From: the human T2T-CHM13v2.0 reference genome, Homo sapiens | DNA length: 64,000 nucleotides | NCBI GenBank assembly: GCA_009914755.4 | Contig: CP068257.2 | Span: forward strand, 11,264,001-11,328,000 | Direction: 5' to 3' | The notes under the pieces: generated by a model | Told to the model about the DNA's origin: nothing | The model's input: the letters and a program-made list of their open reading frames with translations, nothing else | Databases searched by the model: none | Translations under genes and position numbers: made by a program | In this document: positions 1 to 64,000 of the stretch, in pieces | How positions within the stretch are numbered: position 1 is the stretch's first letter | Layout of the letters: each line of letters opens with the position of its first letter

Positions 1-1867
1 ATGCTTCTGTCTATTTTTTATGGGAAGATATTTCCTTTTTCACCGTAGGCGTCAAGGCGATCGAAATGTCCACTTCCACAAACTACAAAAAGCGTGTTTC
101 AAACCTGCTCTATGAAAGGCCATGTTCATCTCTATGAGTTGAATGGAAATATCCGAAAGAAATTTCTGGGAATGCTGCTGTCTAGTGTTTATACGAATTC
201 CCGCTTCCAACGAAATCCTCAAAGCAATCCAAATATCCACTTGCAGAATCCACAAAAAGAGTGTTTCAAAACTGCTCTATCAATAGAAAGGTTCAACTCT
301 TTTAGTTGAGTACACACATCACGAACAAGTTTCTGAGAATGCTTCTGTCTGGCTTTTATTGGAAGACGTTTCCTTTTCACCAAAGGCATCAAAGCGCTCC
401 AAATGTCCACTTCCAGATTCTTCCAAAAGAGTGTTTCAAACGTGGTCGAAGTAAGGGAATGTTCAACTCTGTGACTTGAATGCAGATATCACCAAGTAGT
501 TTCTAATAGTGCTTCTGTCTACATTTTGATGATGATATTCCCGTTTCCAACGAAATCGTTAGAGCTATCCAAATATCCAGTTAGTTTCTACCAAAAGGGT
601 GTTTCCAAATTGCTGCATCAAAAGAAAGGTTCAACTCTGTTAGTTGAGGACACACATCACAAAGAAGTTTGTGAGAATGCTTCTGTCTAGATTTTGTATG
701 ACGATATTCCCTTTTCCAATGATATCGTTAAAGCAATCTAAATATCAATTTGCAGAATCCACAAAAATAGAGTTTCAAAGCTGCTCTGTAAAAAGAAAGG
801 TTCCACTCTGTTAGCTGAGTACACACATCACAAACTTGTTTCTGAGAATCCTTCTGTCTCGTTTTTATGGGAAGATATTTACTTTTTCACCGTAGGCATC
901 AAAGCGCTCCAAATGTCCACATCCAGATACTCCAGAACGAGTGTTTCAAACCTACTCTATGAAAGGGAATCTTCAACTCTATGAGTTGAATGCAGACATC
1001 AGAAAGAAATTTCTGAGAATGCTGCTGTCTACCTTTTATTTGAATTCCCGCTTCCAACGAAATCCTCCAAGCTATCCAAATATCCACTTGCATTTTCCAC
1101 AACAAGAGTGTTTCAAAACTGCTCTATCAATAGAAATGTTCAACTCCTTTGGCTGGGTACACACATCACAAACAAGTTTCTGAGAATGCTTCTGTCTAGT
1201 TTTTATGGGAAGACATTCCCTTTTTCACCAAAGGCATCAAAGCGCTCCAAATGTCCACTTCCAGACACTACAAAAAGAGTGTTTCAAACGTGCTCTAAGA
1301 AAGCGAATGTTCAACTCTGTGACTTGAATGCAGATATCACAAAGTAGTTTCTGAGAGTGCTTCTGTCTAGACTTTAGATGATGATATTCCCGTTTCCAAC
1401 GAAATCATTAGAGCTATCCAAATATCCACTTACAGTTTCTACAAAAAGAGTGTTTCCAAACTGCTGCATGAAAAGAGAGGTTCCACTCTGTTAGCTGAGT
1501 ACACACATCACAAACTTGTTTCTCAGAATCCGTCTGTCTCGTTTTTATGGGAAGATATTTACTTTTTCACCGTAGGCATCAAAGCGCTCCAAATGTCCAC
1601 ATCCAGATACTCCAGAAAGAGTGTTTCAAACCTGCTCTATGAAAGGGAATGTTCAACTCTATGAGTTGAATGCAGACATCAGAAAGAAATTTCTGAGAAT
1701 GCTGCTGTCTACCTTTTATTTGAATTCCCGCTTCCAACGAAATCCTCCAAGCTATCCAAATATCCACTTGCAGATTCCACAAAAAGAGTGTTTCAAAACT
1801 GCTCTCTATCAATGGCAAAGTTCAACTCTGTTAGTTGAGGACACATATCACCAACAAGTTTCTGAGA
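1..1867 (-). repeat. HOR copy 1 (1,867 bp; 3 bp shorter than the canonical unit)
   Basis: Aligns with 1868-3737. A 1-bp deletion near 520 (acattttgatgatg vs agattttagatgatg) and a 2-bp deletion near 590 (ccagttagtttcta vs ccagttacagtttcta). Confidence 0.8.
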
Positions 1868-1898
1868 ATGCTTCTGTCTATTTTTTATGGGAAGATAT

Positions 1899-1915
1899 TT
1901 CCTTTTTCACCGTAG
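1899..1915. promoter_or_regulatory. pJalpha-type motif (ttcctttttcaccgtag) in an A-type monomer (HOR monomer 1). It occupies the position where B-type monomers carry the CENP-B box.
   Basis: Matches TTCCTTTTYCACCRTAG. Variants of it (ttccttttcaccaaagg, tttacttttccaccgtag) sit at the same position in monomers 3, 6, 8 and 10. Confidence 0.5.
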
Positions 1916-2065
1916 GCGTCAAGGCGATCGAAATGTCCACTTCCACAAACTACAAAAAGAGTGTTTCAAACCTGCTCTATGAAAGGCCATGTTCATCTCT
2001 ATGAGTTGAATGGAAATATCCGAAAAAAATTTCTGGGAATGCTGCTGTCTAGTTTTTATATGAAT

Positions 2066-2082
2066 TCCCGCTTCCAACGAAA
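2066..2082 (-). promoter_or_regulatory. CENP-B box (reverse complement: tcccgcttccaacgaaa), HOR monomer 2
   Basis: Matches nCCCGnnTnnnnCGAAn, the reverse complement of the essential core nTTCGnnnnAnnCGGGn. Recurs in every canonical HOR copy at +1870. Confidence 0.7.
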
Positions 2083-2406
2083 TCCTCAAAGCAATCCAAA
2101 TATCCACTTGCAGAATCCACAAAAAGAGTGTTTCAAAACTGCTCTATCAATAGAAAGGTTCAACTCTTTTAGTTGAGTACACACATCACAAACAAGTTTC
2201 TGAGAATGCTTCTGTCTGGCTTTTATTGGAAGACGTTTCCTTTTCACCAAAGGCATCAAAGCGCTCCAAATGTCCACTTCCAGATTCTTCCAAAAGAGTG
2301 TTTCAAACGTGGTCGAAGTAAGGGAATGTTCTACTCTGTGACTTGAATGCAGATATCACCAAGTAGTTTCTAATAGTGCTTCTGTCTAGATTTTAGATGA
2401 TGATAT

Positions 2407-2423
2407 TCCCGTTTCCAACGAAA
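2407..2423 (-). promoter_or_regulatory. CENP-B box (tcccgtttccaacgaaa), HOR monomer 4
   Basis: Exact reverse complement of the canonical TTTCGTTGGAAACGGGA. Confidence 0.75.
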
Positions 2424-2915
2424 TCGTTAGAGCTATCCAAATATCCAGTTACAGTTTCTACCAAAAGGGTGTTTCCAAATTGCTGCATCAAAAGAAAGGT
2501 TCAACTCTGTTAGTTGAGGACACACATCACAAAGAAGTTTGTGAGAATGCTTCTGTCTAGATTTTGTATGACGATATTCCCTTTTCCAACGATATCGTTA
2601 AAGCAATCTAAATATCAATTTGCAGAATCCACAAAAATAGAGTTTCAAAGCTGCTCTGTAAAAAGAAAGGTTCCACTCTGTTAGCTGAGTACACACATCA
2701 CAAACTTGTTTCTGAGAATCCTTCTGTCTCGTTTTTATGGGAAGATATTTACTTTTCCACCGTAGGCATCAAAGCGCTCCAAATGTCCACATCCAGATAC
2801 TCCAGAAAGAGTGTTTCAAACCTGCTCTATGAAAGGGAATCTTCAACTCTATGAGTTGAATGCAGACATCAGAAAGAAATTTCTGAGAATGCTGCTGTCT
2901 ACCTTTTATTTGAAT

Positions 2916-2932
2916 TCCCGCTTCCAACGAAA
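2916..2932 (-). promoter_or_regulatory. CENP-B box (tcccgcttccaacgaaa), HOR monomer 7
   Basis: The essential core positions are intact. Confidence 0.7.
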
Positions 2933-3257
2933 TCCTCCAAGCTATCCAAATATCCACTTGCATTTTCCACAAAAAGAGTGTTTCAAAACTGCTCTATCAA
3001 TAGAAATGTTCAACTCCTTTGGCTGGGTACACACATCACAAACAAGTTTCTGAGAATGCTTCTGTCTAGTTTTTATGGGAAGACATTCCCTTTTTCACCA
3101 AAGGCATCAAAGCGCTCCAAATGTCCACTTCCAGACACTACAAAAAGAGTGTTTCAAACGTGCTCTAAGAAAGCGAATGTTCAACTCTGTGACTTGAATG
3201 CAGATATCACAAAGTAGTTTCTGAGAGGGCTTCTGTCTAGATTTTAGATGATGATAT

Positions 3258-3274
3258 TCCCGTTTCCAACGAAA
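3258..3274 (-). promoter_or_regulatory. CENP-B box (tcccgtttccaacgaaa), HOR monomer 9
   Basis: Exact reverse complement of the canonical box. Confidence 0.75.
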
Positions 3275-3595
3275 TCATTAGAGCTATACAAATATCCACT
3301 TACTGTTTCTACAAAAAGAGTGTTTCCAAACTGCTGCATCAAAAGAGAGGTTCCACTCTGTTAGCTGAGTACACACATCACAAACTTGTTTCTCAGAATC
3401 CTTCTGTCTCGTTTTTATGGGAAGATATTTACTTTTTCACCGTAGGCATCAAAGCGCTCCAAATGTCCACATCCAGATACTCCAGAAAGAGTGTTTCAAA
3501 CCTGCTCTATGAAAGGGAATCTTCAACTCTATGAGTTGAATGCAGACATCAGAAAGAAATTTCTGAGAATGCTGCTGTCTACCTTTTATTTGAAT

Positions 3596-3612
3596 TCCCG
3601 CTTCCAACGAAA
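3596..3612 (-). promoter_or_regulatory. CENP-B box (tcccgcttccaacgaaa), HOR monomer 11
   Basis: The essential core is intact. Box spacing within the HOR is 341/509/342/338/340 bp, i.e. every other monomer apart from one 3-monomer gap. Confidence 0.7.
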
Positions 3613-3737
3613 TCCTCCAAGCTATCCAAATATCCACTTGCAGATTCCACAAAAAGAGTGTTTCAAAACTGCTCTCTATCAATGGCAAAGTTCAACTCTG
3701 TTAGTTGAGGACACATATCACCAACAAGTTTCTGAGA

Positions 3738-5607
3738 ATGCTTCTGTCTATTTTTTATGGGAAGATATTTCCTTTTTCACCGTAGGCGTCAAGGCGATCG
3801 AAATGTCCACTTCCACAAACTACAAAAAGAGTGTTTCAAACCTGCTCTATGAAAGGCCATGTTCATCTCTATGAGTTGAATGGAAATATCCGAAAAAAAT
3901 TTCTGGGAATGCTGCTGTCTAGTTTTTATATGAATTCCCGCTTCCAACGAAATCCTCAAAGCAATCCAAATATCCACTTGCAGAATCCACAAAAAGAGTG
4001 TTTCAAAACTGCTCTATCAATAGAAAGGTTCAACTCTTTTAGTTGAGTACACACATCACGAACAAGTTTCTGAGAATGCTTCTGTCTGGCTTTTATTGGA
4101 AGACGTTTCCTTTTCACCAAAGGCATCAAAGCGCTCCAAATGTCCACTTCCAGATTCTTCCAAAAGAGTGTTTCAAACGTGCTCGAAGTAAGGGAATGTT
4201 CTACTCTGTGACTTGAATGCAGATATCACCAAGTAGTTTCTAATAGTGCTTCTGTCTAGATTTTAGATGATGATATTCCCGTTTCCAACGAAATCGTTAG
4301 AGCTATCCAAATATCCAGTTACAGTTTCTACCAAAAGGGTGTTTCCAAATTGCTGCATCAAAAGAAAGGTTCAACTCTGTTAGTTGAGGACACACATCAC
4401 AAAGAAGTTTGTGAGAATGCTTCTGTCTAGATTTTGTATGACGATATTCCCTTTTCCAACGATATCGTTAAAGCAATCTAAATATCAATTTGCAGAATCC
4501 ACAAAAATAGAGTTTCAAAGCTGCTCTGTAAAAAGAAAGGTTCCACTCTGTTAGCTGAGTACACACATCACAAACTTGTTTCTGAGAATCCTTCTGTCTC
4601 GTTTTTATGGGAAGATATTTACTTTTCCACCGTAGGCATCAAAGCGCTCCAAATGTCCACATCCAGATACTCCAGAACGAGTGTTTCAAACCTGCTCTAT
4701 GAAAGGGAATCTTCAACTCTATGAGTTGAATGCAGACATCAGAAAGAAATTTCTGAGAATGCTGCTGTCTACCTTTTATTTGAATTCCCGCTTCCAACGA
4801 AATCCTCCAAGCTATCCAAATATCCACTTGCATTTTCCACAAAAAGAGTGTTTCAAAACTGCTCTATCAATAGAAATGTTCAACTCCTTTGGCTGGGTAC
4901 ACACATCACAAACAAGTTTCTGAGAATGCTTCTGTCTAGTTTTTATGGGAAGACGTTCCCTTTTTCACCAAAGGCATCAAAGCGCTCCAAATGTCCACTT
5001 CCAGACACTACAAAAAGAGTGTTTCCAACGTGCTCTAAGAAAGCGAATGTTCAACTCTGTGACTTGAATGCAGATATCACAAAGTAGTTTCTGAGAGGGC
5101 TTCTGTCTAGATTTTAGATGATGATATTCCCGTTTCCAACGAAATCATTAGAGCTATCCAAATATCCACTTACAGTTTCTACAAAAAGAGTGTTTCCAAA
5201 CTGCTGCATCAAAAGAGAGGTTCCACTCTGTTAGCTGAGTACACACATCACAAACTTGTTTCTCAGAATCCTTCTGTCTCGTTTTTATGGGAAGATATTT
5301 ACTTTTTCACCGTAGGCATCAAAGCGCTCCAAATGTCCACATCCAGATACTCCAGAAAGAGTGTTTCAAACCTGCTCTATGAAAGGGAATCTTCAACTCT
5401 ATGAGTTGAATGCAGACATCAGAAAGAAATTTCTGAGAATGCTGCTGTCTACCTTTTATTTGAATTCCCGCTTCCAACGAAATCCTCCAAGCTATCCAAA
5501 TATCCACTTGCAGATTCCACAAAAAGAGTGTTTCAAAACTGCTCTCTATCAATGGCAAAGTTCAACTCTGTTAGTTGAGGACACATATCACCAACAAGTT
5601 TCTGAGA
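3738..5607 (-). repeat. HOR copy 3 (1,870 bp), near-identical to copy 2
   Basis: The ORF set is identical to copy 2 apart from single substitutions. Confidence 0.8.
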
Positions 5608-7477
5608 ATGCTTCTGTCTATTTTTTATGGGAAGATATTTCCTTTATCACCGTAGGCGTCAAGGCGATCGAAATGTCCACTTCCACAAACTACAAAAAGA
5701 GTGTTTCAAACCTGCTCTATGAAAGGCCATGTTCATCTCTATGAGTTGAATGGAAATATCCGAAAGAAATTTCTGGGAATGCTGCTGTCTAGTGTTTATA
5801 CGAATTCCCGCTTCCAACGAAATCCTCAAAGCAATCCAAATATCCACTTGCAGAATCCACAAAAAGAGTGTTTCAAAACCGCTCTATCAATAGAAAGGTT
5901 CAACTCTTTTAGTTGAGTACACACATCACGAACAAGTTTCTGAGAATGCTTCTGTCTGGCTTTTATTGGAAGACGTTTCCTTTTCACCAAAGGCATCAAA
6001 GCGCTCCAAATGTCCACTTCCAGATTCTTCCAAAAGAGTGTTTCAAACGTGCTCGAAGTAAGGGAATGTTCATCTCTGTGACTTGAATGCAGATATCACC
6101 AAGTAGTTTCTAATAGTGCTTCTGTCTAGATTTTAGATGATGATATTCCCGTTTCCAACGAAATCGTTAGATCTATCCAAATATCCAGTTACAGTTTCTA
6201 CCAAAAGGGTGTTTCCAAATTGCTGCATCAAAAGAAAGGTTCAACTCTGTTAGTTGAGGACACACATCACAAAGAAGTTTGTGAGAATGCTTCTGTCTAG
6301 ATTTTGTATGATGATATTCCCTTTTCCAACGATATCGTTAAAGCAATCTAAATATCAATTTGCAGAATCCACAAAAATAGAGTTTCAAAGCTGCTCTGTA
6401 AAAAGAAAGGTTCCACTCTGTTAGCTGAGTACACACATCACAAACTTGTTTCTGAGAATCCTTCTGTCTCGTTTTTATGGGAAGATATTTACTTTTCCAC
6501 CGTAGGCATCAAAGCGCTCCAAATGTCCACATCCAGATACTCCAGAACGAGTGTTTCAAACCTGCTCTATGAAAGGGAATCTTCAACTCTATGAGTTGAA
6601 TGCAGACATCAGAAAGAAATTTCTGAGAATGCTGCTGTCTACCTTTTATTTGAATTCCCGCTTCCAACGAAATCCTCCAAGCTATCCAAATATCCACTTG
6701 CATTTTCCACAAAAAGAGTGTTTCAAAACTGCTCTATCAATAGAAATGTTCAACTCCTTTGGCTGGGTACACACATCACAAACAAGTTTCTGAGAATGCT
6801 TCTGTCTAGTTTTTATGGGAAGACGTTCCCTTTTTCACCAAAGGCATCAAAGCGCTCCAAATGTCCACTTCCAGACACTACAAAAAGAGTGTTTCCAACG
6901 TGCTCTAAGAAAGCGAATGTTCAACTCTGTGACTTGAATGCAGATATCACAAAGTAGTTTCTGAGAGGGCTTCTGTCTAGATTTTAGATGATGATATTCC
7001 CGTTTCCAACGAAATCATTAGAGCTATCCAAATATCCACTTACAGTTTCTACAAAAAGAGTGTTTCCAAACTGCTGCATCAAAAGAGAGGTTCCACTCTG
7101 TTAGCTGAGTACACACATCACAAACTTGTTTCTCAGAATCCTTCTGTCTCGTTTTTATGGGAAGATATTTACTTTTTCACCGTAGGCATCAAAGCGCTCC
7201 AAATGTCCACATCCAGATACTCCAGAAAGAGTGTTTCAAACCTGCTCTATGAAAGGGAATCTTCAACTCTATGAGTTGAATGCAGACATCAGAAAGAAAT
7301 TTCTGAGAATGCTGCTGTCTACCTTTTATTTGAATTCCCGCTTCCAACGAAATCCTCCAAGCTATCCAAATATCCACTTGCAGATTCCACAAAAAGAGTG
7401 TTTCAAAACTGCTCTCTATCAATGGCAAAGTTCAACTCTGTTAGTTGAGGACACATATCACCAACAAGTTTCTGAGA
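5608..7477 (-). repeat. HOR copy 4 (1,870 bp); shares private variants with copy 8
   Basis: Private variants tttcaaaaccgctc (5871), gaatgttcatctctgtg (6061), cgttagatctatcc (6171), gtatgatgatattccc (6301) and FITVGV recur only in copy 8, at +7,480. Confidence 0.8.
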
Positions 7478-9347
7478 ATGCTTCTGTCTATTTTTTATGG
7501 GAAGATATTTCCTTTTTCACCGTAGGCGTCAAGGCGATCGAAATGTCCACTTCCACAAACTACAAAAAGAGTGTTTCAAACCTGCTCTATGAAAGGCCAT
7601 GTTCATCTCTATGAGTTGAATGGAAATATCCGAAAGAAATTTCTGGGAATGCTGCTGTCTAGTGTTTATACGAATTTCCGCTTCCAACGAAATCCTCAAA
7701 GCAATCCAAATATCCACTTGCAGAATCCACAAAAAGAGTGTTTCAAAACTGCTCTATCAATAGAAAGGTTCAACTCTTTTAGTTGAGTACACACATCACG
7801 AACAAGTTTCTGAGAATGCTTCTGTCTGGCTTTTATTGGAAGACGTTTCCTTTTCACCAAAGGCATCAAAGCGCTCCAAATGTCCACTTCCAGATTCTTC
7901 CAAAAGAGTGTTTCAAACGTGCTCAAAGTAAGGGAATGTTCAACTCTGTGACTTGAATGCAGATATCACCAAGTAGTTTCTAATAGTGCTTCTGTCTACA
8001 TTTTAGATGATGATATTCCCGTTTCAAACGAAATCGTTAGAGCTATCCAAATATCCAGTTACAGTTTCTACCAAAAGGGTGTTTCCAAATTGCTGCATCA
8101 AAAGAAAGGTTCAACTCTGTTAGTTGAGGACACACATCACAAAGAAGTTTGTGAGAATGCTTCTGTCTAGATTTTGTATGACGATATTCCCTTTTCCAAC
8201 GATATCGTTAAAGCAATCTAAATATCAATTTGCAGAATCCACAAAAATAGAGTTTCAAAGCTGCTCTGTAAAAAGAAAGGTTCCACTCTGTTAGCTGAGT
8301 ACACACATCACAAACTTGTTTCTCAGAATCCTTCTGTCTCGTTTTTATGGGAAGATATTTACTTTTCCACCGTAGGCATCAAAGCGCTCCAAATGTCCAC
8401 ATCCAGATACTCCAGAAAGAGTGTTTCAAACCTGCTCTATGAAAGGGAATGTTCAACTCTATGAGTTGAATGCAGACATCAGAAAGAAATTTCTGAGAAT
8501 GCTGCTGTCTACCTTTTATTTGAATTCCCGCTTCCAACGAAATCCTCCAAGCTATCCAAATATCCACTTGCATTTTCCACAAAAAGAGTGTTTCAAAACT
8601 GCTCTATCAATAGAAATGTTCAACTCCTTTAGCTGGGTACACACATCACAAACAAGTTTCTGAGAATGCTTCTGTCTAGTTTTTATGGGAAGACGTTCCC
8701 TTTTTCACCAAAGGCATCAAAGCGCTCCAAATGTCCACTTCAAGACACTACAAAAAGAGTGTTTCCAACGTGCTCTAAGAAAGCGAATGTTCAACTCTGT
8801 GACTTGAATGCAGATATCACAAAGTAGTTTCTGAGAGGGCTTCTGTCTAGATTTTAGATGATGATATTCCCGTTTCCAACGAAATCATTAGAGCTATCCA
8901 AATATCCACTTACAGTTTCTACAAAAAGAGTGTTTCCAAACTGCTGCATCAAAAGAGAGGTTCCACTCTGTTAGCTGAGTACACACATCACAAACTTGTT
9001 TCTCAGAATCCTTCTGTCTCGTTTTTATGGGAAGATATTTACTTTTTCACCGTAGGCATCAAAGCGCTCCAAATGTCCACATCCAGATACTCCAGAAAGA
9101 GTGTTTCAAACCTGCTCTATGAAAGGGAATCTTCAACTCTATGAGTTGAATGCAGACATCAGAAAGAAATTTCTGAGAATGCTGCTGTCTACCTTTTATT
9201 TGAATTCCCGCTTCCAACGAAATCCTCCAAGCTATCCAAATATCCACTTGCAGATTCCACAAAAAGAGTGTTTCAAAACTGCTCTCTATCAATGGCAAAG
9301 TTCAACTCTGTTAGTTGAGGACACATATCACCAACAAGTTTCTGAGA
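7478..9347 (-). repeat. HOR copy 5 (1,870 bp); same variant type as copies 9 and 11
   Basis: EAEIRINT, NFRFQ, GNVQLYEL, LIELNIPF, caagacacta and the 76-aa ORF form MSTFETLFWKNLEVDIW. Confidence 0.8.
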
Positions 9348-11217
9348 ATGCTTCTGTCTATTTTTTATGGGAAGATATTTCCTTTTTCACCGTAGGCGTC
9401 AAGGCGATCGAAATGTCCACTTCCACAAACTACAAAAAGAGTGTTTCAAACCTGCTCTATGAAAGGCCATGTTCATCTCTATGAGTTGAATGGAAATATC
9501 CGAAAGAAATTTCTGGGAATGCTGCTGTCTAGTGTTTATACGAATTCCCACTTCCAACGAAATCCTCAAAGCAATCCAAATATCCACTTGCAGAATCCAC
9601 AAAAAGAGTGTTTCAAAACTGCTCTATCAATAGAAAGGTTCAACTCTTTTAGTTGAGTACACACATCACGAACAAGTTTCTGAGAATGCTTCTGTCTGGC
9701 TTTTATTGGAAGACGTTTCCTTTTCACCAAAGGCATCAAAGCGCTCCAAATGTCCACTTCCAGATTCTTCCAAAAGAGTGTTTCAAACGTGCTCAAAGTA
9801 AGGGAATGTTCAACTCTGTGACTTGAATGCAGATATCACCAAGTAGTTTCTAATAGTGCTTCTGTCTAGATTTTAGATGATGATATTCCCGTTTCCAACG
9901 AAATCGTTAGAGCTATCCAAATATCCACTTACAGTTTCTACAAAAAGAGTGTTTCCAAACTGCTGCATCAAAAGAAAGGTTCAACTCTGTTAGTTGAGGA
10001 CACACATCACAAAGAAGTTTGTGAGAATGCTTCTGTCTAGATTTTGTATGACGATATTCCCTTTTCCAACGATATCGTTAAAGCAATCTAAATATCAATT
10101 TGCAGAATCCACAAAAATAGAGTTTCAAAGCTGCTCTGTAAAAAGAAAGGTTCCACTCTGTTAGCTGAGTACACACATCACAAACTTGTTTCTCAGAATC
10201 CTTCTGTCTCGTTTTTATGGGAAGATATTTACTTTTCCACCGTAGGCATCAAAGCGCTCCAAATGTCCACATCCAGATACTCCAGAACGAGTGTTTCAAA
10301 CCTGCTCTATGAAAGGGAATCTTCAACTCTATGAGTTGAATGCAGACATCAGAAAGAAATTTCTGAGAATGCTGCTGTCTACCTTTTATTTGAATTCCCG
10401 CTTCCAACGAAATCCTCCAAGCTATCCAAATATCCACTTGCATTTTCCACAAAAAGAGTGTTTCAAAACTGCTCTATCAATAGAAATGTTCAACTCCTTT
10501 GGCTGGGTACACACATCACAAACAAGTTTCTGAGAATGCTTCTGTCTAGTTTTTATGGGAAGACGTTCCCTTTTTCACCAAAGGCATCAAAGCGCTCCAA
10601 ATGTCCACTTCCAGACACTACAAAAAGAGTGTTTCCAACGTGCTCTAAGAAAGCGAATGTTCAACTCTGTGACTTGAATGCAGATATCACAAAGTAGTTT
10701 CTGAGAGGGCTTCTGTCTAGATTTTAGATGATGATATTCCCGTTTCCAACGAAATCATTAGAGCTATCCAAATATCCACTTACAGTTTCTACAAAAAGAG
10801 TGTTTCCAAACTGCTGCATCAAAAGAGAGGTTCCACTCTGTTAGCTGAGTACACACATCACAAACTTGTTTCTCAGAATCCTTCTGTCTCGTTTTTATGG
10901 GAAGATATTTACTTTTTCACCGTAGGCATCAAAGCGCTCCAAATGTCCACATCCAGATACTCCAGAAAGAGTGTTTCAAACCTGCTCTATGAAAGGGAAT
11001 CTTCAACTCTATGAGTTGAATGCAGACATCAGAAAGAAATTTCTGAGAATGCTGCTGTCTACCTTTTATTTGAATTCCCGCTTCCAACGAAATCCTCCAA
11101 GCTATCCAAATATCCACTTGCAGATTCCACAAAAAGAGTGTTTCAAAACTGCTCTCTATCAATGGCAAAGTTCAACTCTGTTAGTTGAGGACACATATCA
11201 CCAACAAGTTTCTGAGA
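9348..11217 (-). repeat. HOR copy 6 (1,870 bp); same variant type as copies 10 and 12
   Basis: EVGIRINT and NSHFQ variants are shared with 16879/16921 and 20617/20659. Confidence 0.8.
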
Positions 11218-13087
11218 ATGCTTCTGTCTATTTTTTATGGGAAGATATTTCCTTTTTCACCGTAGGCGTCAAGGCGATCGAAATGTCCACTTCCACAAAC
11301 TACAAAAAGAGTGTTTCAAACCTGCTCTATGAAAGGCCATGTTCATCTCTATGAGTTGAATGGAAATATCCGAAAAAAATTTCTGGGAATGCTGCTGTCT
11401 AGTTTTTATATGAATTCCCGCTTCCAACGAAATCCTCAAAGCAATCCAAATATCCACTTGCAGAATCCACAAAAAGAGTGTTTCAAAACTGCTCTATCAA
11501 TAGAAAGGTTCAACTCTTTTAGTTGAGTACACACATCACGAACAAGTTTCTGAGAATGCTTCTGTCTGGCTTTTATTGGAAGACGTTTCCTTTTCACCAA
11601 AGGCATCAAAGCGCTCCAAATGTCCACTTCCAGATTCTTCCAAAAGAGTGTTTCAAACGTGCTCGAAGTAAGGGAATGTTCTACTCTGTGACTTGAATGC
11701 AGATATCACCAAGTAGTTTCTAATAGTGCTTCTGTCTAGATTTTAGATGATGATATTCCCGTTTCCAACGAAATCGTTAGAGCTATCCAAATATCCAGTT
11801 ACAGTTTCTACCAAAAGGGTGTTTCCAAATTGCTGCATCAAAAGAAAGGTTCAACTCTGTTAGTTGAGGACACACATCACAAAGAAGTTTGTGAGAATGC
11901 TTCTGTCTAGATTTTGTATGACGATATTCCCTTTTCCAACGATATCGTTAAAGCAATCTAAATATCAATTTGCAGAATCCACAAAAATAGAGTTTCAAAG
12001 CTGCTCTGTAAAAAGAAAGGTTCCACTCTGTTAGCTGAGTACACACATCACAAACTTGTTTCTGAGAATCCTTCTGTCTCGTTTTTATGGGAAGATATTT
12101 ACTTTTCCACCGTAGGCATCAAAGCGCTCCAAATGTCCACATCCAGATACTCCAGAACGAGTGTTTCAAACCTGCTCTATGAAAGGGAATCTTCAACTCT
12201 ATGAGTTGAATGCAGACATCAGAAAGAAATTTCTGAGAATGCTGCTGTCTACCTTTTATTTGAATTCCCGCTTCCAACGAAATCCTCCAAGCTATCCAAA
12301 TATCCACTTGCATTTTCCACAAAAAGAGTGTTTCAAAACTGCTCTATCAATAGAAATGTTCAACTCCTTTGGCTGGGTACACACATCACAAACAAGTTTC
12401 TGAGAATGCTTCTGTCTAGTTTTTATGGGAAGACGTTCCCTTTTTCACCAAAGGCATCAAAGCGCTCCAAATGTCCACTTCCAGACACTACAAAAAGAGT
12501 GTTTCCAACGTGCTCTAAGAAAGCGAATGTTCAACTCTGTGACTTGAATGCAGATATCACAAAGTAGTTTCTGAGAGGGCTTCTGTCTAGATTTTAGATG
12601 ATGATATTCCCGTTTCCAACGAAATCATTAGAGCTATCCAAATATCCACTTACAGTTTCTACAAAAAGAGTGTTTCCAAACTGCTGCATCAAAAGAGAGG
12701 TTCCACTCTGTTAGCTGAGTACACACATCACAAACTTGTTTCTCAGAATCCTTCTGTCTCGTTTTTATGGGAAGATATTTACTTTTTCACCGTAGGCATC
12801 AAAGCGCTCCAAATGTCCACATCCAGATACTCCAGAAAGAGTGTTTCAAACCTGCTCTATGAAAGGGAATCTTCAACTCTATGAGTTGAATGCAGACATC
12901 AGAAAGAAATTTCTGAGAATGCTGCTGTCTACCTTTTATTTGAATTCCCGCTTCCAACGAAATCCTCCAAGCTATCCAAATATCCACTTGCAGATTCCAC
13001 AAAAAGAGTGTTTCAAAACTGCTCTCTATCAATGGCAAAGTTCAACTCTGTTAGTTGAGGACACATATCACCAACAAGTTTCTGAGA
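11218..13087 (-). repeat. HOR copy 7 (1,870 bp); copy-2/3 type
   Basis: EAGIHIKTRQQHSQKFFSD and SSFYMNSRFQ are identical to copies 2 and 3. Confidence 0.8.
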
Positions 13088-14957
13088 ATGCTTCTGTCTA
13101 TTTTTTATGGGAAGATATTTCCTTTATCACCGTAGGCGTCAAGGCGATCGAAATGTCCACTTCCACAAACTACAAAAAGAGTGTTTCAAACCTGCTCTAT
13201 GAAAGGCCATGTTCATCTCTATGAGTTGAATGGAAATATCCGAAAGAAATTTCTGGGAATGCTGCTGTCTAGTGTTTATATGAATTCCCGCTTCCAACGA
13301 AATCCTCAAAGCAATCCAAATATCCACTTGCAGAATCCACAAAAAGAGTGTTTCAAAACCGCTCTATCAATAGAAAGGTTCAACTCTTTTAGTTGAGTAC
13401 ACACATCACGAACAAGTTTCTGAGAATGCTTCTGTCTGGCTTTTATTGGAAGACGTTTCCTTTTCACCAAAGGCATCAAAGCGCTCCAAATGTCCACTTC
13501 CAGATTCTTCCAAAAGAGTGTTTCAAACGTGCTCGAAGTAAGGGAATGTTCATCTCTGTGACTTGAATGCAGATATCACCAAGTAGTTTCTAATAGTGCT
13601 TCTGTCTAGATTTTAGATGATGATATTCCCGTTTCCAACGAAATCGTTAGATCTATCCAAATATCCAGTTACAGTTTCTACCAAAAGGGTGTTTCCAAAT
13701 TGCTGCATCAAAAGAAAGGTTCAACTCTGTTAGTTGAGGACACACATCACAAAGAAGTTTGTGAGAATGCTTCTGTCTAGATTTTGTATGATGATATTCC
13801 CTTTTCCAACGATATCGTTAAAGCAATCTAAATATCAATTTGCAGAATCCACAAAAATAGAGTTTCAAAGCTGCTCTGTAAAAAGAAAGGTTCCACTCTG
13901 TTAGCTGAGTACACACATCACAAACTTGTTTCTGAGAATCCTTCTGTCTCGTTTTTATGGGAAGATATTTACTTTTCCACCGTAGGCATCAAAGCGCTCC
14001 AAATGTCCACATCCAGATACTCCAGAAAGAGTGTTTCAAACCTGCTCTATGAAAGGGAATCTTCAACTCTATGAGTTGAATGCAGACATCAGAAAGAAAT
14101 TTCTGAGAATGCTGCTGTCTACCTTTTATTTGAATTCCCGCTTCCAACGAAATCCTCCAAGCTATCCAAATATCCACTTGCATTTTCCACAAAAAGAGTG
14201 TTTCAAAACTGCTCTATCAATAGAAATGTTCAACTCCTTTGGCTGGGTACACACATCACAAACAAGTTTCTGAGAATGCTTCTGTCTAGTTTTTATGGGA
14301 AGACGTTCCCTTTTTCACCAAAGGCATCAAAGCGCTCCAAATGTCCACTTCCAGACACTACAAAAAGAGTGTTTCCAACGTGCTCTAAGAAAGCGAATGT
14401 TCAACTCTGTGACTTGAATGCAGATATCACAAAGTAGTTTCTGAGAGGGCTTCTGTCTAGATTTTAGATGATGATATTCCCGTTTCCAACGAAATCATTA
14501 GAGCTATCCAAATATCCACTTACAGTTTCTACAAAAAGAGTGTTTCCAAACTGCTGCATCAAAAGAGAGGTTCCACTCTGTTAGCTGAGTACACACATCA
14601 CAAACTTGTTTCTCAGAATCCTTCTGTCTCGTTTTTATGGGAAGATATTTACTTTTTCACCGTAGGCATCAAAGCGCTCCAAATGTCCACATCCAGATAC
14701 TCCAGAAAGAGTGTTTCAAACCTGCTCTATGAAAGGGAATCTTCAACTCTATGAGTTGAATGCAGACATCAGAAAGAAATTTCTGAGAATGCTGCTGTCT
14801 ACCTTTTATTTGAATTCCCGCTTCCAACGAAATCCTCCAAGCTATCCAAATATCCACTTGCAGATTCCACAAAAAGAGTGTTTCAAAACTGCTCTCTATC
14901 AATGGCAAAGTTCAACTCTGTTAGTTGAGGACACATATCACCAACAAGTTTCTGAGA
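13088..14957 (-). repeat. HOR copy 8 (1,870 bp); near-duplicate of copy 4
   Basis: Carries the same private variants as copy 4 (13361 aaaaccgctc, 13551 catctctgtg, 13651 cgttagatctatcc, 13791 gtatgatgat). Confidence 0.8.
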
Positions 14958-16827
14958 ATGCTTCTGTCTATTTTTTATGGGAAGATATTTCCTTTTTCAC
15001 CGTAGGCGTCAAGGCGATCGAAATGTCCACTTCCACAAACTACAAAAAGAGTGTTTCAAACCTGCTCTATGAAAGGCCATGTTCATCTCTATGAGTTGAA
15101 TGGAAATATCCGAAAGAAATTTCTGGGAATGCTGCTGTCTAGTGTTTATACGAATTTCCGCTTCCAACGAAATCCTCAAAGCAATCCAAATATCCACTTG
15201 CAGAATCCACAAAAAGAGTGTTTCAAAACTGCTCTATCAATAGAAAGGTTCAACTCTTTTAGTTGAGTACACACATCACGAACAAGTTTCTGAGAATGCT
15301 TCTGTCTGGCTTTTATTGGAAGACGTTTCCTTTTCACCAAAGGCATCAAAGCGCTCCAAATGTCCACTTCCAGATTCTTCCAAAAGAGTGTTTCAAACGT
15401 GCTCAAAGTAAGGGAATGTTCAACTCTGTGACTTGAATGCAGATATCACCAAGTAGTTTCTAATAGTGCTTCTGTCTACATTTTAGATGATGATATTCCC
15501 GTTTCAAACGAAATCGTTAGAGCTATCCAAATATCCAGTTACAGTTTCTACCAAAAGGGTGTTTCCAAATTGCTGCATCAAAAGAAAGGTTCAACTCTGT
15601 TAGTTGAGGACACACATCACAAAGAAGTTTGTGAGAATGCTTCTGTCTAGATTTTGTATGACGATATTCCCTTTTCCAACGATATCGTTAAAGCAATCTA
15701 AATATCAATTTGCAGAATCCACAAAAATAGAGTTTCAAAGCTGCTCTGTAAAAAGAAAGGTTCCACTCTGTTAGCTGAGTACACACATCACAAACTTGTT
15801 TCTCAGAATCCTTCTGTCTCGTTTTTATGGGAAGATATTTACTTTTCCACCGTAGGCATCAAAGCGCTCCAAATGTCCACATCCAGATACTCCAGAAAGA
15901 GTGTTTCAAACCTGCTCTATGAAAGGGAATGTTCAACTCTATGAGTTGAATGCAGACATCAGAAAGAAATTTCTGAGAATGCTGCTGTCTACCTTTTATT
16001 TGAATTCCCGCTTCCAACGAAATCCTCCAAGCTATCCAAATATCCACTTGCATTTTCCACAAAAAGAGTGTTTCAAAACTGCTCTATCAATAGAAATGTT
16101 CAACTCCTTTGGCTGGGTACACACATCACAAACAAGTTTCTGAGAATGCTTCTGTCTAGTTTTTATGGGAAGACGTTCCCTTTTTCACCAAAGGCATCAA
16201 AGCGCTCCAAATGTCCACTTCAAGACACTACAAAAAGAGTGTTTCCAACGTGCTCTAAGAAAGCGAATGTTCAACTCTGTGACTTGAATGCAGATATCAC
16301 AAAGTAGTTTCTGAGAGGGCTTCTGTCTAGATTTTAGATGATGATATTCCCGTTTCCAACGAAATCATTAGAGCTATCCAAATATCCACTTACAGTTTCT
16401 ACAAAAAGAGTGTTTCCAAACTGCTGCATCAAAAGAGAGGTTCCACTCTGTTAGCTGAGTACACACATCACAAACTTGTTTCTCAGAATCCTTCTGTCTC
16501 GTTTTTATGGGAAGATATTTACTTTTTCACCGTAGGCATCAAAGCGCTCCAAATGTCCACATCCAGATACTCCAGAAAGAGTGTTTCAAACCTGCTCTAT
16601 GAAAGGGAATCTTCAACTCTATGAGTTGAATGCAGACATCAGAAAGAAATTTCTGAGAATGCTGCTGTCTACCTTTTATTTGAATTCCCGCTTCCAACGA
16701 AATCCTCCAAGCTATCCAAATATCCACTTGCAGATTCCACAAAAAGAGTGTTTCAAAACTGCTCTCTATCAATGGCAAAGTTCAACTCTGTTAGTTGAGG
16801 ACACATATCACCAACAAGTTTCTGAGA
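14958..16827 (-). repeat. HOR copy 9 (1,870 bp); near-duplicate of copy 5
   Basis: ORFs at 15009, 15051 and 15859 are identical to those at 7529, 7571 and 8379. Confidence 0.8.
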
Positions 16828-18695
16828 ATGCTTCTGTCTATTTTTTATGGGAAGATATTTCCTTTTTCACCGTAGGCGTCAAGGCGATCGAAATGTCCAC
16901 TTCCACAAACTACAAAAAGAGTGTTTCAAACCTGCTCTATGAAAGGCCATGTTCATCTCTATGAGTTGAATGGAAATATCCGAAAGAAATTTCTGGGAAT
17001 GCTGCTGTCTAGTGTTTATACGAATTCCCACTTCCAACGAAATCCTCAAAGCAATCCAAATATCCACTTGCAGAATCCACAAAAAGAGTGTTTCAAAACT
17101 GCTCTATCAATAGAAAGGTTCAACTCTTTTAGTTGAGTACACACATCACGAACAAGTTTCTGAGAATGCTTCTGTCTGGCTTTTATTGGAAGACGTTTCC
17201 TTTTCACCAAAGGCATCAAAGCGCTCCAAATGTCCACTTCCAGATTCTTCCAAAAGAGTGTTTCAAACGTGCTCAAAGTAAGGGAATGTTCAACTCTGTG
17301 ACTTGAATGCAGATATCACCAAGTAGTTTCTAATAGTGCTTCTGTCTAGATTTTAGATGATGATATTCCCGTTTCCAACGAAATCGTTAGAGCTATCCAA
17401 ATATCCACTTACAGTTTCTACAAAAAGAGTGTTTCCAAACTGCTGCATCAAAAGAAAGGTTCAACTCTGTTAGTTGAGGACACACATCACAAAGAAGTTT
17501 GTGAGAATGCTTCTGTCTAGATTTTGTATGACGATATTCCCTTTTCCAACGATATCGTTAAAGCAATCTAAATATCAATTTGCAGAATCCACAAAAATAG
17601 TTTCAAAGCTGCTCTGTAAAAAGAAAGGTTCCACTCTGTTAGCTGAGTACACACATCACAAACTTGTTTCTCAGAATCCTTCTGTCTCGTTTTTATGGGA
17701 AGATATTTACTTTTCCACCGTAGGCATCAAAGCGCTCCAAATGTCCACATCCAGATACTCCAGAACGAGTGTTTCAAACCTGCTCTATGAAAGGGAATCT
17801 TCAACTCTATGAGTTGAATGCAGACATCAGAAAGAAATTTCTGAGAATGCTGCTGTCTACCTTTTATTTGAATTCCCGCTTCCAACGAAATCCTCCAAGC
17901 TATCCAAATATCCACTTGCATTTTCCACAAAAAGAGTGTTTCAAAACTGCTCTATCAATAGAAATGTTCAACTCCTTTGGCTGGGTACACACATCACAAA
18001 CAAGTTTCTGAGAATGCTTCTGTCTAGTTTTTATGGGAAGACGTTCCCTTTTTCACCAAAGGCATCAAAGCGCTCCAAATGTCCACTTCCAGACACTACA
18101 AAAAGAGTGTTTCCAACGTGCTCTAAGAAAGCGAATGTTCAACTCTGTGACTTGAATGCAGATATCACAAAGTAGTTTCTGAGAGGGCTTCTGTCTAGAT
18201 TTTAGATGATGATATTCCCGTTTCCAACGAAATCATTAGAGCTATCCAAATATCCACTTACAGTTTCTACAAAAAGAGTGTTTCCAAACTGCTGCATCAA
18301 AAGAGAGGTTCCACTCTGTTAGCTGAGTACACACATCACAAACTTGTTTCTCAGAATCCTTCTGTCTCGTTTTTATGGGAAGATATTTACTTTTTCACCG
18401 TAGGCATCAAAGCGCTCCAAATGTCCACATCCAGATACTCCAGAAAGAGTGTTTCAAACCTGCTCTATGAAAGGGAATCTTCAACTCTATGAGTTGAATG
18501 CAGACATCAGAAAGAAATTTCTGAGAATGCTGCTGTCTACCTTTTATTTGAATTCCCGCTTCCAACGAAATCCTCCAAGCTATCCAAATATCCACTTGCA
18601 GATTCCACAAAAAGAGTGTTTCAAAACTGCTCTCTATCAATGGCAAAGTTCAACTCTGTTAGTTGAGGACACATATCACCAACAAGTTTCTGAGA
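16828..18695 (-). repeat. HOR copy 10 (1,868 bp; 2-bp deletion near 17,600); copy-6 type
   Basis: acaaaaatagtttcaaagct vs canonical acaaaaatagagtttcaaagct; EVGIRINT / NSHFQ. Confidence 0.8.
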
Positions 18696-20565
18696 ATGCT
18701 TCTGTCTATTTTTTATGGGAAGATATTTCCTTTTTCACCGTAGGCGTCAAGGCGATCGAAATGTCCACTTCCACAAACTACAAAAAGAGTGTTTCAAACC
18801 TGCTCTATGAAAGGCCATGTTCATCTCTATGAGTTGAATGGAAATATCCGAAAGAAATTTCTGGGAATGCTGCTGTCTAGTGTTTATACGAATTTCCGCT
18901 TCCAACGAAATCCTCAAAGCAATCCAAATATCCACTTGCAGAATCCACAAAAAGAGTGTTTCAAAACTGCTCTATCAATAGAAAGGTTCAACTCTTTTAG
19001 TTGAGTACACACATCACGAACAAGTTTCTGAGAATGCTTCTGTCTGGCTTTTATTGGAAGACGTTTCCTTTTCACCAAAGGCATCAAAGCGCTCCAAATG
19101 TCCACTTCCAGATTCTTCCAAAAGAGTGTTTCAAACGTGCTCAAAGTAAGGGAATGTTCAACTCTGTGACTTGAATGCAGATATCACCAAGTAGTTTCTA
19201 ATAGTGCTTCTGTCTACATTTTAGATGATGATATTCCCGTTTCAAACGAAATCGTTAGAGCTATCCAAATATCCAGTTACAGTTTCTACCAAAAGGGTGT
19301 TTCCAAATTGCTGCATCAAAAGAAAGGTTCAACTCTGTTAGTTGAGGACACACATCACAAAGAAGTTTGTGAGAATGCTTCTGTCTAGATTTTGTATGAC
19401 GATATTCCCTTTTCCAACGATATCGTTAAAGCAATCTAAATATCAATTTGCAGAATCCACAAAAATAGAGTTTCAAAGCTGCTCTGTAAAAAGAAAGGTT
19501 CCACTCTGTTAGCTGAGTACACACATCACAAACTTGTTTCTCAGAATCCTTCTGTCTCGTTTTTATGGGAAGATATTTACTTTTCCACCGTAGGCATCAA
19601 AGCGCTCCAAATGTCCACATCCAGATACTCCAGAAAGAGTGTTTCAAACCTGCTCTATGAAAGGGAATCTTCAACTCTATGAGTTGAATGCAGACATCAG
19701 AAAGAAATTTCTGAGAATGCTGCTGTCTACCTTTTATTTGAATTCCCGCTTCCAACGAAATCCTCCAAGCTATCCAAATATCCACTTGCATTTTCCACAA
19801 AAAGAGTGTTTCAAAACTGCTCTATCAATAGAAATGTTCAACCCCTTTGGCTGGGTACACACATCACAAACAAGTTTCTGAGAATGCTTCTGTCTAGTTT
19901 TTATGGGAAGACGTTCCCTTTTTCACCAAAGGCATCAAAGCGCTCCAAATGTCCACTTCAAGACACTACAAAAAGAGTGTTTCCAACGTGCTCTAAGAAA
20001 GCGAATGTTCAACTCTGTGACTTGAATGCAGATATCACAAAGTAGTTTCTGAGAGGGCTTCTGTCTAGATTTTAGATGATGATATTCCCGTTTCCAACGA
20101 AATCATTAGAGCTATCCAAATATCCACTTACAGTTTCTACAAAAAGAGTGTTTCCAAACTGCTGCATCAAAAGAGAGGTTCCACTCTGTTAGCTGAGTAC
20201 ACACATCACAAACTTGTTTCTCAGAATCCTTCTGTCTCGTTTTTATGGGAAGATATTTACTTTTTCACCGTAGGCATCAAAGCGCTCCAAATGTCCACAT
20301 CCAGATACTCCAGAAAGAGTGTTTCAAACCTGCTCTATGAAAGGGAATCTTCAACTCTATGAGTTGAATGCAGACATCAGAAAGAAATTTCTGAGAATGC
20401 TGCTGTCTACCTTTTATTTGAATTCCCGCTTCCAACGAAATCCTCCAAGCTATCCAAATATCCACTTGCAGATTCCACAAAAAGAGTGTTTCAAAACTGC
20501 TCTCTATCAATGGCAAAGTTCAACTCTGTTAGTTGAGGACACATATCACCAACAAGTTTCTGAGA
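18696..20565 (-). repeat. HOR copy 11 (1,870 bp); copy-5/9 type in its 5' part
   Basis: 18747 and 18789 are identical to 15009 and 15051; the downstream part carries canonical LIELK. Confidence 0.8.
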
Positions 20566-22435
20566 ATGCTTCTGTCTATTTTTTATGGGAAGATATTTCC
20601 TTTTTCACCGTAGGCGTCAAGGCGATCGAAATGTCCACTTCCACAAACTACAAAAAGAGTGTTTCAAACCTGCTCTATGAAAGGCCATGTTCATCTCTAT
20701 GAGTTGAATGGAAATATCCGAAAGAAATTTCTGGGAATGCTGCTGTCTAGTGTTTATACGAATTCCCACTTCCAACGAAATCCTCAAAGCAATCCAAATA
20801 TCCACTTGCAGAATCCACAAAAAGAGTGTTTCAAAACTGCTCTATCAATAGAAAGGTTCAACTCTTTTAGTTGAGTACACACATCACGAACAAGTTTCTG
20901 AGAATGCTTCTGTCTGGCTTTTATTGGAAGACGTTTCCTTTTCACCAAAGGCATCAAAGCGCTCCAAATGTCCACTTCCAGATTCTTCCAAAAGAGTGTT
21001 TCAAACGTGCTCAAAGTAAGGGAATGTTCAACTCTGTGACTTGAATGCAGATATCACCAAGTAGTTTCTAATAGTGCTTCTGTCTAGATTTTAGATGATG
21101 ATATTCCCGTTTCCAACGAAATCGTTAGAGCTATCCAAATATCCACTTACAGTTTCTACAAAAAGAGTGTTTCCAAACTGCTGCATCAAAAGAAAGGTTC
21201 AACTCTGTTAGTTGAGGACACACATCACAAAGAAGTTTGTGAGAATGCTTCTGTCTAGATTTTGTATGACGATATTCCCTTTTCCAACGATATCGTTAAA
21301 GCAATCTAAATATCAATTTGCAGAATCCACAAAAATAGAGTTTCAAAGCTGCTCTGTAAAAAGAAAGGTTCCACTCTGTTAGCTGAGTACACACATCACA
21401 AACTTGTTTCTGAGAATCCTTCTGTCTCGTTTTTATGGGAAGATATTTACTTTTCCACCGTAGGCATCAAAGCGCTCCAAATGTCCACATCCAGATACTC
21501 CAGAACGAGTGTTTCAAACCTGCTCTATGAAAGGGAATCTTCAACTCTATGAGTTGAATGCAGACATCAGAAAGAAATTTCTGAGAATGCTGCTGTCTAC
21601 CTTTTATTTGAATTCCCGCTTCCAACGAAATCCTCCAAGCTATCCAAATATCCACTTGCATTTTCCACAAAAAGAGTGTTTCAAAACTGCTCTATCAATA
21701 GAAATGTTCAACTCCTTTGGCTGGGTACACACATCACAAACAAGTTTCTGAGAATGCTTCTGTCTAGTTTTTATGGGAAGACGTTCGCTTTTTCACCAAA
21801 GGCATCAAAGCGCTCCAAATGTCCACTTCCAGACACTACAAAAAGAGTGTTTCCAACGTGCTCTAAGAAAGCGAATGTTCAACTCTGTGACTTGAATGCA
21901 GATATCACAAAGTAGTTTCTGAGAGGGCTTCTGTCTAGATTTTAGATGATGATATTCCCGTTTCCAACGAAATCATTAGAGCTATCCAAATATCCACTTA
22001 CAGTTTCTACAAAAAGAGTGTTTCCAAACTGCTGCATCAAAAGAGAGGTTCCACTCTGTTAGCTGAGTACACACATCACAAACTTGTTTCTCAGAATCCT
22101 TCTGTCTCGTTTTTATGGGAAGATATTTACTTTTTCACCGTAGGCATCAAAGCGCTCCAAATGTCCACATCCAGATACTCCAGAAAGAGTGTTTCAAACC
22201 TGCTCTATGAAAGGGAATCTTCAACTCTATGAGTTGAATGCAGACATCAGAAAGAAATTTCTGAGAATGCTGCTGTCTACCTTTTATTTGAATTCCCGCT
22301 TCCAACGAAATCCTCCAAGCTATCCAAATATCCACTTGCAGATTCCACAAAAAGAGTGTTTCAAAACTGCTCTCTATCAATGGCAAAGTTCAACTCTGTT
22401 ACTTGAGGACACATATCACCAACAGGTTTCTGAGA
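20566..22435 (-). repeat. HOR copy 12 (1,870 bp); copy-6/10 type
   Basis: 20617 and 20659 are identical to 16879 and 16921. Confidence 0.8.
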
Positions 22436-24305
22436 ATGCTTCTGTCTATTTTTTATGGGAAGATATTTCCTTTTTCACCGTAGGCGTCAAGGCGATCGAA
22501 ATGTCCACTTCCACAAACTACAAAAAGAGTGTTTCAAACCTGCTCTATGAAAGGCCATGTTCATCTCTATGAGTTGAATGGAAATATCCGAAAGAAATTT
22601 CTGGGAATGCTGCTGTCTAGTTTTTATACGAATTCCCGCTTCCAACGAAATCCTCAAAGCAATCCAAATATCCACTTGCAGAATCCACAAAAAGAGTGTT
22701 TCAAAACTGCTCTATCAATAGAAAGGTTCAACTCTTTTAGTTGAGTACACACATCACGAACAAGTTTCTCAGAATGCTTCCGTCTGGCTTTTATTGGAAG
22801 ACGTTTCCTTTTCACCAAAGGCATCAAAGCGCTCCAAATGTCCACTTCCAGATTCTTCCAAAAGAGTGTTTCAAACGTGCTCAAAGTAAGGGAATGTTCA
22901 ACTCTGTGACTTGAATGCAGATATCACCAAGTAGTTTCTAATAGTGTTTCTGTCTAGATTTTAGATGATGATATTCCCGTTTCCAACGAAATCGTTAGAG
23001 CTATCCAAATATCCACTTACAGTTTCTACAAAAAGGGTGTTTCCAAACTGCTGCATCAAAAGAAAGGTTCAACTCTGTTAGTTGAGGACACACATCACAA
23101 AGAAGTTTGTGAGAATGCTTCTGTCTAGATTTTGTATGACGATATTCCCTTTTCCAACGATATCGTTAAAGCAATCTAAATATCAATTTGCAGAATCCAC
23201 AAAAATAGAGTTTCAAAGCTGCTCTGTAAAAAGAAAGGTTCCACTCTGTTAGCTGAGTACACACATCACAAACTTGTTTCTGAGAATCCTTCTGTCTTGT
23301 TTTTATGGGAAGATATTTACTTTTTCACCGTAGGCATCAAAGGGCTCCAAATGTCCACATCCAGATACTCCAGAAAGAGTGTTTCAAACCTGCTCTATGA
23401 AAGGGAATCTTCAACTCTATGAGTTGAATGCAGACATCAGAAAGAAATTTCTGAGAATGCTGCTGTCTACCTTTTATGTGAATTCCCGCTTCCAATGAAA
23501 TCCTCCAAGCTATCCAAATATCCACCTGCATTTTCCACAAAAAGAGTGTTTCAAAACTGCTCTATCAATAGAAATGTTCAACTCCTTTGGCTGGGTACAC
23601 ACATCACAAACAAGTTTCTGAGAATGCTTCTGTCTAGTTTTTATGGGAAGACATTCCCTTTTTCACCAAAGGCATCAAAGCGCTCCAAATGTCCACTTCC
23701 AGACACTACAAAAAGAGTGTTTCCAACGTGCTCTAAGAAAGCGAATGATCAACTCTGTGACTTGAATGCAGATATCACAAAGTAGTTTCTGAGAGGGCTT
23801 CTGTCTAGATTTTAGACGATGATATTCCCGTTTCCAACGAAATCATTAGAGCTATCCAAATATCCACTTACAGTTTCTACAAAAAGAGTGTTTCCAAACT
23901 GCTGCATCAGAAGAGAGGTTCCACTCTGTTAGCTGAGTACACACATCACAAACTTGTTTCTCAGAATCCTTCTGTCTCGTTTTTATGGGAAGATATTTAC
24001 TTTTTCACCGTAGGCATCAAAGCGCTGCAAATGTCCACATCCAGATACTCCAGAAAGAGTGTTTCAAACCTGCTCTATGAAAGGGAATCTTCAACTCTAT
24101 GAGTTGAATGCAGACATCAGAAAGAAATTTCTGAGAATGCTGCTGTCTACCTTTTATTTGAATTCCCGCTTCCAACGAAATCCTCCAAGCTATCCAAATA
24201 TCCACTTGCTGATTCCACAGAAAGAGTGTTTCAAAACTGCTCTCTATCAATGGCAAAGTTCAACTCTGTTAGTTGAGGACACATATCACCAACAAGTTTC
24301 TGAGA
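22436..24305 (-). repeat. HOR copy 13 (1,870 bp)
   Basis: Register markers 22487, 22529, 22654, 23337 and 24017; SSFYTN / EAGIRIKT variant. Confidence 0.8.
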
Positions 24306-25889
24306 ATGCTTCTGTCTATTTTTTATGGGAAGATATTTCCTTTTTCACCGTAGGCGTCAAGGCGATCGAAATGTCCACTTCCACAAACTACAAAAAGAGT
24401 GTTTCAAACCTGCTCTATGAAAGGCCATGTTCATCTCTATGAGTTGAATGGAAATATCCGAAAGAAATTTCTGGGAATGCTGCTGTCTAGTTTTTATACG
24501 AATTCCCGCTTCCAACGAAATCCTCAAAACAATCCAAATATCCACTTGCAGAATCCACAAAAAGAGTGTTTCAAAACTGCTCTATCAATAGAAAGGTTCA
24601 ACACTTTTAGTTGAGTACACACATCACGAACAAGTTTCTGAGAATGCTTCTGTCTGGCTTTTATTGGAAGACGTTTCCTTTTCACCAAAGGCATCAAAGC
24701 GCTCCAAATGTCCACTTCCAGATTCTTCCAAAAGAGTGTTTCAAACGTGCTCAAAGTAAGGGAATGTTCAACTCTGTGACTTGAATGCAGATATCACCAA
24801 GTAGTTTCTAATAGTGCTTCTGTCTAGATTTTAGATGATGATATTCCCGTTTCCAACGAAATCGTTAGAGCTATCCAAATATCCACTTACAGTTTCTACC
24901 AAAAGGGTGTTTCCAAACTGCTGCATCAAAAGAAAGGTTCAACTCTGTTAGTTGAGGACACACATCACAAAGAAGTTTGTGAGAATGCTTCTGTCTAGAT
25001 TTTGTATGACGATATTCCCTTTTCCAACGATATCGTTAAAGCAATCTAAATATCAATTTGCAGAATCCACAAAAATAGAGTTTCAAACCTGCTCTGTAAA
25101 AAGAAAGGTTCCACTCTGTTAGCTGAGTACACACATCACAAACTTGTTTCTGAGAATCCTTCTGTCTCGTTTTTATGGGAAGATATTTACTTTTTCACCG
25201 TAGGCATCAAAGCGCTCCAAATGTCCACATCCAGATACCCCAGAAAGAGTGTTTCAAACCTGCTCTATGAAAGGGAATCTTCAACTCAATGAGTTGAATG
25301 CAGACATCAGAAAGAACTTTCTGAGAATGCTGCTGTCTACCTTTTATTTGAATTCCCGCTTCCAACGAAATCCTCCAAGCTATCCAAATATCCACTTGCA
25401 TTTTCCACAAAAAGAGTGTTTCAAAACTGCTCTATCAATAGAAATGTTCAACTCCTTTGGCTGGGTACACACATCACAAACAAGTTTCTGAGAATGCTTC
25501 TGTCTAGTTTTTATGGGAAGACATTCCCTTTTTCACCAAAGGCATCAAAGCGCTCCAAATGTCCACTTCCAGACACTACAAAAAGAGGGTTTCCAACGTG
25601 CTCTAAGAAAGCGAATGTTCAACTCTGTGACTTGAATGCAGATATCACAAAGTAGTTTCTGAGAGGGCTTCTGTCTGGATTTTAGATGATGATATTCCCG
25701 TTTCCAACGAAATCATTAGAGCTATCCAAATATCCACTTACAGTTTCTACAAAAAGAGTGTTTCCAAACTGCTGCATCAAAAGAGAGGTTCCACTCTGTT
25801 AGCTGAGTACACACATCACAAACTTGTTTCTGAGAATCCTTCTGTCTCGTTTTTATGGGAAGATATTTCCTTTTTCACCGTAGGCATCA
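24306..25889 (-). repeat. HOR copy 14, truncated at relative position ~+1584 by a monomer-m10/m3 hybrid junction
   Basis: Register holds through 25416 (+1110). At ~25,880-25,900, ...caccgtaggcatcaaagcgctcaaaatgtccacttccagattcttcc... joins an m10-type start to an m3-type body; the expected +1581 ORF is absent. Confidence 0.75.
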
Positions 25890-28800
25890 AAGCGCTCAAA
25901 ATGTCCACTTCCAGATTCTTCCAAAAGAGTGTTTCAAACGTGCTCAAAGTAAGGGAATGTTCAACTCTGTGACTTGAATGCAGATATCACCAAGTAGTTT
26001 CTAATAGTGCTTCTGTCTACATTTTAGATGATGATATTCCCGTTTCCAATGAAATCGTTAAATCTATCCAAATATCCACTTACAGTTTCTACAAAAAGAG
26101 TGTTTCCAAACTGCTGCATCAAAAGGAAGGTTCAACTCTGTTAGTTGAGGACACACATCACAAAGATGTTTGTGAGAATGCTTCTGTCTAGATTTTGTAT
26201 GACCATATTCCCTTTTCCAACGATATCGTTAAAGAAATCTAAATATCAATTTGCAGAATCCACAAAAATAGAGTTTCAAAGCTGCTCTGTAAAAAGAAAG
26301 GTTCCACTCTGTTAGCTGAGTACACACATCACAAACTTGTTTCTGAGAATCCTTCTGTCTCGTTTTTATGGGAAGATATTTACTTTTTCACCGTAGGCAT
26401 CAAAGCGCTCCAAATGTCCACATCCAGATACTCCAGAAAGAGTGTTTCAAACCTGCTCTATGAAAGGGAATCTTCAACTCTATGAGTTGAATGCAGACAT
26501 CAGAAAGAAATTTCTGAGAATGCTGCTGTCTACCTTTTATTTGAATTCCCGCTTCCAACGAAATCCTCCAAGCTATCCAAATATCCACCTGCATTTTCCA
26601 CAAAAAGAGTGTTTCAAAACTGCTCTATCAATAGAAATGTTCAACTCCTTTGGCTGGGTACACACATCACAAACAAGTTTCTGAGAATGCTTCTGTCTAG
26701 TTTTTATGGGAAGACATTCCCTTTTTCACCAAAGGCATCAAAGCGCTCCAAATGTCCACTTCCAGACACTACAAAAAGAGTGTTTCAAACGTGCTCTAAG
26801 AAAGCGAATGTTCAACTCTGTGACTTGAATGCAGATATCACAAAGTAGTTTCTGAGAGGGCTTCTGTCTAGATTTTAGATGATGATATTCCCGATTACAA
26901 AGAAATCGTTAGAGCTATCCAAATATCCACTTACAGTTTCTACAAAAAGAGTGTTTCCAAACTGCTGCATCAAAAGAAAGATTCAACTCTGTTAGTTGAG
27001 GACACACATCACAAAGAAGTTTGTGAGAATGCTTCTGTCTAGATTTTGTATGACGATATTCCCTTTTCCAACGATATCGTTAAAGCAATCTAAATATCAA
27101 TTTGCAGAATCCACAAAAATAGAGTTTCAAAGCTGCTCTGTAAAAAGAAAGGTTCCGCTCTGTTAGCTGAGTACACACATCACAAACTTGTTTCTGAGAA
27201 TCCTTCTGTCTCGTTTTTATGGGAAGATATTTACTTTTTCACCGTAGGCATCAAAGCGCTCCAAATGTCCACATCCAGATACTACAGAAAGAGTATTTCA
27301 AACCTGCTCTATGAAAGGGAATCTTCAACTCTATGAGTTGAATGCAGACATCAGAAAGAAATTTCTGAGAATGCTGCTGTCTATCTTTTATTTGAATTCC
27401 CGTTTCCAACGAAATCCTCCAAGCTATCCAAATATCCACTTGCAGATTCCACAGAAAGAGTGTTTCAAAACTGCTCTCTATCAATGGCAAAGTTCAACTC
27501 TGTCAGTTGAGGACACATATCTCCAACAAGTTTCTGAGAATGCTTCTGTCTATTTTTTATGGGAAGATATTTCCTTTTTCACCGTAGGCGTCAAGGCGAT
27601 CGAAATGTCCACTTCCACAAACTACAAAAAGAGTGTTTCAAACCTGCTCTATGAAAGGCCATGTTCATCTCTATGAGTTGAATGGAAATATCCGAAAGAA
27701 ATTTCTGGGAATGCTGCTGTCTAGTTTTTATACGAATTCCCGCTTCCAACGAAATCCTCAAAGCAATCCAAATATCCACTTGCAGAATCCACAAAAAGAG
27801 TGTTTCAAAACTGCTCTATCAATAGAAAGGTTCAACTCTTTTAGTTGAGTACACACATCACGAACAAGTTTCTCAGAATGCTTCTGTCTGGCTTTTATTG
27901 GAAGACGTTTCCTTTTCACCAAAGGCATCAAAGCGCTCCAAATGTCCACTTCCAGATTCTTCCAAAAGAGTGTTTCAAACGTGCTCAAAGTAAGGGAATG
28001 TTCAACTCTGTGACTTGAATGCAGATATCACCAAGTAGTTTCTAATAGTGCTTCTGTCTAGATTTTAGATGATGATATTCCCGTTTCCAACGAAATCGTT
28101 AGAGCTATCCAAATATCCACTTACAGTTTCTACAAAAAGAGTGTTTCCAAACTGCTGCATCAAAAGAAAGGTTCAACTCTGTTAGTTGAGGACACACATC
28201 ACAAAGAAGTTTGTGAGAATGCTTTTGTCTAGATTTTGTGTGACCATATTCCCTTTTCCAACGATATCGTTAAAGCAATCTAAATATCAATTTGCAGAAT
28301 CCACAAAAATAGAGTTTCAAAGCTGCTCTTTAAAAAGAAGGGTTCCACTCTGTTAGCTGAGTACACACATCACAAACTTGTTTCTGAGAAACCTTCTGTC
28401 TCGTTTTTATGGGAAGATATTTACTTTTTCACCGTAGGCATCAAAGCGCTCCAAATGTCCACATCCAGATACTCCAGAAAGAGTGTTTCAAACCTGCTCT
28501 ATGAAAGGGAATCTTCAACTCTATGAGTTGAATGCAGACATCAGAAAGAAATTTCTGAGAATGCTGCTGTCTACCTTTTATTTGAATTCCCGCTTCCAAC
28601 GAAATCCTCCAAGCTATCCAAATATCCACCTGCATTTTCCACAAAAAAAGTGTTTCAAAACTGCTCTATCAATAGAAATGTTCAACTCCTTTGTCTGGGT
28701 ACACACATCACAAACAAGTTTCTGAGAATGCTTCTGTCTAGTTTTTATGGGAAGACATTCCCTTTTTCACCAAAGGCATCAAAGCGCTCCAAATGTCCAC

Positions 28801-29990
28801 TTCCAGACACTACAAAAAGAGTGTTTCAAACGTGCTCTAAGAAAGCGAATGTTCAACTCTGTGACTTGAATGCAGATATCACCAAGTAGTTTCTGAGAGG
28901 GCTTCTGTCTAGATTTTAGATGATGATATTCCCGCTTCCAACGAAATCATTAGAGCTATCCAAATATCCACTTACAGTTTCTACAAAAAGAGTGTTTCCA
29001 AACTGCTGCATCAAAAGAATGGTTCAACTCTGTTAGTTGAGGACACACATCACAAAGAAGTTTGTGAGAATGCTTCTGTCTAGATTTTGTATGACGATAT
29101 TCCCTTTTCCAACGATATCGTTAAAGCAATCTAAATATCAATTTGCAGAATCCACAAAAATAGAGTTTCAAAGCTGCTCGGTAAAAAGAAAGGTTCCACT
29201 CTGTTAGCTGAGTACACACATCACAAACTTGTTTCTGAGAATCCTTCTGTCTCGTTTTTATGGGAAGATATTTCCTTTTTCACCGTAGGCATCAAAGCGC
29301 TCAAAATGTCCACTTCCAGATTCTTCCAAAAGAGTGTTTCAAACGTGCTCAAAGTAAGGGAATGTTCAACTCTGTGACTTGAATGCAGATATCACCAAGT
29401 AGTTTCTAATAGTGCTTCTGTCTAGATTTTAGATGATGATATTCCCGTTTCCAACGAAATCGTTACAGCTATCCAAATATCCACTTACAGTTTCTACAAA
29501 AAGAGTGTTTGCAAACTGCTGCATCAAAAGAAAGGTTCAACTCTGTTAGTTGAGGACACACATCACAAAGAAGTTTGTGAGAATGCTTCTGTCTAGATTT
29601 TGTATGACCATATTCCCTTTTCCAACGATATCATTAAAGCAATCTAAATATCCATTTGCAGAATCCACAAAAATAGAGTTTCAAAGCTGCTCTGTAAAAA
29701 GAAAAGTTCCACTCTGTTAGCTGAGTACACACATCACAAACTTGTTTCTGAGAATCCTTCTGTCTCGTTTTTATGGGAAGATATTTACTTTTTCACCGTA
29801 GGCATCAAAGCGCTCCAAATGTCCACATCCAGATACTCCAGAAAGAGTGTTTCAAACCTGCTCTATGAAAGGGAATCTTCAACTCTATGAGTTGAATGCA
29901 GACATCAGAAAGAAATTTCTGAGAATGCTGCTGTCTACCTTTCATTTGAATTCCCGCTTCCAACGAAATCCTCCAGTCTATCCAAATATC
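25890..29990 (-). repeat. Zone of rearranged HOR variants (7-, 8- and 5-monomer register steps) produced by exchanges between paralogous monomers; still >97% identical to canonical monomers
   Basis: Marker steps are 25207 to 26400 = 1,193 (7 monomers), 26400 to 27251 = 851 (vs canonical 680), and 28441 to 29805 = 1,364 (8 monomers). Jumps run from rel ~1450 back to rel ~620 at ~26,950 and ~28,990. The hybrid junction gcgctcaaaatgtccacttccagattcttcc occurs at ~25,897 and ~29,298. Confidence 0.75.
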
Positions 29991-32185
29991 CACTTGCAGA
30001 TTCCACAAAAAGAGTGTTTCTAAACTGCTCTATCAATGGCAAGGTTCAACTCTGTCAGTTGAGGATACACATCACAAACAAGTTTCTGAGAATTCTTCAA
30101 TTTTTTTACGGGAAGACATTTCCTTTTTCACCGTAGGCGTCAAAGCGATCGAAATGTCTTCATCCATACAATACAAAAAGTGTGTTTCAAACCTGCTCTA
30201 TGAAAGGGAATGTTCATCTCTATGTGTTGAATGGAAATATCAGAAAGAAATTTCTGAGAATGCTGCTACTTTTTTATGAATTCCCGCTTCCAACGAAATC
30301 CTCAAAGCAATCCAAATATCCACTTGCAGATTCCACAAAAAGAGTGTTTCAAAACTGCTCTATCAAGAGAAAGGTTCAACTCTTTTAGTTGAGTACACAC
30401 ATCACATACAAGTTTCTGAGAAAGCTTCTGTCTACTTTTTAAGGGAAGACATTTCCTTTTTCACCAAATGCATCAAAGCGCTCCAAATGTCCACTTCCAG
30501 ATTCTACAAAAAGAGTGTTTCAAACCTGCTCTAAGTAAGGGAGTTTTCAACTCTGTGACTGGAATGCAGATATCACAAAGTAGTTTCTGAGACTGATTCT
30601 GTGTATACTTTAGATGAAGGTATTCCCGTTTCCAATGATATCGTTAGACCTACCCAAATATCCACTTACAGTTTCTACAAAAAGAGTGTTTCCAAACTGC
30701 TGCATCTAAAGAAAGGTTCAACTCTGTGAGTTGAGGACACACATCACAAAGAAGTTTCTGAGAAAGCTTCTGTCTAGATTTTGTATGAAGATATTCCCTT
30801 TTCCAACGATATCGTTAAATCAACCCAAATATCAATTTGCAGAATCCACAGAAATAGAGTTTCAAAGCTGCTCTGTAAAAAGAAAGGATCCACTCTGTTA
30901 GCTGAGTACACACATCACAAACTTGTTTCTGAGAATACTTCTGTCTAGTTTTTATGGGAAGATATTTACTTTTTCACCGTAGGTATCAAAGCGCTCCAAA
31001 TGTCCACATCCAGATACTACAGAAAGAGTGTTTCAAACCTGCTCTATGAAAGGGAATCTTCAACTCTATGAGTTGAATGCAGACATCAGAAAGTAATTTC
31101 TGAGAATGCTGCTGTCTACCTTTCATTTGAATTCCCGCTTCCAACGAAATCCTCCAAGCTATCCAAATATTCACTTGCAGATTCCACAAAAAGAGTGTTT
31201 CAAAACTACTCTATCAATAGAAAGGTACAACTGTGTCAGTTGAGGACACACATCACAAACAAGTTTCTGAGAATTCTTCAATTTTTTATGGGAAGACATT
31301 TCCTTTTTCACCGTAGGCGTCAAAGCACTCCAAATGTCCACATCCAGATAGTACAGAAAGAGTGTTTCAAACCTGCTCTATTAAAGGGAATGTTCAACTC
31401 TATGAGTTGAATGCAAACATCAGAAAGAAATTTCTGAGAATGCTGCTGTCTACCTTTTATTTGAATTCCCGCTTCCAACGAAAACCTCCAAGCTATCCAA
31501 ATATCCACTTGCAGATTCCACAAAAAGAGTGTTTCAAAACTGCTCTATCAATAGAAATGTTCAACTCCTTTCGCTGGGTACACACATCACAAACAAGTTT
31601 CTGAGAAAGCTTCTGTCTAGTTTTTATGGGAAGACATTTCCTTTTTCACCAAAGGCATCAAAGAGCTCCAAATGTCCACTTCCAGATACTACAAAAAGAG
31701 TGTTTCAAAAGTGCTCTAAGAAAGCGAATGTTCAACTCTGTGACTTGAATGCAGATATCACAAAGTAGTTTCTGAGAGTGCTTCTGTCTAGTTTTTACAT
31801 GATGATATTCCCGTTTCCAACGAAATCATCAGAGCTATCCAAATATCCACTTACAGTTTCTACAAAAAGAGTGTTTCCAAACTGCTGCATCAAAAGAGAG
31901 GTTCCACTCTGTTAGCTGAGTACACACATCACAAACTTGTTTCTGAGAATCCTTCTGTCTAGCTTTTATGGGAAGATATTTTCTTTTTCACCGTAGGCAT
32001 CAAAGCGTTCCAAATGTCCACATCCAGATAGTACAGAAAGAGCGTTTCAAACCTGCTCTATGAAAGGGAATGTTCAACTCTATGAGTTGAATGCAAACGT
32101 CACAAAGAAATTTCTGAGAATGCTGCTGTCTACCTTTCATTTGAATTCCCGCTTCCAACGAAATCCTCCAGGCTATCCAAATATC
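29990..32185 (-). repeat. Diverged HOR, copy A: 13 monomers, 2,195 bp, ~90-95% identity to the canonical HOR
   Basis: ORFs at 30182, 30986, 31195, 31320, 31362 and 31529 recur at +2,195 (32377, 33181, 33390, 33515, 33557, 33724) with 0-3 aa differences. ttccacaaaaagagtgtttctaaactgctc is at 30001 and 32196. Confidence 0.75.
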
Positions 32186-33970
32186 CACTTGCAGATTCCA
32201 CAAAAAGAGTGTTTCTAAACTGCTCTATCAATGGCAAGGTTCAACTCTGTCAGTTGAGGATACACATCACAAACAAGTTTCTGAGAATTCTTCAATTTTT
32301 TTATGGGAAGATATTTCCTTTTTCACCGTAGGCGTCAAAGCGATCGAAATGTCTTCATCCATACAATACAAAAAGTGTGTTTCAAACCTGCTCTATGAAA
32401 GGGAATGTTCATCTCTATGTGTTGAATGGAAATATCAGAAAGAAATTTCTGAGAATGCTGCTACTTTTTTATGAATTCCCGCTTCCAACGAAATCCTCAA
32501 AGCAATCCAAATATCCACTTGCAGATTCCACAAAAAGAGTGTTTCAAAACTGCTCTATCAAGAGAAAGGTTCAACTCTTTTAGTTGAGTACACACATCAC
32601 ATACAAGTTTCTGAGAAAGCTTCTGTCTACTTTTTAAGGGAAGACATTTCCTTTTTCACCAAATGCATCAAAGCGCTCCAAATGTCCACTTCCAGATTCT
32701 ACAAAAAGAGTGTTTCAAACCTGCTCTAAGTAAGGGAGTTTTCAACTCTGTGACTGGAATGCAGATATCACAAAGTAGTTTCTGAGACTGATTCTGTGTA
32801 TACTTTAGATGAAGGTATTCCCGTTTCCAATGATATCGTTAGATCTACCCAAATATCCACTTACAGTTTCTACTAAAAGAGTGTTTCCAAACTGCTGCAT
32901 CTAAAGAAAGTTTCAACTCTGTGAGTTGAGGACGCACATCACAAAGAAATTTCTGAGAAAGCTTCTGTCTAGATTTTGTATGAAGATATTCCCTTTTCCA
33001 ACGATATCGTTAAATCAACCCAAATATCAATTTGCAGAATCCACAGAAATAGAGTTTCAAAGCTGCTCTGTAAAAAGAAAGGATCCACTCTGTTAGCTGA
33101 GTACACACATCACAAACTTGTTTCTGAGAATCCTTCTGTCTAGTTTTTATGGGAAGATATTTACTTTTTCACCGTAGGTATCAAAGCGCTCCAAATGTCC
33201 ACATCCAGATACTACAGAAAGAGTGTTTCAAACCTGCTCTATGAAAGGGAATCTTCAACTCTATGAGTTGAATGCAGACATCAGAAAGTAATTTCTGAGA
33301 ATGCTGCTGTCTACCTTTCATTTGAATTCCCGCTTCCAACGAAATCCTCCAAGCTATCCAAATATTCACTTGCAGATTCCACAAAAAGAGTGTTTCAAAA
33401 CTACTCTATCAATAGAAAGGTACAACTGTGTCAGTTGAGGACACACATCACAAACAAGTTTCTCAGAATTCTTCAATTTTTTATGGGAAGACATTTCCTT
33501 TTTCACCGTAGGCGTCAAAGCACTCCAAATGTCCACATCCAGATAGTACAGAAAGAGTGTTTCAAACCTGCTCTATTAAAGGGAATGTTCAACTCTATGA
33601 GTTGAATGCAAACATCAGAAAGAAATTTCTGAGAACGCTGCTGTCTACCTTTTATTTGATTTCCCGCTTCCAACGAAAACCTCCAAGCTATCCAAATATC
33701 CACTTGCAGATTCCACAAAAAGAGTGTTTCAAAACTGCTCTATCAATAGAAATGTTCAACTCCTTTCGCTGGGTACACACATCACAAACAAGTTTCTGAG
33801 AAAGCTTCTGTCTAGTTTTTATGGGAAGACATTTCCTTTTTCACCAAAGGCATCAAAGAGCTCCAAATGTCCACTTCCAGATACTACAAAAAGAGTGTTT
33901 CAAAAGTGCTCTAAGAAAGCGAATGTTCAACTCTGTGACTTGAATGCAGATATCACAAAGTAGTTTCTGA
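32186..33970 (-). repeat. Diverged HOR, copy B (truncated at ~1,785 bp); ~98-99% identical to copy A. It blends into the canonical HOR at ~33,960-33,990.
   Basis: As for copy A. The diverged marker gtttttacatgatgat (31,790) is replaced by canonical gattttagatgatgat at 33,985. Confidence 0.75.
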
Positions 33971-36900
33971 GAGTGCTTCTGTCTAGATTTTAGATGATGA
34001 TATTCCCGTTTCCAACGAAATCATTAGAGCTATCGAAATATCCACTTACAGTTTCTACAAAAAGAGTGTTTCCAAACTGCTGCATCAAAAGAGAGGTTCC
34101 ACTCTGTTAGCTGAGTACACACATCACAAACTTGTTTCTCAGAATCCTTCTGTCTCGTTTTTATGGGAAGATATTTACTTTTTCACCGTAGGCATCAAAG
34201 CGCTCCAAATGTCCACATCCAGATACTCCAGAAAGAGTGTTTCAAACCTGCTCTATGAAAGGGAATCTTCAACTCTATGAGTTGAATGCAGACATCAGAA
34301 AGAAATTTCTGAGAATGCTGCTGTCTACCTTTTATTTGAATTCCCGATTCCAACGAAATCCTCCAAGCTATCCAAATATCCACTTGCAGATTCCACAAAA
34401 AGAGTGTTTCAAAACTGCTCTCTATCAATGGCAAAGTTCAACTCTGTTAGTTGAGGACACATATCACCAACAAGTTTCTGAGAATGCTTCTGTCTATTTT
34501 TTATGGGAAGATATTTCCTTTTTCACCGTAGGCGTCAAGGCGATCGAAATGTCCACTTCCACAAACTACAAAAAGAGTGTTTCAAACCTGCTCTATGAAA
34601 GGCCATGTTCATCTCTATGAGTTGAATGGAAATATCCGAAAGAAATTTCTGGGAATGCTGCTGTCTAGTTTTTATATGAATTCCCGCTTCCAACGAAATC
34701 CTCAAAGCAATCCAAATATCCACTTGCAGAATCCACAAAAAGAGTGTTGCAAAACTGCTCTATCAATAGAAAGGTTCAACTCTTTTAGTTGAGTACACAC
34801 ATCACAAACAAGTTTCTGAGAATGCTTCTGTCTGGCTTTTATTGGAAGACGTTTCCTTTTCACCAAAGGCATCAAAGCGTTACAAATGTCCACTTCCAGA
34901 TTCTTCCAAAAGAGTGTTTCAAACGTGCTCAAAGTAAGGGAATGTTCAACTCTGTGACTTGAATGCAGATATCACCAAGTAGTTTCTAATGGTGCTTCTG
35001 TCTAGATTTTAGATAATGATATTCCCGTTTCCAACAAAATCGTTAGAGCTATCCAAATATCCACTTACAGTTTCTACAAAAAGAGCGTTTCCAAACTGCT
35101 GCATCAAAAGAAAGGTTCAACTCTGTTAGTTGAGGACACACATCACAAAGAAGTTTGTGAGAATGCTTCTGTCTAGATTTTGTATGACCATATTCCCTTT
35201 TCCAACGATATCATTAAAGCAATCTAAATATCAATTTGCAGAATCCACAAAAATAGAGTTTCAAAGCTGCTCTGTAAAAAGAAAGGTTCCACTCTGTTAG
35301 CTGAGTACACACATCACAAACTTGTTTCTGAGAATCCTTCTGTCTCGTTATTATGGGAAGATATTTACTTTTTCACCGTAGGCATCAAAGCGCTCCAAAT
35401 GTCCACATCCAGATACTCCAGAAAGAGTGTTTCAAACCTGCTCTATGAAAGGGAATCTTCAACTCTATGAGTTGAATGCAGACATCAGAAAGAAATTTCT
35501 GAGAATGCTGCTGTCTACCTTTTATTTGAATTCCCGCTTCCAACGAAATCCTCCAAGCTATCCAAATATCCACCTGCATTTTCCACAAAAAGAGAGTTTC
35601 AAAACTGCTCTATCAATAGAAATGTTCATCTCCTTTGGCTGGGTACACACATCACAAACAAGTTTCTGAGAATGCTTCTGTCTAGTTTTTATGGGAAGAC
35701 ATTCCCTTTTTCACCAAAGGCATCAAAGCGCTCCAAATGTCCACTTCCAGACACTACAAAAAGTGTGTTTCCAACGTGCTCTAAGAAAGCGAATGTTCAA
35801 CTCTGTGACTTGAATGCAGATATCACAAAGTAGTTTCTGAGAGGGCTTCTGTCTAGATATTAGATGATGATATTCCCGTTTCCAACGAAATCATTAGAGC
35901 TATCCAAATATCCACTTACAGTTTCTACAAAAAGAGTGTTTCCAAACTGCTGCATCAAAAGAGAGGTTCCACTCTGTTAGCTGAGTACACACATCACAAA
36001 CTTGTTTCTCAGAATCCTTCTGTCTCGTTTTTATGGGAAGATATTTACTTTCTCACCGCAGGCATCAAAGCGCTCCAAATGTCCACATCCATATACTCCA
36101 GAAAGAGTGTTTCAAACCTGCTCTATGAAAGGGAATCTTCAACTCTATGAGTTGAATGCAGACATCAGAAAGAAATTTCTGAGAATGCTGCTGTCTACCT
36201 TTTATTTGAATTCCCGCTTCCAACGAAATCCTCCAAGCTATCCAAATATCCACTTGCAGATTCCACAAAAAGAGTGTTTCAAAACTGCTCTCTATCAATG
36301 GCAAAGTTCAACTCTGTTAGTTGAGGACACATATCACCAACAAGTTTCTGAGAATGCTTCTGTCTATTTTTTATGGGAAGATATTTCCTTTTTCACCGTA
36401 GGCGTCAAGGCGATCGAAATGTCCACTTCCACAAACTACAAAAAGAGTGTTTCAAACCTGCTCTATGAAAGGCCATGTTCATCTCTATGAGTTGAATGGA
36501 AATATCCGAAAGAAATTTCTGGGAATGCTGCTGTCTAGTGTTTATACGAATTCCCGCTTCCAACGAAATCCTCAAAGCAATCCAAATATCCACTTGCAGA
36601 ATCCACAAAAAGAGTGTTTCAAAACTGCTCTATCAATAGAAAGGTTCAACTCTTTTAGTTGAGTACACACATCACAAACAAGTTTCTGAGAATGCTTCTG
36701 TCTGGCTTTTATTGGAAGACGTTTCCTTTTCAACAAAGGTATCAAAGCGCTCCAAATGTCCACTTCCAGATTCTTCCAAAAGAGTGTTTCAAACGTGCTC
36801 AAAGTAAGGGAATGTTCAACTCTGTGACTTGAATGCAGATATCACCAAGTAGTTTGTAATAGTGCTTCTGTCTAGATTTTAGATGATGATATTCCCGTTT

Positions 36901-39860
36901 CCAACGAAATCGTTAGAGCTATCCAAATATCCACTTACAGTTTCTACAAAAAGAGTGTTTCCAAACTGCTGCATCAAAAGAAAGGTTCAACTCTGTTAGT
37001 TGAGGACACACATCACAAAGAAGTTTGTGAGAATGCTTCTGTCTAGATTTTGTATGACGATATTCCCTTTTCCAACGATATCGTTAAAGCAATCTAAATA
37101 TCAATTTGCAGAATCCACAAAAATAGAGTTTCAAAGCTGCTCTGTAAAAAGAAAGGTTCCACTCTGTTAGCTGAGTACACACATCACAAACTTGTTTCTC
37201 AGAATCCTTCTGTCTCGTTTTTATGGGAAGATATTTACTTTTTCACCGTGGGCATCAAAGCACTCCAAATGTCCACATCCAGATACTCCAGAAAGAGTGT
37301 TTCAAACCTGCTCTATGAAAGGGAATCTTCAACTCTATGAGTTGAATGCAGACATCAGAAAGAAATTTCTGAGAATGCTGCTGTCTACCTTTTATTTGAA
37401 TTCCCGCTTCCAACGAAATCCTCCAAGCTATCCAAATATCCACTTGCATTTTCCACAAAAAGAGTGTTTCAAAACTGCTCTATCAATAGAAATGTTCAAC
37501 TCCTTTGGCTGGGTACACACATCACAAACAAGTTTCTGAGAATGCTTCTGTCTAGTTTTTATGGGAAGACATTCCCTTTTTCACCAAAGGCATCAAAGCG
37601 CTCCAAATGTCCACTTCCAGACACTACAAAAAGAGTGTTTCAAACGTGCTCTAAGAAAGCGAATGTTCAACTCTGTGACTTGAATGCAGATATCACAAAG
37701 CAGATTCTGAGAGGGCTTCTGTCTAGATTTTAGATGATGATATTCCCGTTTCCAACGAAATCATTAGAGCTATCGAAATATCCACTTACAGTTTCTACAA
37801 AAAGAGTGTTTCCAAACTGCTGCATCAAAAGAGAGGTTCCACTCTGTTAGCTGAGTACACACATCACAAACTTGTTTCTGAGAATCCTTCTGTCTCGTTT
37901 TTATGGGAAGATATTTACTTTTTCACCGTAGGCATCAAAGCGCTCCAAATGTCCACATCCAGATACTCCAGAAAGAGTGTTTCAAACCTGCTCTATGAAA
38001 GGGAATCTTCAACTCTTTGAGTTGAATGCAGACATCAGAAAGAAATTTCTGAGAATGCTGCTGTCTACCTTTTATTTGAATTCCCGCTTCCAACGAAATC
38101 CTCCAAGCTATCCAAATATCCACTTGCAGATTCCACAAAAAGAGTGTTTCAAAACTGCTCTCTGTCAATGGCAAAGTTCAACTCTGTTAGTTGAGGACAC
38201 ATATCACCAACAACTTTCTGAGAATGCTTCTGTCTATTTTTTATGGGAAGATATTTCCTTTTTCACCTTAGGCATCAAGGCGATCGAAATGTCCACTTCC
38301 ACAAACTACAAAAAGAGTGTTTCAAACCTGCTCTATGAAAGGCCATGTTCATCTCTATGAGTTGAATGGAAATATCCGAAAGAAATTTCTGGGAATGCTG
38401 CTGTCTAGTTTTTATACGAATTCCCGCTTCCAACGAAATCCTCAAATCAATCCAAATATCCACTTGCAGAATCCACAAAAAGAGTGTTTCAAAACTGCTC
38501 TATGAATAGAAAGGTTCAACTCTTTTAGTTGAGTACACACATCACAAACAAGTTTCTGAGAATGCTGCTGTTGGGCTTTTATTGGAAGACGTTTCCTTTT
38601 CACCAAAGGCATCAAAGCGCTCCAAATGTCCACTTCCAGATTCTTCCAAAAGAGTGTTTCAAACGTGCTCAAAGTAAGGGAATGTTCAACTCTGTGACTT
38701 GAATGCAGATATCAAAAAGTAGTTTCTGAGAGTGCTTCTGTCTAGATTTTAGATGATGATATTCCCGTTTCCAACGAAATCATTAGAGCTATCCAAATAT
38801 CCACTTACAGTTTCTACAAAAAGAGTGTTTCCAAACTGCTGCATCAAAAGAGAGGTTCCACTCTGTTAGCTGAGTACACACATCACAAACTTGTTTCTCA
38901 GAATCCTTCTGTCTCGTTTTTATGGGAAGATATTTACTTTTTCACCGTAGGCATCAAAGCGCTCCAAATGTCCACATCCAGATACTCCAGAAAGAGTGTT
39001 TCAAACCTGCTCTATGAAAGGGAATCTTCAACTCTATGAGTTGAATGCAGACATCAGAAAGAAATTTCTGAGAATGCTGCTGTCTACCTTTTATTTGAAT
39101 TCCCGCTTCCAACGAAATCCTCCAAGCTATCCAAATATCCACCTGCATTTTCCACAAAAAGAGAGTTTCAAAACTGCTCTATCAATAGAAATGTTCAACT
39201 CCTTTGGCTGGGTACACACAGCACAAACAAGTTTCTGAGAATGCTTCTGTCTAGTTTTTATGGGAAGACATTCCCTTTTTCACCAAAGGCATCAGAGCGC
39301 TCCAAAGGTCCACTTTCAGACACTACAAAAAGAGTGTTTCAAACGTGCTCTAAGAAAGCGAATGTTCAACTCTGTGACTTGAATGCAGATATCACAAAGT
39401 AGTTTCTGAGAGGGCTTCTGTCTAGATTTTAGATGATGATATTCCCGTTTCCAACGAAATCATTAGAGCTATCCAAATATCCACTTACAGTTTCTACAAA
39501 AAGAGTGTTTCCAAACTGCTGCATCAAAAGAGAGGTTCCACTCTGTTAGCTGAGTACACACATCACAAACTTGTTTCTCAGAATCCTTCTGTCTCGTTTT
39601 TATGGGAAGATATTTACTTTTTCACCGTAGGCATCAAAGCGCTCCAAATGTCCACATCCAGATACTCCAGAAAGAGTGTTTCAAACCTGCTCTATGAAAG
39701 GGAATCTTCAACTCTATGAGTTGAATGCAGACATCAGAAAGAAATTTCTGAGAATGCTGCTGTCTACCTTTTATTTGAATTCCCGCTTCCAACGAAATCC
39801 TCCAAGCTATCCAAATATCCACTTGCATTTTCCACAAAAAGAGTGTTTCAAAACGGCTCT
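33971..39860 (-). repeat. Resumed canonical-type HOR: full units at 34,484-36,353 and 36,354-38,223, then a rearranged unit at 38,224-39,860 with an m3-to-m9 jump at ~38,700
   Basis: Markers 34195 (+1581), 34535, 34702, 35385, 36065, 36405, 36572, 37255, 37464, 37935, 38275 and 38442 keep the 1,870 register. 37255 to 38954 = 1,699, one monomer short. At 38,701, atatcaaaaagtagtttctgagagtgcttctgtctagattttagatgatgat is an m8/m9-type junction following m3. Confidence 0.75.
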
Positions 39861-41260
39861 CTATCAATGTCAAAGTTCAACTCTTTTAGTTGAGTACACA
39901 CATCACAAACAAGTTTCTGAGAAAGCTTCTGTCTACTTTTTAAGGGAAGACATTTCCTTTTTCACCAAAGGCATCAAAGCGCTCCAAATGTCCACTTCCA
40001 GATTCTACAAAAAGAGTGTTTCAAACCTGCTCTAAGTAAGAGAGTTTTCAACTCTGTGACTGGAATGCAGATATCACAAAGTAGTTTCTGAGACTGCTTC
40101 TGTGTATACTTTAGATGAAGATATTCCCGTTTCCAACGATATCGTTAGACCTATCCAAATATCCACTTACAGTTTCTACAAAAAGAGTGTTTCCAAACTG
40201 CTGCATCAAAAGAAAGGTTCAAGTCTGTTAGTTGAGGACACACATCACAAAGAAGTTTCTGAGAAAGCTTCTCTCTAGATTTTGTATGAAGATATTCCCT
40301 TTTCCAACGATATCCTTAAATCAACCCAAATATCAATTTGCAGAATCCACAGAAATAGAGTTTCAAAGCTGCTCTGTAAAAAGAAAGGATCCACTCTGTT
40401 AGCTGAGTACACACATCACAAACTTGTTTCTGAGAATCCTTCTGTCTAGTTTTTATGGGAAGATATTTACTTTTTCACAGTAGGTATCAAAGCGCTCCAA
40501 ATGTCCACATCCAGATACTACAGAAAGAGTGTTTCAAACCTGCTCTATGAAAGGGAATCTTCAACTCTATGAGTTGAATGCAGATATCAGAAAGTAATTT
40601 CTGAGAATGCTGCTGTCTACCTTTCATTTGAATTCCCGCTTCCAACGAAATCCTCCAAGCTATCCAAGTATTCACTTGCAGATTCCACAAAAAGAGTGTT
40701 TCAAAACTACTCTATCAATAGAAAGGTACAACTCTGTCAGTTGAGGACACACATCACAAACAAGTTTCTGAGAATTCTTCAATTTTTTATGGGAAGACAT
40801 TTCCTTTTTCACCGTAGGCATCAAAGCGCTCCAAATGTCCACATCCAGATAGTACAGAAAGAGTGTTTCAAACCTGCTCTATTAAAGGGAATGTTCAACT
40901 CTATGAGTTGAATGCAAACATCAGAAAGGAATTTCTGAGAATGCTGCTGTCTAGCTTTTATGTGAATTCCCGCTTCCAACGAAAAACTCCAAGCTATCCA
41001 AATATCCACTTGCAGATTCCACAAAAAGAGTGTTTCAAAACTGCTCTATCAATAGAAATGTTCAACTCCTTTCGCTGGGTACACAGATCACAAACAAGTT
41101 TCTGAGAATGCTTCTGTCTAGTTTTTATGGGAAGACATTTCCTTTTTCACCAAAGGCATCAAAGAGCTCCAAATGTCCACTTCCAGATATACAAAAAGAG
41201 TGTTTCAAAAGTGCTCTAAGAAAGCGAATGTTCAACTCTGTGACTTGAATGCAGATATCA
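39861..41260 (-). repeat. Third (partial, ~1.4 kb) copy of the diverged HOR; ~95% identical to 30,360-31,760
   Basis: ORFs at 40487, 40696, 40821, 40863 and 41030 correspond to 30986, 31195, 31320, 31362 and 31529 at a constant offset of 9,501. 39,890-40,150 matches 30,390-30,650. Confidence 0.7.
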
Positions 41261-43500
41261 CAAAGTAGTTTCTGAGAGTGCTTCTCTCTAGATTCTAGAC
41301 GAAGATACTGCCGTTTCCATCGATATCGTTAGAGCTATCCAAATATCCGCTTGCTATTTCTACAAAAAGAGTATTTGCAAACTGCTGTATCAAAGACAGG
41401 TTGTACTCTGTTAGTTGACGACACTCCTCACAAAGGAGTTTCTGAGAATGCTTCTGTCTAATTTTTATTGGAAGATGTCTCCTTTTTCACCATAGGCCTG
41501 AAAGCGCTCGAAATGTCCCCTTCCAGATAGTACAGAAAGAGTGTTTCAAACCTGCTCTATGAAAGGAAATTTTCAATTCTGTGACTTAAAAGCAAACATC
41601 ACAAAGAAGCTTCTGAGAATTCTGCTGTCTTCTTTTTTATGTCATACCGTTTCTAACGAAATCCTCAAAGCTATCCAATTATCCACTTGCAGATTCCACA
41701 AAAAGAGTGTTTGAAAACTGATCTATAAATAGAAAAGTTCAACTCTGTTGGTTGAGTACATACTTCACAAAGTAGTTTGTTAGAATGTTTCTGTCTAGTT
41801 TTTATCGGAAGACATTTCCTTTTTCACCAAAGGCGTCAAAGCGCTCCAAATGTCCACTTCCAGATTCTACAAAATGAGTTTTCAAACCTGCTCTAAGAAA
41901 GGGAATGTTCAACTCTGTGACTTGAATGCAGATATCACAAAGTAGTTTCTGAGAGTGCTTCTGTGTATACTTTAGATGAAGATATTCCCGTTTCCAACGA
42001 TATCGTTAGACCTATCCAAATATCCACTTACAGTTTCTACAAAAAGAGTGTTTCCAAACTTCTGCATCAAAAGAAAAGTTCAACTCTGTTAGTTGAGGAC
42101 AGACATCAGAAAGAAGTTTCTGAGAATGCTTCTCTCTAGATTTTGTATGAAGATATTCCCGTTTCCAGGAATATCGTTAAAGCAATCCAAATATCAACTT
42201 GCAGATTCCACGGAAATAGAGTTTCTAAGCTGCTCTGTAAAAAGAAAGGTTCCACTCTGTTAGGTGAGTACGCACATCACAAACATATTTCTGAGAATCC
42301 TTCTGTCTAGTTTTTATGGGAAGATATTTCCATTTTCACCATAGGTGTCAAAGCACTCCTAATGTCCACTTCCCGATACTACAAAAAGGGTGTTTCAACC
42401 CGGCTCTATGAAATTGAATGTTCAACTCTACGAGTTGAATGAAAAGATCATGAAGAAGTTTCTGAGAATGCTTCTGTCTAGATTTTGTATGAAGGTATTC
42501 CCGTTTCCAACGAAACCCTCTAAGCTATCCAAATTTCCACTTACAGATTCTTCAAAAAGAGTGTTTCAAACCTGCTCTGTCAAAAGAAAGGTTCAACTCT
42601 GTTAGTTGAGGTAACACATCACAAACAAGTTTCTGAGAATGCTTCTGTCTTTTTTTTATTGGAAGATATTTCCTTTTTCACAATAGGCGACAAAGTGCTC
42701 GAAATATCCACTTGCACATACTACAAAAAGTGTGTTTCAAACCTGCTCTATGAAAGGAAATGTTCAACTCTATGAGTTGAAAGCAAACATCAAAAAGAAA
42801 TTTCTGAGAATGCTGCTGTCTACTTTTTATATGAATTCCCGTTTCCAATGAAATCCTCAAAGCAATCCAAGTATCCCCTTGTAGATTCCACAAAAAGAGT
42901 GTTTCAAAACTCCTCTATGAACAGCAAGGTTCAACTCTGTTAGTTGGGACACACATCACAAAGAGTTTTCTGAGAATGCTTCTATGTAGATTTTATATGA
43001 AGATATTCCCGTTTCCAACGAAATCCACAAAGCCATCCAACATCCCCTTGCCGATTCTACAAAAAGAGTGTTTCAAAACTGCTCTGTAAAAAGAAAGGTT
43101 CAACTCTGTTAATTGAGTACAGACATCCCAAACATGTTTCTGAGAATGCTTCTGTCCAGTTTTTAATGGAAGATATTTCCTTTTTCACCATAGGCGTCAA
43201 AGCGCTCCAAATGTCCAATTCCAGATACTACAAAAAAGAGTGTTTCAAACCTGCTCTATGTAAGGGAATGTTTATCTCTACGAATTGAATGAAAACATCA
43301 CAAGAAGTTTCTAGGAATGCTTCTGTCTAGGTTTTATAGGAAGATATTCCCGTTTCCAACGAAATCCTCAAGGCTATCCAAATATCCACTTCCAGATTCG
43401 ACAAAAAGAGTGTTTCAAAACTGGTCTGTCAAAAGAAAATTTCAACTCTGTTAGTTGAGTACATATATCACAAACCGGTTTCTGAGAATGCTTCTGTCTA
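41261..43500 (-). repeat. Decayed HOR-related alpha monomers (~80-90% identity to HOR monomers), a transition layer
   Basis: Monomers 41,930-42,330 are recognisably m3-m6-like (gtgtatactttagatgaagatattcccgtttccaacgatatcgttagacctatccaaatatcc; cf. 40,100 and 30,610), but much more diverged. No in-register repeat was seen. Confidence 0.5.
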
Positions 43501-46500
43501 GTTTTTATGGGAAGATATTTCCTTTTTCACCGAAGGCATCAAAACGCTCCAAATATCCACTTCCAGATACTACAAAAAGAGTGTTTCAAACCTGCTCTAT
43601 GAAAGGGAATGATGTTCAAATCTGTGACTTGAATGCGGATATCACAAAGCGGTTTCTGAGAGTGCTTCTGTCGAGATTTTATATGAAGATATTCCCGTTT
43701 CCAAAGAAATATTTAGCGCTATCCAAAGATCCACTTGCAGATTCTACAAAAAGAGTGTTTCCAAACTGCTGTATCAAAAGAAAGGTTCAACATCTGTGAA
43801 CATAAAGATGTTTCTGATAATGATTCTGTCTAGTTTTTATGTGGAGATATTCCCGTTTCGAACGAAGGCCTCAAAGTGCTACAAATGACAACTTGCAGAT
43901 TCTGCAAAAAGAGTGTTTCAAAACTGTTCTATGAAAAGAAATGTTCAACTCTGAGAGTTGAATGCAAACGTCACAAAGAAGTTTCTGAGAATGCTTCTGT
44001 CTGGTTTTTATGTGAAGATATTACCGTTTCCAACGAAAGCCTCAAAGATGTCCTAATATCCACTTATGAATTCTACAAGAAGTGTTTCAAAAGTGCTCTT
44101 TCAAAGGAAAGGTTTAACACTGTGAGTTGAGTACACACATCACAAAGCAGTTTCTTAGCATGCTTCTGTCTAGTTTTTATGTGAAGATATTTCCTTTTTC
44201 ACCATAGGCCTCAAAGCGCTCCAAATGTCCACTTCCAAATACTGCAAAAAGAGTGTTACAAAACTACTCTATGAAAGGGAATGTTCAACTCTGTGAGTTG
44301 AATGCAAACATCACAAAGAAGTTTCTGAGAACGCTTCTGTCTAGTTTTTATGTGAAGATATTCCCGTTTCGAACGAAGGCCACAAAGCTCTCCAAATGTC
44401 CACCTGCAGATTCCAGAAAACGAGTGTTTCAAATCTCCTCTATCAAAAAAATTGTTAAACTCTGTGAGTTGAGTACACATATCACAAAGAAGTTTCTGTG
44501 AATTCTTGTGTGTAATTTTTATGGGAAGATATTTCCTTTATCACAATACACCTCAAAGAGCTCCAAACGTCCACTTGCAGATTCTACAAAAAGTGTGTTT
44601 CAAAACTGCCCTATGAAAAGGAATGTTCAACTCCATGAGTTGAATGCAAACATCAAAAAGAAGTTTCTGAGAATGCTTCTTTCTAGTTTTTATGTGAGGA
44701 TATTCCCGTTTCCACGGAAATCCTCAAAGCTATCCAAATATCCACTTGCAGATACTACAAAAAGATTGTTTCAAAATTGGTCTATCAAAATAAAGTTCAA
44801 CTCTGTGAATTGAGTACACACATCACAAAGAAGTCTCTGATAATTCTTCTGACTAGTTTTTATGTGAAGATATTTCCTTTTTCACCATAGGCCTCAAATC
44901 GCTCCAAATGTCCACTTCCAGATACTACAAAAAGTGTGTTTCAAAACTGCTCTATGTAAGGGAATTTTCAAATCTGTGAGTTGAATGCAAACATCACAAA
45001 GAAGTTTCTGAGAATGCTTCTGTCTAGTTTTTATGTGAAGGCATTCCCGTTTCCTACGAAATCCTCAAAGCTATCCAAATATCCTCTTGCAGATTCTACA
45101 AAAAGCGTGTTTCAAAACTGCTCTATCAAAAGAAAAGTTCAACTCTGTGAGTTGAGTACACACCTCACAAAGAAGTTTCTGAGAATTTTTATGTCTATTT
45201 TTTATGGGAAGATATTTCCTTTTTTATCATAGACCTCAAAGCCCTCCAAGTTTCCACTTACACATTCTACAAAAAGTGTTTCAAAACTGCTCTATGAAAA
45301 GGAATTTTCAATTCTGTGAGTTGAATGGAAGCATCACAAAGAAGTTTCTTACAATGCTTCTGTGTGGTTTTTATGTGAAGATATACCCGTTTCCAGTGAA
45401 GGCCTCCAATCTCTCCAAATATCCACTTCCAAATTCTACAAAAAGATTGTTTCCAATCTCCTCTATCAAAAGAAAATTTCAACTCTGTGAGTTGAATGCA
45501 CACATCACAAAAAAGTTTCTGAGAATGCTTCTGTCTAGTTTTTTGTGAAGATAATCCCGTTTCCAAAGAAATCCTCAATGCTGTCTTAATATCCACTTGT
45601 AAATTCTACAAGAAGAGTGTTTCAAAACTGCTGTATCAAAAGAAAGGTTTAACTCTGTGAGTTGAGTACACACATCACAAAGTAGTTTCTGAGAATGCTT
45701 CTGTCTACTTTTTATGTGAAGATATTTCCTTTTTCACCATAGGTCTCAAATCTCTCCAAATATCCACTTGCATATTCCTCAAAAAGAGTGTTTCAAAACT
45801 GCTCTATGAAAAGGAACGTTCAACTCTGTGAAATGAATGCAAGCATCACAAATAAGTCTCTGAGAATGCTTCTCTCTAGTTTTTATATGAAGATATTCCC
45901 GTTTCCAACGAAATCCTCAAAGCTATCCAAATATCCACTTGCACACTTGACAAAAAGAGTGTTTCAAAATTGCAGTATCAAAAGAAAAGTTCAAATCTGT
46001 GAATTGAGTACACACATCAGACAGAAGTATCTGAGAATTCTTCTGTCTAGTTTTTATTGGAAGATATTTCCTTTTTCATCATATGCATCAAAGAGCTCCA
46101 TGTTTCCACTTACAGATCCTTCAAAAAGAGTGTTTCAAAACTGCTCTATGAAAAGGAATGTTCAACTCTGTGAGTTAAATAAAAGCATCAAAAAAAAGTT
46201 TCTGAGAATGCTTCTGTCTAGTTTTTATGTGAAGATATTTCCATTTTCTCTATAAGCCTCAAAGCTGTCCAAATGTCCACTTGCAGATACTACAAAAAGA
46301 GTGTTTCAAAAGTGCTCAATGAAAAGGAATGTTCAGCTCTGTGAGTTAAATGCAAACATCACAAATAAGTTTCTGAGAATGCTTCTGTCTAGTTTTTATG
46401 GGAAGATAATTCCGTGTCCAGCGAAGGCTTCAAAGCTTTCAAAATATCCACTTGCAAATTCTACAAAAAGAGTGTTTCAAAGCTGCTTTATCAAAAGAAA

Positions 46501-49500
46501 GTTTCAACTCTGTGAGTTGAATGTGCACATCACAAAGAAGTTTCTGAGAATGCCTTCAGTCTGGTTTTTATGTGAAGATATTCCCTTTTCCAACGAAAGC
46601 CTCGAAGCTGTCCAAATATCCACTTGTAAGTGCTGCAAAAAGAGTGTTTCAAAACTGCTACAGCAAAAGAAAGGTTTATCTCTGTGAGTTGAGTAGACAC
46701 ATCAAGAAGAAATTTCTGAGAATGCTTCTGTCTAGTTTTTATGTGAAGATATTTCCTTTGTCACCATAGGCCTCCAAGCCCTCCAAATGTCCACTTGCAG
46801 ATGCTACAAAAAGAGTGTTTCAAAACTGCTGTATGAAAAGAAATGCTCAAATCTGTGAGATAAATGCATACATCACAAAGAAGTCTTTGAGAATGCTTCT
46901 GTCTAGTTTTTATGTTAAGATATTTCCTATTTCACCATACGTCTCAACGCACACAAAATGTACACTTGCAGATGCTACAAAGAGAGTGTTTCAAAACTTG
47001 TAGATCAAAACAAGTGTTCAACTTTGTGAGTTGAGGACACACATCTGAAAGAAGTTTCTGAGAATGCTTCTGTCTAGTTTTTATGTGAAGATATTCCCGT
47101 TTCCAGCGAAAGCCCCAAAACTATCCAAATATCCACTTGCACATTCTACAAAAAGAGTGTTTCAAATCTGCTCTATCAAAATAAAGGTTCAACTCTGTGA
47201 GTTGACTACACACATCACAAAGAAGTTTCTAAGAATGCTTCTGTCTGGTTTTTATGGGAAGATATTTCCTTTTTCAACATAGGCCTTGCAGCATCTACAA
47301 AAAGAGTTTTTCAAAACTCCTCTAAGAAAAGGAATGTTCAACTCCATGAGTTTAATGCAAAGATCACAAAGAAGTTTCTGAGAATGCTTCTGTCTAGTTT
47401 TAACCTGAAGACAGTTCCGTTTCCAGTGAAGGCTTGAAAGCTGTCCAAATATCCACATGCAAATTCTCAAAACGAGTGTTTAAAAGCTGCTCTATCACTA
47501 GAAAGTTTCACCTCTGTGAGCTGAATGCACACAGAAGTTTCTGAGAATGCTTCTGTCTGGTTTTTATGTGAAGATATTCCCGTTTCCAACCAAAGCCTCA
47601 AAGCTGTCCAAATATCCATTTGCAGATCCTACAGGGAGAGTGTTTCAAAACTGCTCTATAAAAAGAAAGGTTCTACTCTGTGAGTGGAGTACACACATCA
47701 CAAAGAAGTTTCTGAGAATGCTTCTGTCTAGTTTTTATGTGAAAATAGTTCGTTCTCCAAAATAGTCCTCAAAGCGCTCCAAATGTCCACTTGCAGATTC
47801 TACAAAAAGAGTGTTTCAAAACTGCTCTATGAAAAGGAATGTTCAACTCTGTGAGCTGAATGCAACCATCACAAAGAATTTTCTGAGAATGATTCTAATT
47901 ATTATGTGAAGATATTCCCGTTTCGAACGAAGGCCTCAAAGCGCTCCAGATGTCCACTTGCAGATTCTACAAAAAGAGTGTTTCAAAACTGCCCTATGGA
48001 AAGGAGGATTCAACTCTATGAGTTGAATGCACACATCACAAATGGTTTTTGCGAATGCTTCTGTCTGCTTTTTATGTGAAGATATTTCCTTTTTCACCAT
48101 AGGCCTCAAAGAAATCCAAATATCCACTTGCAGATACTACAGAAAGATTGTTTCAAAACTTCTGTTTCGACTCTGTGAGTTGAATGCACACATCATAAAG
48201 AAGTTTCTGAGAATGCTTCTGTCTAGTTTTTTTGTGAAGATATTCCCGTTTCCAAGGAAAGCCTCAAAGCTGTCCTAATATCCACTTTTGAATTTTACAA
48301 GTAGAGTGTTTGAAAACTGCTCTGTCAAAAGAAAGGTTTAACTCTGTGTGTTGAGGGCTCACATCACAAAGAAGTTTCTGAGAATGCTTCCATCTATTTT
48401 TTATGTTAAGATATTTCCTTTTTCACCATAGGCCTCAAAGCACACCAAATGTCCACTTGCATATTGTGCAAAGAGTGTTTCAAAACTGTGCTATCAAAAG
48501 AAGCGTTCAACACTGTGAGTTGAACGCACACATCACAAAGAAGTTTCTGAGCATGCTTCTGTATAGTTTTTATGTGAAGATATTCCCGTATCCGAAGAAG
48601 GCCTCCAGGTGGTCTAAATATTTGCACATTCTACTAAAAGAGTGTTTAAAAGCTGCTGTATGATAAAGTATGTTCGAATTTGTGAGTTGAATGCACACAT
48701 CACAAAGAAGTTTCTGAGAATGCTTCTGTCTAATATTTATGTGAAGATATTACGGTTTCCAACGAAGTCCTCAAAACCGTCCAAATATCCACTTGCAGAT
48801 TTTATAAAAAGAGTGTTTCAAAGCTGCTCTATCAAAAGAAAGCTTCAACACTGTGAGTGGAATGCACACATCACAAAGTAGTTTCTGAAAATGCTGCTGT
48901 CTAGTTTTTATGTGAAGATATTCCCATTTCCAATGAAGGCCACAAAGCCGTCCAAATATCCACTTGCAGATTCCACTAAAAGAGTGTTTCGAAACTGCTC
49001 TATGATAAGGAATGTTCAACTCTGTTAATTGAAGGCAAACATCACAAAGAAGTTTCTCAGAATGCTTCTCTCTAGTTTTTGTGTGAAGATATATCCTTTT
49101 CCATCATAGGCCTCTAAGCTCTCCAAATGTCCACTTGCAGATTCTACAAAAAGAGTGTTTCAAAACTGCTCTCTCAAAAGTAAGGTTCAACTTTTTGAGT
49201 TTAATACACACATCACATAGAAGCTTCTGAGAATGCTTCCGTCTAGTGTTTGTGTTAAGATATTCCCGTTTCCAACGAAGGCTTCAAAGCGGTCAAAATA
49301 TCCTCTTGCAGATACTACAAAAAGCGTGTATCAAAACTGCTCCATGAAAAGGTATGTTCAACCCTGTGAGTTCAATGTAAACATCACAAAGAAGTTTCTG
49401 AGAATGCTTGTGTCTGTTTTTTTGTGTGAAGATGTATCCTTTTCCACCATAGTCCTCAAAGCTCTCCAAATGTGCACTTGCAGATTCTACAAAAAGTGTG

Positions 49501-52500
49501 TTTCAAAACTCCTCTACCAAAAGAAAGGTTCAACTCTGTGAGTTTAATGCCCAGATCACAGACAAGTTTCTTAGGATGCTTCTGTCTAATGTTTATGTGA
49601 AGATATTCCCGTTTCCAACTAAGGCCTCAAAGAAGTCCAAATATCCAATTGCAGATTCTACAAAAAGAGCATTTCAAAACCTCTCTATGAAAATTTATGT
49701 TCAACTCTTTGAGCTGAATGCAAAGATCACAAAGAAGTTTCTGAGAATTCTTCTGTCTCATTTTTATATAAAGATATTTCCTTTTCCACCATTGGCCTCA
49801 AACCTCTCCAAATGTCCACATACAGATTCTACAAAAAGAGTGTTTAAAACCTGCTGTATCAAAAGAAGGGATCAACTCTGTGAGATGAATGAACACATCA
49901 CAAAGAAGTTTCTGAGAATGATTCTGTCTAGTTTTTATGTGAAGATATTCCCGTTTCCAACGAAGGCCTCAAAGGGGTCCAAATATCCACCCACAGACCG
50001 TGAAAAAAGAGTGATTCAAAACTGCTCTATCAAAAGAAAGGTTCAACTCTGTGAGTTGAATTTACACATCACAAAGAAGTTTCTGAGAATGCTGCTATCT
50101 ACTCTTTATGTGAACATATTCCCATTTCCAACGAAGACCTCAAACAATTCGAAATATCCACTTGCAGATTCTACTAAAAGATTGTTTCAAAAGTGCTCTC
50201 ATAAGGAATGTTCAACTCTGTGAGGTGAAAGCAAACATCACCAAGAAGTTTCTGAGAATGCTTCTGTCTAGTTTTTATGGAAAGATATTTTCTTTTCCAC
50301 CGTAGGCCTTAAAGCGCTCCAAATGTCCACTTGCAGATCCTACAAAAAGAGTGTCTCAAAAGTGCTCTCATAAGGAATGTTCAACTCTGTGAGGTGAAAG
50401 CAAACATCACCAAGAAGTTTCTGAGAATGCTTCTGTCTAGTTTTTATGGGAAGATATTTCCTTTTCCACCGTAGGCCTTAAAGCGCTCCAAATGTCCACT
50501 TGCAGATCCTACAAAAAGAGTGTCTCAAACCTACTCTCTCAAAAGAAAGGTTCAACTGTGTGAGTTGAATACACACGGCACAAAGAAGTTTCTGAGAAAG
50601 ATTCTGTCTAGCGATTATGTGAAGATATTCCCGTTTCCAACAAAGGCTTGTAAGTGGTCCAAATATCCACTTGCAGATTCTACTAAAAGAGTGTTTCTAA
50701 ACAGCTCTATGATAAGATATGCTTAACTCTGTGAGTTGAGAACAAACATCACAAAGAAGTTTCTGAGAATGCTTCTGTCTAGTTTTTATGTGAAGATATT
50801 TCCTTTCCCACCATAGGCCTCAAAGTGCTCCAAATGTCAACTTGGAGATTATGCAAAAAGAGTGTTTCCAACCTGCTCTATCAAAAGAAATGTTCAACTC
50901 TGTGAGATGAAAGCACATATCACAGAGAAGTTTCTGAGAATTCTTCTGTCTGGTTTTAATATGAAGATATTTCCTTTTCCACCATAGGATTCAAAGCTCT
51001 CCAAATGTCCACTTGCAGATTCTACAAAAAGAGTGTCTCAAAACTGCTCTATCAAAAGAAAGGGTCAAATCTGTGGGTTGAATGCACACATCACAAAGAA
51101 GTTTCTGGGAATGCATCTTTCTAGTTTTTATGTGAAGATATTCCCGTATCCAATGAAGGCCTCAAAGCAGTCCACATATCCACTTGCAGATTCTGCAAAA
51201 AGTGTTTCAAAACTGCTCTATCAAAAGAAATGTTCAACTCTGTGAGTTGAATGTACACATCACAAGGAAGTTTCTGAGACTGCTGCTGTCTAGTATTTAT
51301 GTGAAGATATTCCCGTTTCCAATGAAGGCCTCTAGGCGTTCCAAATATCCACTTGCAGATTCTCCTGAAGGAGTTTTTCAAAAATGCCCTGTGATAAAGT
51401 ATGACCAATTCTGTGAGTTGAATGCAAACATCAGAAAGAAGTTTCTGAGAATGCTTCTGTATAGTTTTGATGTGAAGATATTTCTTTTTCCACCATAGGC
51501 CTCAAAGCTCTCCAAATGTCCACATGCAGATTCCACGCAAAGAGTGTTGCAAACCTGCTCTATCAAAAGAAAGGTTCAGCTCTGTGAGTTGAATGCAAAC
51601 ATCACAAAGAAGTTTCTGAGAAGGCTTCTGTCTAGCATTTCTGTGAAGATACACCCGTTTCCAATGAAGGCCTCAAAGCGGTCGAAATATCCACTTGCAG
51701 ATTCTCCAAAAAGTGTTTCAAACCTGCTCTATCAAAAGCAAGGTTCAACTCTGTGAGATGAATGCACACATCACAAAGAAATTTCTGAGAATGCTTCTGT
51801 TTAGTTTTTATGCGATGATATTTCCTTTTCTACCAGAGGCCTCAAGCTCTCCAAATGTCCAAAAGCAGATTTTACAAAAAGAGTGTTTCAAAACTGCTCC
51901 ATCAAAAGGAAGGTTCAACTCTGTGAGTTGAATGCAAACATCACAAAGAAGTTTCTGAAAATGCTTCTGTCTAGTGTTTATATGAAGATATACCCGTTTC
52001 TAACGAAGGCCTCAAAGCAGTCCAAATATCCACTAGCAGAATCTACAAAAAGAGTGTTTCAAACCTGCTCTATCAAAAGAAAGGTTCAACTCTGCCAATG
52101 GAATGCACACATCACTAAGGAGTTTTTGAGAATGCTTCTGTCAAGTGTTTATGTGAAGATATTCACGTTGCCACGAAGGCCTCAAAGCGGTCCAAATATC
52201 CACTTGCAAATTCTACTGAAAGAGTGTTTCAACACTGCTCTATGATAAGGTATGTTCAACTCTGTGAGTTGAATGCAAACATCACAAAGAAGTTTCTGAG
52301 AATGCTTCCGTCTAGTTTTTATATGAAGACATTTCCTTTTCCAACATAGGCCTCAAACCGCCCCAAATGTCCACTTGCAGATTCTACAAAAAGAGGGTTT
52401 TAAACCCGCTCTATCAAAAGAAAGGTTCAACTCCGTGAGTTGACTCCACACAGCACAAAGAAGTTTCTGAGAATGCTTCTATCTCGTGATTATGTGACGA

Positions 52501-55500
52501 TATTCTCCTTTCCATTGAAGGCCTCAAAGCAGTCCAAATATCTATTTGCAGATTCTACTAAAAGACTGTTTCAAAACTGCTCTAGATAAAGTATGTTCAA
52601 CTCTGTGAGTTGAATGCAAACATCACAAAATAGTTTCCGAGAATGCTTCTGTCTAGTTTTTATGTGAAGATATTTCCTTTTCCACCCTAGGCCTCAAAGC
52701 GCTCCAAATGTACACTTGCTGATTCTGCAAAAAGAGTGTTTCAAACCTGCTCTATGAAAAGGAAGGTTCAACTCTGTGAGTTGAATGCACACATCACTAA
52801 GAAGTTTCTGAGAATGCTTCTGTCTAGTGTTTATGTGATGATATTCCCGTTTCCAACGATGGCCTCAAATTAGTCCAAATATCCCCTTGCAGATTCCTCT
52901 ATAAGAGTGCTTCAAAACTACTCTATGATAAGGTATGTTCAACTCTGTGAGTTGAATGCACACATCACAAAGTAGCTTCTCAGAATGCTTCTATCTAGTA
53001 TTTACATGAAGCTATTCCCTTTTCCAATGAAGGCCTCAAAGAGGTCCAAATTTCCACTTGCAGATTCTACTAAAAGAGTATTTCAAAACTGCTCTATGAT
53101 AAAGTCTGTTCAACTCCGTGAGTTGAATGCACACATCACAAAGCAGTTTCTCAGAATGCTTCTGTCAAATTTTTATGTTAAGGTATTTTCTTTTCAACTT
53201 TAGGCCTCAAAGCAATCCAAATGTCCACTTGTAGTTTCTGCAAAAGAGTGTTTCAAACCTGCTCTATCAAAATAAAGGTTAAACTCTGTGAGTTTAATGC
53301 ACACATCACAAAGAAGTTTCTGAGAATGCTTTGGTCTAGTTTTTATGTGAAGATACTCTCCTTTCCAACAAAGGCATGAAAGCAGTTCAATTACCCACAT
53401 GCAGATACTACTAAAAGAGTGTTTCAAAACTGCTCTGTGATAAAGTTTGTTCAACTCTGAGAGTTGAATGAAAACGTCACAAAGAAGTTTCTGAGAATGC
53501 TTCTGTGTAGTTTTTGTGAGAAGATATTCCGTTTTCCACCATTGGAATAGAAGCGCTACAAATGTCCACTTGCAGATCCTGCAAAAAGTGTGTTTCATAC
53601 CTGCTCTATGAAAAGGAAGGTTCAACTTGGTGAGTTAAATGCACGCATCACAAAGAAGTTTCTGAGAATGCTTCTGTCTAGTTTTTGTGTGAAGTTATTT
53701 CCTTTCCCACCATATGCCTCAAAACTCTCCAAATGCACACATGCAGATTCTGCAAAAAGAGTGTTTCAAACGTGCACTATCAAAAGTTCATCTCTGTGAG
53801 TTGAATGCACACATCACAAAGAAGTTTCTGAGAATGCTTCTGTCTAGTTTTTATGTGAAGGTATTCCTGTTTCTAATGAAGACCTCAAATCGGTCCAAAT
53901 ATCCACTTGCAGATTCTCCAAAAAGAGTGTTTCAAAACTGCTCTATGATAAGGAAAGTTCAACTGTGTCAGTTGAATGCAAACATCACAAAGAAGTTTCA
54001 TAGAATGCTTCTGTCTAGTTTTTATGAGAAGATATTTCATTTTCCACAATAGGCCTCAAAGCACCCCAAATGTCAAGTTTCAGATTCTACAAAAAGAGTG
54101 TTTCAAACCTGCTCTAGGATAAAGTATGTTCAACTCTGAGAATTGAAGGCAAACAACAAAAAGAAGTTTCTGAGAATGCTGCTGTTTAGTATTAATATGA
54201 AGATATTTCCTTTTCCACCATAGGCATCAAATCGCTCATAATGTCCACTTGCAGATTCTGCAAAAAGAGTGTTAAACCTGCTCTATCAATAGAAAGGGTC
54301 AACTCTCTGAGTTGAATGCACACATCAAAAAGCATTTTCCTAGAATGCTTCTGTCTAGTTTTTATGTGAAGAAACTACTGTTTCCAGGGAAGGCCTCAAA
54401 GCTGTCCAAATATCCACTTGCAAATTCTACAAAAAGAGTGTTTCAAATCTGCTCCATCAAAAGAAAATTTCAACTCTGTGAGTTGAATGCACACAGCACA
54501 AAGAAGTTTTTGAGAAAGCTTCATTGTGTGAAGATACTCCCGTTTCCAACGAAGACCTCAAAGCAGTCCAATTATACACTTGCAGATACTACAAAAAGAG
54601 TGTTTCAAAACTGATCTATGATAAAGTATGTTAAACTCTTGAGAGTTGAATGCAAAAGTCACAAATAAGTTTATGAGAATGCTTCTGTCTAGTTTTTATG
54701 TGAAGATATTTCCTTTTCCTCCATAGGACACAAAGCACTCCTAATGTCCACTTGTAGATTCTGCAAAAGAGTGTTTCAAACCTGCTCTATAAAAAAAAAA
54801 GGTTCAACTCTGCGAGTTGGATACACACAGCACAAAGAACTTTCTGTGAAAGCATCATTATGTAAAGATACTCCCGTTTCCAACGAAGGCCTCAAAGCCC
54901 TCCAATTATCCACTTGCAGATACTACTAAAAGAGTGTTTCAAAACTGCTGTATGATAAAGTATGTTAGACTCTGAGAGGTGAATGCAAACGTCACAAATA
55001 AGTTTATGAGAATGCTTCTGTCTAGTTTTTATGTGAAGATATATCCTTTTCCACCATAAGCCTCAAAGAGCTCCACATGTCCACTTGCGGATCCTGCAAA
55101 AAGAGTGTTTCAACCCTGCTCTATGAAAAGGAAGGTTCAACTCTGTGAGTTGAATGGACACATCAAAAAGTAGTTTCTGAGAATGCTTCTGTCTAGTTTT
55201 TATGTGAAGATATTGCAGTTTCCAATGAAGGCCTCAAAGCGGTCCAAATATCCACTTGCAGATTCTACGAAAATAGTGTTTCAAAACTACTCTATGAAAA
55301 GGGAGGTTCAACTCTGTGAGTTGAATGCAAACATCACAAAGAAGTTTCTGACATTGCTTCTGTCTAGTTTTTATTTATAGACATTTCCTTTTCCACCATA
55401 GGCCTCCAAGCTCTCCAAATGTCTGCTTGCAGATTCTACAAAAAAAGTGCTTCAAACCTGCTCTATCAAAAGAAAGGTTCAATTTTGTGACTGGAATGCA

Positions 55501-58500
55501 CACATCACAAAGAGGTTTCTGAGAATAATTTTGTCTAGTGTTTATGTGAAGATATCCCCTTTTCCAACGAAGGCCTCAAAGCGGTTCAAATATCCACTTG
55601 CAGATTCTACAAAGAGAGTGTTTCAAACCTGCTCTATCAAAAGGAAGGTTCAACTCTGTGAGTTGAATGCACACAGTTCAAAAAAGTTTTTGAGAAAGCT
55701 TCTGTCTAGTGATTATGTGAAGATATTCCCCTTTCCAACAAAGGTCTCAAAGTGGTCCAAATATTCACTTGCAGATTCTACAAAAAGAGTGTTTCAAAAC
55801 TGCTCTATGAAAAGGTGTGTTCAACTCTATGAGTTGAATGCAAACATCACAATGTAGTTCCTTAGAATTCTTCTGTCTGGTTTTTATTTACATATATTTC
55901 CTTATCCACCATAGGCCTCATAGCTCTAAAAATGTCTGGTGCCGATTCTACAGAAAGAGTGTTTCAAACATGCTCTATCAAAAGAAAGATTCAACTCTGT
56001 GAGTTGAATGCACATATCACAAAGAATTTTCGGAGAATGCTTCCGTCTAGTGTTTATGTGAAGACATTCCCGTTTCCAAAGAAGGCCTCCAAGCGGTCCA
56101 AATATACATTTCCAGATTCTACAAAAAGAGTGTTTCAAAACTGCTCTATCAAAAGAAAGGTACAACTTTGTGAGTAGAATGCACACATCACAAAGAAGTT
56201 TCTGAGCATGCTTCTCTCTAGTTTTTATGTGAAGATATTTACTTTTCCACCTCAATGCTCTCAAATGTCCACTTGCAGATTCTACAAAAAGAGTGTTTCA
56301 AACATGCTCTATCAAAAGAAAGTTTCAACTCTTGGGGTTGAATGCACACATCACAAAGAAGTTTCTGAGAATGATTCTGCCTGTTTTTGTGTGAACATAT
56401 TCCCGTTTCCAACAAAGGTCTCAAAGCGTTTCAAATATCCACTTGCATATTCTACGAAAAGAGTGTTTCAAAACTGCTCTATGGAAAGGTATCTTCAACT
56501 CTGTGAGTTGAATGCAAACATCATAAAGAATTTTCTGAGAATTCTTCTCTCTTATTTTTATATGAAGATATAACCTTTTCCACCATAGGCCTCAAAGCTC
56601 TCCAAATGTCAACTTGCAGATTCTACAAAAAGAGTGTTTCAAAGCTGCTCTATCAAAAGAAAGGTTCGACTCTTTGAGTTTAATGCACGCATGACAAAGA
56701 AGTTTTTGAGAATGCTTCTGTCTAGTGTTTATGTGAAGACATTCCCGTTTCCAATGAAGGCTTCATAGCAGTCCAAATATCCACTTGCAGATTCTATAAA
56801 AAGAGTGTCTCAAAATTGCTCCAAGGGAAGGTACCTTCAATTCTGTGAGTTGAATGCAAACATCACAAAGACGTTTCTGAGAACGCTTCTGTCTAGTTTT
56901 TGTGTGAAGATATTTCCTTTTCCACCATAGGACTCAAAGCTCTACAAATGTCCACTTGCAGATACTAAGAAAAAAATGTTTCAAACCTGCTCTATGAAAA
57001 GAGAGGTTCATCTCTGTGAGTTGAATGCACACATCACAAAGAAGTTTCTGAGAACGTTTCTCTCTAGTTTTTATGTGAAGATACTTCCTTTTCCACCATA
57101 GGCCTCAAAGCTCTCCAAATGTCCACTTCAGATTCTACAAAATGAATGTTTCAAACATGCTCTATCAAAAGAAAGGTTCAACTCTGTGAGTTGAATGCAC
57201 ACATCACAAACAAGTTTATGAGAATGCTTCCGTCTAGTTTTTATGTGAAGATATATCCTTTTCCACCATAGGACTCAAAGAGCTCCAAATGTCCACTTGC
57301 AGATCCTGCAAAAAGAGTGTTTCAACCCTGCTCTATGAAAAGAAGGGTTCAATTCTGTGAGTTCAATGCATACATCAAAAGTAGTTTCTCAGAATGCTTC
57401 TGTCTAGTTTTTAATGTGAAGATATTCCCGTTTCCAATGAAGGCCTCAAAGCAGTCCAAACATCCACTTGCAGATTATAAGAAAAGAGTGTTTCAAAATT
57501 GCTCTATGAAAAAGGAGGTTTAACTCTGTGAGTTGAATGCAAACATCACAAAGAAGTTTCTGAAAATGCTTCTGTCTAGTTTTTATTTATAGATATTTCC
57601 TTTTCCACCATAGGCCTGAAAGCTCTCGAAATGTGCACTTGCAGATTCTACCAACAGAGTGTTTCAAAGCTGCTCTATCAAAAGAAAAGTTCAACTCTGT
57701 GAGTTAAGTGCACACATTACAAAGGGGTTTCTGAGAATGCTTCTTTCCACGTTTTATGTGAAGATAGTTCCTTTTCCACTATAGACCTCAAAACACTCCA
57801 AATGTCCACTTGCAGATTCTACAAAAAGATTGTTTCAAAGCTGCTCTATCAAAAGAAAGTTTCAAATCCGTATGTTCAATCCACACAGCACAAAGATGTT
57901 TCTGAGAAAGCTTCTGTCTAGTGATTATGTGAAGATACTCCAGTTTCCAAGGAAGGCCTCAAAGCTGTCCAAATATCCACCTGCAGATTCTACTAAAAGA
58001 GTGTTTCAAAACTGTTCTAAGATAAAGTCTGTTCAACTCCATGAGTTGACTACACACATCACAAAGTAGTCTTAGAGAATGCTTCTGTATACTTTTTATG
58101 TGAAGATATTTCCTTTTCCACCGTAGGCATCAAAGGGCTCGAATTGTCCACTTGTAGGTTCTGCAAAAGAGTGTTTCAAACCTGCTCTATAAAAACAAAG
58201 GTTCAACTCTGTGAGTTTAATTCGCACATAACAAAGAAGTTTCTCAGAATGCTTCTGTCTAGTTTTTATGTGAAGCTATTTCCTTTTCCACCATAGGCCT
58301 CAAAGCAGTTCAAATGTCAACTTGTAGATACAAAAAGAGTGTTTCAAAACTTCTCTATGAAAAGGAAAGTTTAACTCTGTAAGTTTAATGAAAACACCAC
58401 AAAGAAGTTTCTGAGAATGCTTCTGTCTAGTTTTTATGTGAAGATATTTCCTTTTCCACCATAGGCCTCAAATCGCTCCAAATGTCCACTTGCAGATTCT

Positions 58501-59600
58501 ACAAAGAGAGTGTTTCAAACCGGCTCTATCAAAGGAAAGGTTCAACTCTGTAATTTGAATGCACACATCACAAAGGAGTTTCTGAGAATGCTTCTCTCTA
58601 GTGTTTATGTGTAGATATTCCTGTTTCCAATGAAGGCCACAAAGCGGTCTAAATATCCACTTGCAGATTCTACAAAAAGTGTGTTTCCAAACTGCTCCAT
58701 AAAAATGTATGTTCAACTCTGTGAGTTAAATGCAAACATCCTGAAGAAGTTTCTGAGAATGCTTCTGTCTAGTTTTTGTGTGAAGATATTTCCTTTTCCA
58801 CCATATGCCTCAAAGCTCTCCAAATGTCAACTTGCAGATTCTACAAAAAGAGTGTTTCAAACCTGCTCTATCAAAAGAAAAGTTCAACTCTGTGAGTTGA
58901 ACCTCACTAAGAGGTTTCAGAGAATGCTTCTGTCTAATCTTTATGTGAAGGTATTCCCGTTTCCAACGAAGGCCTCAGAGCGGTCCAAATATCCACTTAC
59001 GAAGTCTACTAAAAGAGTGTTTCAAAACTGCTCTATGATAAGATATGTTCAAATCTGTGAGTTGAATGCAAACATCACAAAGAAGTTTCTGAGAATGCTT
59101 CTGTCTAGTTTTTATGTGAAGTTATTTCCTTTTCCACCATTGGCCTCAAAGCACTGCAAGTGTCCACTTGCAGATTCTACAAAAAGAGTATTTCAAACCT
59201 GCTCTATCAAAAGAAAGGTTCAACTCTCTGAGTTGAATGCACACTTCACAAAGAAGTTTCCGAGAATTCTTCTGTCTGGTTTTTATGTGAAAATATTTCC
59301 ATTTCCACCATAGGCCTCAGAGCGATCAAAATGTCCACTTGCAGATTATACAAAAACAGTGTCTCAAAACTGCTCTATCAAAAAGAAGGTTCAACTCTGT
59401 GAATTGAATGCACACATCACAAAGAAGTTTCTGAGAATGCTTCTGTCTAGTGTTTATGTGAAGGTATTCCCATTTCCCCTGAAGGCCTCAAAGCACTCCA
59501 AATATCCACTTGCAGATTCTACAAAAAGTGTGTTTCAAAATTGTTCTGTCAAGAGGAATGGTGAACTCTGTGAGTTGAATCACAAATCACAAAGAAGTTT
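43501..59600 (-). repeat. Monomeric (non-HOR) alpha satellite with alternating A-type (tttccttttccaccataggcctc) and B-type (ttcccgtttccaacgaaggcctc) monomers; ~75-90% inter-monomer identity
   Basis: ~170-bp periodicity. ORF-track translations are similar but not identical between neighbours. Intact B boxes occur at e.g. 43,350, 43,850, 44,350, 45,040, 45,895, 47,090, 47,915, 49,265, 49,945, 51,995, 54,540, 54,870 and 58,955; many others are degenerate. Confidence 0.7.
50191..50528 (-). repeat. Recent tandem duplication of a single 169-bp monomer (2 mismatches in 169) inside the monomeric zone
   Basis: aagtgctctcataaggaatgttcaactctgtgaggtgaaagcaaacatcaccaagaagtttctgagaatgcttctgtctagtttttatgg[a/g]aagatattt[t/c]cttttccaccgtaggccttaaagcgctccaaatgtccacttgcagatcctacaaaaagagtgtctcaa at 50,191-50,359 and again at 50,360-50,528. 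Confidence 0.65.
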
Positions 59601-62600
59601 CTGAGAATGCTTCTGTCTAGTTTTTGTGTGATGATATTTCCTTTTCTAACATAGGCCTCAGAGCAGTCCAAGTATCCACTTGCAGATTCTACAAAAAGAG
59701 TGCTGCAAAACTGCTCTGACTAAAGGAATGTTCAACTCTTTGAGTTGAATGCACACATCACAAAGTAGTTTCTGTGAATGCTTCTATCTAGTTTCTGTGT
59801 GAACATATTTCCTTTTCTACCATAGGCCTCAAAGTGCTCCAAATATCCACCCGCAGATTCTACAAAAAGAGTGTTTCAAAACTGCTCTACCAAAAGGAAG
59901 TTTCAAGTCTCTGAGTTTAATGCACACAGCACAAAGAAGTTTCTCTGACTACTTCTGTGTTGTTTTTATTTAAAGATATTTCCTTTTCCAACACAGGGCC
60001 CAAAGGGCTCCAAATATCCACTTGCAGTTTCTTCAAAAAAGAGATTCTAAACTGACCAATCAAAAGATAGGTTCATCTCTGTGAGTTGAATGCATACATC
60101 ACAAAGCAGTTTCTCTGAATGGTTCTGTGTAGTTTTAATTAAAGATAATTCCTTTTCCACCATAGGGCACAAATGGCTCCAAATATCCACTTGTAGATTC
60201 TACAAAACCAGAGATTCAAAACTGCTCATTGAGAAGATAATTTCAACTCAGTGATTTGAATGTACACATCACGAAGAAGTTTCTTAGAATGCTTCTGTGC
60301 AGTTTTTATTGACGATATTTCCTTTTTCACCATAGGGCGCATAGGGCTCCAAATATCCTCTTGCAGAGTCTAGAAAAAGAGAAACTCTAAACTGCTCAAT
60401 CAACAGATAGGTTCAACTCTGTAAGTTGAATGCCCACATCACAAAGAAGTTTCTCAGAATGCTTCTGAGTAGTTTTTATGTGAAGGTGTTTCCTTTTCCA
60501 CAATAGGCCTCAAAGTTCTCCAAATATCCACTTGAAGATTCTACAAAAAAGGTGTTTCAAAACTGCGCAATGAAAAGAAAGGTTCAACCCTGTGAGATGA
60601 ATGCACATATCACAAAGAAGTTTCTCAGAATGCTTCTGTGTTGTTTTTATGTGAAGATATTTCCTTACCACTATGGGCCTCAGTGGGCTCCAAATATCCA
60701 CTTCCATATTCTACAAAAAGAGTGTTTCAAAACTGCTCAATCATGAGACAAAATTCATCCCTGTGAGATGAATTCACACGTCATGAAGTAGTTTCTCAGA
60801 ATGCTTCTGTGTAATTTTTATGTGAGGATATTTGCTTTTCCACAATAGGCCTCAAGGGGCTCCAAATATCCACCTGCAGATTCTGCAAAAAGAGAGGTTC
60901 AAAACTGCTCAATCAAAAGATACTTTCAACTCTGTGAGTTGAATGCACACATCACAAAGAAGTTTGTCTGAATGCTTCTGTGTAGTTTTTATTTCAAGAT
61001 TTTCCTTTTCCACCATAGGGCTCAAAGGGCTCCAAATATCCACTTGCAGATTCTACAAAAAGAGAGATTCAAAACTGCTCAATGAGAAGATAAGATCAAC
61101 TCTGTGAGTTGAATGCACACCTCACAAAGAAGTTTCTCAGAATGCTTCTGTGTAGTTTTTATGTGAAGATATTTCCTTTTCCACAATAGTCCTCAAAGCT
61201 CTCCAAACATCCACTAACAGATTCTGCAAAAAGAGAGATTCAAAACTGCTCAATCAAAAGGTTCAACTCTGTGAGTTGAATGCAAACATCACAAAGAAGT
61301 TTCTCAGAATGCTTCTGTGTAGTTTTTATGTGAACATATTTGATTTTCCACAGTAAGCCTCAAAAGGCTCCAAATATCCACCTGCAGATTCTGCAAAAAG
61401 AGGTATTCAAAACTGCTCAATCAAAAGATAGGATCAACTCTGTGAGTTGAATGTATATACCACAAAGAAGTTTCTCTGAATGGTTCTGCATAGTTTTATT
61501 TGCAGATATTTCCTTTTCCACAATAGGGTGAAAGGGCTCCAAACATCCACTTCCAGATTCTACAAAACAGAGATTGAAAACTACTCAATGAGAAGATAAG
61601 TTCAACTCAGTCAGTTGAATGCACACATCATGAAGAAGTTTCTTAGAATGCTTCTGTGTAGTTTTTATTGAAGATATTTCCTTTTCAACCATAGGGTGCA
61701 AAGGGCTCCAAATATCCACTTGCAGATTCTAGAAAAAGAGTGACTCTAAGTTGCTCAATCAAAAGATAGGTTCAACTCTGTGAGTTGAATGCCCATATCA
61801 CAAAGAAGTTTCTCAGAATGCTTCTGTGTAGTTTTTATGTGAAGATATTTCCTTTTCCACCATAGGCCTCAAAGCTCTCCCAATATCCACTTGCAGATTC
61901 TGCAAAGAGAGATTCAAAACTGCTCAATTGAAAGACAGGTTGAACTCTGTGAGTTGAATGCACACAGCACAAAGAAGTTTCTCAGAATGCTTCTCTGTAG
62001 TTCTTATGTGAACATAATTGATTTTCCACAGTAGGCCTCACAGCACTCCAAATTTCCACTTGCAGATTCTACAAAAAGAGAGATTCAAAACTGTTCAATC
62101 AAAAGATAGGTTCAACTCTGTGAGTTGAACGCATACATCGTGAAGAAGTTTCTCAGAATGCTTCTGTGTAGTTCTTATTTGAAGATATTTGGTTTTCCAC
62201 TGTAGGCCTCAAAGCGCTCCAAATATCCACTTGAAGATCCTACAAAAAGAGTGTTTCAAAACTGCTCAATCATAACCTAGGTTCAACCCTGTGAGATGAA
62301 TGCACACATCACAAAGCAGTTTCTCTGAGTGATTCTGTATAGTTTTTATTTGAGGATATTTCCTTTTCCATCATAGGGTGCAAAGGGCTCCAAATATCCA
62401 CGTGGATATTCTACCAAAAGATAAATTCAAAAATTGCTCAATGAGAAGATAAGTTCAACTCTGTGAGTTGAATGCACACCTCACAAAGTAGTTTCTCACA
62501 ATGCTTCTGCATAGTTTTTATGTGAAGATATTTGCTTTTCCACTGTAGGCCTCAAAGGGCTCGAAATATCCACCTTCAGATAGTGCAAAAAGAGAGATTC

Positions 62601-64000
62601 AAAACTGCTCAATCAAAAGATAGCTTCAACTCTGTGAGTTGAGTGCACATATCACAAAGAAGTTTCTCTGAATGCTACTGCATAGTTTTTATTTCAAGAT
62701 ATTTCCTTTTCCAACATAGGGCGCAAAGGTCTTCAAATATCCACTTGCAGATTCTACAAAAAGAGAGATTGAAAACTCCTCAAAGAGAAGATAATTTCAA
62801 CTCTATGAGTTGAATGCACACCTCACAAAGTAGTTTCTCAGAATGCTTCTGTGTAGTTTTTACGTGAAGATATTTCCTTTTCCACAATAGGCCTCAAAGC
62901 TTTCCAAACATACACTTGTAGTTTCTGCAAAAAGAGAGATTCAAAACTGCTCAATCAAAACGTAGTTTCAACTCTGTGAGTTGAATGCAAACATCACTAT
63001 GGTGTTTCTCAGAATGTTTCTGAGTAGTTTTTATGTGAAGGTATTTCCTTTTCCACAATAGGCCTCAAAAGGCTCCAAATATCCACTTGCAGATTCCACG
63101 AAGAGAGTGTTCCAAAACTGCTCAATCAAAAGAAAGTTTCAACTCTGTGAGATGAATGCACACATCGCAAAGGAGTTTCTGAAATTTCTTCCTTCTAGAT
63201 TTTATGTGAAGATATTTCCTTTTCTATCATAGGCCGCAAAGCGCTCCAAATGTCCACTTGCCGATTCTACAAAAAGGGTATTTCCAAACTACACAATCAA
63301 AAGAAAGTTTCAACTCTGTTAGCTCAACGTACACATCATAAAAAAGATTATCAGAATTCTTCTGTTTTTTTGTGTGAAGATATTTCCTTTTCCAACTTAA
63401 GCCTCAAGGTGCTTGAAATGTCCCCTTGCAGATTCTCCAAAAAGAGTATTTGAAAACTGGTTCTCCTAAAGAAAGTTGGAACTCCAGGGGATGAATGCAG
63501 ACATCACACAGAACTTTCTCAGAATGCTTCTATCTACTTTTTATGTGAAGATATTTCCTTCTCCACCACAGGCCTCAAAGCCCTGCCAAATGTCCACTTG
63601 CAGATCCTACAAAAAGAGAGTTTCCAATCTGCTCAATCAAAAGAAAGGTTTAACTCCGTGAGATTAATGCACGCATCACAAAGAAGTTTCTCAGATTGCT
63701 TCTGTCTAGATTTTATGTGAAGATATTTCCTTTTCTACCATTGGCCGCAAAGAGTTCCAAATGTCCACTTGCAGATTCTACAAAAAGAGTGTTTCCAAAC
63801 TACTTAATGAAAAGAAACGTTCAACTCCGTGAGATGAACACACTCATCACAAAGAAGTTTCTCAGAATTCTTCTAATTTTTATGTGAAGATATTTCCTGT
63901 TCCACCATAGGCCTGAAGACACTCTAAATGTCCGCTTGCAGATTCTACAAAAAGAGAGTTTCAAAACTGCTCAATCAAAAGGAAGGGTTATCTCTGTGAG
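59601..64000 (-). repeat. A-type-only monomeric alpha satellite (no CENP-B boxes), a distinct monomer class with signatures ctcagaatgcttctgtgtag / gagagattcaaaactgctcaat. A weak, decayed ~1.36-kb (8-monomer) periodicity is present at 60.0-63.2 kb.
   Basis: Every monomer carries a pJalpha-like ttccttttccac(c/a)atagg, and none has CCCG...CGAA. Monomer pairs separated by ~1,360-1,365 bp share private variants (60,200 vs 61,565: at-cac/g-gaagaagtttcttagaatgc; 61,055 vs 62,415: cacctcacaaag; 60,370 vs 61,735: gactctaa...gaatgccca). Confidence 0.55.

What the first reader, a model, noticed from the sequence alone, without database searches (positions are those of the whole stretch)
1..25889. Live-type 11-monomer HOR array (1,870 bp x ~14) with 5 CENP-B boxes per unit
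Between-copy identity is >99% over 25.9 kb, with a strict 1,870-bp register. Only two length variants occur: -3 bp in copy 1 and -2 bp in copy 10. Intact CENP-B boxes sit in monomers 2, 4, 7, 9 and 11 of every copy, as expected of the kinetochore-competent HOR of a chromosome. An 11-mer ~1.87-kb unit with B boxes in alternate monomers is compatible with known SF2-type 11-mer arrays such as D13Z1/D21Z1 (alpha21-I) or D8Z2. D8Z2 is further suggested by the 7- and 8-mer variants downstream, but I cannot assign the chromosome from the sequence alone.
Basis: partly seen in the sequence, partly recalled or inferred. Interest (0 to 1): 0.6.

Follow-up and report, generated by a model that had tools for sequence, protein, structure and literature searches.

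The report
Human chromosome 13/21 centromere repeat array

Summary
Positions 1-24305 hold 13 head-to-tail copies of an 1,870-bp, 11-monomer alpha-satellite higher-order repeat (HOR). A 14th copy runs until a hybrid-monomer crossover at about 25.89 kb. Two claims are overstated. Only 62 of 69 expected CENP-B boxes keep the essential core. Copies 1 and 13 fall below 99% identity.

The HOR is alpha21-I (D13Z1/D21Z1, suprachromosomal family 2):
- EcoRI cuts the unit into 5-mer + 4-mer + 2-mer, as published.
- There are five active boxes plus the published inactive box motif.
- The published Cen21 and p11-4 cloning primers match exactly or nearly so.

D8Z2 is excluded. Its printed monomers are at most 86.5% identical, and its ddPCR primers fail.

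The window is an array edge:
- rearranged HOR variants to about 41.3 kb;
- then decayed dimers;
- then pure A-type monomeric alphoid to 64 kb.

Chromosome 21 is weakly favoured over 13. Kinetochore occupancy cannot be tested from sequence. Already known; low interest.

The parts
1..24305 (-). 13 complete canonical copies of the 1,870-bp, 11-monomer alpha21-I (D13Z1/D21Z1) HOR. Copy starts: 1, 1868, 3738, 5608, 7478, 9348, 11218, 13088, 14958, 16828, 18696, 20566, 22436. The conventional alphoid orientation (CENP-B box read as TTCG...CGGG) is the minus strand.
   Evidence: lag-1870 identity 0.922; pairwise copy identity 98.1-100%; lengths 1867/1870/1868.
24306..25888 (-). Partial 14th copy. It is canonical through monomers A-I plus the 5' part of J.
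25882..25908 (.). Crossover interval inside hybrid monomer 25832-26002 (5' part J/F-like, 3' part C-like). This is where the strict 1870-bp register ends.
   Evidence: mismatch profiles against monomers C, J, H and F.
2066..2082 (-). Representative active CENP-B box (monomer B, copy 2). The other four boxes of this copy are at 2407-2423 (D), 2916-2932 (G), 3258-3274 (I) and 3596-3612 (K).
   Evidence: In total 62 of 69 sites in 1-25889 keep the core NTTCGNNNNANNCGGGN.
2578..2594 (-). Constitutively inactive box-like motif TCCCTTTTCCAACGATA in monomer E. It is identical to the inactive 'monomer 10' motif of the published alpha21-I 11-mer.
   Evidence: It is present in 56 sites of 50 independent contigs.
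3738..18695 (.). Recent duplication of a 4-unit block. Copies 3-6 (3738-11217) and copies 7-10 (11218-18695) differ by 3 mismatches and one 2-bp indel (99.93%). Copies 9-10 are duplicated again as copies 11-12 (18696-22435, 99.79%).
   Evidence: Adjacent non-duplicate blocks are 99.33% identical.
7676..7692 (-). Example of a broken CENP-B box (TTCCG) in monomer B. The same variant occurs at 15156 and 18894. The TCCCA variant occurs at 9546, 17026 and 20764. A broken monomer-G box (CGAA to TGAA) is at 23484.
   Evidence: The two monomer-B variants are absent from 69 independent monomer-B sites; the monomer-G variant was not screened.
25889..41273 (-). Zone of rearranged HOR variants built from the same monomers, with hybrid monomers (J/C, I/D, H/C). 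Read between K monomers, the units are a 19-mer, a 16-mer, 7+6 (a 13-mer, twice), an 11-mer, an 11-mer, a 10-mer and a 5-mer. The last good HOR monomer is H at 41104-41273 (97%).
   Evidence: The junction zone 26.7-28.2 kb recurs at 98-99% in independent contigs L030, L059, L067 and L073.
30088..34477 (-). Two tandem copies of a 2,195-bp, 13-monomer variant HOR, 98.2% identical to each other.
34480..38219 (-). Two more canonical 11-mer units embedded in the variant zone.
41274..48000 (-). Transition layer of divergent alphoid monomers, 75-94% identical to HOR monomers. A/B alternation is roughly kept and the CENP-B boxes are decaying (9 core boxes in 39 monomers). It includes a decayed H-D-E fragment at 41781-42292.
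48001..64000 (-). Monomeric or divergent alphoid with no HOR. A and b types alternate irregularly to about 56 kb, and 60.3-64 kb is purely A-type. It holds 6 core boxes in 92 monomers, and CpG observed/expected is 0.23 against 0.50 in the HOR.

Best explanation
The finding is the terminal part of a human alpha21-I array (D13Z1/D21Z1; in T2T nomenclature, by my recollection, S2C13/21H1L). This is the suprachromosomal-family-2 higher-order repeat that forms the centromeres of chromosomes 13 and 21.

How it works, from established knowledge of this family:
- The B-type monomers carry the 17-bp CENP-B box in about every other monomer, five per 11-mer.
- CENP-B bound there, together with the homogeneous alphoid array, supports CENP-A chromatin assembly and kinetochore formation.
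- The array is kept homogeneous, and expands or contracts, by unequal crossing-over and conversion between misaligned repeats.

What the sequence shows directly:
- the 11-mer anatomy and the box pattern;
- footprints of unequal exchange, namely hybrid monomers at variant junctions, a 4-unit block duplicated at 99.93% and a 13-mer variant duplicated in tandem;
- the classic layered edge, running from homogeneous HOR to rearranged HOR variants, then decayed dimers, then CpG-depleted A-type monomeric alphoid.

What is inferred:
- That this stretch is or is not under the kinetochore is unknown.
- The chromosome is 21 rather than 13 with a probability of about 0.65.
For: 1. Both Cen21 ChIP/qPCR primers match exactly, at 36 and 9 sites, with 0 expected by chance. 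They are named as chromosome 21 alphoid primers in PMC4694756 and PMC7679138.

2. Every feature of the cloned alpha21-I 11-mer (p11-4) described by Ohzeki et al. 2002 (PMC2173396) is met:
- EcoRI sites at 195, 1045 and 1725 of the consensus give 850 + 680 + 340 bp, i.e. 5-mer + 4-mer + 2-mer.
- There are five active boxes on about every other monomer.
- The sixth, inactive motif TCCCTTTTCCAACGATA is identical.
- Primers T1, T3 and SA4, and the wild-type forms of H1 and H2, match exactly. T2 matches exactly at 4 sites. SA3 matches with 1 mismatch.

3. D13Z1/D21Z1 is listed as the SF2 'live' HOR of chromosomes 13 and 21 (PMC4496801). The monomers here fall into two alternating classes, with one D-E breach of the alternation.

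4. Independent human-derived contigs carry the same unit:
- About 40 of the 76 fetched contigs match it at 98-99.8% over their full length.
- In three contigs (L020, L027, L028) two monomer-A markers lie exactly 1870 bp apart.

5. Published chromosome 21 centromeres are 77-95% 11-mer, carry rarer variant HORs and have monomeric alphoid at the edges (PMC13288774). The window's layout matches this.

6. Evidence for chromosome 21 over chromosome 13:
- The most diagnostic site found (monomer G position 137) is G in 12 of the 13 canonical copies (16 of 17 motif-bearing sites window-wide). This is the allele of the chromosome-21-derived clone (primer SA3).
- The alternative A allele occurs on a non-overlapping set of contigs that have different array-edge junctions.
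Against: - No human reference assembly or HOR library (HumAS-HMMER, T2T annotation) was available. Identity rests on about 200 bases of published primer sequence, the restriction map and the box pattern, not on a full-length alignment to the reference HOR.
- The chromosome 13 versus 21 call rests on one strongly diagnostic site. It also depends on my recollection that the chromosome-13-specific primer ends in the other base, which no held paper confirms.
- The contigs used for the allele analysis are short-read assemblies of contaminant human DNA and may be collapsed or chimeric.
- Seven of the 69 boxes are broken and the stretch lies next to the array boundary. Local kinetochore function is therefore not implied.
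Confidence: 0.92

Rival explanations
1. It is the chromosome 8 array D8Z2, an SF2 11-mer with abundant 4-, 7- and 8-mer derivative HORs.
For: D8Z2 has the same monomer number (11), a similar unit length (1,881 bp) and derivative HORs of other lengths (PMC8099727). The window has variant HORs downstream of the canonical copies.
Against: - The 11 D8Z2 monomers printed in PMC8099727 are at most 86.5% identical to any window monomer. The best cyclic register gives a mean of 82%.
- The D8Z2 ddPCR primers need at least 3 and at least 4 mismatches, no better than primers for unrelated arrays.
- The box pattern differs. In D8Z2 the core box is in monomers B, D, F, H and I.
- The unit is 1870 bp, not 1881 bp.
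Confidence: 0.01
2. It is the same HOR family but on chromosome 13 (D13Z1) rather than chromosome 21 (D21Z1).
For: - The two arrays share one HOR and are hard to tell apart (PMC13288774; PMC5741061).
- All family-level evidence applies equally to chromosome 13.
- One canonical copy (site 8631) carries the alternative allele.
Against: - The diagnostic monomer-G site is the p11-4 (chromosome 21 clone) allele in 12 of 13 canonical copies, and the linked E75C variant is absent from them.
- Contigs with the other allele have different array-edge junctions from those of the G-allele contigs.
- The assignment of that other allele to chromosome 13 rests on my memory only.
Confidence: 0.32
3. It is an inactive, displaced copy of the alpha21-I HOR lying outside the functional array, for example a pericentromeric pseudo-array or a copy on another chromosome.
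For: - D13Z1/D21Z1 sequences are detectable at low level on other chromosomes such as Y (PMC5741061).
- The window lies at an array boundary and contains dead boxes and rearranged units.
Against: - Canonical copies are 98.1-100% identical, with a 99.93% block duplication. This is typical of an actively homogenising main array.
- Independent contigs match at up to 99.8%.
- The gradient from HOR through variants and dimers to monomeric alphoid is what the edge of a main array looks like (PMC13288774).
Confidence: 0.05
4. It is an artificial or cloned array (such as the 32-copy synthetic alpha21-I BAC used for artificial chromosomes) or an assembly artefact that collapsed or duplicated repeats.
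For: Copies 3 and 7 are 100% identical. Synthetic 11-mer concatemers exist (PMC2173396).
Against: - There are 62 variable columns among the 13 copies, in structured haplotypes.
- Natural hybrid-monomer junctions recur in independent samples.
- There is no vector sequence and no engineered site.
- There are 23 kb of divergent natural alphoid flank.
Confidence: 0.01

Closest known systems
alpha21-I 11-mer (clone p11-4; D21Z1/D13Z1; SF2 live HOR of chromosomes 13 and 21)
   Same: - 11 monomers in about 1.87 kb.
- EcoRI fragments of 5-mer + 4-mer + 2-mer.
- Five active CENP-B boxes on about every other monomer.
- One inactive motif, TCCCTTTTCCAACGATA.
- Exact or near-exact matches to the nine published primers derived from it.
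   Different: - There are a few local single-base differences. The Cen21 reverse primer matches exactly in only 3 of 13 canonical copies, and with 1 mismatch in the rest.
- Primer T2 matches exactly in 1 canonical copy.
- Six monomer-B boxes and one monomer-G box are mutated here.
D8Z2 (chromosome 8 SF2 11-mer HOR)
   Same: It belongs to the same suprachromosomal family, has the same monomer count and a similar unit length, and has derivative HORs created through hybrid monomers.
   Different: - Monomers are only 81-86.5% identical.
- The unit is 1,881 bp.
- The box positions differ.
- Its ddPCR primers do not match.
Layered centromere organisation (homogeneous HOR core flanked by divergent and then monomeric alphoid), as described for chromosomes 8 and 21 in T2T-era papers
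   Same: The window shows the expected order: HOR, then variant HORs, then decayed dimers, then A-type monomeric alphoid. CENP-B box density and CpG content fall along it (PMC8099727; PMC13288774).
   Different: No retrotransposon or other satellite appears within the 23 kb of flank covered. The suprachromosomal family classes of the flank layers were not formally assigned.

Membership tests
Alpha satellite | Tandem monomers of about 171 bp, AT-rich, in one orientation | tested here: met
   TRF finds a 171-bp period over 1-64000. There are 374 monomers of 158-174 bp. GC is 0.35-0.39.
Suprachromosomal family 2 (D1/D2 dimeric) | Regular alternation of a B-type (CENP-B box) and an A-type monomer class | tested here: met
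   The identity matrix splits the monomers into {A,C,F,H,J} and {B,D,E,G,I,K}, with a single D-E breach. The A/B site pattern agrees.
Suprachromosomal family 2 (D1/D2 dimeric) | Monomers classify as D1/D2 rather than J1/J2 (SF1) against class consensus sequences or HMMs | not testable with these tools
   No SF class consensus or HumAS-HMMER model was available. The SF2 label is taken from the literature for D13Z1/D21Z1 (PMC4496801).
alpha21-I / D13Z1-D21Z1 HOR | 11-monomer unit of about 1.87 kb that EcoRI cuts into 4-mer, 2-mer and 5-mer fragments | tested here: met
   The consensus unit is 1870 bp, and EcoRI gives fragments of 850, 680 and 340 bp (compared with PMC2173396).
alpha21-I / D13Z1-D21Z1 HOR | Five active CENP-B boxes plus one inactive motif carrying two substitutions (TCCCTTTTCCAACGATA) | tested here: met
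   The consensus has boxes in B, D, G, I and K, and monomer E carries the exact inactive motif. Seven individual boxes are mutated in this stretch.
alpha21-I / D13Z1-D21Z1 HOR | Sequence identity to the cloned or reference HOR | tested here: inconclusive
   About 200 bases covered by published primers match at 99% or better, and independent human contigs match at 98-99.8%. No full-length reference unit was available for alignment.
D21Z1 specifically (chromosome 21, not 13) | Chromosome-specific single-base variants or a unique flank | tested here: inconclusive
   Monomer-G site 137 carries the p11-4 allele in 12 of 13 canonical copies (16 of 17 motif-bearing sites window-wide), and the two alleles are mutually exclusive on independent contigs. 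The assignment of the other allele to chromosome 13 comes from memory only. The flank could not be mapped.
D8Z2 | Monomers at least about 95% identical to the 11 D8Z2 monomers; 1,881-bp unit; D8Z2 ddPCR primers match | tested here: not met
   Maximum identity is 86.5%. The unit is 1870 bp. The primers need at least 3 and at least 4 mismatches.
Active ('live') centromere chromatin at this position | CENP-A occupancy and a CpG hypomethylation dip (CDR) over the stretch | not testable with these tools
   This needs CENP-A ChIP or CUT&RUN and methylation calls from the same genome. Only family-level evidence from the literature is available.

The most novel reading that the evidence does not exclude
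The most novel reading not excluded is that the window captures an uncatalogued local haplotype of the chromosome 21 (or 13) array edge. In it, a recently duplicated 2-4-unit block is spreading HOR copies whose monomer-B CENP-B box is dead. Those two variants were absent from all 69 independent monomer-B sites examined. This would be a small natural example of box-loss variants being amplified by unequal exchange at the periphery of a live array. The two HOR sequence types, each with its own edge junctions, could also give simple markers that separate chromosomes 13 and 21.
Probability: 0.3. Interest if true: 0.2.

Novelty: already known. Interest (0 to 1): 0.08.

Why it matters
The finding correctly flags a functional centromere repeat. 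That repeat has been cloned and characterised since the 1990s, and it has now been fully assembled in many genomes. Its value here is practical:
- It fixes the identity as alpha21-I/D13Z1-D21Z1, not D8Z2.
- It shows that the window spans the boundary of the array.
- It documents the ordinary signatures of satellite turnover: hybrid monomers, block duplications, and decay of boxes and CpG away from the core.

No open question about centromere biology becomes newly testable from this window.

Tried and rejected
1. D8Z2 identity was rejected by direct monomer comparison and by primer tests.

2. I looked for published primers that separate D13Z1 from D21Z1:
- The LNA assay of PMC5741061 is in supplements that are not held.
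- PMC8730464 and PMC6677800 hold none.
- The chromosome-13-type PRINS primer I remember is in no held paper.
The 13-versus-21 call therefore remains weak.

3. I looked for alpha21-II sequences to classify the flank. Only descriptions were found, no usable sequence.

4. The T2T centromere paper could not be opened under the id I tried.

5. I searched the flank for a secondary HOR. No monomer pair exceeds 93% identity and no ungapped lag exceeds about 0.53, so there is none.

6. I tried to corroborate the window's own flank in independent contigs. None of the 76 fetched loci matches 41.2-64 kb above 88%. This is expected, because the marker lies at least 2.7 kb inside the array.

7. A synthetic or assembly-artefact origin was rejected on the structured variation and on the variant junctions that recur in other samples.

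8. Protein, RNA-family and structure tools were not used, because the whole window is non-coding satellite.

Full report

Yes, in its main points. Tandem Repeats Finder reports a 171-bp period across the entire 64-kb window, and base composition is uniform and AT-rich.

Within 1-25889 the ungapped self-identity is 0.922 at a lag of 1870 bp and 0.858 at 3740 bp. It is about 0.5 at other multiples of 171 bp.

Cutting at a conserved monomer-boundary motif gives 374 monomers. The reference unit has 11 monomers of 171, 167, 170, 171, 171, 171, 167, 171, 171, 171 and 169 bp, total 1870 bp. I label them A to K.

The -3 bp in copy 1 and the -2 bp in copy 10 are exactly as reported.

Pairwise identity among the 13 complete copies is 98.1-100%. 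Copies 2-12 lie at 98.9-100%, and copies 1 and 13 are somewhat lower.

**2. The CENP-B boxes**

All boxes lie on the minus strand. Monomer E always carries a box-like motif with two substitutions, TCCCTTTTCCAACGATA.

The claim that the boxes are intact in every copy is not correct. Of the 69 expected sites in 1-25889:
- 59 match the full 17-bp consensus.
- 62 keep the essential core (NTTCGNNNNANNCGGGN; its definition is established knowledge and is referred to in PMC2173396).
- 7 are broken at essential bases.

The seven broken boxes are:
- monomer B in copies 5, 9 and 11 (TTCCG);
- monomer B in copies 6, 10 and 12 (TCCCA);
- monomer G in copy 13 (CGAA to TGAA).

These seven sites trace to only three mutational events, because the copies that carry them are recent duplicates of one another (see section 4).

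**3. What it is**

No human reference could be searched, so I tested the sequence against published descriptions.

The two primers used widely as 'Cen21' or 'chromosome 21 alphoid' primers match the window exactly, at 36 and 9 sites, with none expected by chance. They are GTCTACCTTTTATTTGAATTCCCG and AGGGAATGTCTTCCCATAAAAACT, as given in PMC4694756 and PMC7679138.

Ohzeki et al. 2002 (PMC2173396) describe the cloned alpha21-I 11-mer as follows:
- EcoRI cuts it into 4-mer, 2-mer and 5-mer fragments.
- It has five active CENP-B boxes on about every other monomer.
- It has one inactive motif ('monomer 10') that differs from an active box by two nucleotides.
- Several cloning primers are listed.

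The window's consensus unit meets every one of these:
- EcoRI sites at 195, 1045 and 1725 give 850, 680 and 340 bp, i.e. 5 + 4 + 2 monomers.
- The inactive motif is identical.
- Primers T1, T3 and SA4, and the wild-type versions of H1 and H2, match exactly. T2 matches exactly at four sites. SA3 matches with one mismatch.

If the published numbering runs along this strand, their monomers 1, 3, 5, 7 and 9 are my G, I, K, B and D, and their monomer 10 is my E.

D13Z1/D21Z1 is listed as the SF2 'live' HOR of chromosomes 13 and 21 (PMC4496801). This agrees with the two alternating monomer classes seen here.

The D8Z2 alternative fails every test:
- The eleven D8Z2 monomers printed in Logsdon et al. 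2021 (PMC8099727) are at most 86.5% identical to any monomer of this unit. The mean of the best matches is 84%, and the best in-register mean is 82%.
- The D8Z2 ddPCR primers need at least 3 and at least 4 mismatches. That is no better than primers for unrelated arrays.
- The D8Z2 unit is 1,881 bp.

Downstream variant HORs do not point to chromosome 8. Chromosome 21 arrays also carry variant HORs of many lengths, including 4-, 5-, 7-, 9-, 10- and 13-mers (PMC13288774).

**4. Surroundings: the window is an array edge**

After the break at about 25.89 kb, the same monomers continue to 41,273 but in rearranged units. Read between K monomers, these are a 19-mer, a 16-mer, a 7+6 unit (a 13-mer of 2,195 bp, present twice at 98.2%), two canonical 11-mers (34480-38219), a 10-mer and a 5-mer. 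Hybrid monomers (J/C, I/D, H/C) sit at the junctions.

From 41,274 to 64,000 there is no higher-order periodicity. No monomer pair exceeds 93% identity, the mean is about 79%, and no ungapped lag stands out.

The flank is graded:
- 41-48 kb has roughly alternating A and B types with decaying boxes.
- 48-56 kb has irregular A/b alternation.
- 60.3-64 kb is purely A-type.

Core-box density falls across the four zones (1-24.3, 24.3-41.3, 41.3-48 and 48-64 kb) from 2.39 to 2.24, 1.34 and 0.38 per kb. CpG observed/expected falls from 0.50 to 0.43, 0.39 and 0.23.

This is the layered organisation described for human centromeres, with a homogeneous HOR core and monomeric alphoid at the edges.

Within the canonical part, copies 3-6 and copies 7-10 differ by only three substitutions and one 2-bp indel in 7,480 bp (99.93%). 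Copies 9-10 recur as copies 11-12 (99.79%). Adjacent non-duplicate blocks are 99.33% identical. These are recent multi-unit duplications.

**5. Independent copies elsewhere**

A 28-mer specific to monomer A is invariant across the canonical copies. It occurs in 7 contigs of 'bacterial' genome assemblies and in 69 metagenome contigs. This must be human DNA contamination.

- About 40 of these contigs match the window's consensus unit at 98-99.8% over their whole length. In three contigs (L020, L027, L028) two markers lie exactly 1870 bp apart.
- Four contigs match the window's variant junction zone (26.7-28.2 kb) at 98-99%, but match the canonical unit at only 92-96%. That rearranged variant therefore recurs in other samples and is not an assembly error.
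- The box-killing variants of monomer B are absent from all 69 independent monomer-B sites. The inactive monomer-E motif is found at 56 sites in 50 contigs.

**6. Chromosome 13 or 21?**

The family-level evidence cannot separate the two chromosomes.

One site does split the independent contigs into two non-overlapping groups. At monomer G position 137, GGCTGGG occurs in 23 contigs and AGCTGGG in 7. The variant E75C is linked to the AGCTGGG group.

The two groups also carry different array-edge junctions. The window has the G allele in 12 of its 13 canonical copies (16 of 17 motif-bearing sites window-wide), and E75C is absent from the canonical copies.

The chromosome-21-derived clone p11-4 has this same G allele, as primer SA3 shows. 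I recall that the chromosome-13-specific PRINS/PCR primer ends in the other base, but no held paper confirms this. I therefore favour chromosome 21 at about 0.65, and I treat this as unresolved.

**7. Mechanism**

Shown directly by the sequence:
- the anatomy of the unit;
- the box pattern;
- the hybrid monomers;
- the block duplications;
- the graded flank.

Established for this family in the literature:
- Alpha21-I arrays with intact boxes assemble CENP-A chromatin and form artificial chromosomes. Arrays with mutated boxes do not (PMC2173396).
- D13Z1/D21Z1 recruits CENP-A and CENP-B in cells (PMC5741061).

Inferred:
- The array is homogenised and resized by unequal exchange.
- The flank layers are older, decayed generations of centromeric repeat.

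Not testable here is whether this particular stretch is under the kinetochore. It lies 17-41 kb from the array boundary. In published chromosome 21 centromeres the hypomethylated kinetochore region can be peripheral and can sit in heterogeneous HOR zones. Position alone therefore decides nothing.

**8. Verdict**

This is a correct sighting of a known object. The sequence is the alpha21-I (D13Z1/D21Z1) SF2 HOR at the edge of its array, probably on chromosome 21. Two details of the observation, box integrity in every copy and >99% identity throughout, are overstated. Novelty: already known. Interest: low.

Noticed in passing
window 3738-22435: There is a repeat above the HOR level. A 4-unit (7.48-kb) block, copies 3-6, is duplicated as copies 7-10 at 99.93%. 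Copies 9-10 are duplicated again as copies 11-12 at 99.79%. Adjacent non-duplicate blocks are 99.33% identical.
   Followed up: yes
window 7676, 15156, 18894 (TTCCG); 9546, 17026, 20764 (TCCCA); 23484 (TGAA): Seven CENP-B boxes are broken at essential bases. They trace to only three mutational events, two of which are CpG transitions, and they were spread by the block duplication. The two monomer-B variants are absent from 69 independent monomer-B sites in other samples; the monomer-G variant was not screened.
   Followed up: yes
window 30088-34477: A 13-monomer (2,195-bp) variant HOR is present as two tandem copies at 98.2% identity. Its monomers are more diverged from the canonical ones (86-98%) than those of the rest of the variant zone.
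   Followed up: partly
window 41274-64000: The array boundary lies at about 41.27 kb. The flank grades from decayed A/B dimers to pure A-type monomeric alphoid. CpG observed/expected drops from 0.50 to 0.23, and the magnitude of the GC skew falls after 40 kb. A decayed H-D-E fragment of the HOR sits at 41781-42292. The suprachromosomal family classes of the layers were not assigned.
   Followed up: partly
L001-L007 (genome contigs), e.g. BMTN01000069.1 Streptomyces kurssanovii, BNBB01000099.1 Streptosporangium violaceochromogenes, BMRF01000150.1 Actinomadura cremea, CABPVN010000053.1 Campylobacter concisus, NZ_CALIMQ010000125.1 Campylobacter MAG: Contigs deposited as bacterial genome sequence are human alpha21-I centromeric satellite, up to 99.5% identical to this HOR. 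This is human DNA contamination in public prokaryotic assemblies. Another 69 such contigs occur in metagenomes.
   Followed up: partly
L013, L019, L033, L054, L065, L069, L076 versus L072, L025 and 22 others: Two sequence types of the HOR never share a contig. They differ at monomer G position 137 (A versus G), and E75C is linked to the A type. The two types are joined to different array-edge sequences: L069 is a right edge, L019/L013/L006 are one kind of left edge, and L072/L025 are another. These may be the chromosome 13 and chromosome 21 arrays.
   Followed up: partly
window 1198-1221 and equivalent sites in each copy: The widely used Cen21 reverse qPCR primer (11-10R) matches exactly in only 3 of the 13 canonical copies. 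The other ten carry a G where the primer site has A, forming a CpG, which gives one mismatch near the primer's 5' end. This is relevant to quantitative use of the primer pair.
   Followed up: partly
window 43658-43815, 47231-47379, 48051-48208: There are truncated monomers of 149-158 bp in the divergent flank. TRF also reports a local 149-bp period at 47136-47422. These are small internal deletions of the kind expected in decaying alphoid.
   Followed up: no

What the first reader, a model, noticed from the sequence alone, without database searches (positions are those of the whole stretch)
5608..22435. Nested super-HOR structure: blocks of 2 and 4 HOR units have been re-duplicated
Private variants show that copies 4-5-6 are near-duplicates of copies 8-9-10 (offset 7,480 bp). 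Copy 4 and copy 8 share aaaaccgctc, catctctgtg, cgttagatctatcc and gtatgatgat. Copy pairs (5,6), (9,10) and (11,12) share EAEIRINT/NFRFQ then EVGIRINT/NSHFQ at a 3,740-bp offset. Copies 2, 3 and 7 form another class. This is the footprint of very recent multi-unit unequal crossover or amplification. It also gives phase-able markers for long-read assembly and validation.
Basis: seen in the sequence. Interest (0 to 1): 0.6.

Follow-up and report, generated by a model that had tools for sequence, protein, structure and literature searches.

The report
Recent multi-unit duplications in centromere repeats
Within the chromosome-21-type centromeric alpha-satellite array, a 7.5-kb block of four 1.87-kb repeat units and, earlier, a 3.7-kb block of two units were copied in tandem; the pattern is real, but it is the ordinary, already documented way such arrays grow.

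Summary
[quoted passage not shown] Pairwise differences are c3=c7 (0), c4~c8 (2), c5~c9 (1), c6~c10 (one 2-bp deletion), and c11/c12 differ from c5,c9/c6,c10 by 2–6. Unrelated copies differ by 9–16. The layout is therefore c1 c2 [A B C D][A B C D][C' D'] c13 c14. None of 20,000 column shuffles comes near this.

The 4-unit block is c3–c6 -> c7–c10, not only c4–6 -> c8–10. The near-identical tract runs 3305–11375 vs 10785–18853. Difference counts and one shared derived site suggest the 2-unit CD duplication came before the 4-unit one.

The HOR is alpha21-I (D21Z1/D13Z1). The published Cen21 primers and the T2T-CHM13 chr21 consensus monomers match. The spacing of rearranged copies fits published chr21 coordinates, placing window base 1 near chr21:11,264,162, at the q-side edge of the array.

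The best explanation is in-register tandem duplication, by unequal sister-chromatid exchange or replication-coupled repair. Multi-HOR and nested recent duplications are already described, including for this array. "Super-HOR" overstates two and a half copies. Interest is low.

The parts
1..26180 (.). Fourteen tandem copies (c1-c14) of the 1,870-bp 11-monomer alpha-satellite HOR (alpha21-I / D21Z1-type). They read as the reverse complement of the standard alpha-satellite consensus. The array continues left of the window.
   Evidence: identity to published chr21 consensus monomers; primers
1871..3740 (.). c2, an older relative of class A. It has 7 differences from c3/c7 and shares the rare 159A. 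This is an earlier one-unit duplication layer, with a mosaic of c1-like sites.
3741..11220 (.). Block 1 of the 4-unit (7,480-bp) duplication: c3 (class A), c4 (B), c5 (C), c6 (D).
11221..18698 (.). Block 2 of the 4-unit duplication: c7 (A), c8 (B), c9 (C), c10 (D). It differs from block 1 by 3 substitutions (partner positions 5801, 6548, 8631) and one 2-bp deletion.
3305..3895 (.). Interval that must contain the left boundary of the 7,480-bp duplication. The equivalent junction intervals are 10785-11375 and 18263-18853. The near-identical tract is 8,071 bp long, so the junction is placed to within 591 bp.
   Evidence: last c2/c6 mismatch at 3304, first c7/c11 mismatch at 11376
18699..22438 (.). 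c11 (C') and c12 (D'), the product of the 2-unit (3,740-bp) duplication. They differ from c5c6 by 7 substitutions, and from c9c10 by 6 substitutions plus the deletion. The similarity tract is 14029-18881 vs 17767-22621.
17600..17601 (.). Site of a private 2-bp (AG) deletion in c10, in an AGAG context. It shifts the downstream offsets to 7,478 and 3,738 bp.
22439..26180 (.). c13 and c14 flank the duplicated blocks and belong to none of the classes. c14's last two monomers are replaced.
26181..40943 (.). Rearranged HOR copies, two canonical copies (34487-38226) and the decaying end of the array. This is context, not part of the duplications.
   Evidence: the spacing matches published chr21 coordinates

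Best explanation
The region is the q-arm-side edge of the chromosome-21-type alpha21-I (D21Z1, S2C13/21H1L) 11-monomer alpha-satellite array, very probably T2T-CHM13 chr21 at about 11.264-11.328 Mb.

Four neighbouring HOR copies (A, B, C, D) had diverged by about 0.5-0.75%, each carrying a few rare private variants. Two in-register tandem duplications then copied whole runs of units. First the pair C-D was duplicated (3,740 bp), giving A B C D C' D'. Later the run A-B-C-D was duplicated (7,480 bp), giving A B C D A B C D C' D'. An older one-unit duplication (c2 and class A) lies to the left.

The likely mechanism is out-of-register pairing by 2 or 4 HOR units between sister chromatids (or homologues), followed by unequal exchange. 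An equivalent replication-coupled event, such as break-induced replication or template re-invasion after fork collapse, would give the same result. Afterwards the copies picked up a few changes: one slippage deletion, one CpG transition, and changes to alleles already circulating in the array, which suggests short-tract conversion.

What is shown: the block identity, its boundaries, its significance and the array's identity. What is inferred: the order of events (moderate support) and the molecular mechanism. No function is implied. This is the normal turnover process of satellite arrays.
For: Runs of consecutive copies are near-identical at fixed offsets. c3-c6 vs c7-c10 differ by 0, 2, 1 and 2 columns. 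c9c10 vs c11c12 differ by 2 and 6. Other pairs differ by 9-16.

A continuous diagonal of 8,071 bp carries 3 substitutions and 1 indel.

None of 20,000 shuffles approaches the observed value.

NJ bootstrap with random tie-breaking gives c3+c7 99%, c4+c8 98%, c5+c9+c11 100%, c6+c10+c12 92%, c5+c9 74% and c6+c10 75%.

The class-defining alleles are rare. 159A, 273C, 466T, 565T, 705T, 200T, 549A, 1265A and 203A occur in 0 of 69 independent public human-derived contigs of the same HOR. Their sharing is therefore identity by descent, not re-sampling of common polymorphisms.

Array identity rests on three results. The Cen21 primers match exactly. All 10 published T2T-CHM13 chr21 monomer types match with 0-2 substitutions. 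The spacings 3,234, 10,684 and 2,545 bp between rearranged copies and the array end equal the published coordinates.

The literature already reports duplications of 2-4 HOR copies in this array (PMC12385485). It also reports recent nested duplications in T2T-CHM13 arrays (bioRxiv 10.1101/2021.07.12.452052). Length variation is greatest at chr21, at 3.6-fold between CHM1 and CHM13 (PMC11062924).
Against: One haplotype cannot separate a length-changing duplication from a long gene-conversion tract that overwrote four pre-existing units.

The order of the two events rests on small counts. With 7 vs 2 events in the shared 3.74 kb, a one-sided binomial gives P of about 0.09. There is a single synapomorphy (col 974).

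Three of the 4 inter-block differences are at sites polymorphic elsewhere, so divergence is not clock-like.

The chr21 assignment (as opposed to chr13, which shares this HOR) rests on matching coordinate spacings from one paper, not on alignment to the assembly.

Assembly correctness could not be checked.
Confidence: 0.85

Rival explanations
1. Long-tract gene conversion. Four pre-existing HOR copies were overwritten, without any change in array length, by a 7.5-8 kb non-reciprocal copy of the neighbouring four. The same would apply to two copies for the C'D' pair.
For: It produces the same co-linear identity pattern. Short-tract conversion does seem to operate here. c8 differs from c4 at col 941 by carrying the array's majority allele, and c5's 1154A is seen in 6 unrelated contigs. 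Mosaic sharing of variants between classes (cols 187, 522, 581-613, 941) also points to conversion.
Against: The tract is exactly one duplication length plus the uninformative margin, and it sits directly adjacent to its source, as a tandem duplication predicts. Conversion tracts of 7.5 kb or more are unusual (general knowledge, not tested). chr21 arrays are known to vary strongly in length, which shows that length-changing events are frequent there.
Confidence: 0.1
2. Assembly artefact. The ABCD block was falsely duplicated, or reads from different parts of the array were mis-joined, when this satellite array was assembled.
For: Satellite arrays are the hardest regions to assemble. c3 and c7 are 100% identical.
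Against: The two blocks are not identical: they differ by 3 substitutions and a 2-bp deletion. The flanks (c2, c11-c13) carry distinguishing variants every few hundred bp, so reads of 15-20 kb would anchor the structure. The window matches, to the base, the spacing of features in a published, validated T2T assembly. Read-level evidence was not available here.
Confidence: 0.04
3. Chance or convergent sharing of common polymorphisms. The classes would simply reflect a handful of common HOR haplotypes that recur throughout the array, with no local duplication.
For: Several of the variable sites are indeed common polymorphisms of this HOR in other people (cols 187, 323, 581-613, 847, 890, 941, 1218).
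Against: Each class also carries private alleles found in 0 of 69 public contigs. The order A-B-C-D is repeated exactly, over 8 kb, with only 4 differences. Shuffles never come close.
Confidence: 0.01

Closest known systems
Multi-copy HOR duplications in the T2T-CHM13 chr21 'cascading 11mer' array (Gluncic et al. 2025, PMC12385485)
   Same: It is the same HOR. There are 11 monomers of 10 types; here M6 and M10 are 99% identical, and all 10 consensus monomers match with 0-2 substitutions. It is very probably the same array. [quoted passage not shown]
   Different: The paper infers this from a structurally variant 9-mer copy recurring as CCCV in the central part of the array. The blocks here lie about 15-35 kb from the q-side end, consist only of canonical copies (shown as uniform 'canonical' in that paper), and are visible only through single-nucleotide variants.
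'Zones of recent HOR duplication' and 'recent nested duplication' in T2T-CHM13 active arrays (Altemose et al., bioRxiv 10.1101/2021.07.12.452052)
   Same: Runs of consecutive HORs are nearly identical to neighbouring runs. The events are nested. Both are interpreted as local tandem duplication within an active array.
   Different: Those examples (chr12, chrX) are highlighted near the kinetochore/CDR and often involve larger blocks. This one is small (2 and 4 units) and near the array edge. Its relation to CENP-A could not be examined.
superHORs as defined by CentromereArchitect (PMC8336445)
   Same: There is a level of repetition above the HOR.
   Different: That definition works on strings of structurally different HORs in a monomer alphabet. 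Here all units are the same canonical 11-mer, so the decomposition would be a^n with no superHOR. There are also only about 2.5 repeats.
Classical short-range homogenisation / unequal crossing-over model of satellite evolution (Smith 1976; Durfy & Willard 1989; Warburton & Willard 1990; cited from memory, not re-read here)
   Same: Neighbouring HOR copies are more alike than distant ones. Multi-unit periodicities arise from out-of-register exchange.
   Different: Nothing of substance. This is a base-resolved instance of that model.

Membership tests
Alpha satellite DNA | Tandem monomers of about 171 bp that are similar to the alpha-satellite consensus | tested here: met
   TRF gives period 171/342 over 1-64000. 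A consensus-derived nhmmer search gives 377 contiguous monomer hits on one strand.
Alpha satellite DNA | CENP-B boxes (nTTCGnnnnAnnCGGGn) in a subset of monomers | tested here: met
   There are 111 matches against 0.03 expected. A canonical HOR copy has 5 boxes, in M2, M4, M7, M9 and M11.
alpha21-I / D21Z1-D13Z1 11-mer HOR (S2C13/21H1L) | HOR of 11 monomers (about 1.87 kb) of dimeric type | tested here: met
   The period is 1,870 bp. The monomer string 1-11 is repeated, with alternating monomer types and one extra.
alpha21-I / D21Z1-D13Z1 11-mer HOR (S2C13/21H1L) | Sequence identity to the published HOR consensus | tested here: met
   Each of the 10 T2T-CHM13 chr21 consensus monomer types matches one window monomer with 0-2 substitutions. 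The remaining gap columns are compatible with machine-reading errors in the PDF.
alpha21-I / D21Z1-D13Z1 11-mer HOR (S2C13/21H1L) | Amplified by the standard Cen21 primer pair (Nakano 2003, as used in PMC4694756 and PMC7679138) | tested here: met
   The forward primer matches exactly twice per HOR. The reverse primer matches with 0-1 mismatch once per HOR. The two are in convergent orientation about 195 bp apart.
alpha21-I / D21Z1-D13Z1 11-mer HOR (S2C13/21H1L) | Location on chromosome 21 rather than chromosome 13, which shares the HOR | tested here: inconclusive
   Spacings of 3,234, 10,684 and 2,545 bp between rearranged copies and array ends equal the published chr21 coordinates 11,288,641 / 11,291,875 / 11,302,559 / 11,305,104. 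This is strong but indirect, because no human assembly was available to align against.
superHOR (CentromereArchitect sense) | A recurrent string made of two or more structurally different HORs | tested here: not met
   c1-c13 are all canonical 11-mers in the monomer alphabet. The classes differ only by point variants.
Periodic super-repeat (array of 4-HOR units) | The period continues over three or more units | tested here: not met
   There are only two full ABCD copies plus CD. c1/c2 and c13/c14 do not fit the period.
Tandem multi-HOR duplication (recent duplication event) | A run of consecutive HORs is near-identical to the adjacent run, in register and head-to-tail, with a tract length equal to the offset within marker resolution | tested here: met
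   The 8,071-bp tract lies at offset 7,480, with a junction uncertainty of 591 bp. The 4,853-bp tract lies at offset 3,740.
Tandem multi-HOR duplication (recent duplication event) | Insertion/deletion polymorphism of exactly the block length among related haplotypes | not testable with these tools
   No human haplotype assemblies are available. The public metagenome contigs are collapsed short-read consensus of 1-9 kb.

The most novel reading that the evidence does not exclude
The most novel reading not excluded concerns CENP-B boxes. The two block duplications preferentially propagated HOR copies that have lost the box in monomer M2: classes C and D, through two independent box-destroying mutations, now make up 6 of 14 copies. 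Together with the complete lack of variation in the last ~610 bp of units c3-c11, this could mean that turnover at the array edge is not neutral. It could instead be biased, by relaxed or reversed selection on CENP-B box density or by a recombination hotspot within the HOR.
Probability: 0.05. Interest if true: 0.45.

Novelty: already known. Interest (0 to 1): 0.12.

Why it matters
This is a clean, base-resolved example of how satellite arrays turn over: in-register duplication of 1, 2 and 4 HOR units, followed by a few point or conversion changes.

Its practical value is modest. The class-specific rare variants are usable markers for checking assemblies of this array. They could also be used to ask, in pangenome data, whether the 7.48-kb and 3.74-kb blocks are insertion/deletion polymorphisms. 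That comparison would separate duplication from conversion and give a rate.

It does not change what is understood about centromeres. Both the phenomenon and this array are already published.

Tried and rejected
1. Whole-window self-BLAST returned only the trivial self-hit, because contained HSPs are culled. I replaced it with a 150-mer diagonal analysis.
2. The Biopython NJ bootstrap timed out. I replaced it with my own NJ implementation.
3. A first bootstrap run gave inflated support of 100% for c5+c9 and c6+c10, because ties were broken by index order. I repeated it with random tie-breaking and the 2-bp deletion counted once, and I report only those values.
4. Aligning the published consensus concatenated in my assumed order gave 84% identity. 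The paper lists monomers in + strand order but prints them in the opposite orientation. Per-monomer alignment resolved this.
5. I first read the four linked M4 variants of class D as a fresh M9-to-M4 conversion. Public contigs show the D state is the majority state of this HOR, so the direction is undetermined.
6. I looked for an older 2-unit relation (A,B)~(C,D). Distances of 11-14 in all combinations give no support.
7. I considered clock dating. With 4 events per 7,480 bp and 7 per 3,740 bp, and assuming 0.5e-9 per bp per year (my assumption) up to the 4.1-fold elevation reported for centromere flanks, the ages would be about 0.13-0.5 Myr and 0.5-1.9 Myr. I rejected these as unreliable, because most differences are at recurrently variable sites.
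8. The phage, plasmid, E. coli, protein and RNA tools are irrelevant to satellite DNA and were not used.
Full report
**What is there.**
The whole 64-kb window is alpha satellite. TRF finds periods of 171 and 342 bp over 1-64000. A search with the standard consensus gives 377 contiguous monomers, all on one strand and read as its reverse complement. Ungapped self-comparison peaks at 1,870 bp and its multiples in the first 27 kb.

Monomer-by-monomer labelling shows an 11-monomer higher-order repeat (HOR), M1-M11. It is repeated 13 times canonically, and a 14th copy has its last two monomers replaced, over 1-26180. Rearranged copies follow (25.8-34.5 kb), then two canonical copies (34487-38226). 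The array decays by about 41 kb. Diverged dimers run to about 48 kb and monomeric alpha satellite follows. The array is cut by the left end of the window, so '14 copies' is only what the window shows.

**Check of the observation.**
The four nucleotide strings mark c4 and c8 at identical offsets; one of them also occurs three times in the unrelated monomeric flank. The translated strings mark c5/c9/c11 and c6/c10/c12.

A MAFFT alignment of the copies gives these differences:

| Pair | Differences |
|---|---|
| c3-c7 | 0 |
| c4-c8 | 2 |
| c5-c9 | 1 |
| c6-c10 | 2 columns (one 2-bp deletion) |
| c9-c11 | 2 |
| c5-c11 | 3 |
| c6-c12 | 4 |
| c10-c12 | 6 |
| c2-c3/c7 | 7 |
| copies of different classes | 9-16 |

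The variant table shows 62 variable columns among c1-c13, of which 26 are shared by two or more copies, and these are strictly co-linear within classes. A 150-mer dot-plot recovers the diagonals at 7,480 bp, 3,740/3,738 bp and 11,218 bp.

I also shuffled letters within each variable column among the 13 copies 20,000 times. The summed distance of c3-c6 to c7-c10 averaged 62 (minimum 43) against 5 observed. The best four-in-a-row sum over any start and offset never fell below 32.

The four-unit block is c3-c6 -> c7-c10, because c3 and c7 are identical, so it begins left of the stated start.

**Anatomy of the duplications.**
On the 7,480-bp diagonal, the last c2/c6 mismatch is at 3304 and the next flank mismatch (c7/c11) is at 11376. 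Between them there are only three substitutions (5801, 6548, 8631) and one 2-bp AG deletion in an AGAG context at about 17,600 in c10. The near-identical tract is 8,071 bp long, which places the junctions of a 7,480-bp tandem duplication within 3305-3895, 10785-11375 and 18263-18853.

For the two-unit event, the tract 14029-18881 vs 17767-22621 carries six substitutions plus the same deletion. c5c6 vs c11c12 (6455-11375 vs 17673-22593) carries seven substitutions.

The layout is c1 c2(A') [A B C D][A B C D][C' D'] c13 c14. The period does not extend into c1/c2 or c13/c14.

**Order of events.**
c11c12 is about equally far from c5c6 and c9c10, at about 7 events per 3.74 kb. c5c6 and c9c10 differ by 2 events. 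c5 and c9 share the derived 974G, which c11 lacks. NJ bootstrapping with random tie-breaking supports the classes strongly:

| Grouping | Bootstrap support |
|---|---|
| c3+c7 | 99% |
| c4+c8 | 98% |
| c5+c9+c11 | 100% |
| c6+c10+c12 | 92% |
| c5+c9 | 74% |
| c6+c10 | 75% |

The favoured history is a C-D duplication first, followed by an A-B-C-D duplication. c2, at 7 differences from class A and sharing the rare 159A, marks an older one-unit layer. This order is inferred, and the counts are small.

**Identity of the array.**
I recalled a primer pair from memory as a lead, and it was then confirmed with the tools. The 'Cen21' qPCR primers GTCTACCTTTTATTTGAATTCCCG and AGGGAATGTCTTCCCATAAAAACT are used for chromosome 21 alpha satellite in PMC4694756 and PMC7679138. 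They match the HOR exactly, or with one mismatch, in convergent orientation.

Gluncic et al. 2025 (PMC12385485) describe the T2T-CHM13 chr21 array as a 'cascading 11mer' of 11 monomers in 10 types, spanning 10,963,339-11,302,559. Here M6 and M10 are 99% identical. Each of their 10 consensus monomers matches one of ours with 0-2 substitutions.

Their listed positions of the last two rearranged copies are 11,288,641 and 11,291,875. The array end is 11,302,559, and the end of their alignment figure is 11,305,104. These are spaced 3,234, 10,684 and 2,545 bp apart. Those are exactly the spacings of window positions 24480, 27714 and 38398 (all M2 starts) and 40943 (a monomer end).

This places window base 1 at about chr21:11,264,162 and the finding at about chr21:11.268-11.287 Mb, on the q-arm edge of D21Z1. 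Chromosome 13 shares this HOR, so the assignment, although strong, remains indirect.

**Evidence from other people.**
One scan of public metagenome contigs, with a degenerate 42-mer spanning four variable sites of M2, found 69 human-derived contigs of this HOR. They are collapsed short-read consensus, so they show common alleles only. Several 'minor' alleles of the window are in fact the common state elsewhere: 187T, 323A, 581C/595A/601A/613C, 847C, 890T, 941A and 1218A.

Each class also carries alleles seen in none of the 69 contigs:
- class A: 159A
- class B: 273C, 466T, 565T, 705T
- class C: 200T, 549A, 1265A
- class D: 203A

Sharing of such rare alleles in the same order over 8 kb is identity by descent, not re-sampling of common haplotypes.

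Three of the four differences between the two 7.48-kb blocks lie at sites that vary elsewhere. These are 194, a CpG transition; 941, where c8 carries the majority allele; and 1154, seen in six contigs. Post-duplication change therefore looks like recurrent mutation or short conversion, and a molecular-clock age is unreliable.

**Mechanism.**
The tandem, head-to-tail, in-register arrangement, with a tract length equal to the offset within marker resolution, is what unequal exchange between sister chromatids misaligned by 2 or 4 HOR units would give. A replication-coupled equivalent would give the same. A 7.5-kb conversion tract would look identical in a single haplotype, and I give it about 10%.

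An assembly artefact is unlikely, at about 4%. The blocks differ at four places, the flanks are well marked, and the structure matches a validated T2T assembly. Even so, reads were not available to check it. Chance sharing is excluded.

**Comparison with what is known.**
Local multi-HOR duplication is textbook satellite behaviour. Altemose et al. report 'zones of recent HOR expansions' and 'recent nested duplication' in T2T-CHM13 arrays, and note that the chr21 array is 340 kb. Logsdon et al. report the largest CHM1/CHM13 length difference at chr21, 3.6-fold, and discuss unequal crossover and saltatory amplification. Gluncic et al. explicitly state that duplications of four, three or two HOR copies occurred in this very array, although they infer it from a structural variant in the central part.

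The blocks here consist of canonical copies and are visible only at the nucleotide level. That is a new detail, not a new kind of thing. Under the CentromereArchitect definition this is not a superHOR, and with about 2.5 repeats it is not a periodic super-array.

**Verdict.**
The finding is real, highly significant and correctly interpreted in essence. It is also an ordinary and already documented feature of a published reference centromere. Interest is 0.12 and the novelty rating is 'already known'.

Noticed in passing
window 7677-7691, 15157-15171, 18895-18909 (c5, c9, c11) and 9547-9561, 17027-17041, 20765-20779 (c6, c10, c12): The CENP-B box of monomer M2 is destroyed in class C (CCCG->TCCG) and, by a different CpG change, in class D (CCCG->CCCA). 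Six of the 14 copies therefore have 4 boxes instead of 5, and the block duplications multiplied these box-poor units. Neither allele occurs in 69 public contigs.
   Followed up: partly
alignment columns 1266-1877 of each HOR copy (about the last 610 bp, M8 end to M11) in c3-c11, e.g. window 5003-5610: All 23 sites that segregate among classes A-D lie in the first two thirds of the unit (P of about 1e-4 if uniform). The last third is identical in c3-c11, although 28 columns vary there in c1, c2, c12, c13 and the two distal canonical copies. That segment therefore has a younger common ancestor, pointing to intra-HOR exchange or conversion breakpoints.
   Followed up: partly
monomer M4, copy offsets about +578 to +610, e.g. 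window 9928-9960 (c6) vs 4318-4350 (c3): Four linked variants within 33 bp exist in two states. The class D/c13 state is identical to the homologous stretch of monomer M9 and is the majority state in public contigs; classes A-C carry the other state. c13 and c14 are partial. This looks like an inter-monomer conversion patch, with the direction undetermined.
   Followed up: partly
window 25839-34486: This stretch holds rearranged HOR copies with deletions and re-insertions of monomers (e.g. 8-4-5-10-11, 4-5-3-4-5). It includes a 13-monomer, 2,195-bp unit present twice (30092-32286 and 32287-34481), with a 1,674-bp stretch differing at 9 positions.
   Followed up: partly
window 38227-48000 and 48000-64000: The HOR array ends here. 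The last copy is truncated or rearranged (1-2-3-9-10-7-8-9-10-11). Monomers then decay to 85-95% identity by about 41 kb. Diverged dimers alternating between two monomer types run to about 48 kb. Monomeric alpha satellite at 75-85% to any HOR monomer follows, with sparse CENP-B-like boxes.
   Followed up: no
window 43665-43822, 47238-47386, 48058-48215: Three shortened monomers (158, 149 and 158 bp) lie in the diverged flank. The 149-bp one underlies the separate TRF row of period 149 at 47136-47422.
   Followed up: no
window 1-1870 (c1): c1 carries a 1-bp and a 2-bp deletion (alignment cols 528 and 584-585) and 12 or more private substitutions. It shares 445G, 1218A and 1289A with c2, which suggests c2 is a mosaic of c1-like and class-A-like sequence.
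   Followed up: no
loci L001-L069 (public metagenome contigs): Human alpha21-I satellite is present as contamination in at least 69 public 'metagenome' contigs, including marine and soil projects as well as human gut. Some are up to 8.7 kb long with only one canonical M2 match, so they may contain array-edge or variant structures.
   Followed up: no

What the first reader, a model, noticed from the sequence alone, without database searches (positions are those of the whole stretch)
39800..43600. HOR-to-monomeric transition (array edge) with a gradient of divergence
Moving rightwards, identity to the canonical HOR falls stepwise: >99% at 1-25.9 kb; mosaic variants at 25.9-30 kb; ~90-95% diverged HOR at 30-34 kb and 39.9-41.3 kb; ~80-90% relics at 41.3-43.5 kb; then unrelated A/B monomers. 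This is the layered centromere-flank organisation. The boundary near 41.26 kb (...gacttgaatgcagatatcacaaagtagtttctgagagtgcttctctctagattctagacgaagatactgcc...) is where HOR periodicity is lost for good.
Basis: partly seen in the sequence, partly recalled or inferred. Interest (0 to 1): 0.6.

Follow-up and report, generated by a model that had tools for sequence, protein, structure and literature searches.

The report
Edge of chromosome 13/21 centromere array
This is the edge of the human chromosome 13/21 centromeric alpha-satellite array, where near-identical 11-monomer repeats give way at one sharp breakpoint to old, diverged single monomers; this layout is real but already well described.

Summary
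The whole window is 171-bp alpha satellite. Positions 1-25,838 are a 1,870-bp 11-monomer higher-order repeat (HOR), 98.7-99.7% identical to its consensus. EcoRI pattern, CENP-B boxes and published primers identify it as the alpha21-I / D13Z1-D21Z1 HOR. A 2.5-kb relic zone (41,286-43,822; 81-92% to the HOR) still keeps traces of HOR monomer order. From 43,823 the sequence is monomeric: no HOR-lag signal and no monomer pair above 93.6%.

Corrections:
- The decline is not monotonic: 33,976-39,874 is canonical HOR again (98.8%).
- The "diverged HOR" at 30-34 kb and at 39.9-41.3 kb is one distinct 13-monomer variant, 98-99% identical between its copies. It also occurs in two independent public contigs.
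- Homogeneity falls in a single step at 41,281 (nearest-neighbour identity 99.5% to 87.9%), not as a gradient.
- The relic keeps only 53% of HOR-specific bases, so it is an older, less derived layer rather than a decayed modern copy.

This is the known layered-centromere organisation, so novelty and interest are low.

The parts
1..25838 (-). Canonical 1,870-bp 11-monomer HOR array, about 13.8 units, of the alpha21-I / D13Z1-D21Z1 type. The conventional alpha-satellite orientation is on the minus strand.
   Evidence: Lag 1,870 autocorrelation is 0.92. Units are 98.7-99.7% identical to the consensus. Lag-11 monomer identity is 99.2%, z = 25.7. EcoRI fragments are 850/680/340 bp, there are five functional CENP-B boxes plus one inactive box, and published primers match exactly.
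25839..29927 (-). Structural-variant HOR units with rearranged monomer order, including 12-monomer units that carry monomers 8,4,5 in place of 8,9. Monomers are 94-100% identical to canonical ones.
   Evidence: Monomer order 3,4,5,10,7,8,4,5,10,11,1,2,3,4,5,10,7,8,4,5,3,4,5,10. Lag 2,041 bp autocorrelation is 0.78.
29928..33975 (-). Nearly two copies of a distinct 13-monomer variant HOR (period 2,195 bp; order 11,1,2,8,4,5,10,11,10,7,8,9,10). The second copy loses its last two monomers to the canonical block. Mean identity to canonical monomers is 93.2%.
   Evidence: Lag-13 identity is 99.1%, z = 8.7. Independent contigs L001 and L002 match at 97.2-98.3%, against about 92% to the canonical HOR.
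33976..39874 (-). Re-entrant block of canonical HOR, about 3 units with one 3->9 deletion variant at 38.7 kb. It joins the variant array in register at both ends.
   Evidence: Monomers are 95.9-100% identical to canonical, mean 98.8%. The left junction runs 8->9 in register. The right junction lies inside mosaic monomer 39,757-39,925, with the switch at about 39,875.
39875..41285 (-). Third, partial copy of the 13-monomer variant HOR (monomer types 2(3' part),8,4,5,10,11,10,7,8).
   Evidence: Monomers are 97.0-99.4% identical to their counterparts at 30.4-31.8 kb, except the d-type monomer at 40,097 (95.9%). There are 26 differences in 1,411 bp against copy 1.
41281..41286 (.). Homogenisation boundary: the last base of HOR-level identity. 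It coincides with a monomer boundary, and monomer type order (8 then 4/9-type) continues across it.
Evidence: Difference density jumps from 1.84% to 18.45%, p = 9e-35. The change point of both identity series is at 41,281.
41286..43822 (-). Relic (divergent-HOR) zone of 15 monomers. Type order is d, a b c d e, a b, a b b, a b c d. Identity to canonical monomers is 80.8-92.4%. HOR-specific monomer types c, d and e are still recognisable.
   Evidence: The lag-5 signal has z = 3.1. A lag-11 echo links 41,788-42,299 to 39,926-40,438 at 92/96/91%. HOR-specific bases are kept at 53% of diagnostic sites and private changes are 8.3%. The register gap is 1-4 points up to about 43.0 kb.
43823..59609 (-). 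Monomeric alpha satellite with irregular alternation of A-type and B-type monomers (SF5-like, resembling R1/R2). There is no HOR and functional CENP-B boxes are sparse.
   Evidence: A/B typing. A and B consensus sequences are 91-95% alike. Monomers are 4-10 points closer to the flank consensus than to any HOR monomer. The lag profile is flat and the maximum pair identity is 93.6%.
59610..64000 (-). A-type-only monomeric alpha satellite, about 25 monomers, with its own consensus differences. It is a further outer layer: pure R2 or SF4-like, not resolved here.
   Evidence: The A/B string shows no B-type monomer after index 350. The group consensus is 91.8-94.7% identical to the inner A-type consensus sequences. 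Identity to HOR monomers is lowest here, 79.2%.

Best explanation
The window covers one edge of the human D13Z1/D21Z1 (alpha21-I, suprachromosomal family 2) centromeric HOR array and the older alpha-satellite layers outside it.

Shown here:
- Inside the array, units are kept near-identical.
- Next to the edge sits a sister HOR, a 13-monomer variant 93% identical to the canonical unit and 98-99% identical between its own copies.
- Canonical units lie within that variant array, joined in register at both ends.
- At 41,281-41,286 HOR-level identity stops abruptly.
- Outside that point lie, in order: a 2.5-kb relic that keeps HOR monomer order but only about half of the HOR-specific bases; irregular A/B monomers; and then A-only monomers. 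All carry about 8% private changes per site, and none has a partner above 94%.

Inferred from the established model:
- Homogeneity inside the array is maintained by repeated unequal crossing-over and gene conversion.
- Units at an array edge cannot pair out of register with the non-homologous flank, so they escape this turnover and follow their own mutational path.
- New repeat variants expand in the core and push older generations outward, so the layers are successive generations, youngest nearest the core.
- The canonical block entered the variant array by in-register recombination.
For: Identity of the HOR:
- It has 11 monomers in 1,870 bp.
- EcoRI fragments are 850/680/340 bp, the 5mer/4mer/2mer subunits described for the alpha21-I 11mer in PMC2173396.
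- There are five functional CENP-B boxes, plus one inactive box identical to the inactive motif in that paper's primers.
- Primers T1, T3, SA1 and SA4 match exactly, as do the chromosome 13/21 primers of PMC2853522. Primers for D1Z5, D17Z1, chromosome 3 and D5Z2 give no hit at one mismatch or fewer on the HOR; the only such hits are three 1-mismatch matches of chromosome 3 primer 3A in the right-hand flank.
- Human-contaminant contigs match at up to 99.8%.

Layers:
- The variant copies are 98.1-99.1% alike, and contigs L001 and L002 match the variant at 97.2-98.3%.
- The junctions are in register and one lies in a mosaic monomer.
- There is a single change point at 41,281, with p = 9e-35.
- Nearest-neighbour identity drops from 99.5% to 87.9% with no further trend.
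- No HOR lag exists beyond 43.8 kb.
- HOR-specific base states are kept at 97% (canonical), 77% (variant), 53% (relic) and 22% (monomeric) of diagnostic sites, with private changes of 1.1/4/8.3/7.9%.

Literature:
- Edge units escape unequal crossing-over (PMC4410388).
- Divergent-HOR and monomeric layers flank HOR arrays after a steep step of about 10% (bioRxiv 10.1101/2021.07.12.452052).
[quoted passage not shown] S1 legend).
Against: - Nothing in the sequence contradicts the explanation, but several parts are inferred rather than shown.
- No chromatin data exist here, so "active array" is taken from the literature on D13Z1/D21Z1.
- Chromosome 13 versus 21, and the p or q side, could not be determined.
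- The flank consensus used as the ancestral proxy was built from the flank monomers themselves. That inflates the figures for the monomeric block and assumes the flank is ancestral.
- The best-HOR-monomer assignment biases relic monomers towards HOR states.
- The order of events (canonical block invading the variant array, or variant units being dispersed) is not resolved.
- The breakpoint-specific 35-mer was not found in any other public contig, so the junction itself has no independent replicate.
Confidence: 0.9

Rival explanations
1. Simple decay gradient. All diverged units to the right of the core are copies of the modern canonical HOR that accumulated random mutations in proportion to their distance from the core, with no distinct layers or generations.
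For: Identity to the canonical HOR does fall block by block towards the right. Private-change rates rise from 1.1% to about 8%.
Against: - The variant copies are 98-99% identical to one another, so their 7% difference from the canonical unit is fixed, not random decay. The variant also exists in other samples.
- The relic carries the flank-consensus base at 40% of diagnostic sites, whereas about 3% is expected from its 8.3% private rate.
- Nearest-neighbour identity shows one step and no gradient.
- Canonical HOR reappears at 34-39.9 kb.
Confidence: 0.05
2. Assembly artefact. The alternation canonical / variant / canonical / variant and the abrupt 41,281 junction are mis-joins or collapses in a hard-to-assemble satellite, not real genome structure.
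For: Satellite arrays are prone to mis-assembly. The breakpoint 35-mer has no exact match in the two public collections scanned.
Against: - All junctions are in register with respect to monomer type, and one lies in a mosaic monomer. This fits homologous recombination rather than an arbitrary join.
- The variant HOR is independently present in contigs L001 and L002.
- The layout matches what is reported at other human array edges (PMC2729386; bioRxiv 10.1101/2021.07.12.452052).
- The scanned collections hold very little human DNA, so the zero hits carry little weight.
Confidence: 0.04
3. The relic zone (41,286-43,822) is a patchwork made by gene conversion between modern HOR units and the adjacent monomeric flank, not an older archaic generation.
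For: HOR states (53%) and flank states (40%) are mixed at diagnostic sites. Neighbouring monomers differ strongly in HOR affinity: monomers 246-248 score +3 to +10 points, others -3 to 0.
Against: - Private changes in the relic (8.3%) are as high as in the monomeric flank (7.9%), so any conversion must be old.
- Monomer order follows the HOR through the whole zone.
- The d-type monomer at 41,958 is closest to the variant HOR (96.5%), which fits shared descent.
- The two readings are not mutually exclusive.
Confidence: 0.2

Closest known systems
alpha21-I 11mer / D13Z1-D21Z1 (the live SF2 HOR of human chromosomes 13 and 21)
   Same: - 11 monomers, about 1.87 kb.
- EcoRI subunits of 5, 4 and 2 monomers.
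- Five functional CENP-B boxes plus one inactive box with the published sequence.
- Exact matches to published alpha21-I and chromosome 13/21 primers (PMC2173396, PMC2853522).
   Different: The unit measured here is 1,870 bp, against 1,866 bp quoted in PMC2853522. Whether this copy comes from chromosome 13 or 21 is not resolved.
Divergent-HOR and monomeric layers flanking HOR arrays (layered expansion model: Shepelev 2009, PMC2729386; Altemose 2021, bioRxiv 10.1101/2021.07.12.452052)
   Same: - An abrupt step of about 10 points at the array edge.
- One or two divergent HOR-like units on the border.
- Then monomeric layers with about 17-20% intra-layer divergence, and older layers further out.
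   Different: A block of canonical HOR re-enters between variant copies, so the order of layers is locally interrupted. No L1 or other insertions and no inversions are present in this 22-kb flank.
Peripheral variant HOR domains, 93-97% identical to the live HOR (PMC4496801; D17Z1-B is the example named there)
   Same: The 13-monomer variant is 93.2-93.8% identical to the canonical HOR, lies at the periphery, and is homogeneous in itself.
   Different: Only about 2.7 copies are present in this window. Its total copy number and any centromere competence are unknown.
SF5 (R1/R2) monomeric alpha satellite and alpha21-II
   Same: - Irregular alternation of B-type and A-type monomers.
- No HOR.
- Position directly outside the HOR core.
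- Few functional CENP-B boxes: 12 in 118 monomers (definitions in PMC4496801, PMC2173396).
   Different: Not compared with R1/R2 class consensus sequences or with alpha21-II sequence, because neither was available. alpha21-II is described as having no CENP-B boxes, whereas this flank has a few.

Membership tests
alpha21-I / D13Z1-D21Z1 11-monomer HOR | HOR of 11 alpha monomers, about 1.9 kb, tandemly repeated with very high identity | tested here: met
   The period is 1,870 bp and units are 98.7-99.7% identical to the consensus. Lag-11 identity is 99.2%.
alpha21-I / D13Z1-D21Z1 11-monomer HOR | EcoRI cuts the unit into 4mer, 2mer and 5mer subunits (PMC2173396) | tested here: met
   EcoRI sites in the consensus give fragments of 850, 680 and 340 bp.
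alpha21-I / D13Z1-D21Z1 11-monomer HOR | Five active CENP-B boxes and one inactive box with two base changes (PMC2173396) | tested here: met
   Monomers 2, 4, 7, 9 and 11 fit CCCGnnTnnnnCGAA. The box of monomer 5, with its flanks, matches the published inactive motif GATATTCCCTTTTCCAACGATATCGTT exactly.
alpha21-I / D13Z1-D21Z1 11-monomer HOR | Published locus-specific primers anneal | tested here: met
   Primers 13/21-3A and 13/21-1B match exactly, convergently, in every canonical unit. T1, T3, SA1 and SA4 match exactly. Primers for other arrays give no hit on the HOR at one mismatch or fewer.
D1Z5 (chromosome 1, SF3, 11-monomer HOR): my first guess | D1Z5-specific primers anneal, and the A/B order is the SF3 pentamer (W1-W3 of B type, W4-W5 of A type) | tested here: not met
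   D1Z5 primers 1A and 1B give no hit at up to 2 mismatches. The A/B order is A B A B B A B A B A B, that is, dimers plus one extra B monomer, not three B followed by two A (PMC4496801 Table 1).
Divergent HOR (dHOR) border zone | Monomers derived from a HOR, order still traceable, but periodicity partly or wholly destroyed and divergence above about 10% | tested here: met
   In 41,286-43,822 the HOR-specific c, d and e types occur in order, identity is 80.8-92.4%, the register gap is 1-4 points, and only one lag-11 echo remains.
SF5 monomeric layer (R1/R2) | Irregular alternation of B-type and A-type monomers, no HOR, directly flanking the HOR core | tested here: met
   The A/B string is irregular in 43.8-59.6 kb. 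The lag profile is flat with only a weak lag-2 signal. The layer is adjacent to the relic zone.
SF5 monomeric layer (R1/R2) | Monomers match the R1 and R2 class consensus sequences or HMMs better than those of other classes | not testable with these tools
   No class consensus sequences or HMMs were available in the tools or in the papers read.
Active (kinetochore-forming) centromere array versus inactive flank | CENP-A enrichment and a hypomethylated dip over HOR units, absent from monomeric DNA | not testable with these tools
   Only sequence is available. CENP-A and CENP-B occupancy of D13Z1/D21Z1 is taken from PMC5741061.

The most novel reading that the evidence does not exclude
The border may preserve a readable record of how the alpha21-I HOR was built and how it spreads. 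The relic zone keeps only 53% of HOR-specific bases and the 13-monomer variant 77%, which would make them successive archaic generations of the chromosome 13/21 HOR lineage between ancestral A/B monomers and the modern unit. The roughly 5.9-kb canonical block sitting in register inside the variant array would be a caught-in-the-act outward invasion of the live HOR into an older layer by homologous recombination.
Probability: 0.3. Interest if true: 0.3.

Novelty: already known. Interest (0 to 1): 0.15.

Why it matters
It gives a base-pair-resolved example of where satellite homogenisation stops at a human centromere: one breakpoint at 41,281-41,286. It also shows that the apparent gradient is a stack of discrete generations, consistent with the layered-expansion model, rather than smooth decay. 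That is useful for annotation (hor / dhor / mon boundaries) and for mapping reads near chromosome 13/21 centromeres. It adds no new principle: this organisation has been described for the X chromosome, chromosomes 8 and 17, and genome-wide in the complete human assembly.

Tried and rejected
1. I first read the 11-monomer unit as an SF3 pentameric HOR and guessed D1Z5 on chromosome 1. This was rejected: D1Z5 primers give no hit, chromosome 13/21 primers match exactly, and the A/B order does not fit SF3.
2. I looked for class consensus sequences (R1, R2, M1, D1, D2) in PMC2729386, PMC4496801 and PMC6447721 and their supplement lists. None is held as text, so formal family assignment of the flank was not possible.
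3. Supplementary primer tables of PMC5741061, which could have separated chromosome 13 from 21, are not held.
4. Exact search for the 35-mer spanning the 41,284-41,318 breakpoint found no hits in metagenome contigs or genome contigs. This is uninformative because those collections contain little human DNA.
5. The synthetic alpha21-II paper (bioRxiv 10.1101/2020.07.02.184408) gave no natural alpha21-II sequence to compare.
6. An ORF scan of 39.8-43.9 kb found only four ORFs of 80-119 aa, all with non-ATG starts, as expected for satellite DNA. Not pursued.
7. A search for any longer-period repeat in the right flank found only three 3-monomer local duplications at 87-92%.

Full report
**What is in the window.**
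Tandem Repeats Finder reports one 171-bp array over all 64,000 bases. The plus strand is the reverse complement of the usual alpha-satellite orientation, so the CENP-B box reads TCCCGTTTCCAACGAA. A greedy monomer decomposition gave 377 contiguous monomers of 131-174 bp. No insert and no strand switch was seen.

**The HOR and its identity.**
- Ungapped autocorrelation peaks at 1,870 bp in 1-25.9 kb (0.92) and again in 34-39.9 kb (0.88).
- Thirteen successive units are 98.7-99.7% identical to their consensus.
- The unit has 11 monomers in A/B-type order A B A B B A B A B A B. Monomer 9 is a hybrid of monomer 4 (5' part) and monomer 5 (3' part).
- I first guessed D1Z5 on chromosome 1. That was wrong: D1Z5 primers from PMC2853522 give no hit, while the chromosome 13/21 primers of the same paper match exactly and convergently in every canonical unit.
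- The consensus is cut by EcoRI into 850, 680 and 340 bp, the 5mer/4mer/2mer subunits described for the alpha21-I 11mer.
- It has five functional CENP-B boxes, plus one inactive box identical to the published inactive motif. Primers T1, T3, SA1 and SA4 of PMC2173396 match exactly.
- Human-contaminant contigs in bacterial assemblies match at up to 99.8%.
- The array is therefore the D13Z1/D21Z1 (alpha21-I) HOR, which PMC4496801 lists as a live SF2 array. Chromosome 13 versus 21 could not be resolved.

**Layout along the window** (identity of each monomer to its best canonical monomer).

| Interval | Content | Mean identity |
|---|---|---|
| 1-25,838 | canonical HOR | 99.5% |
| 25,839-29,927 | structural variants, rearranged order | 97.9% |
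| 29,928-33,975 | nearly two copies of a 13-monomer variant | 93.2% |
| 33,976-39,756 | canonical HOR again | 98.8% |
| 39,757-41,280 | partial third variant copy | 93.8% |
| 41,281-43,822 | relic zone | 86.5% (80.8-92.4) |
| 43,823 onward | monomeric | 81.6%, 81.0%, then 79.2% |

**The "diverged HOR" is a distinct variant HOR.**
- Monomers at 39,926-41,280 are 97.0-99.4% identical to their counterparts at 30,425-31,780, except the d-type monomer at 40,097 (95.9%). To canonical monomers they are only 91-96% identical.
- The two left-hand variant copies are 99.1% alike at lag 13. The third differs from the first at 26 of 1,411 positions.
- Two independent metagenome contigs, L001 and L002, match this variant at 97.2-98.3% over 1.6-1.9 kb, against about 92% to the canonical unit.
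- The canonical block is joined in register at both ends. On the left, a type-8 monomer is followed by type 9 at 33,976. On the right, the switch lies at about 39,875 inside a mosaic monomer whose 5' part is canonical m7/m11 and whose 3' end is the variant's type-2 monomer. This pattern points to homologous, in-register recombination.

**The boundary.**
- Against variant copy 1, differences are 1.84% for 39,875-41,285 and 18.45% for 41,286-41,800 (Fisher p = 9e-35). A perfect 96-bp match immediately precedes 41,286.
- A single-change-point fit puts the break at monomer 243 (position 41,281) for both identity-to-HOR and nearest-neighbour identity. The latter drops from 99.5% to 87.9%.
- To the right, nearest-neighbour identity stays at 87-89% in every block. 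Homogeneity is therefore lost in one step, not along a gradient.

**The relic zone, 41,286-43,822.**
- Monomer types run d, a b c d e, a b, a b b, a b c d, following HOR order with one dimer missing and about one and a half dimers extra.
- The HOR-specific c, d and e types remain recognisable. Three monomers at 41,788-42,299 echo 39,926-40,438 at HOR lag, at 92/96/91%.
- The advantage of the best 11-monomer register over the next best is 17-18 points in the HOR and 1-4 points for 11-monomer stretches starting at 38.2-43.0 kb. It is 0.5 or less from about 43.5-43.8 kb.
- At sites where a HOR monomer differs from the flank consensus, the HOR base is kept in 97% of canonical, 77% of variant, 53% of relic and 22% of monomeric monomers. 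Private changes at the other sites are 1.1, 4, 8.3 and 7.9%.
- With an 8.3% private rate, only about 3% flank-state bases would be expected by chance, against 40% observed. The relic is therefore less derived than the modern HOR: either an older generation or an old conversion patchwork. It is not merely a decayed modern copy.
- Caveat: the flank consensus is a proxy for the ancestor and was built from flank monomers.

**The monomeric flank.**
- From 43,823, monomers are 4-10 points closer to the flank A or B consensus than to any HOR monomer.
- A and B consensus sequences are 91-95% alike, against 72-74% between neighbouring A-type and B-type monomers of the HOR.
- A and B types alternate irregularly up to 59,609, after which only A-type monomers occur.
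- Mean identity is about 80-81% at every lag from 1 to 58. The only specific periodic signal is a weak lag-2 one (z 3.6); a slight general excess at short lags reflects regional heterogeneity. No pair exceeds 93.6%.
- Functional CENP-B boxes fall from 62 in 152 canonical monomers to 3 in 15 relic monomers and 12 in 118 flank monomers.
- Same-type divergence of 16-18% is at the young end of the 17-26% range reported for monomeric layers (bioRxiv 10.1101/2021.07.12.452052).
- The features fit SF5 (R1/R2) followed by pure R2 or SF4.

**Mechanism.**
- *Shown:* the discrete layers, one sharp homogenisation boundary, in-register junctions, and a progressive loss of HOR-specific states outward.
- *Inferred from established models:* unequal crossing-over and conversion homogenise the interior, while edge units next to non-homologous sequence escape and diverge (PMC4410388). 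New variants expand from the core and displace older generations outward (PMC2729386; bioRxiv 10.1101/2021.07.12.452052).
[quoted passage not shown] S1 legend).

**Rivals.**
- A pure decay gradient is disfavoured by the homogeneity of the variant, by the excess of flank-state bases in the relic, and by the single step in nearest-neighbour identity.
- An assembly artefact is unlikely given the in-register junctions and the independent contigs. However, the 41,281 junction itself has no independent replicate.
- An old conversion patchwork for the relic remains possible and is compatible with the main reading.

**Verdict.**
This is a textbook array edge of a well-studied human centromere. Novelty is "already known" and interest is low.

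Noticed in passing
window 1359-1529 (monomer 9 of each canonical unit) and 25,839-29,927: Canonical monomer 9 is a hybrid of monomer 4 (5' ~115 nt) and monomer 5 (3' ~55 nt). The 12-monomer variant units at 25.9-30 kb carry separate 4 and 5 monomers in its place. They are either the undeleted progenitor form or the reciprocal product of the unequal crossover that made the 11-monomer unit.
   Followed up: partly
window 38,565-38,905: Within the re-entrant canonical block, monomer 3 is followed directly by monomer 9. This looks like a deletion of monomers 4-8 in one unit.
   Followed up: no
window 59,610-64,000: The flank changes from irregular A/B monomers to A-type only, about 25 monomers. These have their own consensus changes (CTGTGTAG, GAGAGATTC, CTCAGAATG) and the lowest identity to the HOR. 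It is a further layer boundary outside the flagged interval.
   Followed up: partly
window 47,136-47,422: TRF reports a local 149-bp period. It corresponds to a truncated 149-bp monomer at 47,238-47,386, followed by a 163-bp monomer.
   Followed up: no
L003-L011 (genome-contig hits): Nine contigs filed under bacterial species or MAGs (Streptomyces, Actinomadura, Campylobacter, a Solemya symbiont and others) carry the canonical monomer-1 29-mer and are human alpha satellite. Several match the canonical HOR at 97-99.8%; L003, L005 and L010 match at only 90-93%. This is human contamination in those assemblies.
   Followed up: partly
L010:1-5106 (NZ_CALIMQ010000125.1, 21-kb contig of a 'Campylobacter' MAG): Positions 2,680-5,106 are alpha satellite about 90% identical to the HOR, while TRF finds no 171-bp array in positions 1-2,679. 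The contig is either a chimera or a human pericentromeric junction binned as bacterial.
   Followed up: no
window 55,015-55,527 vs 57,227-57,739; 60,804-61,311 vs 62,504-63,016: Two short local duplications of three monomers each (87-92% identical, at lags 13 and 10) occur within the otherwise aperiodic flank.
   Followed up: no

What the first reader, a model, noticed from the sequence alone, without database searches (positions are those of the whole stretch)
41261..59600. CENP-B boxes intact in all live HOR copies but decaying in the flank, often by CGAA to TGAA
In the HOR array all 5 boxes per unit satisfy nCCCGnnTnnnnCGAAn in every copy. In the A/B monomeric zone only about 17 of ~45 B-type monomers keep the core. 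Recurrent decayed forms are ccaaTGaagg (e.g. 48,920, 51,135, 51,310, 51,650, 56,745, 57,425), ccaaAGaaa, cCCCTttt and ccaacAaagg. The CG-to-TG pattern is the signature of methyl-CpG deamination. It implies long-term methylation and loss of selection for CENP-B binding outside the active array.
Basis: partly seen in the sequence, partly recalled or inferred. Interest (0 to 1): 0.55.

Follow-up and report, generated by a model that had tools for sequence, protein, structure and literature searches.

The report
CENP-B box decay beside alpha21-I array
This is the edge of the well-studied human chromosome 13/21 centromeric alpha-satellite array, where CENP-B protein-binding motifs are mostly intact in the young, homogenised repeats and mostly broken in the old flanking repeats, an ordinary and long-known age effect rather than a new finding.

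Summary
The window is all alpha satellite. Positions 1-41,245 are the alpha21-I 11-monomer higher-order repeat (HOR) of chromosomes 13/21: published chr21 primers match exactly, and the EcoRI pattern, five boxes and inactive sixth box fit. Beyond it lie diverged layers: near-dimeric A/B (41,246-48,687), irregular A/B (48,688-59,577), then A-type only.

The contrast is real. The box core is intact in 96/109 HOR positions and 15/56 flank B-type monomers (p=3e-15). The listed decayed forms and coordinates are correct. "Every copy" is wrong: 13 HOR boxes are broken, 8 of them carrying a CpG transition. The count is 15 of 47-56, not 17 of 45.

CG-to-TG is the commonest flank lesion (15/56). Its CpG dependence is supported: 3/51 at the same column in A-type monomers, where the C is rarely followed by G (p=0.004). 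CpG observed/expected falls from 0.50 to 0.17 outward.

The selection inference is not supported. Any 9-position pattern of the same geometry is intact in 88% of HOR and 38% of flank monomers, and the box sits at the 47th and about the 20-25th percentile. Intactness tracks array age and homogenisation. The CpG excess also exists inside the HOR.

The alpha21-I/alpha21-II contrast in box content is long established (attributed to Ikeno 1994), so interest is low.

The parts
140..25803 (-). Canonical alpha21-I 11-monomer HOR copies (1,870 bp; about 13.7 units). Monomer classes are a-k, with CENP-B boxes in a, c, f, h and j, and a fixed inactive box in class d.
   Evidence: Box spacing 340/341/509/342/338. 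Class string abcdefghijk repeats. chr21 alphoid primers 11-10R and mCbox-4 match exactly. EcoRI spacing is 850/680/340. Box core is intact in 62/69; divergence from class consensus is 0.65%.
25804..41245 (-). Rearranged and more diverged alpha21-I HOR variants at the array edge, including a duplicated 13-monomer 2,195-bp unit.
   Evidence: Class string with deletions and hybrids, identity to reference classes 86-100%. Box core is intact in 34/40; divergence is 3.0%.
41246..48687 (-). Flank layer 1: diverged, roughly dimeric A/B monomers (B box ...CGAAA, A box TTTTTCACC). The first monomers still follow HOR order g-c-d-e at 81-87% identity.
   Evidence: 25 B-type monomers, 9 with intact core. 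Divergence 12.6%. CpG observed/expected 0.38.
48688..59577 (-). Flank layer 2: irregularly alternating A and B monomers (B box ...CGAAG, A box TTTTCCACC), organised like suprachromosomal family 5 (SF5: R1/R2 monomers).
   Evidence: 31 B-type monomers, 6 with intact core. Type string is irregular. No partner above 93.5% identity. CpG observed/expected 0.25.
59578..64000 (-). Flank layer 3: 26 consecutive A-type monomers with no B-type site, organised like the older SF4+ families.
   Evidence: CpG observed/expected 0.17.
42499..47111 (-). Eight intact-core boxes of flank layer 1, starting at 42,499, 43,007, 43,348, 43,851, 44,362, 45,045, 45,897 and 47,095. A ninth starts at 47,916.
49264..58971 (-). 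Six intact-core boxes of flank layer 2, starting at 49,264, 49,949, 51,992, 54,538, 54,872 and 58,955.
   Evidence: Monomers 54,484-54,646 and 54,818-54,979 share a 9-bp deletion, so their two boxes are not independent.
42837..59484 (-). Fifteen B-type sites with CGAA>TGAA (C13>T), starting at 42,837, 45,385, 47,415, 48,922, 51,142, 51,311, 51,653, 52,504, 53,016, 53,865, 55,214, 56,743, 57,426, 58,619 and 59,468.
7676..40141 (-). Thirteen broken boxes inside the HOR zone. TTCCG at 7,676, 15,156 and 18,894. TCCCA at 9,546, 17,026 and 20,764. AATGAA at 23,484, 26,038, 30,624 and 32,819. AAAGAA at 26,889. AACAAA at 35,023. CGATA at 40,125.
2578..2594 (-). Example of the fixed inactive box of HOR class d (TCCCTTTTCCAACGATA), present in each canonical unit. 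It corresponds to 'monomer 10' of the published alpha21-I 11mer.
   Evidence: Ohzeki 2002, PMC2173396.

Best explanation
The window spans the edge of the alpha21-I (D21Z1/D13Z1, suprachromosomal family 2) 11-monomer HOR array and the older alpha-satellite layers beside it.

In the HOR zone nearly all boxes are intact because the copies were amplified and homogenised recently and differ by only 0.7-3%. Everything in them is intact, not just the boxes.

The flank monomers are relics of earlier arrays that are no longer homogenised. They have drifted 11-13% from their consensus. A motif needing 9 exact positions, 4 of them in two hypermutable CpGs, therefore survives in only about a quarter of them. 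Methyl-CpG deamination (CG>TG/CA) is the largest single class of lesion but not the majority of lesions.

Shown here: the structure, the counts, the CpG excess, and the equality of box and non-box decay. Inferred: germline methylation as the cause of the CpG excess. Also inferred: any selection for boxes acts on which HOR unit gets amplified, not on individual boxes.
For: - Identity of the array.
- Zone structure.
- Core versus rest-of-monomer divergence is 1.53% against 1.68% in the HOR and 12.3% against 11.6% in the flank. (1-d)^9 predicts 86% and 33% intact; observed values are 88% and 27%.
- Sliding 9-position control: mean 88% intact in the HOR (box at the 47th percentile) and 38% in the flank (box at about the 20-25th percentile).
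- CpG dependence: the A-type control at the same column gives 15/56 against 3/51, p=0.004. In layer 2 the CpG transition rate is 19.4% against 3.3%, and both box CpGs are among the least retained dinucleotides.
- CpG observed/expected declines 0.50 to 0.17 outward, and box CpG retention declines with distance (p=0.0004 and p=0.006).
- No flank monomer has a partner above 93.5% identity, so the lesions are not copies of recent duplications.
- Literature: the dead-layer model and the halt of homogenisation in flanks (PMC9549924); alpha21-II has few or no CENP-B boxes (PMC2173396).
Against: - Strand and site asymmetries are not expected from simple deamination: C13>T 15 against G14>A 5 (p=0.04), and 20 transitions at the second CpG against 6 at the first (p=0.009).
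- TG-bearing monomers are slightly more alike than TG-versus-CG pairs (0.823 against 0.788, permutation p about 0.05). Some TG states may therefore be inherited, not independent.
- In layer 1 the CCCG CpG is kept in 24/25 monomers (top 8% of dinucleotide windows), which hints at residual constraint or a younger age.
- Counting copies rather than events, and using group consensuses as ancestors, are approximations.
- Methylation itself was not observed.
Confidence: 0.8

Rival explanations
1. Purifying selection for CENP-B binding keeps each box intact in the live array. That selection is relaxed in the flank, where methylated boxes then decay.
For: CENP-B boxes are required for de novo centromere assembly on alpha21-I DNA (PMC2173396). 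Centromere dip regions are slightly enriched for intact boxes across thousands of haplotypes (bioRxiv 10.64898/2026.09.03.749043). Intact fractions differ strongly here.
Against: Within this window the box core is no better conserved than any other 9-position pattern in HOR monomers (47th percentile; 1.53% against 1.68% per site). 13 HOR boxes are broken, and two broken variants have each spread to three copies. One HOR monomer carries a dead box that is fixed. The flank intact fraction is close to the neutral expectation, which is also what this model predicts, so the flank cannot discriminate between the two models.
Confidence: 0.2
2. Many of the 'decayed' TGAAG forms are not independent decay events. 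They are an old monomer variant that was already box-dead when the layer was amplified, so the recurrent CG>TG is shared ancestry.
For: TG-bearing B monomers of layer 2 are more alike (0.823) than TG-versus-CG pairs (0.788), permutation p about 0.05. There is a strand asymmetry of 15 C>T against 5 G>A. In layer 2 TG (12) is as common as CG (11).
Against: A-type monomers, which serve as an outgroup, have C at this column in 44/51 cases, so T is derived. TG monomers are scattered among CG monomers and none has a close relative (best identities 83-90%). The similarity excess is small and borderline.
Confidence: 0.15
3. Boxes in dead layers are actively removed, because ectopic CENP-B binding beside the centromere is selected against. 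They would then decay faster than neutral.
For: In layer 2 the box is intact in 19% of monomers against a 39% mean for other windows (16th percentile). Transversions at the four CpG positions are also raised: 20/224 = 8.9% against about 5-6% elsewhere.
Against: The 16th percentile is unremarkable. Two CpGs in the core explain faster-than-average decay. Layer 1 shows no such effect (56th percentile). CpG transversions are known to be moderately raised at methylated CpGs (general knowledge).
Confidence: 0.04

Closest known systems
alpha21-I / alpha21-II organisation of the human chromosome 21 (and 13) centromere, attributed to Ikeno et al. 1994 and described in Ohzeki et al. 2002 (PMC2173396)
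   Same: An 11-monomer HOR with five active CENP-B boxes and one inactive two-nucleotide variant box. EcoRI cuts it into 5mer, 4mer and 2mer subunits. The published primers match exactly. The adjacent region of diverged monomers is poor in CENP-B boxes.
   Different: The literature describes alpha21-II as having 'no CENP-B boxes'. In this junction window 15 core-intact boxes persist in the first 18 kb of flank and thin out with distance. Chromosome 13 versus 21 cannot be told apart here.
Layered 'dead' alpha-satellite flanks: the expanding-centromere model and suprachromosomal families SF2 > SF5 > SF4+ (Shepelev 2009 as cited; PMC9549924; PMC4496801)
   Same: Order outward from the HOR: dimeric A/B, then irregular A/B, then A-type only. 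Divergence rises and CpG content falls outward. The flank has no HOR periodicity.
   Different: Family assignment here rests on organisation and box type only. No formal monomer-class (PERCON/HMM) annotation was run.
Methyl-CpG deamination (CpG>TpG/CpA hypermutability) and methylation-sensitive CENP-B binding
   Same: CpG transitions are 6-7 times more frequent than non-CpG transitions. Both box CpGs are among the least retained dinucleotides in the oldest B-containing layer.
   Different: The strand symmetry expected of deamination is not seen at the second CpG (15 against 5). The same excess occurs inside the HOR, so it does not mark the flank specifically.

Membership tests
alpha21-I 11mer HOR (D21Z1/D13Z1, S2C13/21H1L) | Eleven-monomer unit of about 1.87-1.9 kb, tandemly repeated with high identity | tested here: met
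   1,870-bp period. Class string abcdefghijk repeats 13.7 times. 0.65% divergence from class consensus.
alpha21-I 11mer HOR (D21Z1/D13Z1, S2C13/21H1L) | Five active CENP-B boxes plus one monomer with a two-nucleotide variant that lacks binding | tested here: met
   Boxes in classes a, c, f, h and j. Class d is TCCCTTTTCCAACGATA, which carries G>T and A>T. Description in PMC2173396. Binding itself was not tested.
alpha21-I 11mer HOR (D21Z1/D13Z1, S2C13/21H1L) | Exact match to published locus-specific primers, and EcoRI 5mer/4mer/2mer subunits | tested here: met
   11-10R and mCbox-4 match with 0 mismatches, are convergent and give a 195-bp amplicon. SA4, T1 and T3 are exact. EcoRI spacing is 850/680/340. 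SA3 had no exact match.
alpha21-I 11mer HOR (D21Z1/D13Z1, S2C13/21H1L) | Location on human chromosome 13 or 21 | not testable with these tools
   No human genome collection is available.
D8Z2 (chromosome 8 11-mer HOR), considered | High identity to the chr8-specific alpha-satellite probe of Logsdon 2021 | tested here: not met
   Best match 79% identity.
Functional CENP-B box | Core nTTCGnnnnAnnCGGGn (here read as nCCCGnnTnnnnCGAAn) | tested here: met
   111 sites, 96 in the HOR zone and 15 in the flank.
Functional CENP-B box | CENP-B occupancy in vivo, with unmethylated CpGs | not testable with these tools
   Needs ChIP or CUT&RUN and 5mC calls.
SF5-like and SF4+-like dead monomeric layers | Irregular alternation of A- and B-type monomers (SF5); A-type only (SF4+); no HOR | tested here: met
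   Type strings. Best partner identity 75-93.5%, with no periodic offsets.
SF5-like and SF4+-like dead monomeric layers | Assignment of monomers to classes R1/R2/M1 by reference consensus or HMM | not tested
   Reference class models are not available in these tools.
Methyl-CpG deamination signature | Excess of C>T/G>A at CpG over the same changes at non-CpG sites | tested here: met
   15/56 against 3/51 at the same column (p=0.004). Rates are 19.4% against 3.3% in layer 2 and 1.25% against 0.17% in the canonical HOR.
Methyl-CpG deamination signature | Similar frequency of TG and CA products (both strands deaminate) | tested here: not met
   Second box CpG: 15 TG against 5 CA by substitution count (p=0.04). 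Non-box CpG at column 86: 4 TG against 17 CA. First box CpG: 3 against 3.

The most novel reading that the evidence does not exclude
The two CpGs of the CENP-B box decay very unequally, and on one strand preferentially. CCCG is kept in 41/56 flank sites (24/25 in the layer nearest the array), against 26/56 for CGAA. C>T outnumbers G>A by 15 to 5. If this is not shared ancestry or local sequence context, it could mean that residual CENP-B binding, or a strand-specific repair or replication bias, shapes how boxes die next to a centromere.
Probability: 0.07. Interest if true: 0.45.

Novelty: already known. Interest (0 to 1): 0.1.

Why it matters
It matters little as a discovery. The window reproduces the textbook alpha21-I/alpha21-II contrast and the known layered, CpG-depleted decay of old alpha satellite.

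The useful point is methodological. A high fraction of intact boxes in a HOR array is not by itself evidence of per-box purifying selection, because any 9-base pattern is equally intact in a recently homogenised array. CG>TG lesions also occur inside the array.

Tried and rejected
- Chromosome 8 D8Z2 was my first guess: an 11-mer of suprachromosomal family 2 with frequent A-type (pJalpha) boxes. I rejected it because the chr8-specific probe from Logsdon 2021 matches at 79% or less.
- Recent segmental duplication as the cause of the recurrent TGAAG forms is rejected. No flank monomer pair exceeds 93.5% identity.
- I suspected that four short (161-163 bp) flank monomers with intact boxes were one special subfamily. 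Only two of them (54,484-54,646 and 54,818-54,979) share a deletion; the others are truncated elsewhere.
- A literature search for an explicit prior tabulation of CpG>TpG decay of CENP-B boxes in dead layers found none in the held library. It found only general statements that boxes are rare or mutated outside HORs and that a B-box need not be an actual binding site.
- Primers SA3 and H2 of Ohzeki 2002 gave no exact match. H2 is mutagenic by design. SA3 is unexplained.
- The trend of whole-box intactness with distance is only weak (Mann-Whitney p=0.09), although CpG retention shows a clear trend.
Full report
**What the window is.** Tandem Repeats Finder reports one 171/342-bp array over all 64,000 bases. 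nhmmer segmentation gives 377 head-to-tail monomers, all on one strand. That pattern occurs 111 times on this strand and never on the other; 0.03 hits are expected by chance.

**Zones.** I compared every monomer with eleven reference monomers.
- Monomers 1-151 (to about 25,800) form a regular 11-monomer higher-order repeat (HOR) of 1,870 bp, with monomer classes a-k.
- Monomers 152-242 (to 41,245) are rearranged HOR variants with hybrid or missing monomers and lower identity.
- From 41,246 identity to HOR classes falls below about 87% and HOR order is lost, after a last diverged g-c-d-e run.
- The site at the box position and the A/B type strings divide the flank into three layers.
  - 41,246-48,687 is roughly dimeric A/B, with ...CGAAA boxes and TTTTTCACC A-sites.
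  - 48,688-59,577 is irregular A/B, with ...CGAAG boxes and TTTTCCACC A-sites.
  - 59,578-64,000 is 26 A-type monomers in a row.
- No flank monomer has a partner above 93.5% identity. The flank is therefore truly non-HOR and free of recent duplications.

This order matches the published sequence of suprachromosomal families (SF): SF2, which is dimeric D1/D2; then SF5, which is irregular R1/R2; then SF4+, which is A-type only (PMC4496801; PMC9549924). I did not run a formal class annotation.

**Which HOR.** My first guess, chromosome 8 D8Z2, failed. The chr8-specific probe printed in Logsdon 2021 matches at 79% or less. Several lines identify the array as the alpha21-I 11mer instead.
[quoted passage not shown] They are convergent and 195 bp apart.
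- Primers SA4, T1 and T3 of Ohzeki 2002 are also exact, and EcoRI sites fall at 850/680/340 bp, the published 5mer/4mer/2mer subunits.
- Ohzeki 2002 describes the alpha21-I 11mer as having five CENP-B boxes plus one monomer ('monomer 10') whose motif has two nucleotide changes and no binding activity. My class d (TCCCTTTTCCAACGATA, present in every unit) is exactly that.

The window is therefore the alpha21-I/flank junction of chromosome 21 or 13. Which of the two cannot be tested here.

**Checking the observation.**
- The core is intact at 96 of 109 box positions in the HOR zone: 62/69 in the canonical part and 34/40 in the variant part.
- It is intact in 15 of 56 flank B-type monomers, or 15 of 47 if ambiguous sites are dropped. 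Fisher p=3e-15.
- 'Every copy' is wrong, because thirteen HOR boxes are broken: TTCCG three times, TCCCA three times, AATGAA four times, and AAAGAA, AACAAA and CGATA once each.
- The TTCCG and TCCCA variants recur in a two-HOR block that appears three times. Broken boxes have therefore been propagated by the same amplification that spreads intact ones.

**Is CG>TG in excess?**
- Among the 56 flank sites there are 89 differences from the box consensus. C13>T (CGAA>TGAA) is the largest class at 15. With G14>A (5), C4>T (3) and G5>A (3), CpG transitions total 26.
- An internal control is available. A-type monomers also have C at column 13, but it is followed by A in 39 of 51 and by G in only 4. 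There C>T occurs in 3/51 against 15/56 (p=0.004).
- Over whole monomers, the CpG transition rate is 19.4% against 3.3% for non-CpG transitions in layer 2. It is 6.6% against 4.1% in layer 1.
- The excess is not flank-specific. It is 1.25% against 0.17% in the canonical HOR and 2.65% against 0.95% in the variant HOR.
- CpG observed/expected falls steadily outward: 0.50, 0.43, 0.38, 0.25, 0.17. Retention of each box CpG falls with distance from the array (p=0.0004 and p=0.006).
The excess is real.
- It is not the whole story. Of 41 broken flank boxes, 14 are broken only by CpG transitions, 8 by a CpG transition plus something else, and 19 only by other changes.

**Does the contrast show selection in the array and its loss in the flank?** This is the step that fails.
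- Per-site divergence from the relevant consensus is the same in the nine core positions as in the rest of the monomer. It is 1.53% against 1.68% in the HOR zone and 12.3% against 11.6% in the flank.
- From the non-box divergence alone, (1-d)^9 predicts 86% and 33% intact; observed values are 88% and 27%.
- As a control free of that independence assumption, I slid the same 9-position geometry along the monomer and asked how often each window equals its consensus. The mean is 88% in HOR monomers and 38% in flank monomers.
- The real box window lies at the 47th percentile in the HOR. In the flank it lies at about the 20th-25th percentile: 56th in layer 1 and 16th in layer 2.
- The box is thus an ordinary window in both zones. 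It is slightly worse than average in the oldest B-containing layer, as expected for a motif with two CpGs, which are among the least retained dinucleotides there.
- The HOR-versus-flank difference is therefore the general difference between a recently homogenised array and old monomers that are no longer homogenised. This is how the field describes dead layers (PMC9549924).
- Selection for boxes may well act on which HOR unit is amplified (Ohzeki 2002) or on where CENP-A sits (2026 pangenome preprint). This window gives no evidence for it at the level of individual boxes.

**Methylation.** I could not measure it. Published CHM13 data say that live HOR arrays are the one heavily methylated satellite class: median 60% against 22.6% in dead HOR arrays, and 75% at CENP-B motifs outside the centromere dip region. 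[quoted passage not shown] Somatic methylation therefore does not set the flank apart. The CpG depletion gradient is best read as time spent under germline methylation, which is an inference.

**Loose ends.**
- At the second box CpG, C>T outnumbers G>A by 15 to 5 (p=0.04). The second CpG has 20 transitions against 6 at the first (p=0.009).
- A non-box CpG at column 86 shows the opposite bias, 4 TG against 17 CA.
- TG-bearing monomers in layer 2 are slightly more alike than TG-versus-CG pairs (0.823 against 0.788, p about 0.05).
- Part of the TG excess may therefore be an inherited variant rather than recurrent mutation, although C is ancestral by the A-type outgroup. Local sequence context could also contribute; that is my own suggestion and is untested.
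- In layer 1 the CCCG CpG survives in 24/25 monomers (top 8% of dinucleotide windows), which I cannot explain.

**Verdict.** The deamination reading is supported as a mutational bias but is not specific to the flank. The inference of relaxed selection is not supported by the data. The underlying biology, alpha21-I rich in boxes and alpha21-II poor in them with layered decay of old alpha satellite, is already known. Interest is low.

Noticed in passing
window 7,617-22,600: A two-HOR (3.74 kb) haplotype block recurs three times. The box variant TTCCG lies at 7,676, 15,156 and 18,894, and each is followed 341 bp later by TCCCGTTTCAAACGAAA. One HOR further on, TCCCA lies at 9,546, 17,026 and 20,764. 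Broken boxes are thus propagated by local amplification.
   Followed up: partly
window ~29,900-34,300: A 13-monomer (2,195 bp) rearranged HOR variant is tandemly duplicated. Box pairs are 30,282/32,477, 30,624/32,819, 31,133/33,328 and 31,467/33,662. The unit includes a 162-bp monomer with a 5-bp deletion.
   Followed up: partly
window 59,578-64,000: Twenty-six consecutive A-type monomers with no B-type site and the lowest CpG observed/expected value (0.17). A subset has TTG[ACG]TTTTCCAC[AT]GTA[AG] at the box position, recurring every 1-4 monomers.
   Followed up: no
window 47,203-47,351 and 48,024-48,180: Truncated monomers of 149 bp and 157 bp. Tandem Repeats Finder also reports a local 149-bp period at 47,136-47,422.
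   Followed up: no
window 54,484-54,979: Two B-type monomers (163 and 162 bp) share a 9-bp deletion upstream of the box, and both keep a perfect box. They are otherwise only 79% identical, so this is an old local duplication.
   Followed up: partly
A-type monomers throughout (e.g. 1,899 vs 49,436): The A-type (pJalpha-type) site reads CACCGTAG in HOR classes e, i and k but CACCATAG in 39 of 51 flank A monomers. The same CpG-versus-CpA difference therefore exists at the alternative box. Its direction was not resolved.
   Followed up: no
window 41,246-48,687: In the layer nearest the array the CCCG CpG of the box is retained in 24/25 B monomers, while the CGAA CpG is retained in 15/25. This asymmetry is unexplained.
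   Followed up: partly
whole window: Non-CpG transition/transversion ratio relative to class consensus is about 0.6 in every zone tested, from the HOR through flank layer 2. The spectrum is transversion-rich, in line with a 2026 pangenome preprint on alpha satellite. It may be inflated by subfamily mixing in the flank.
   Followed up: no
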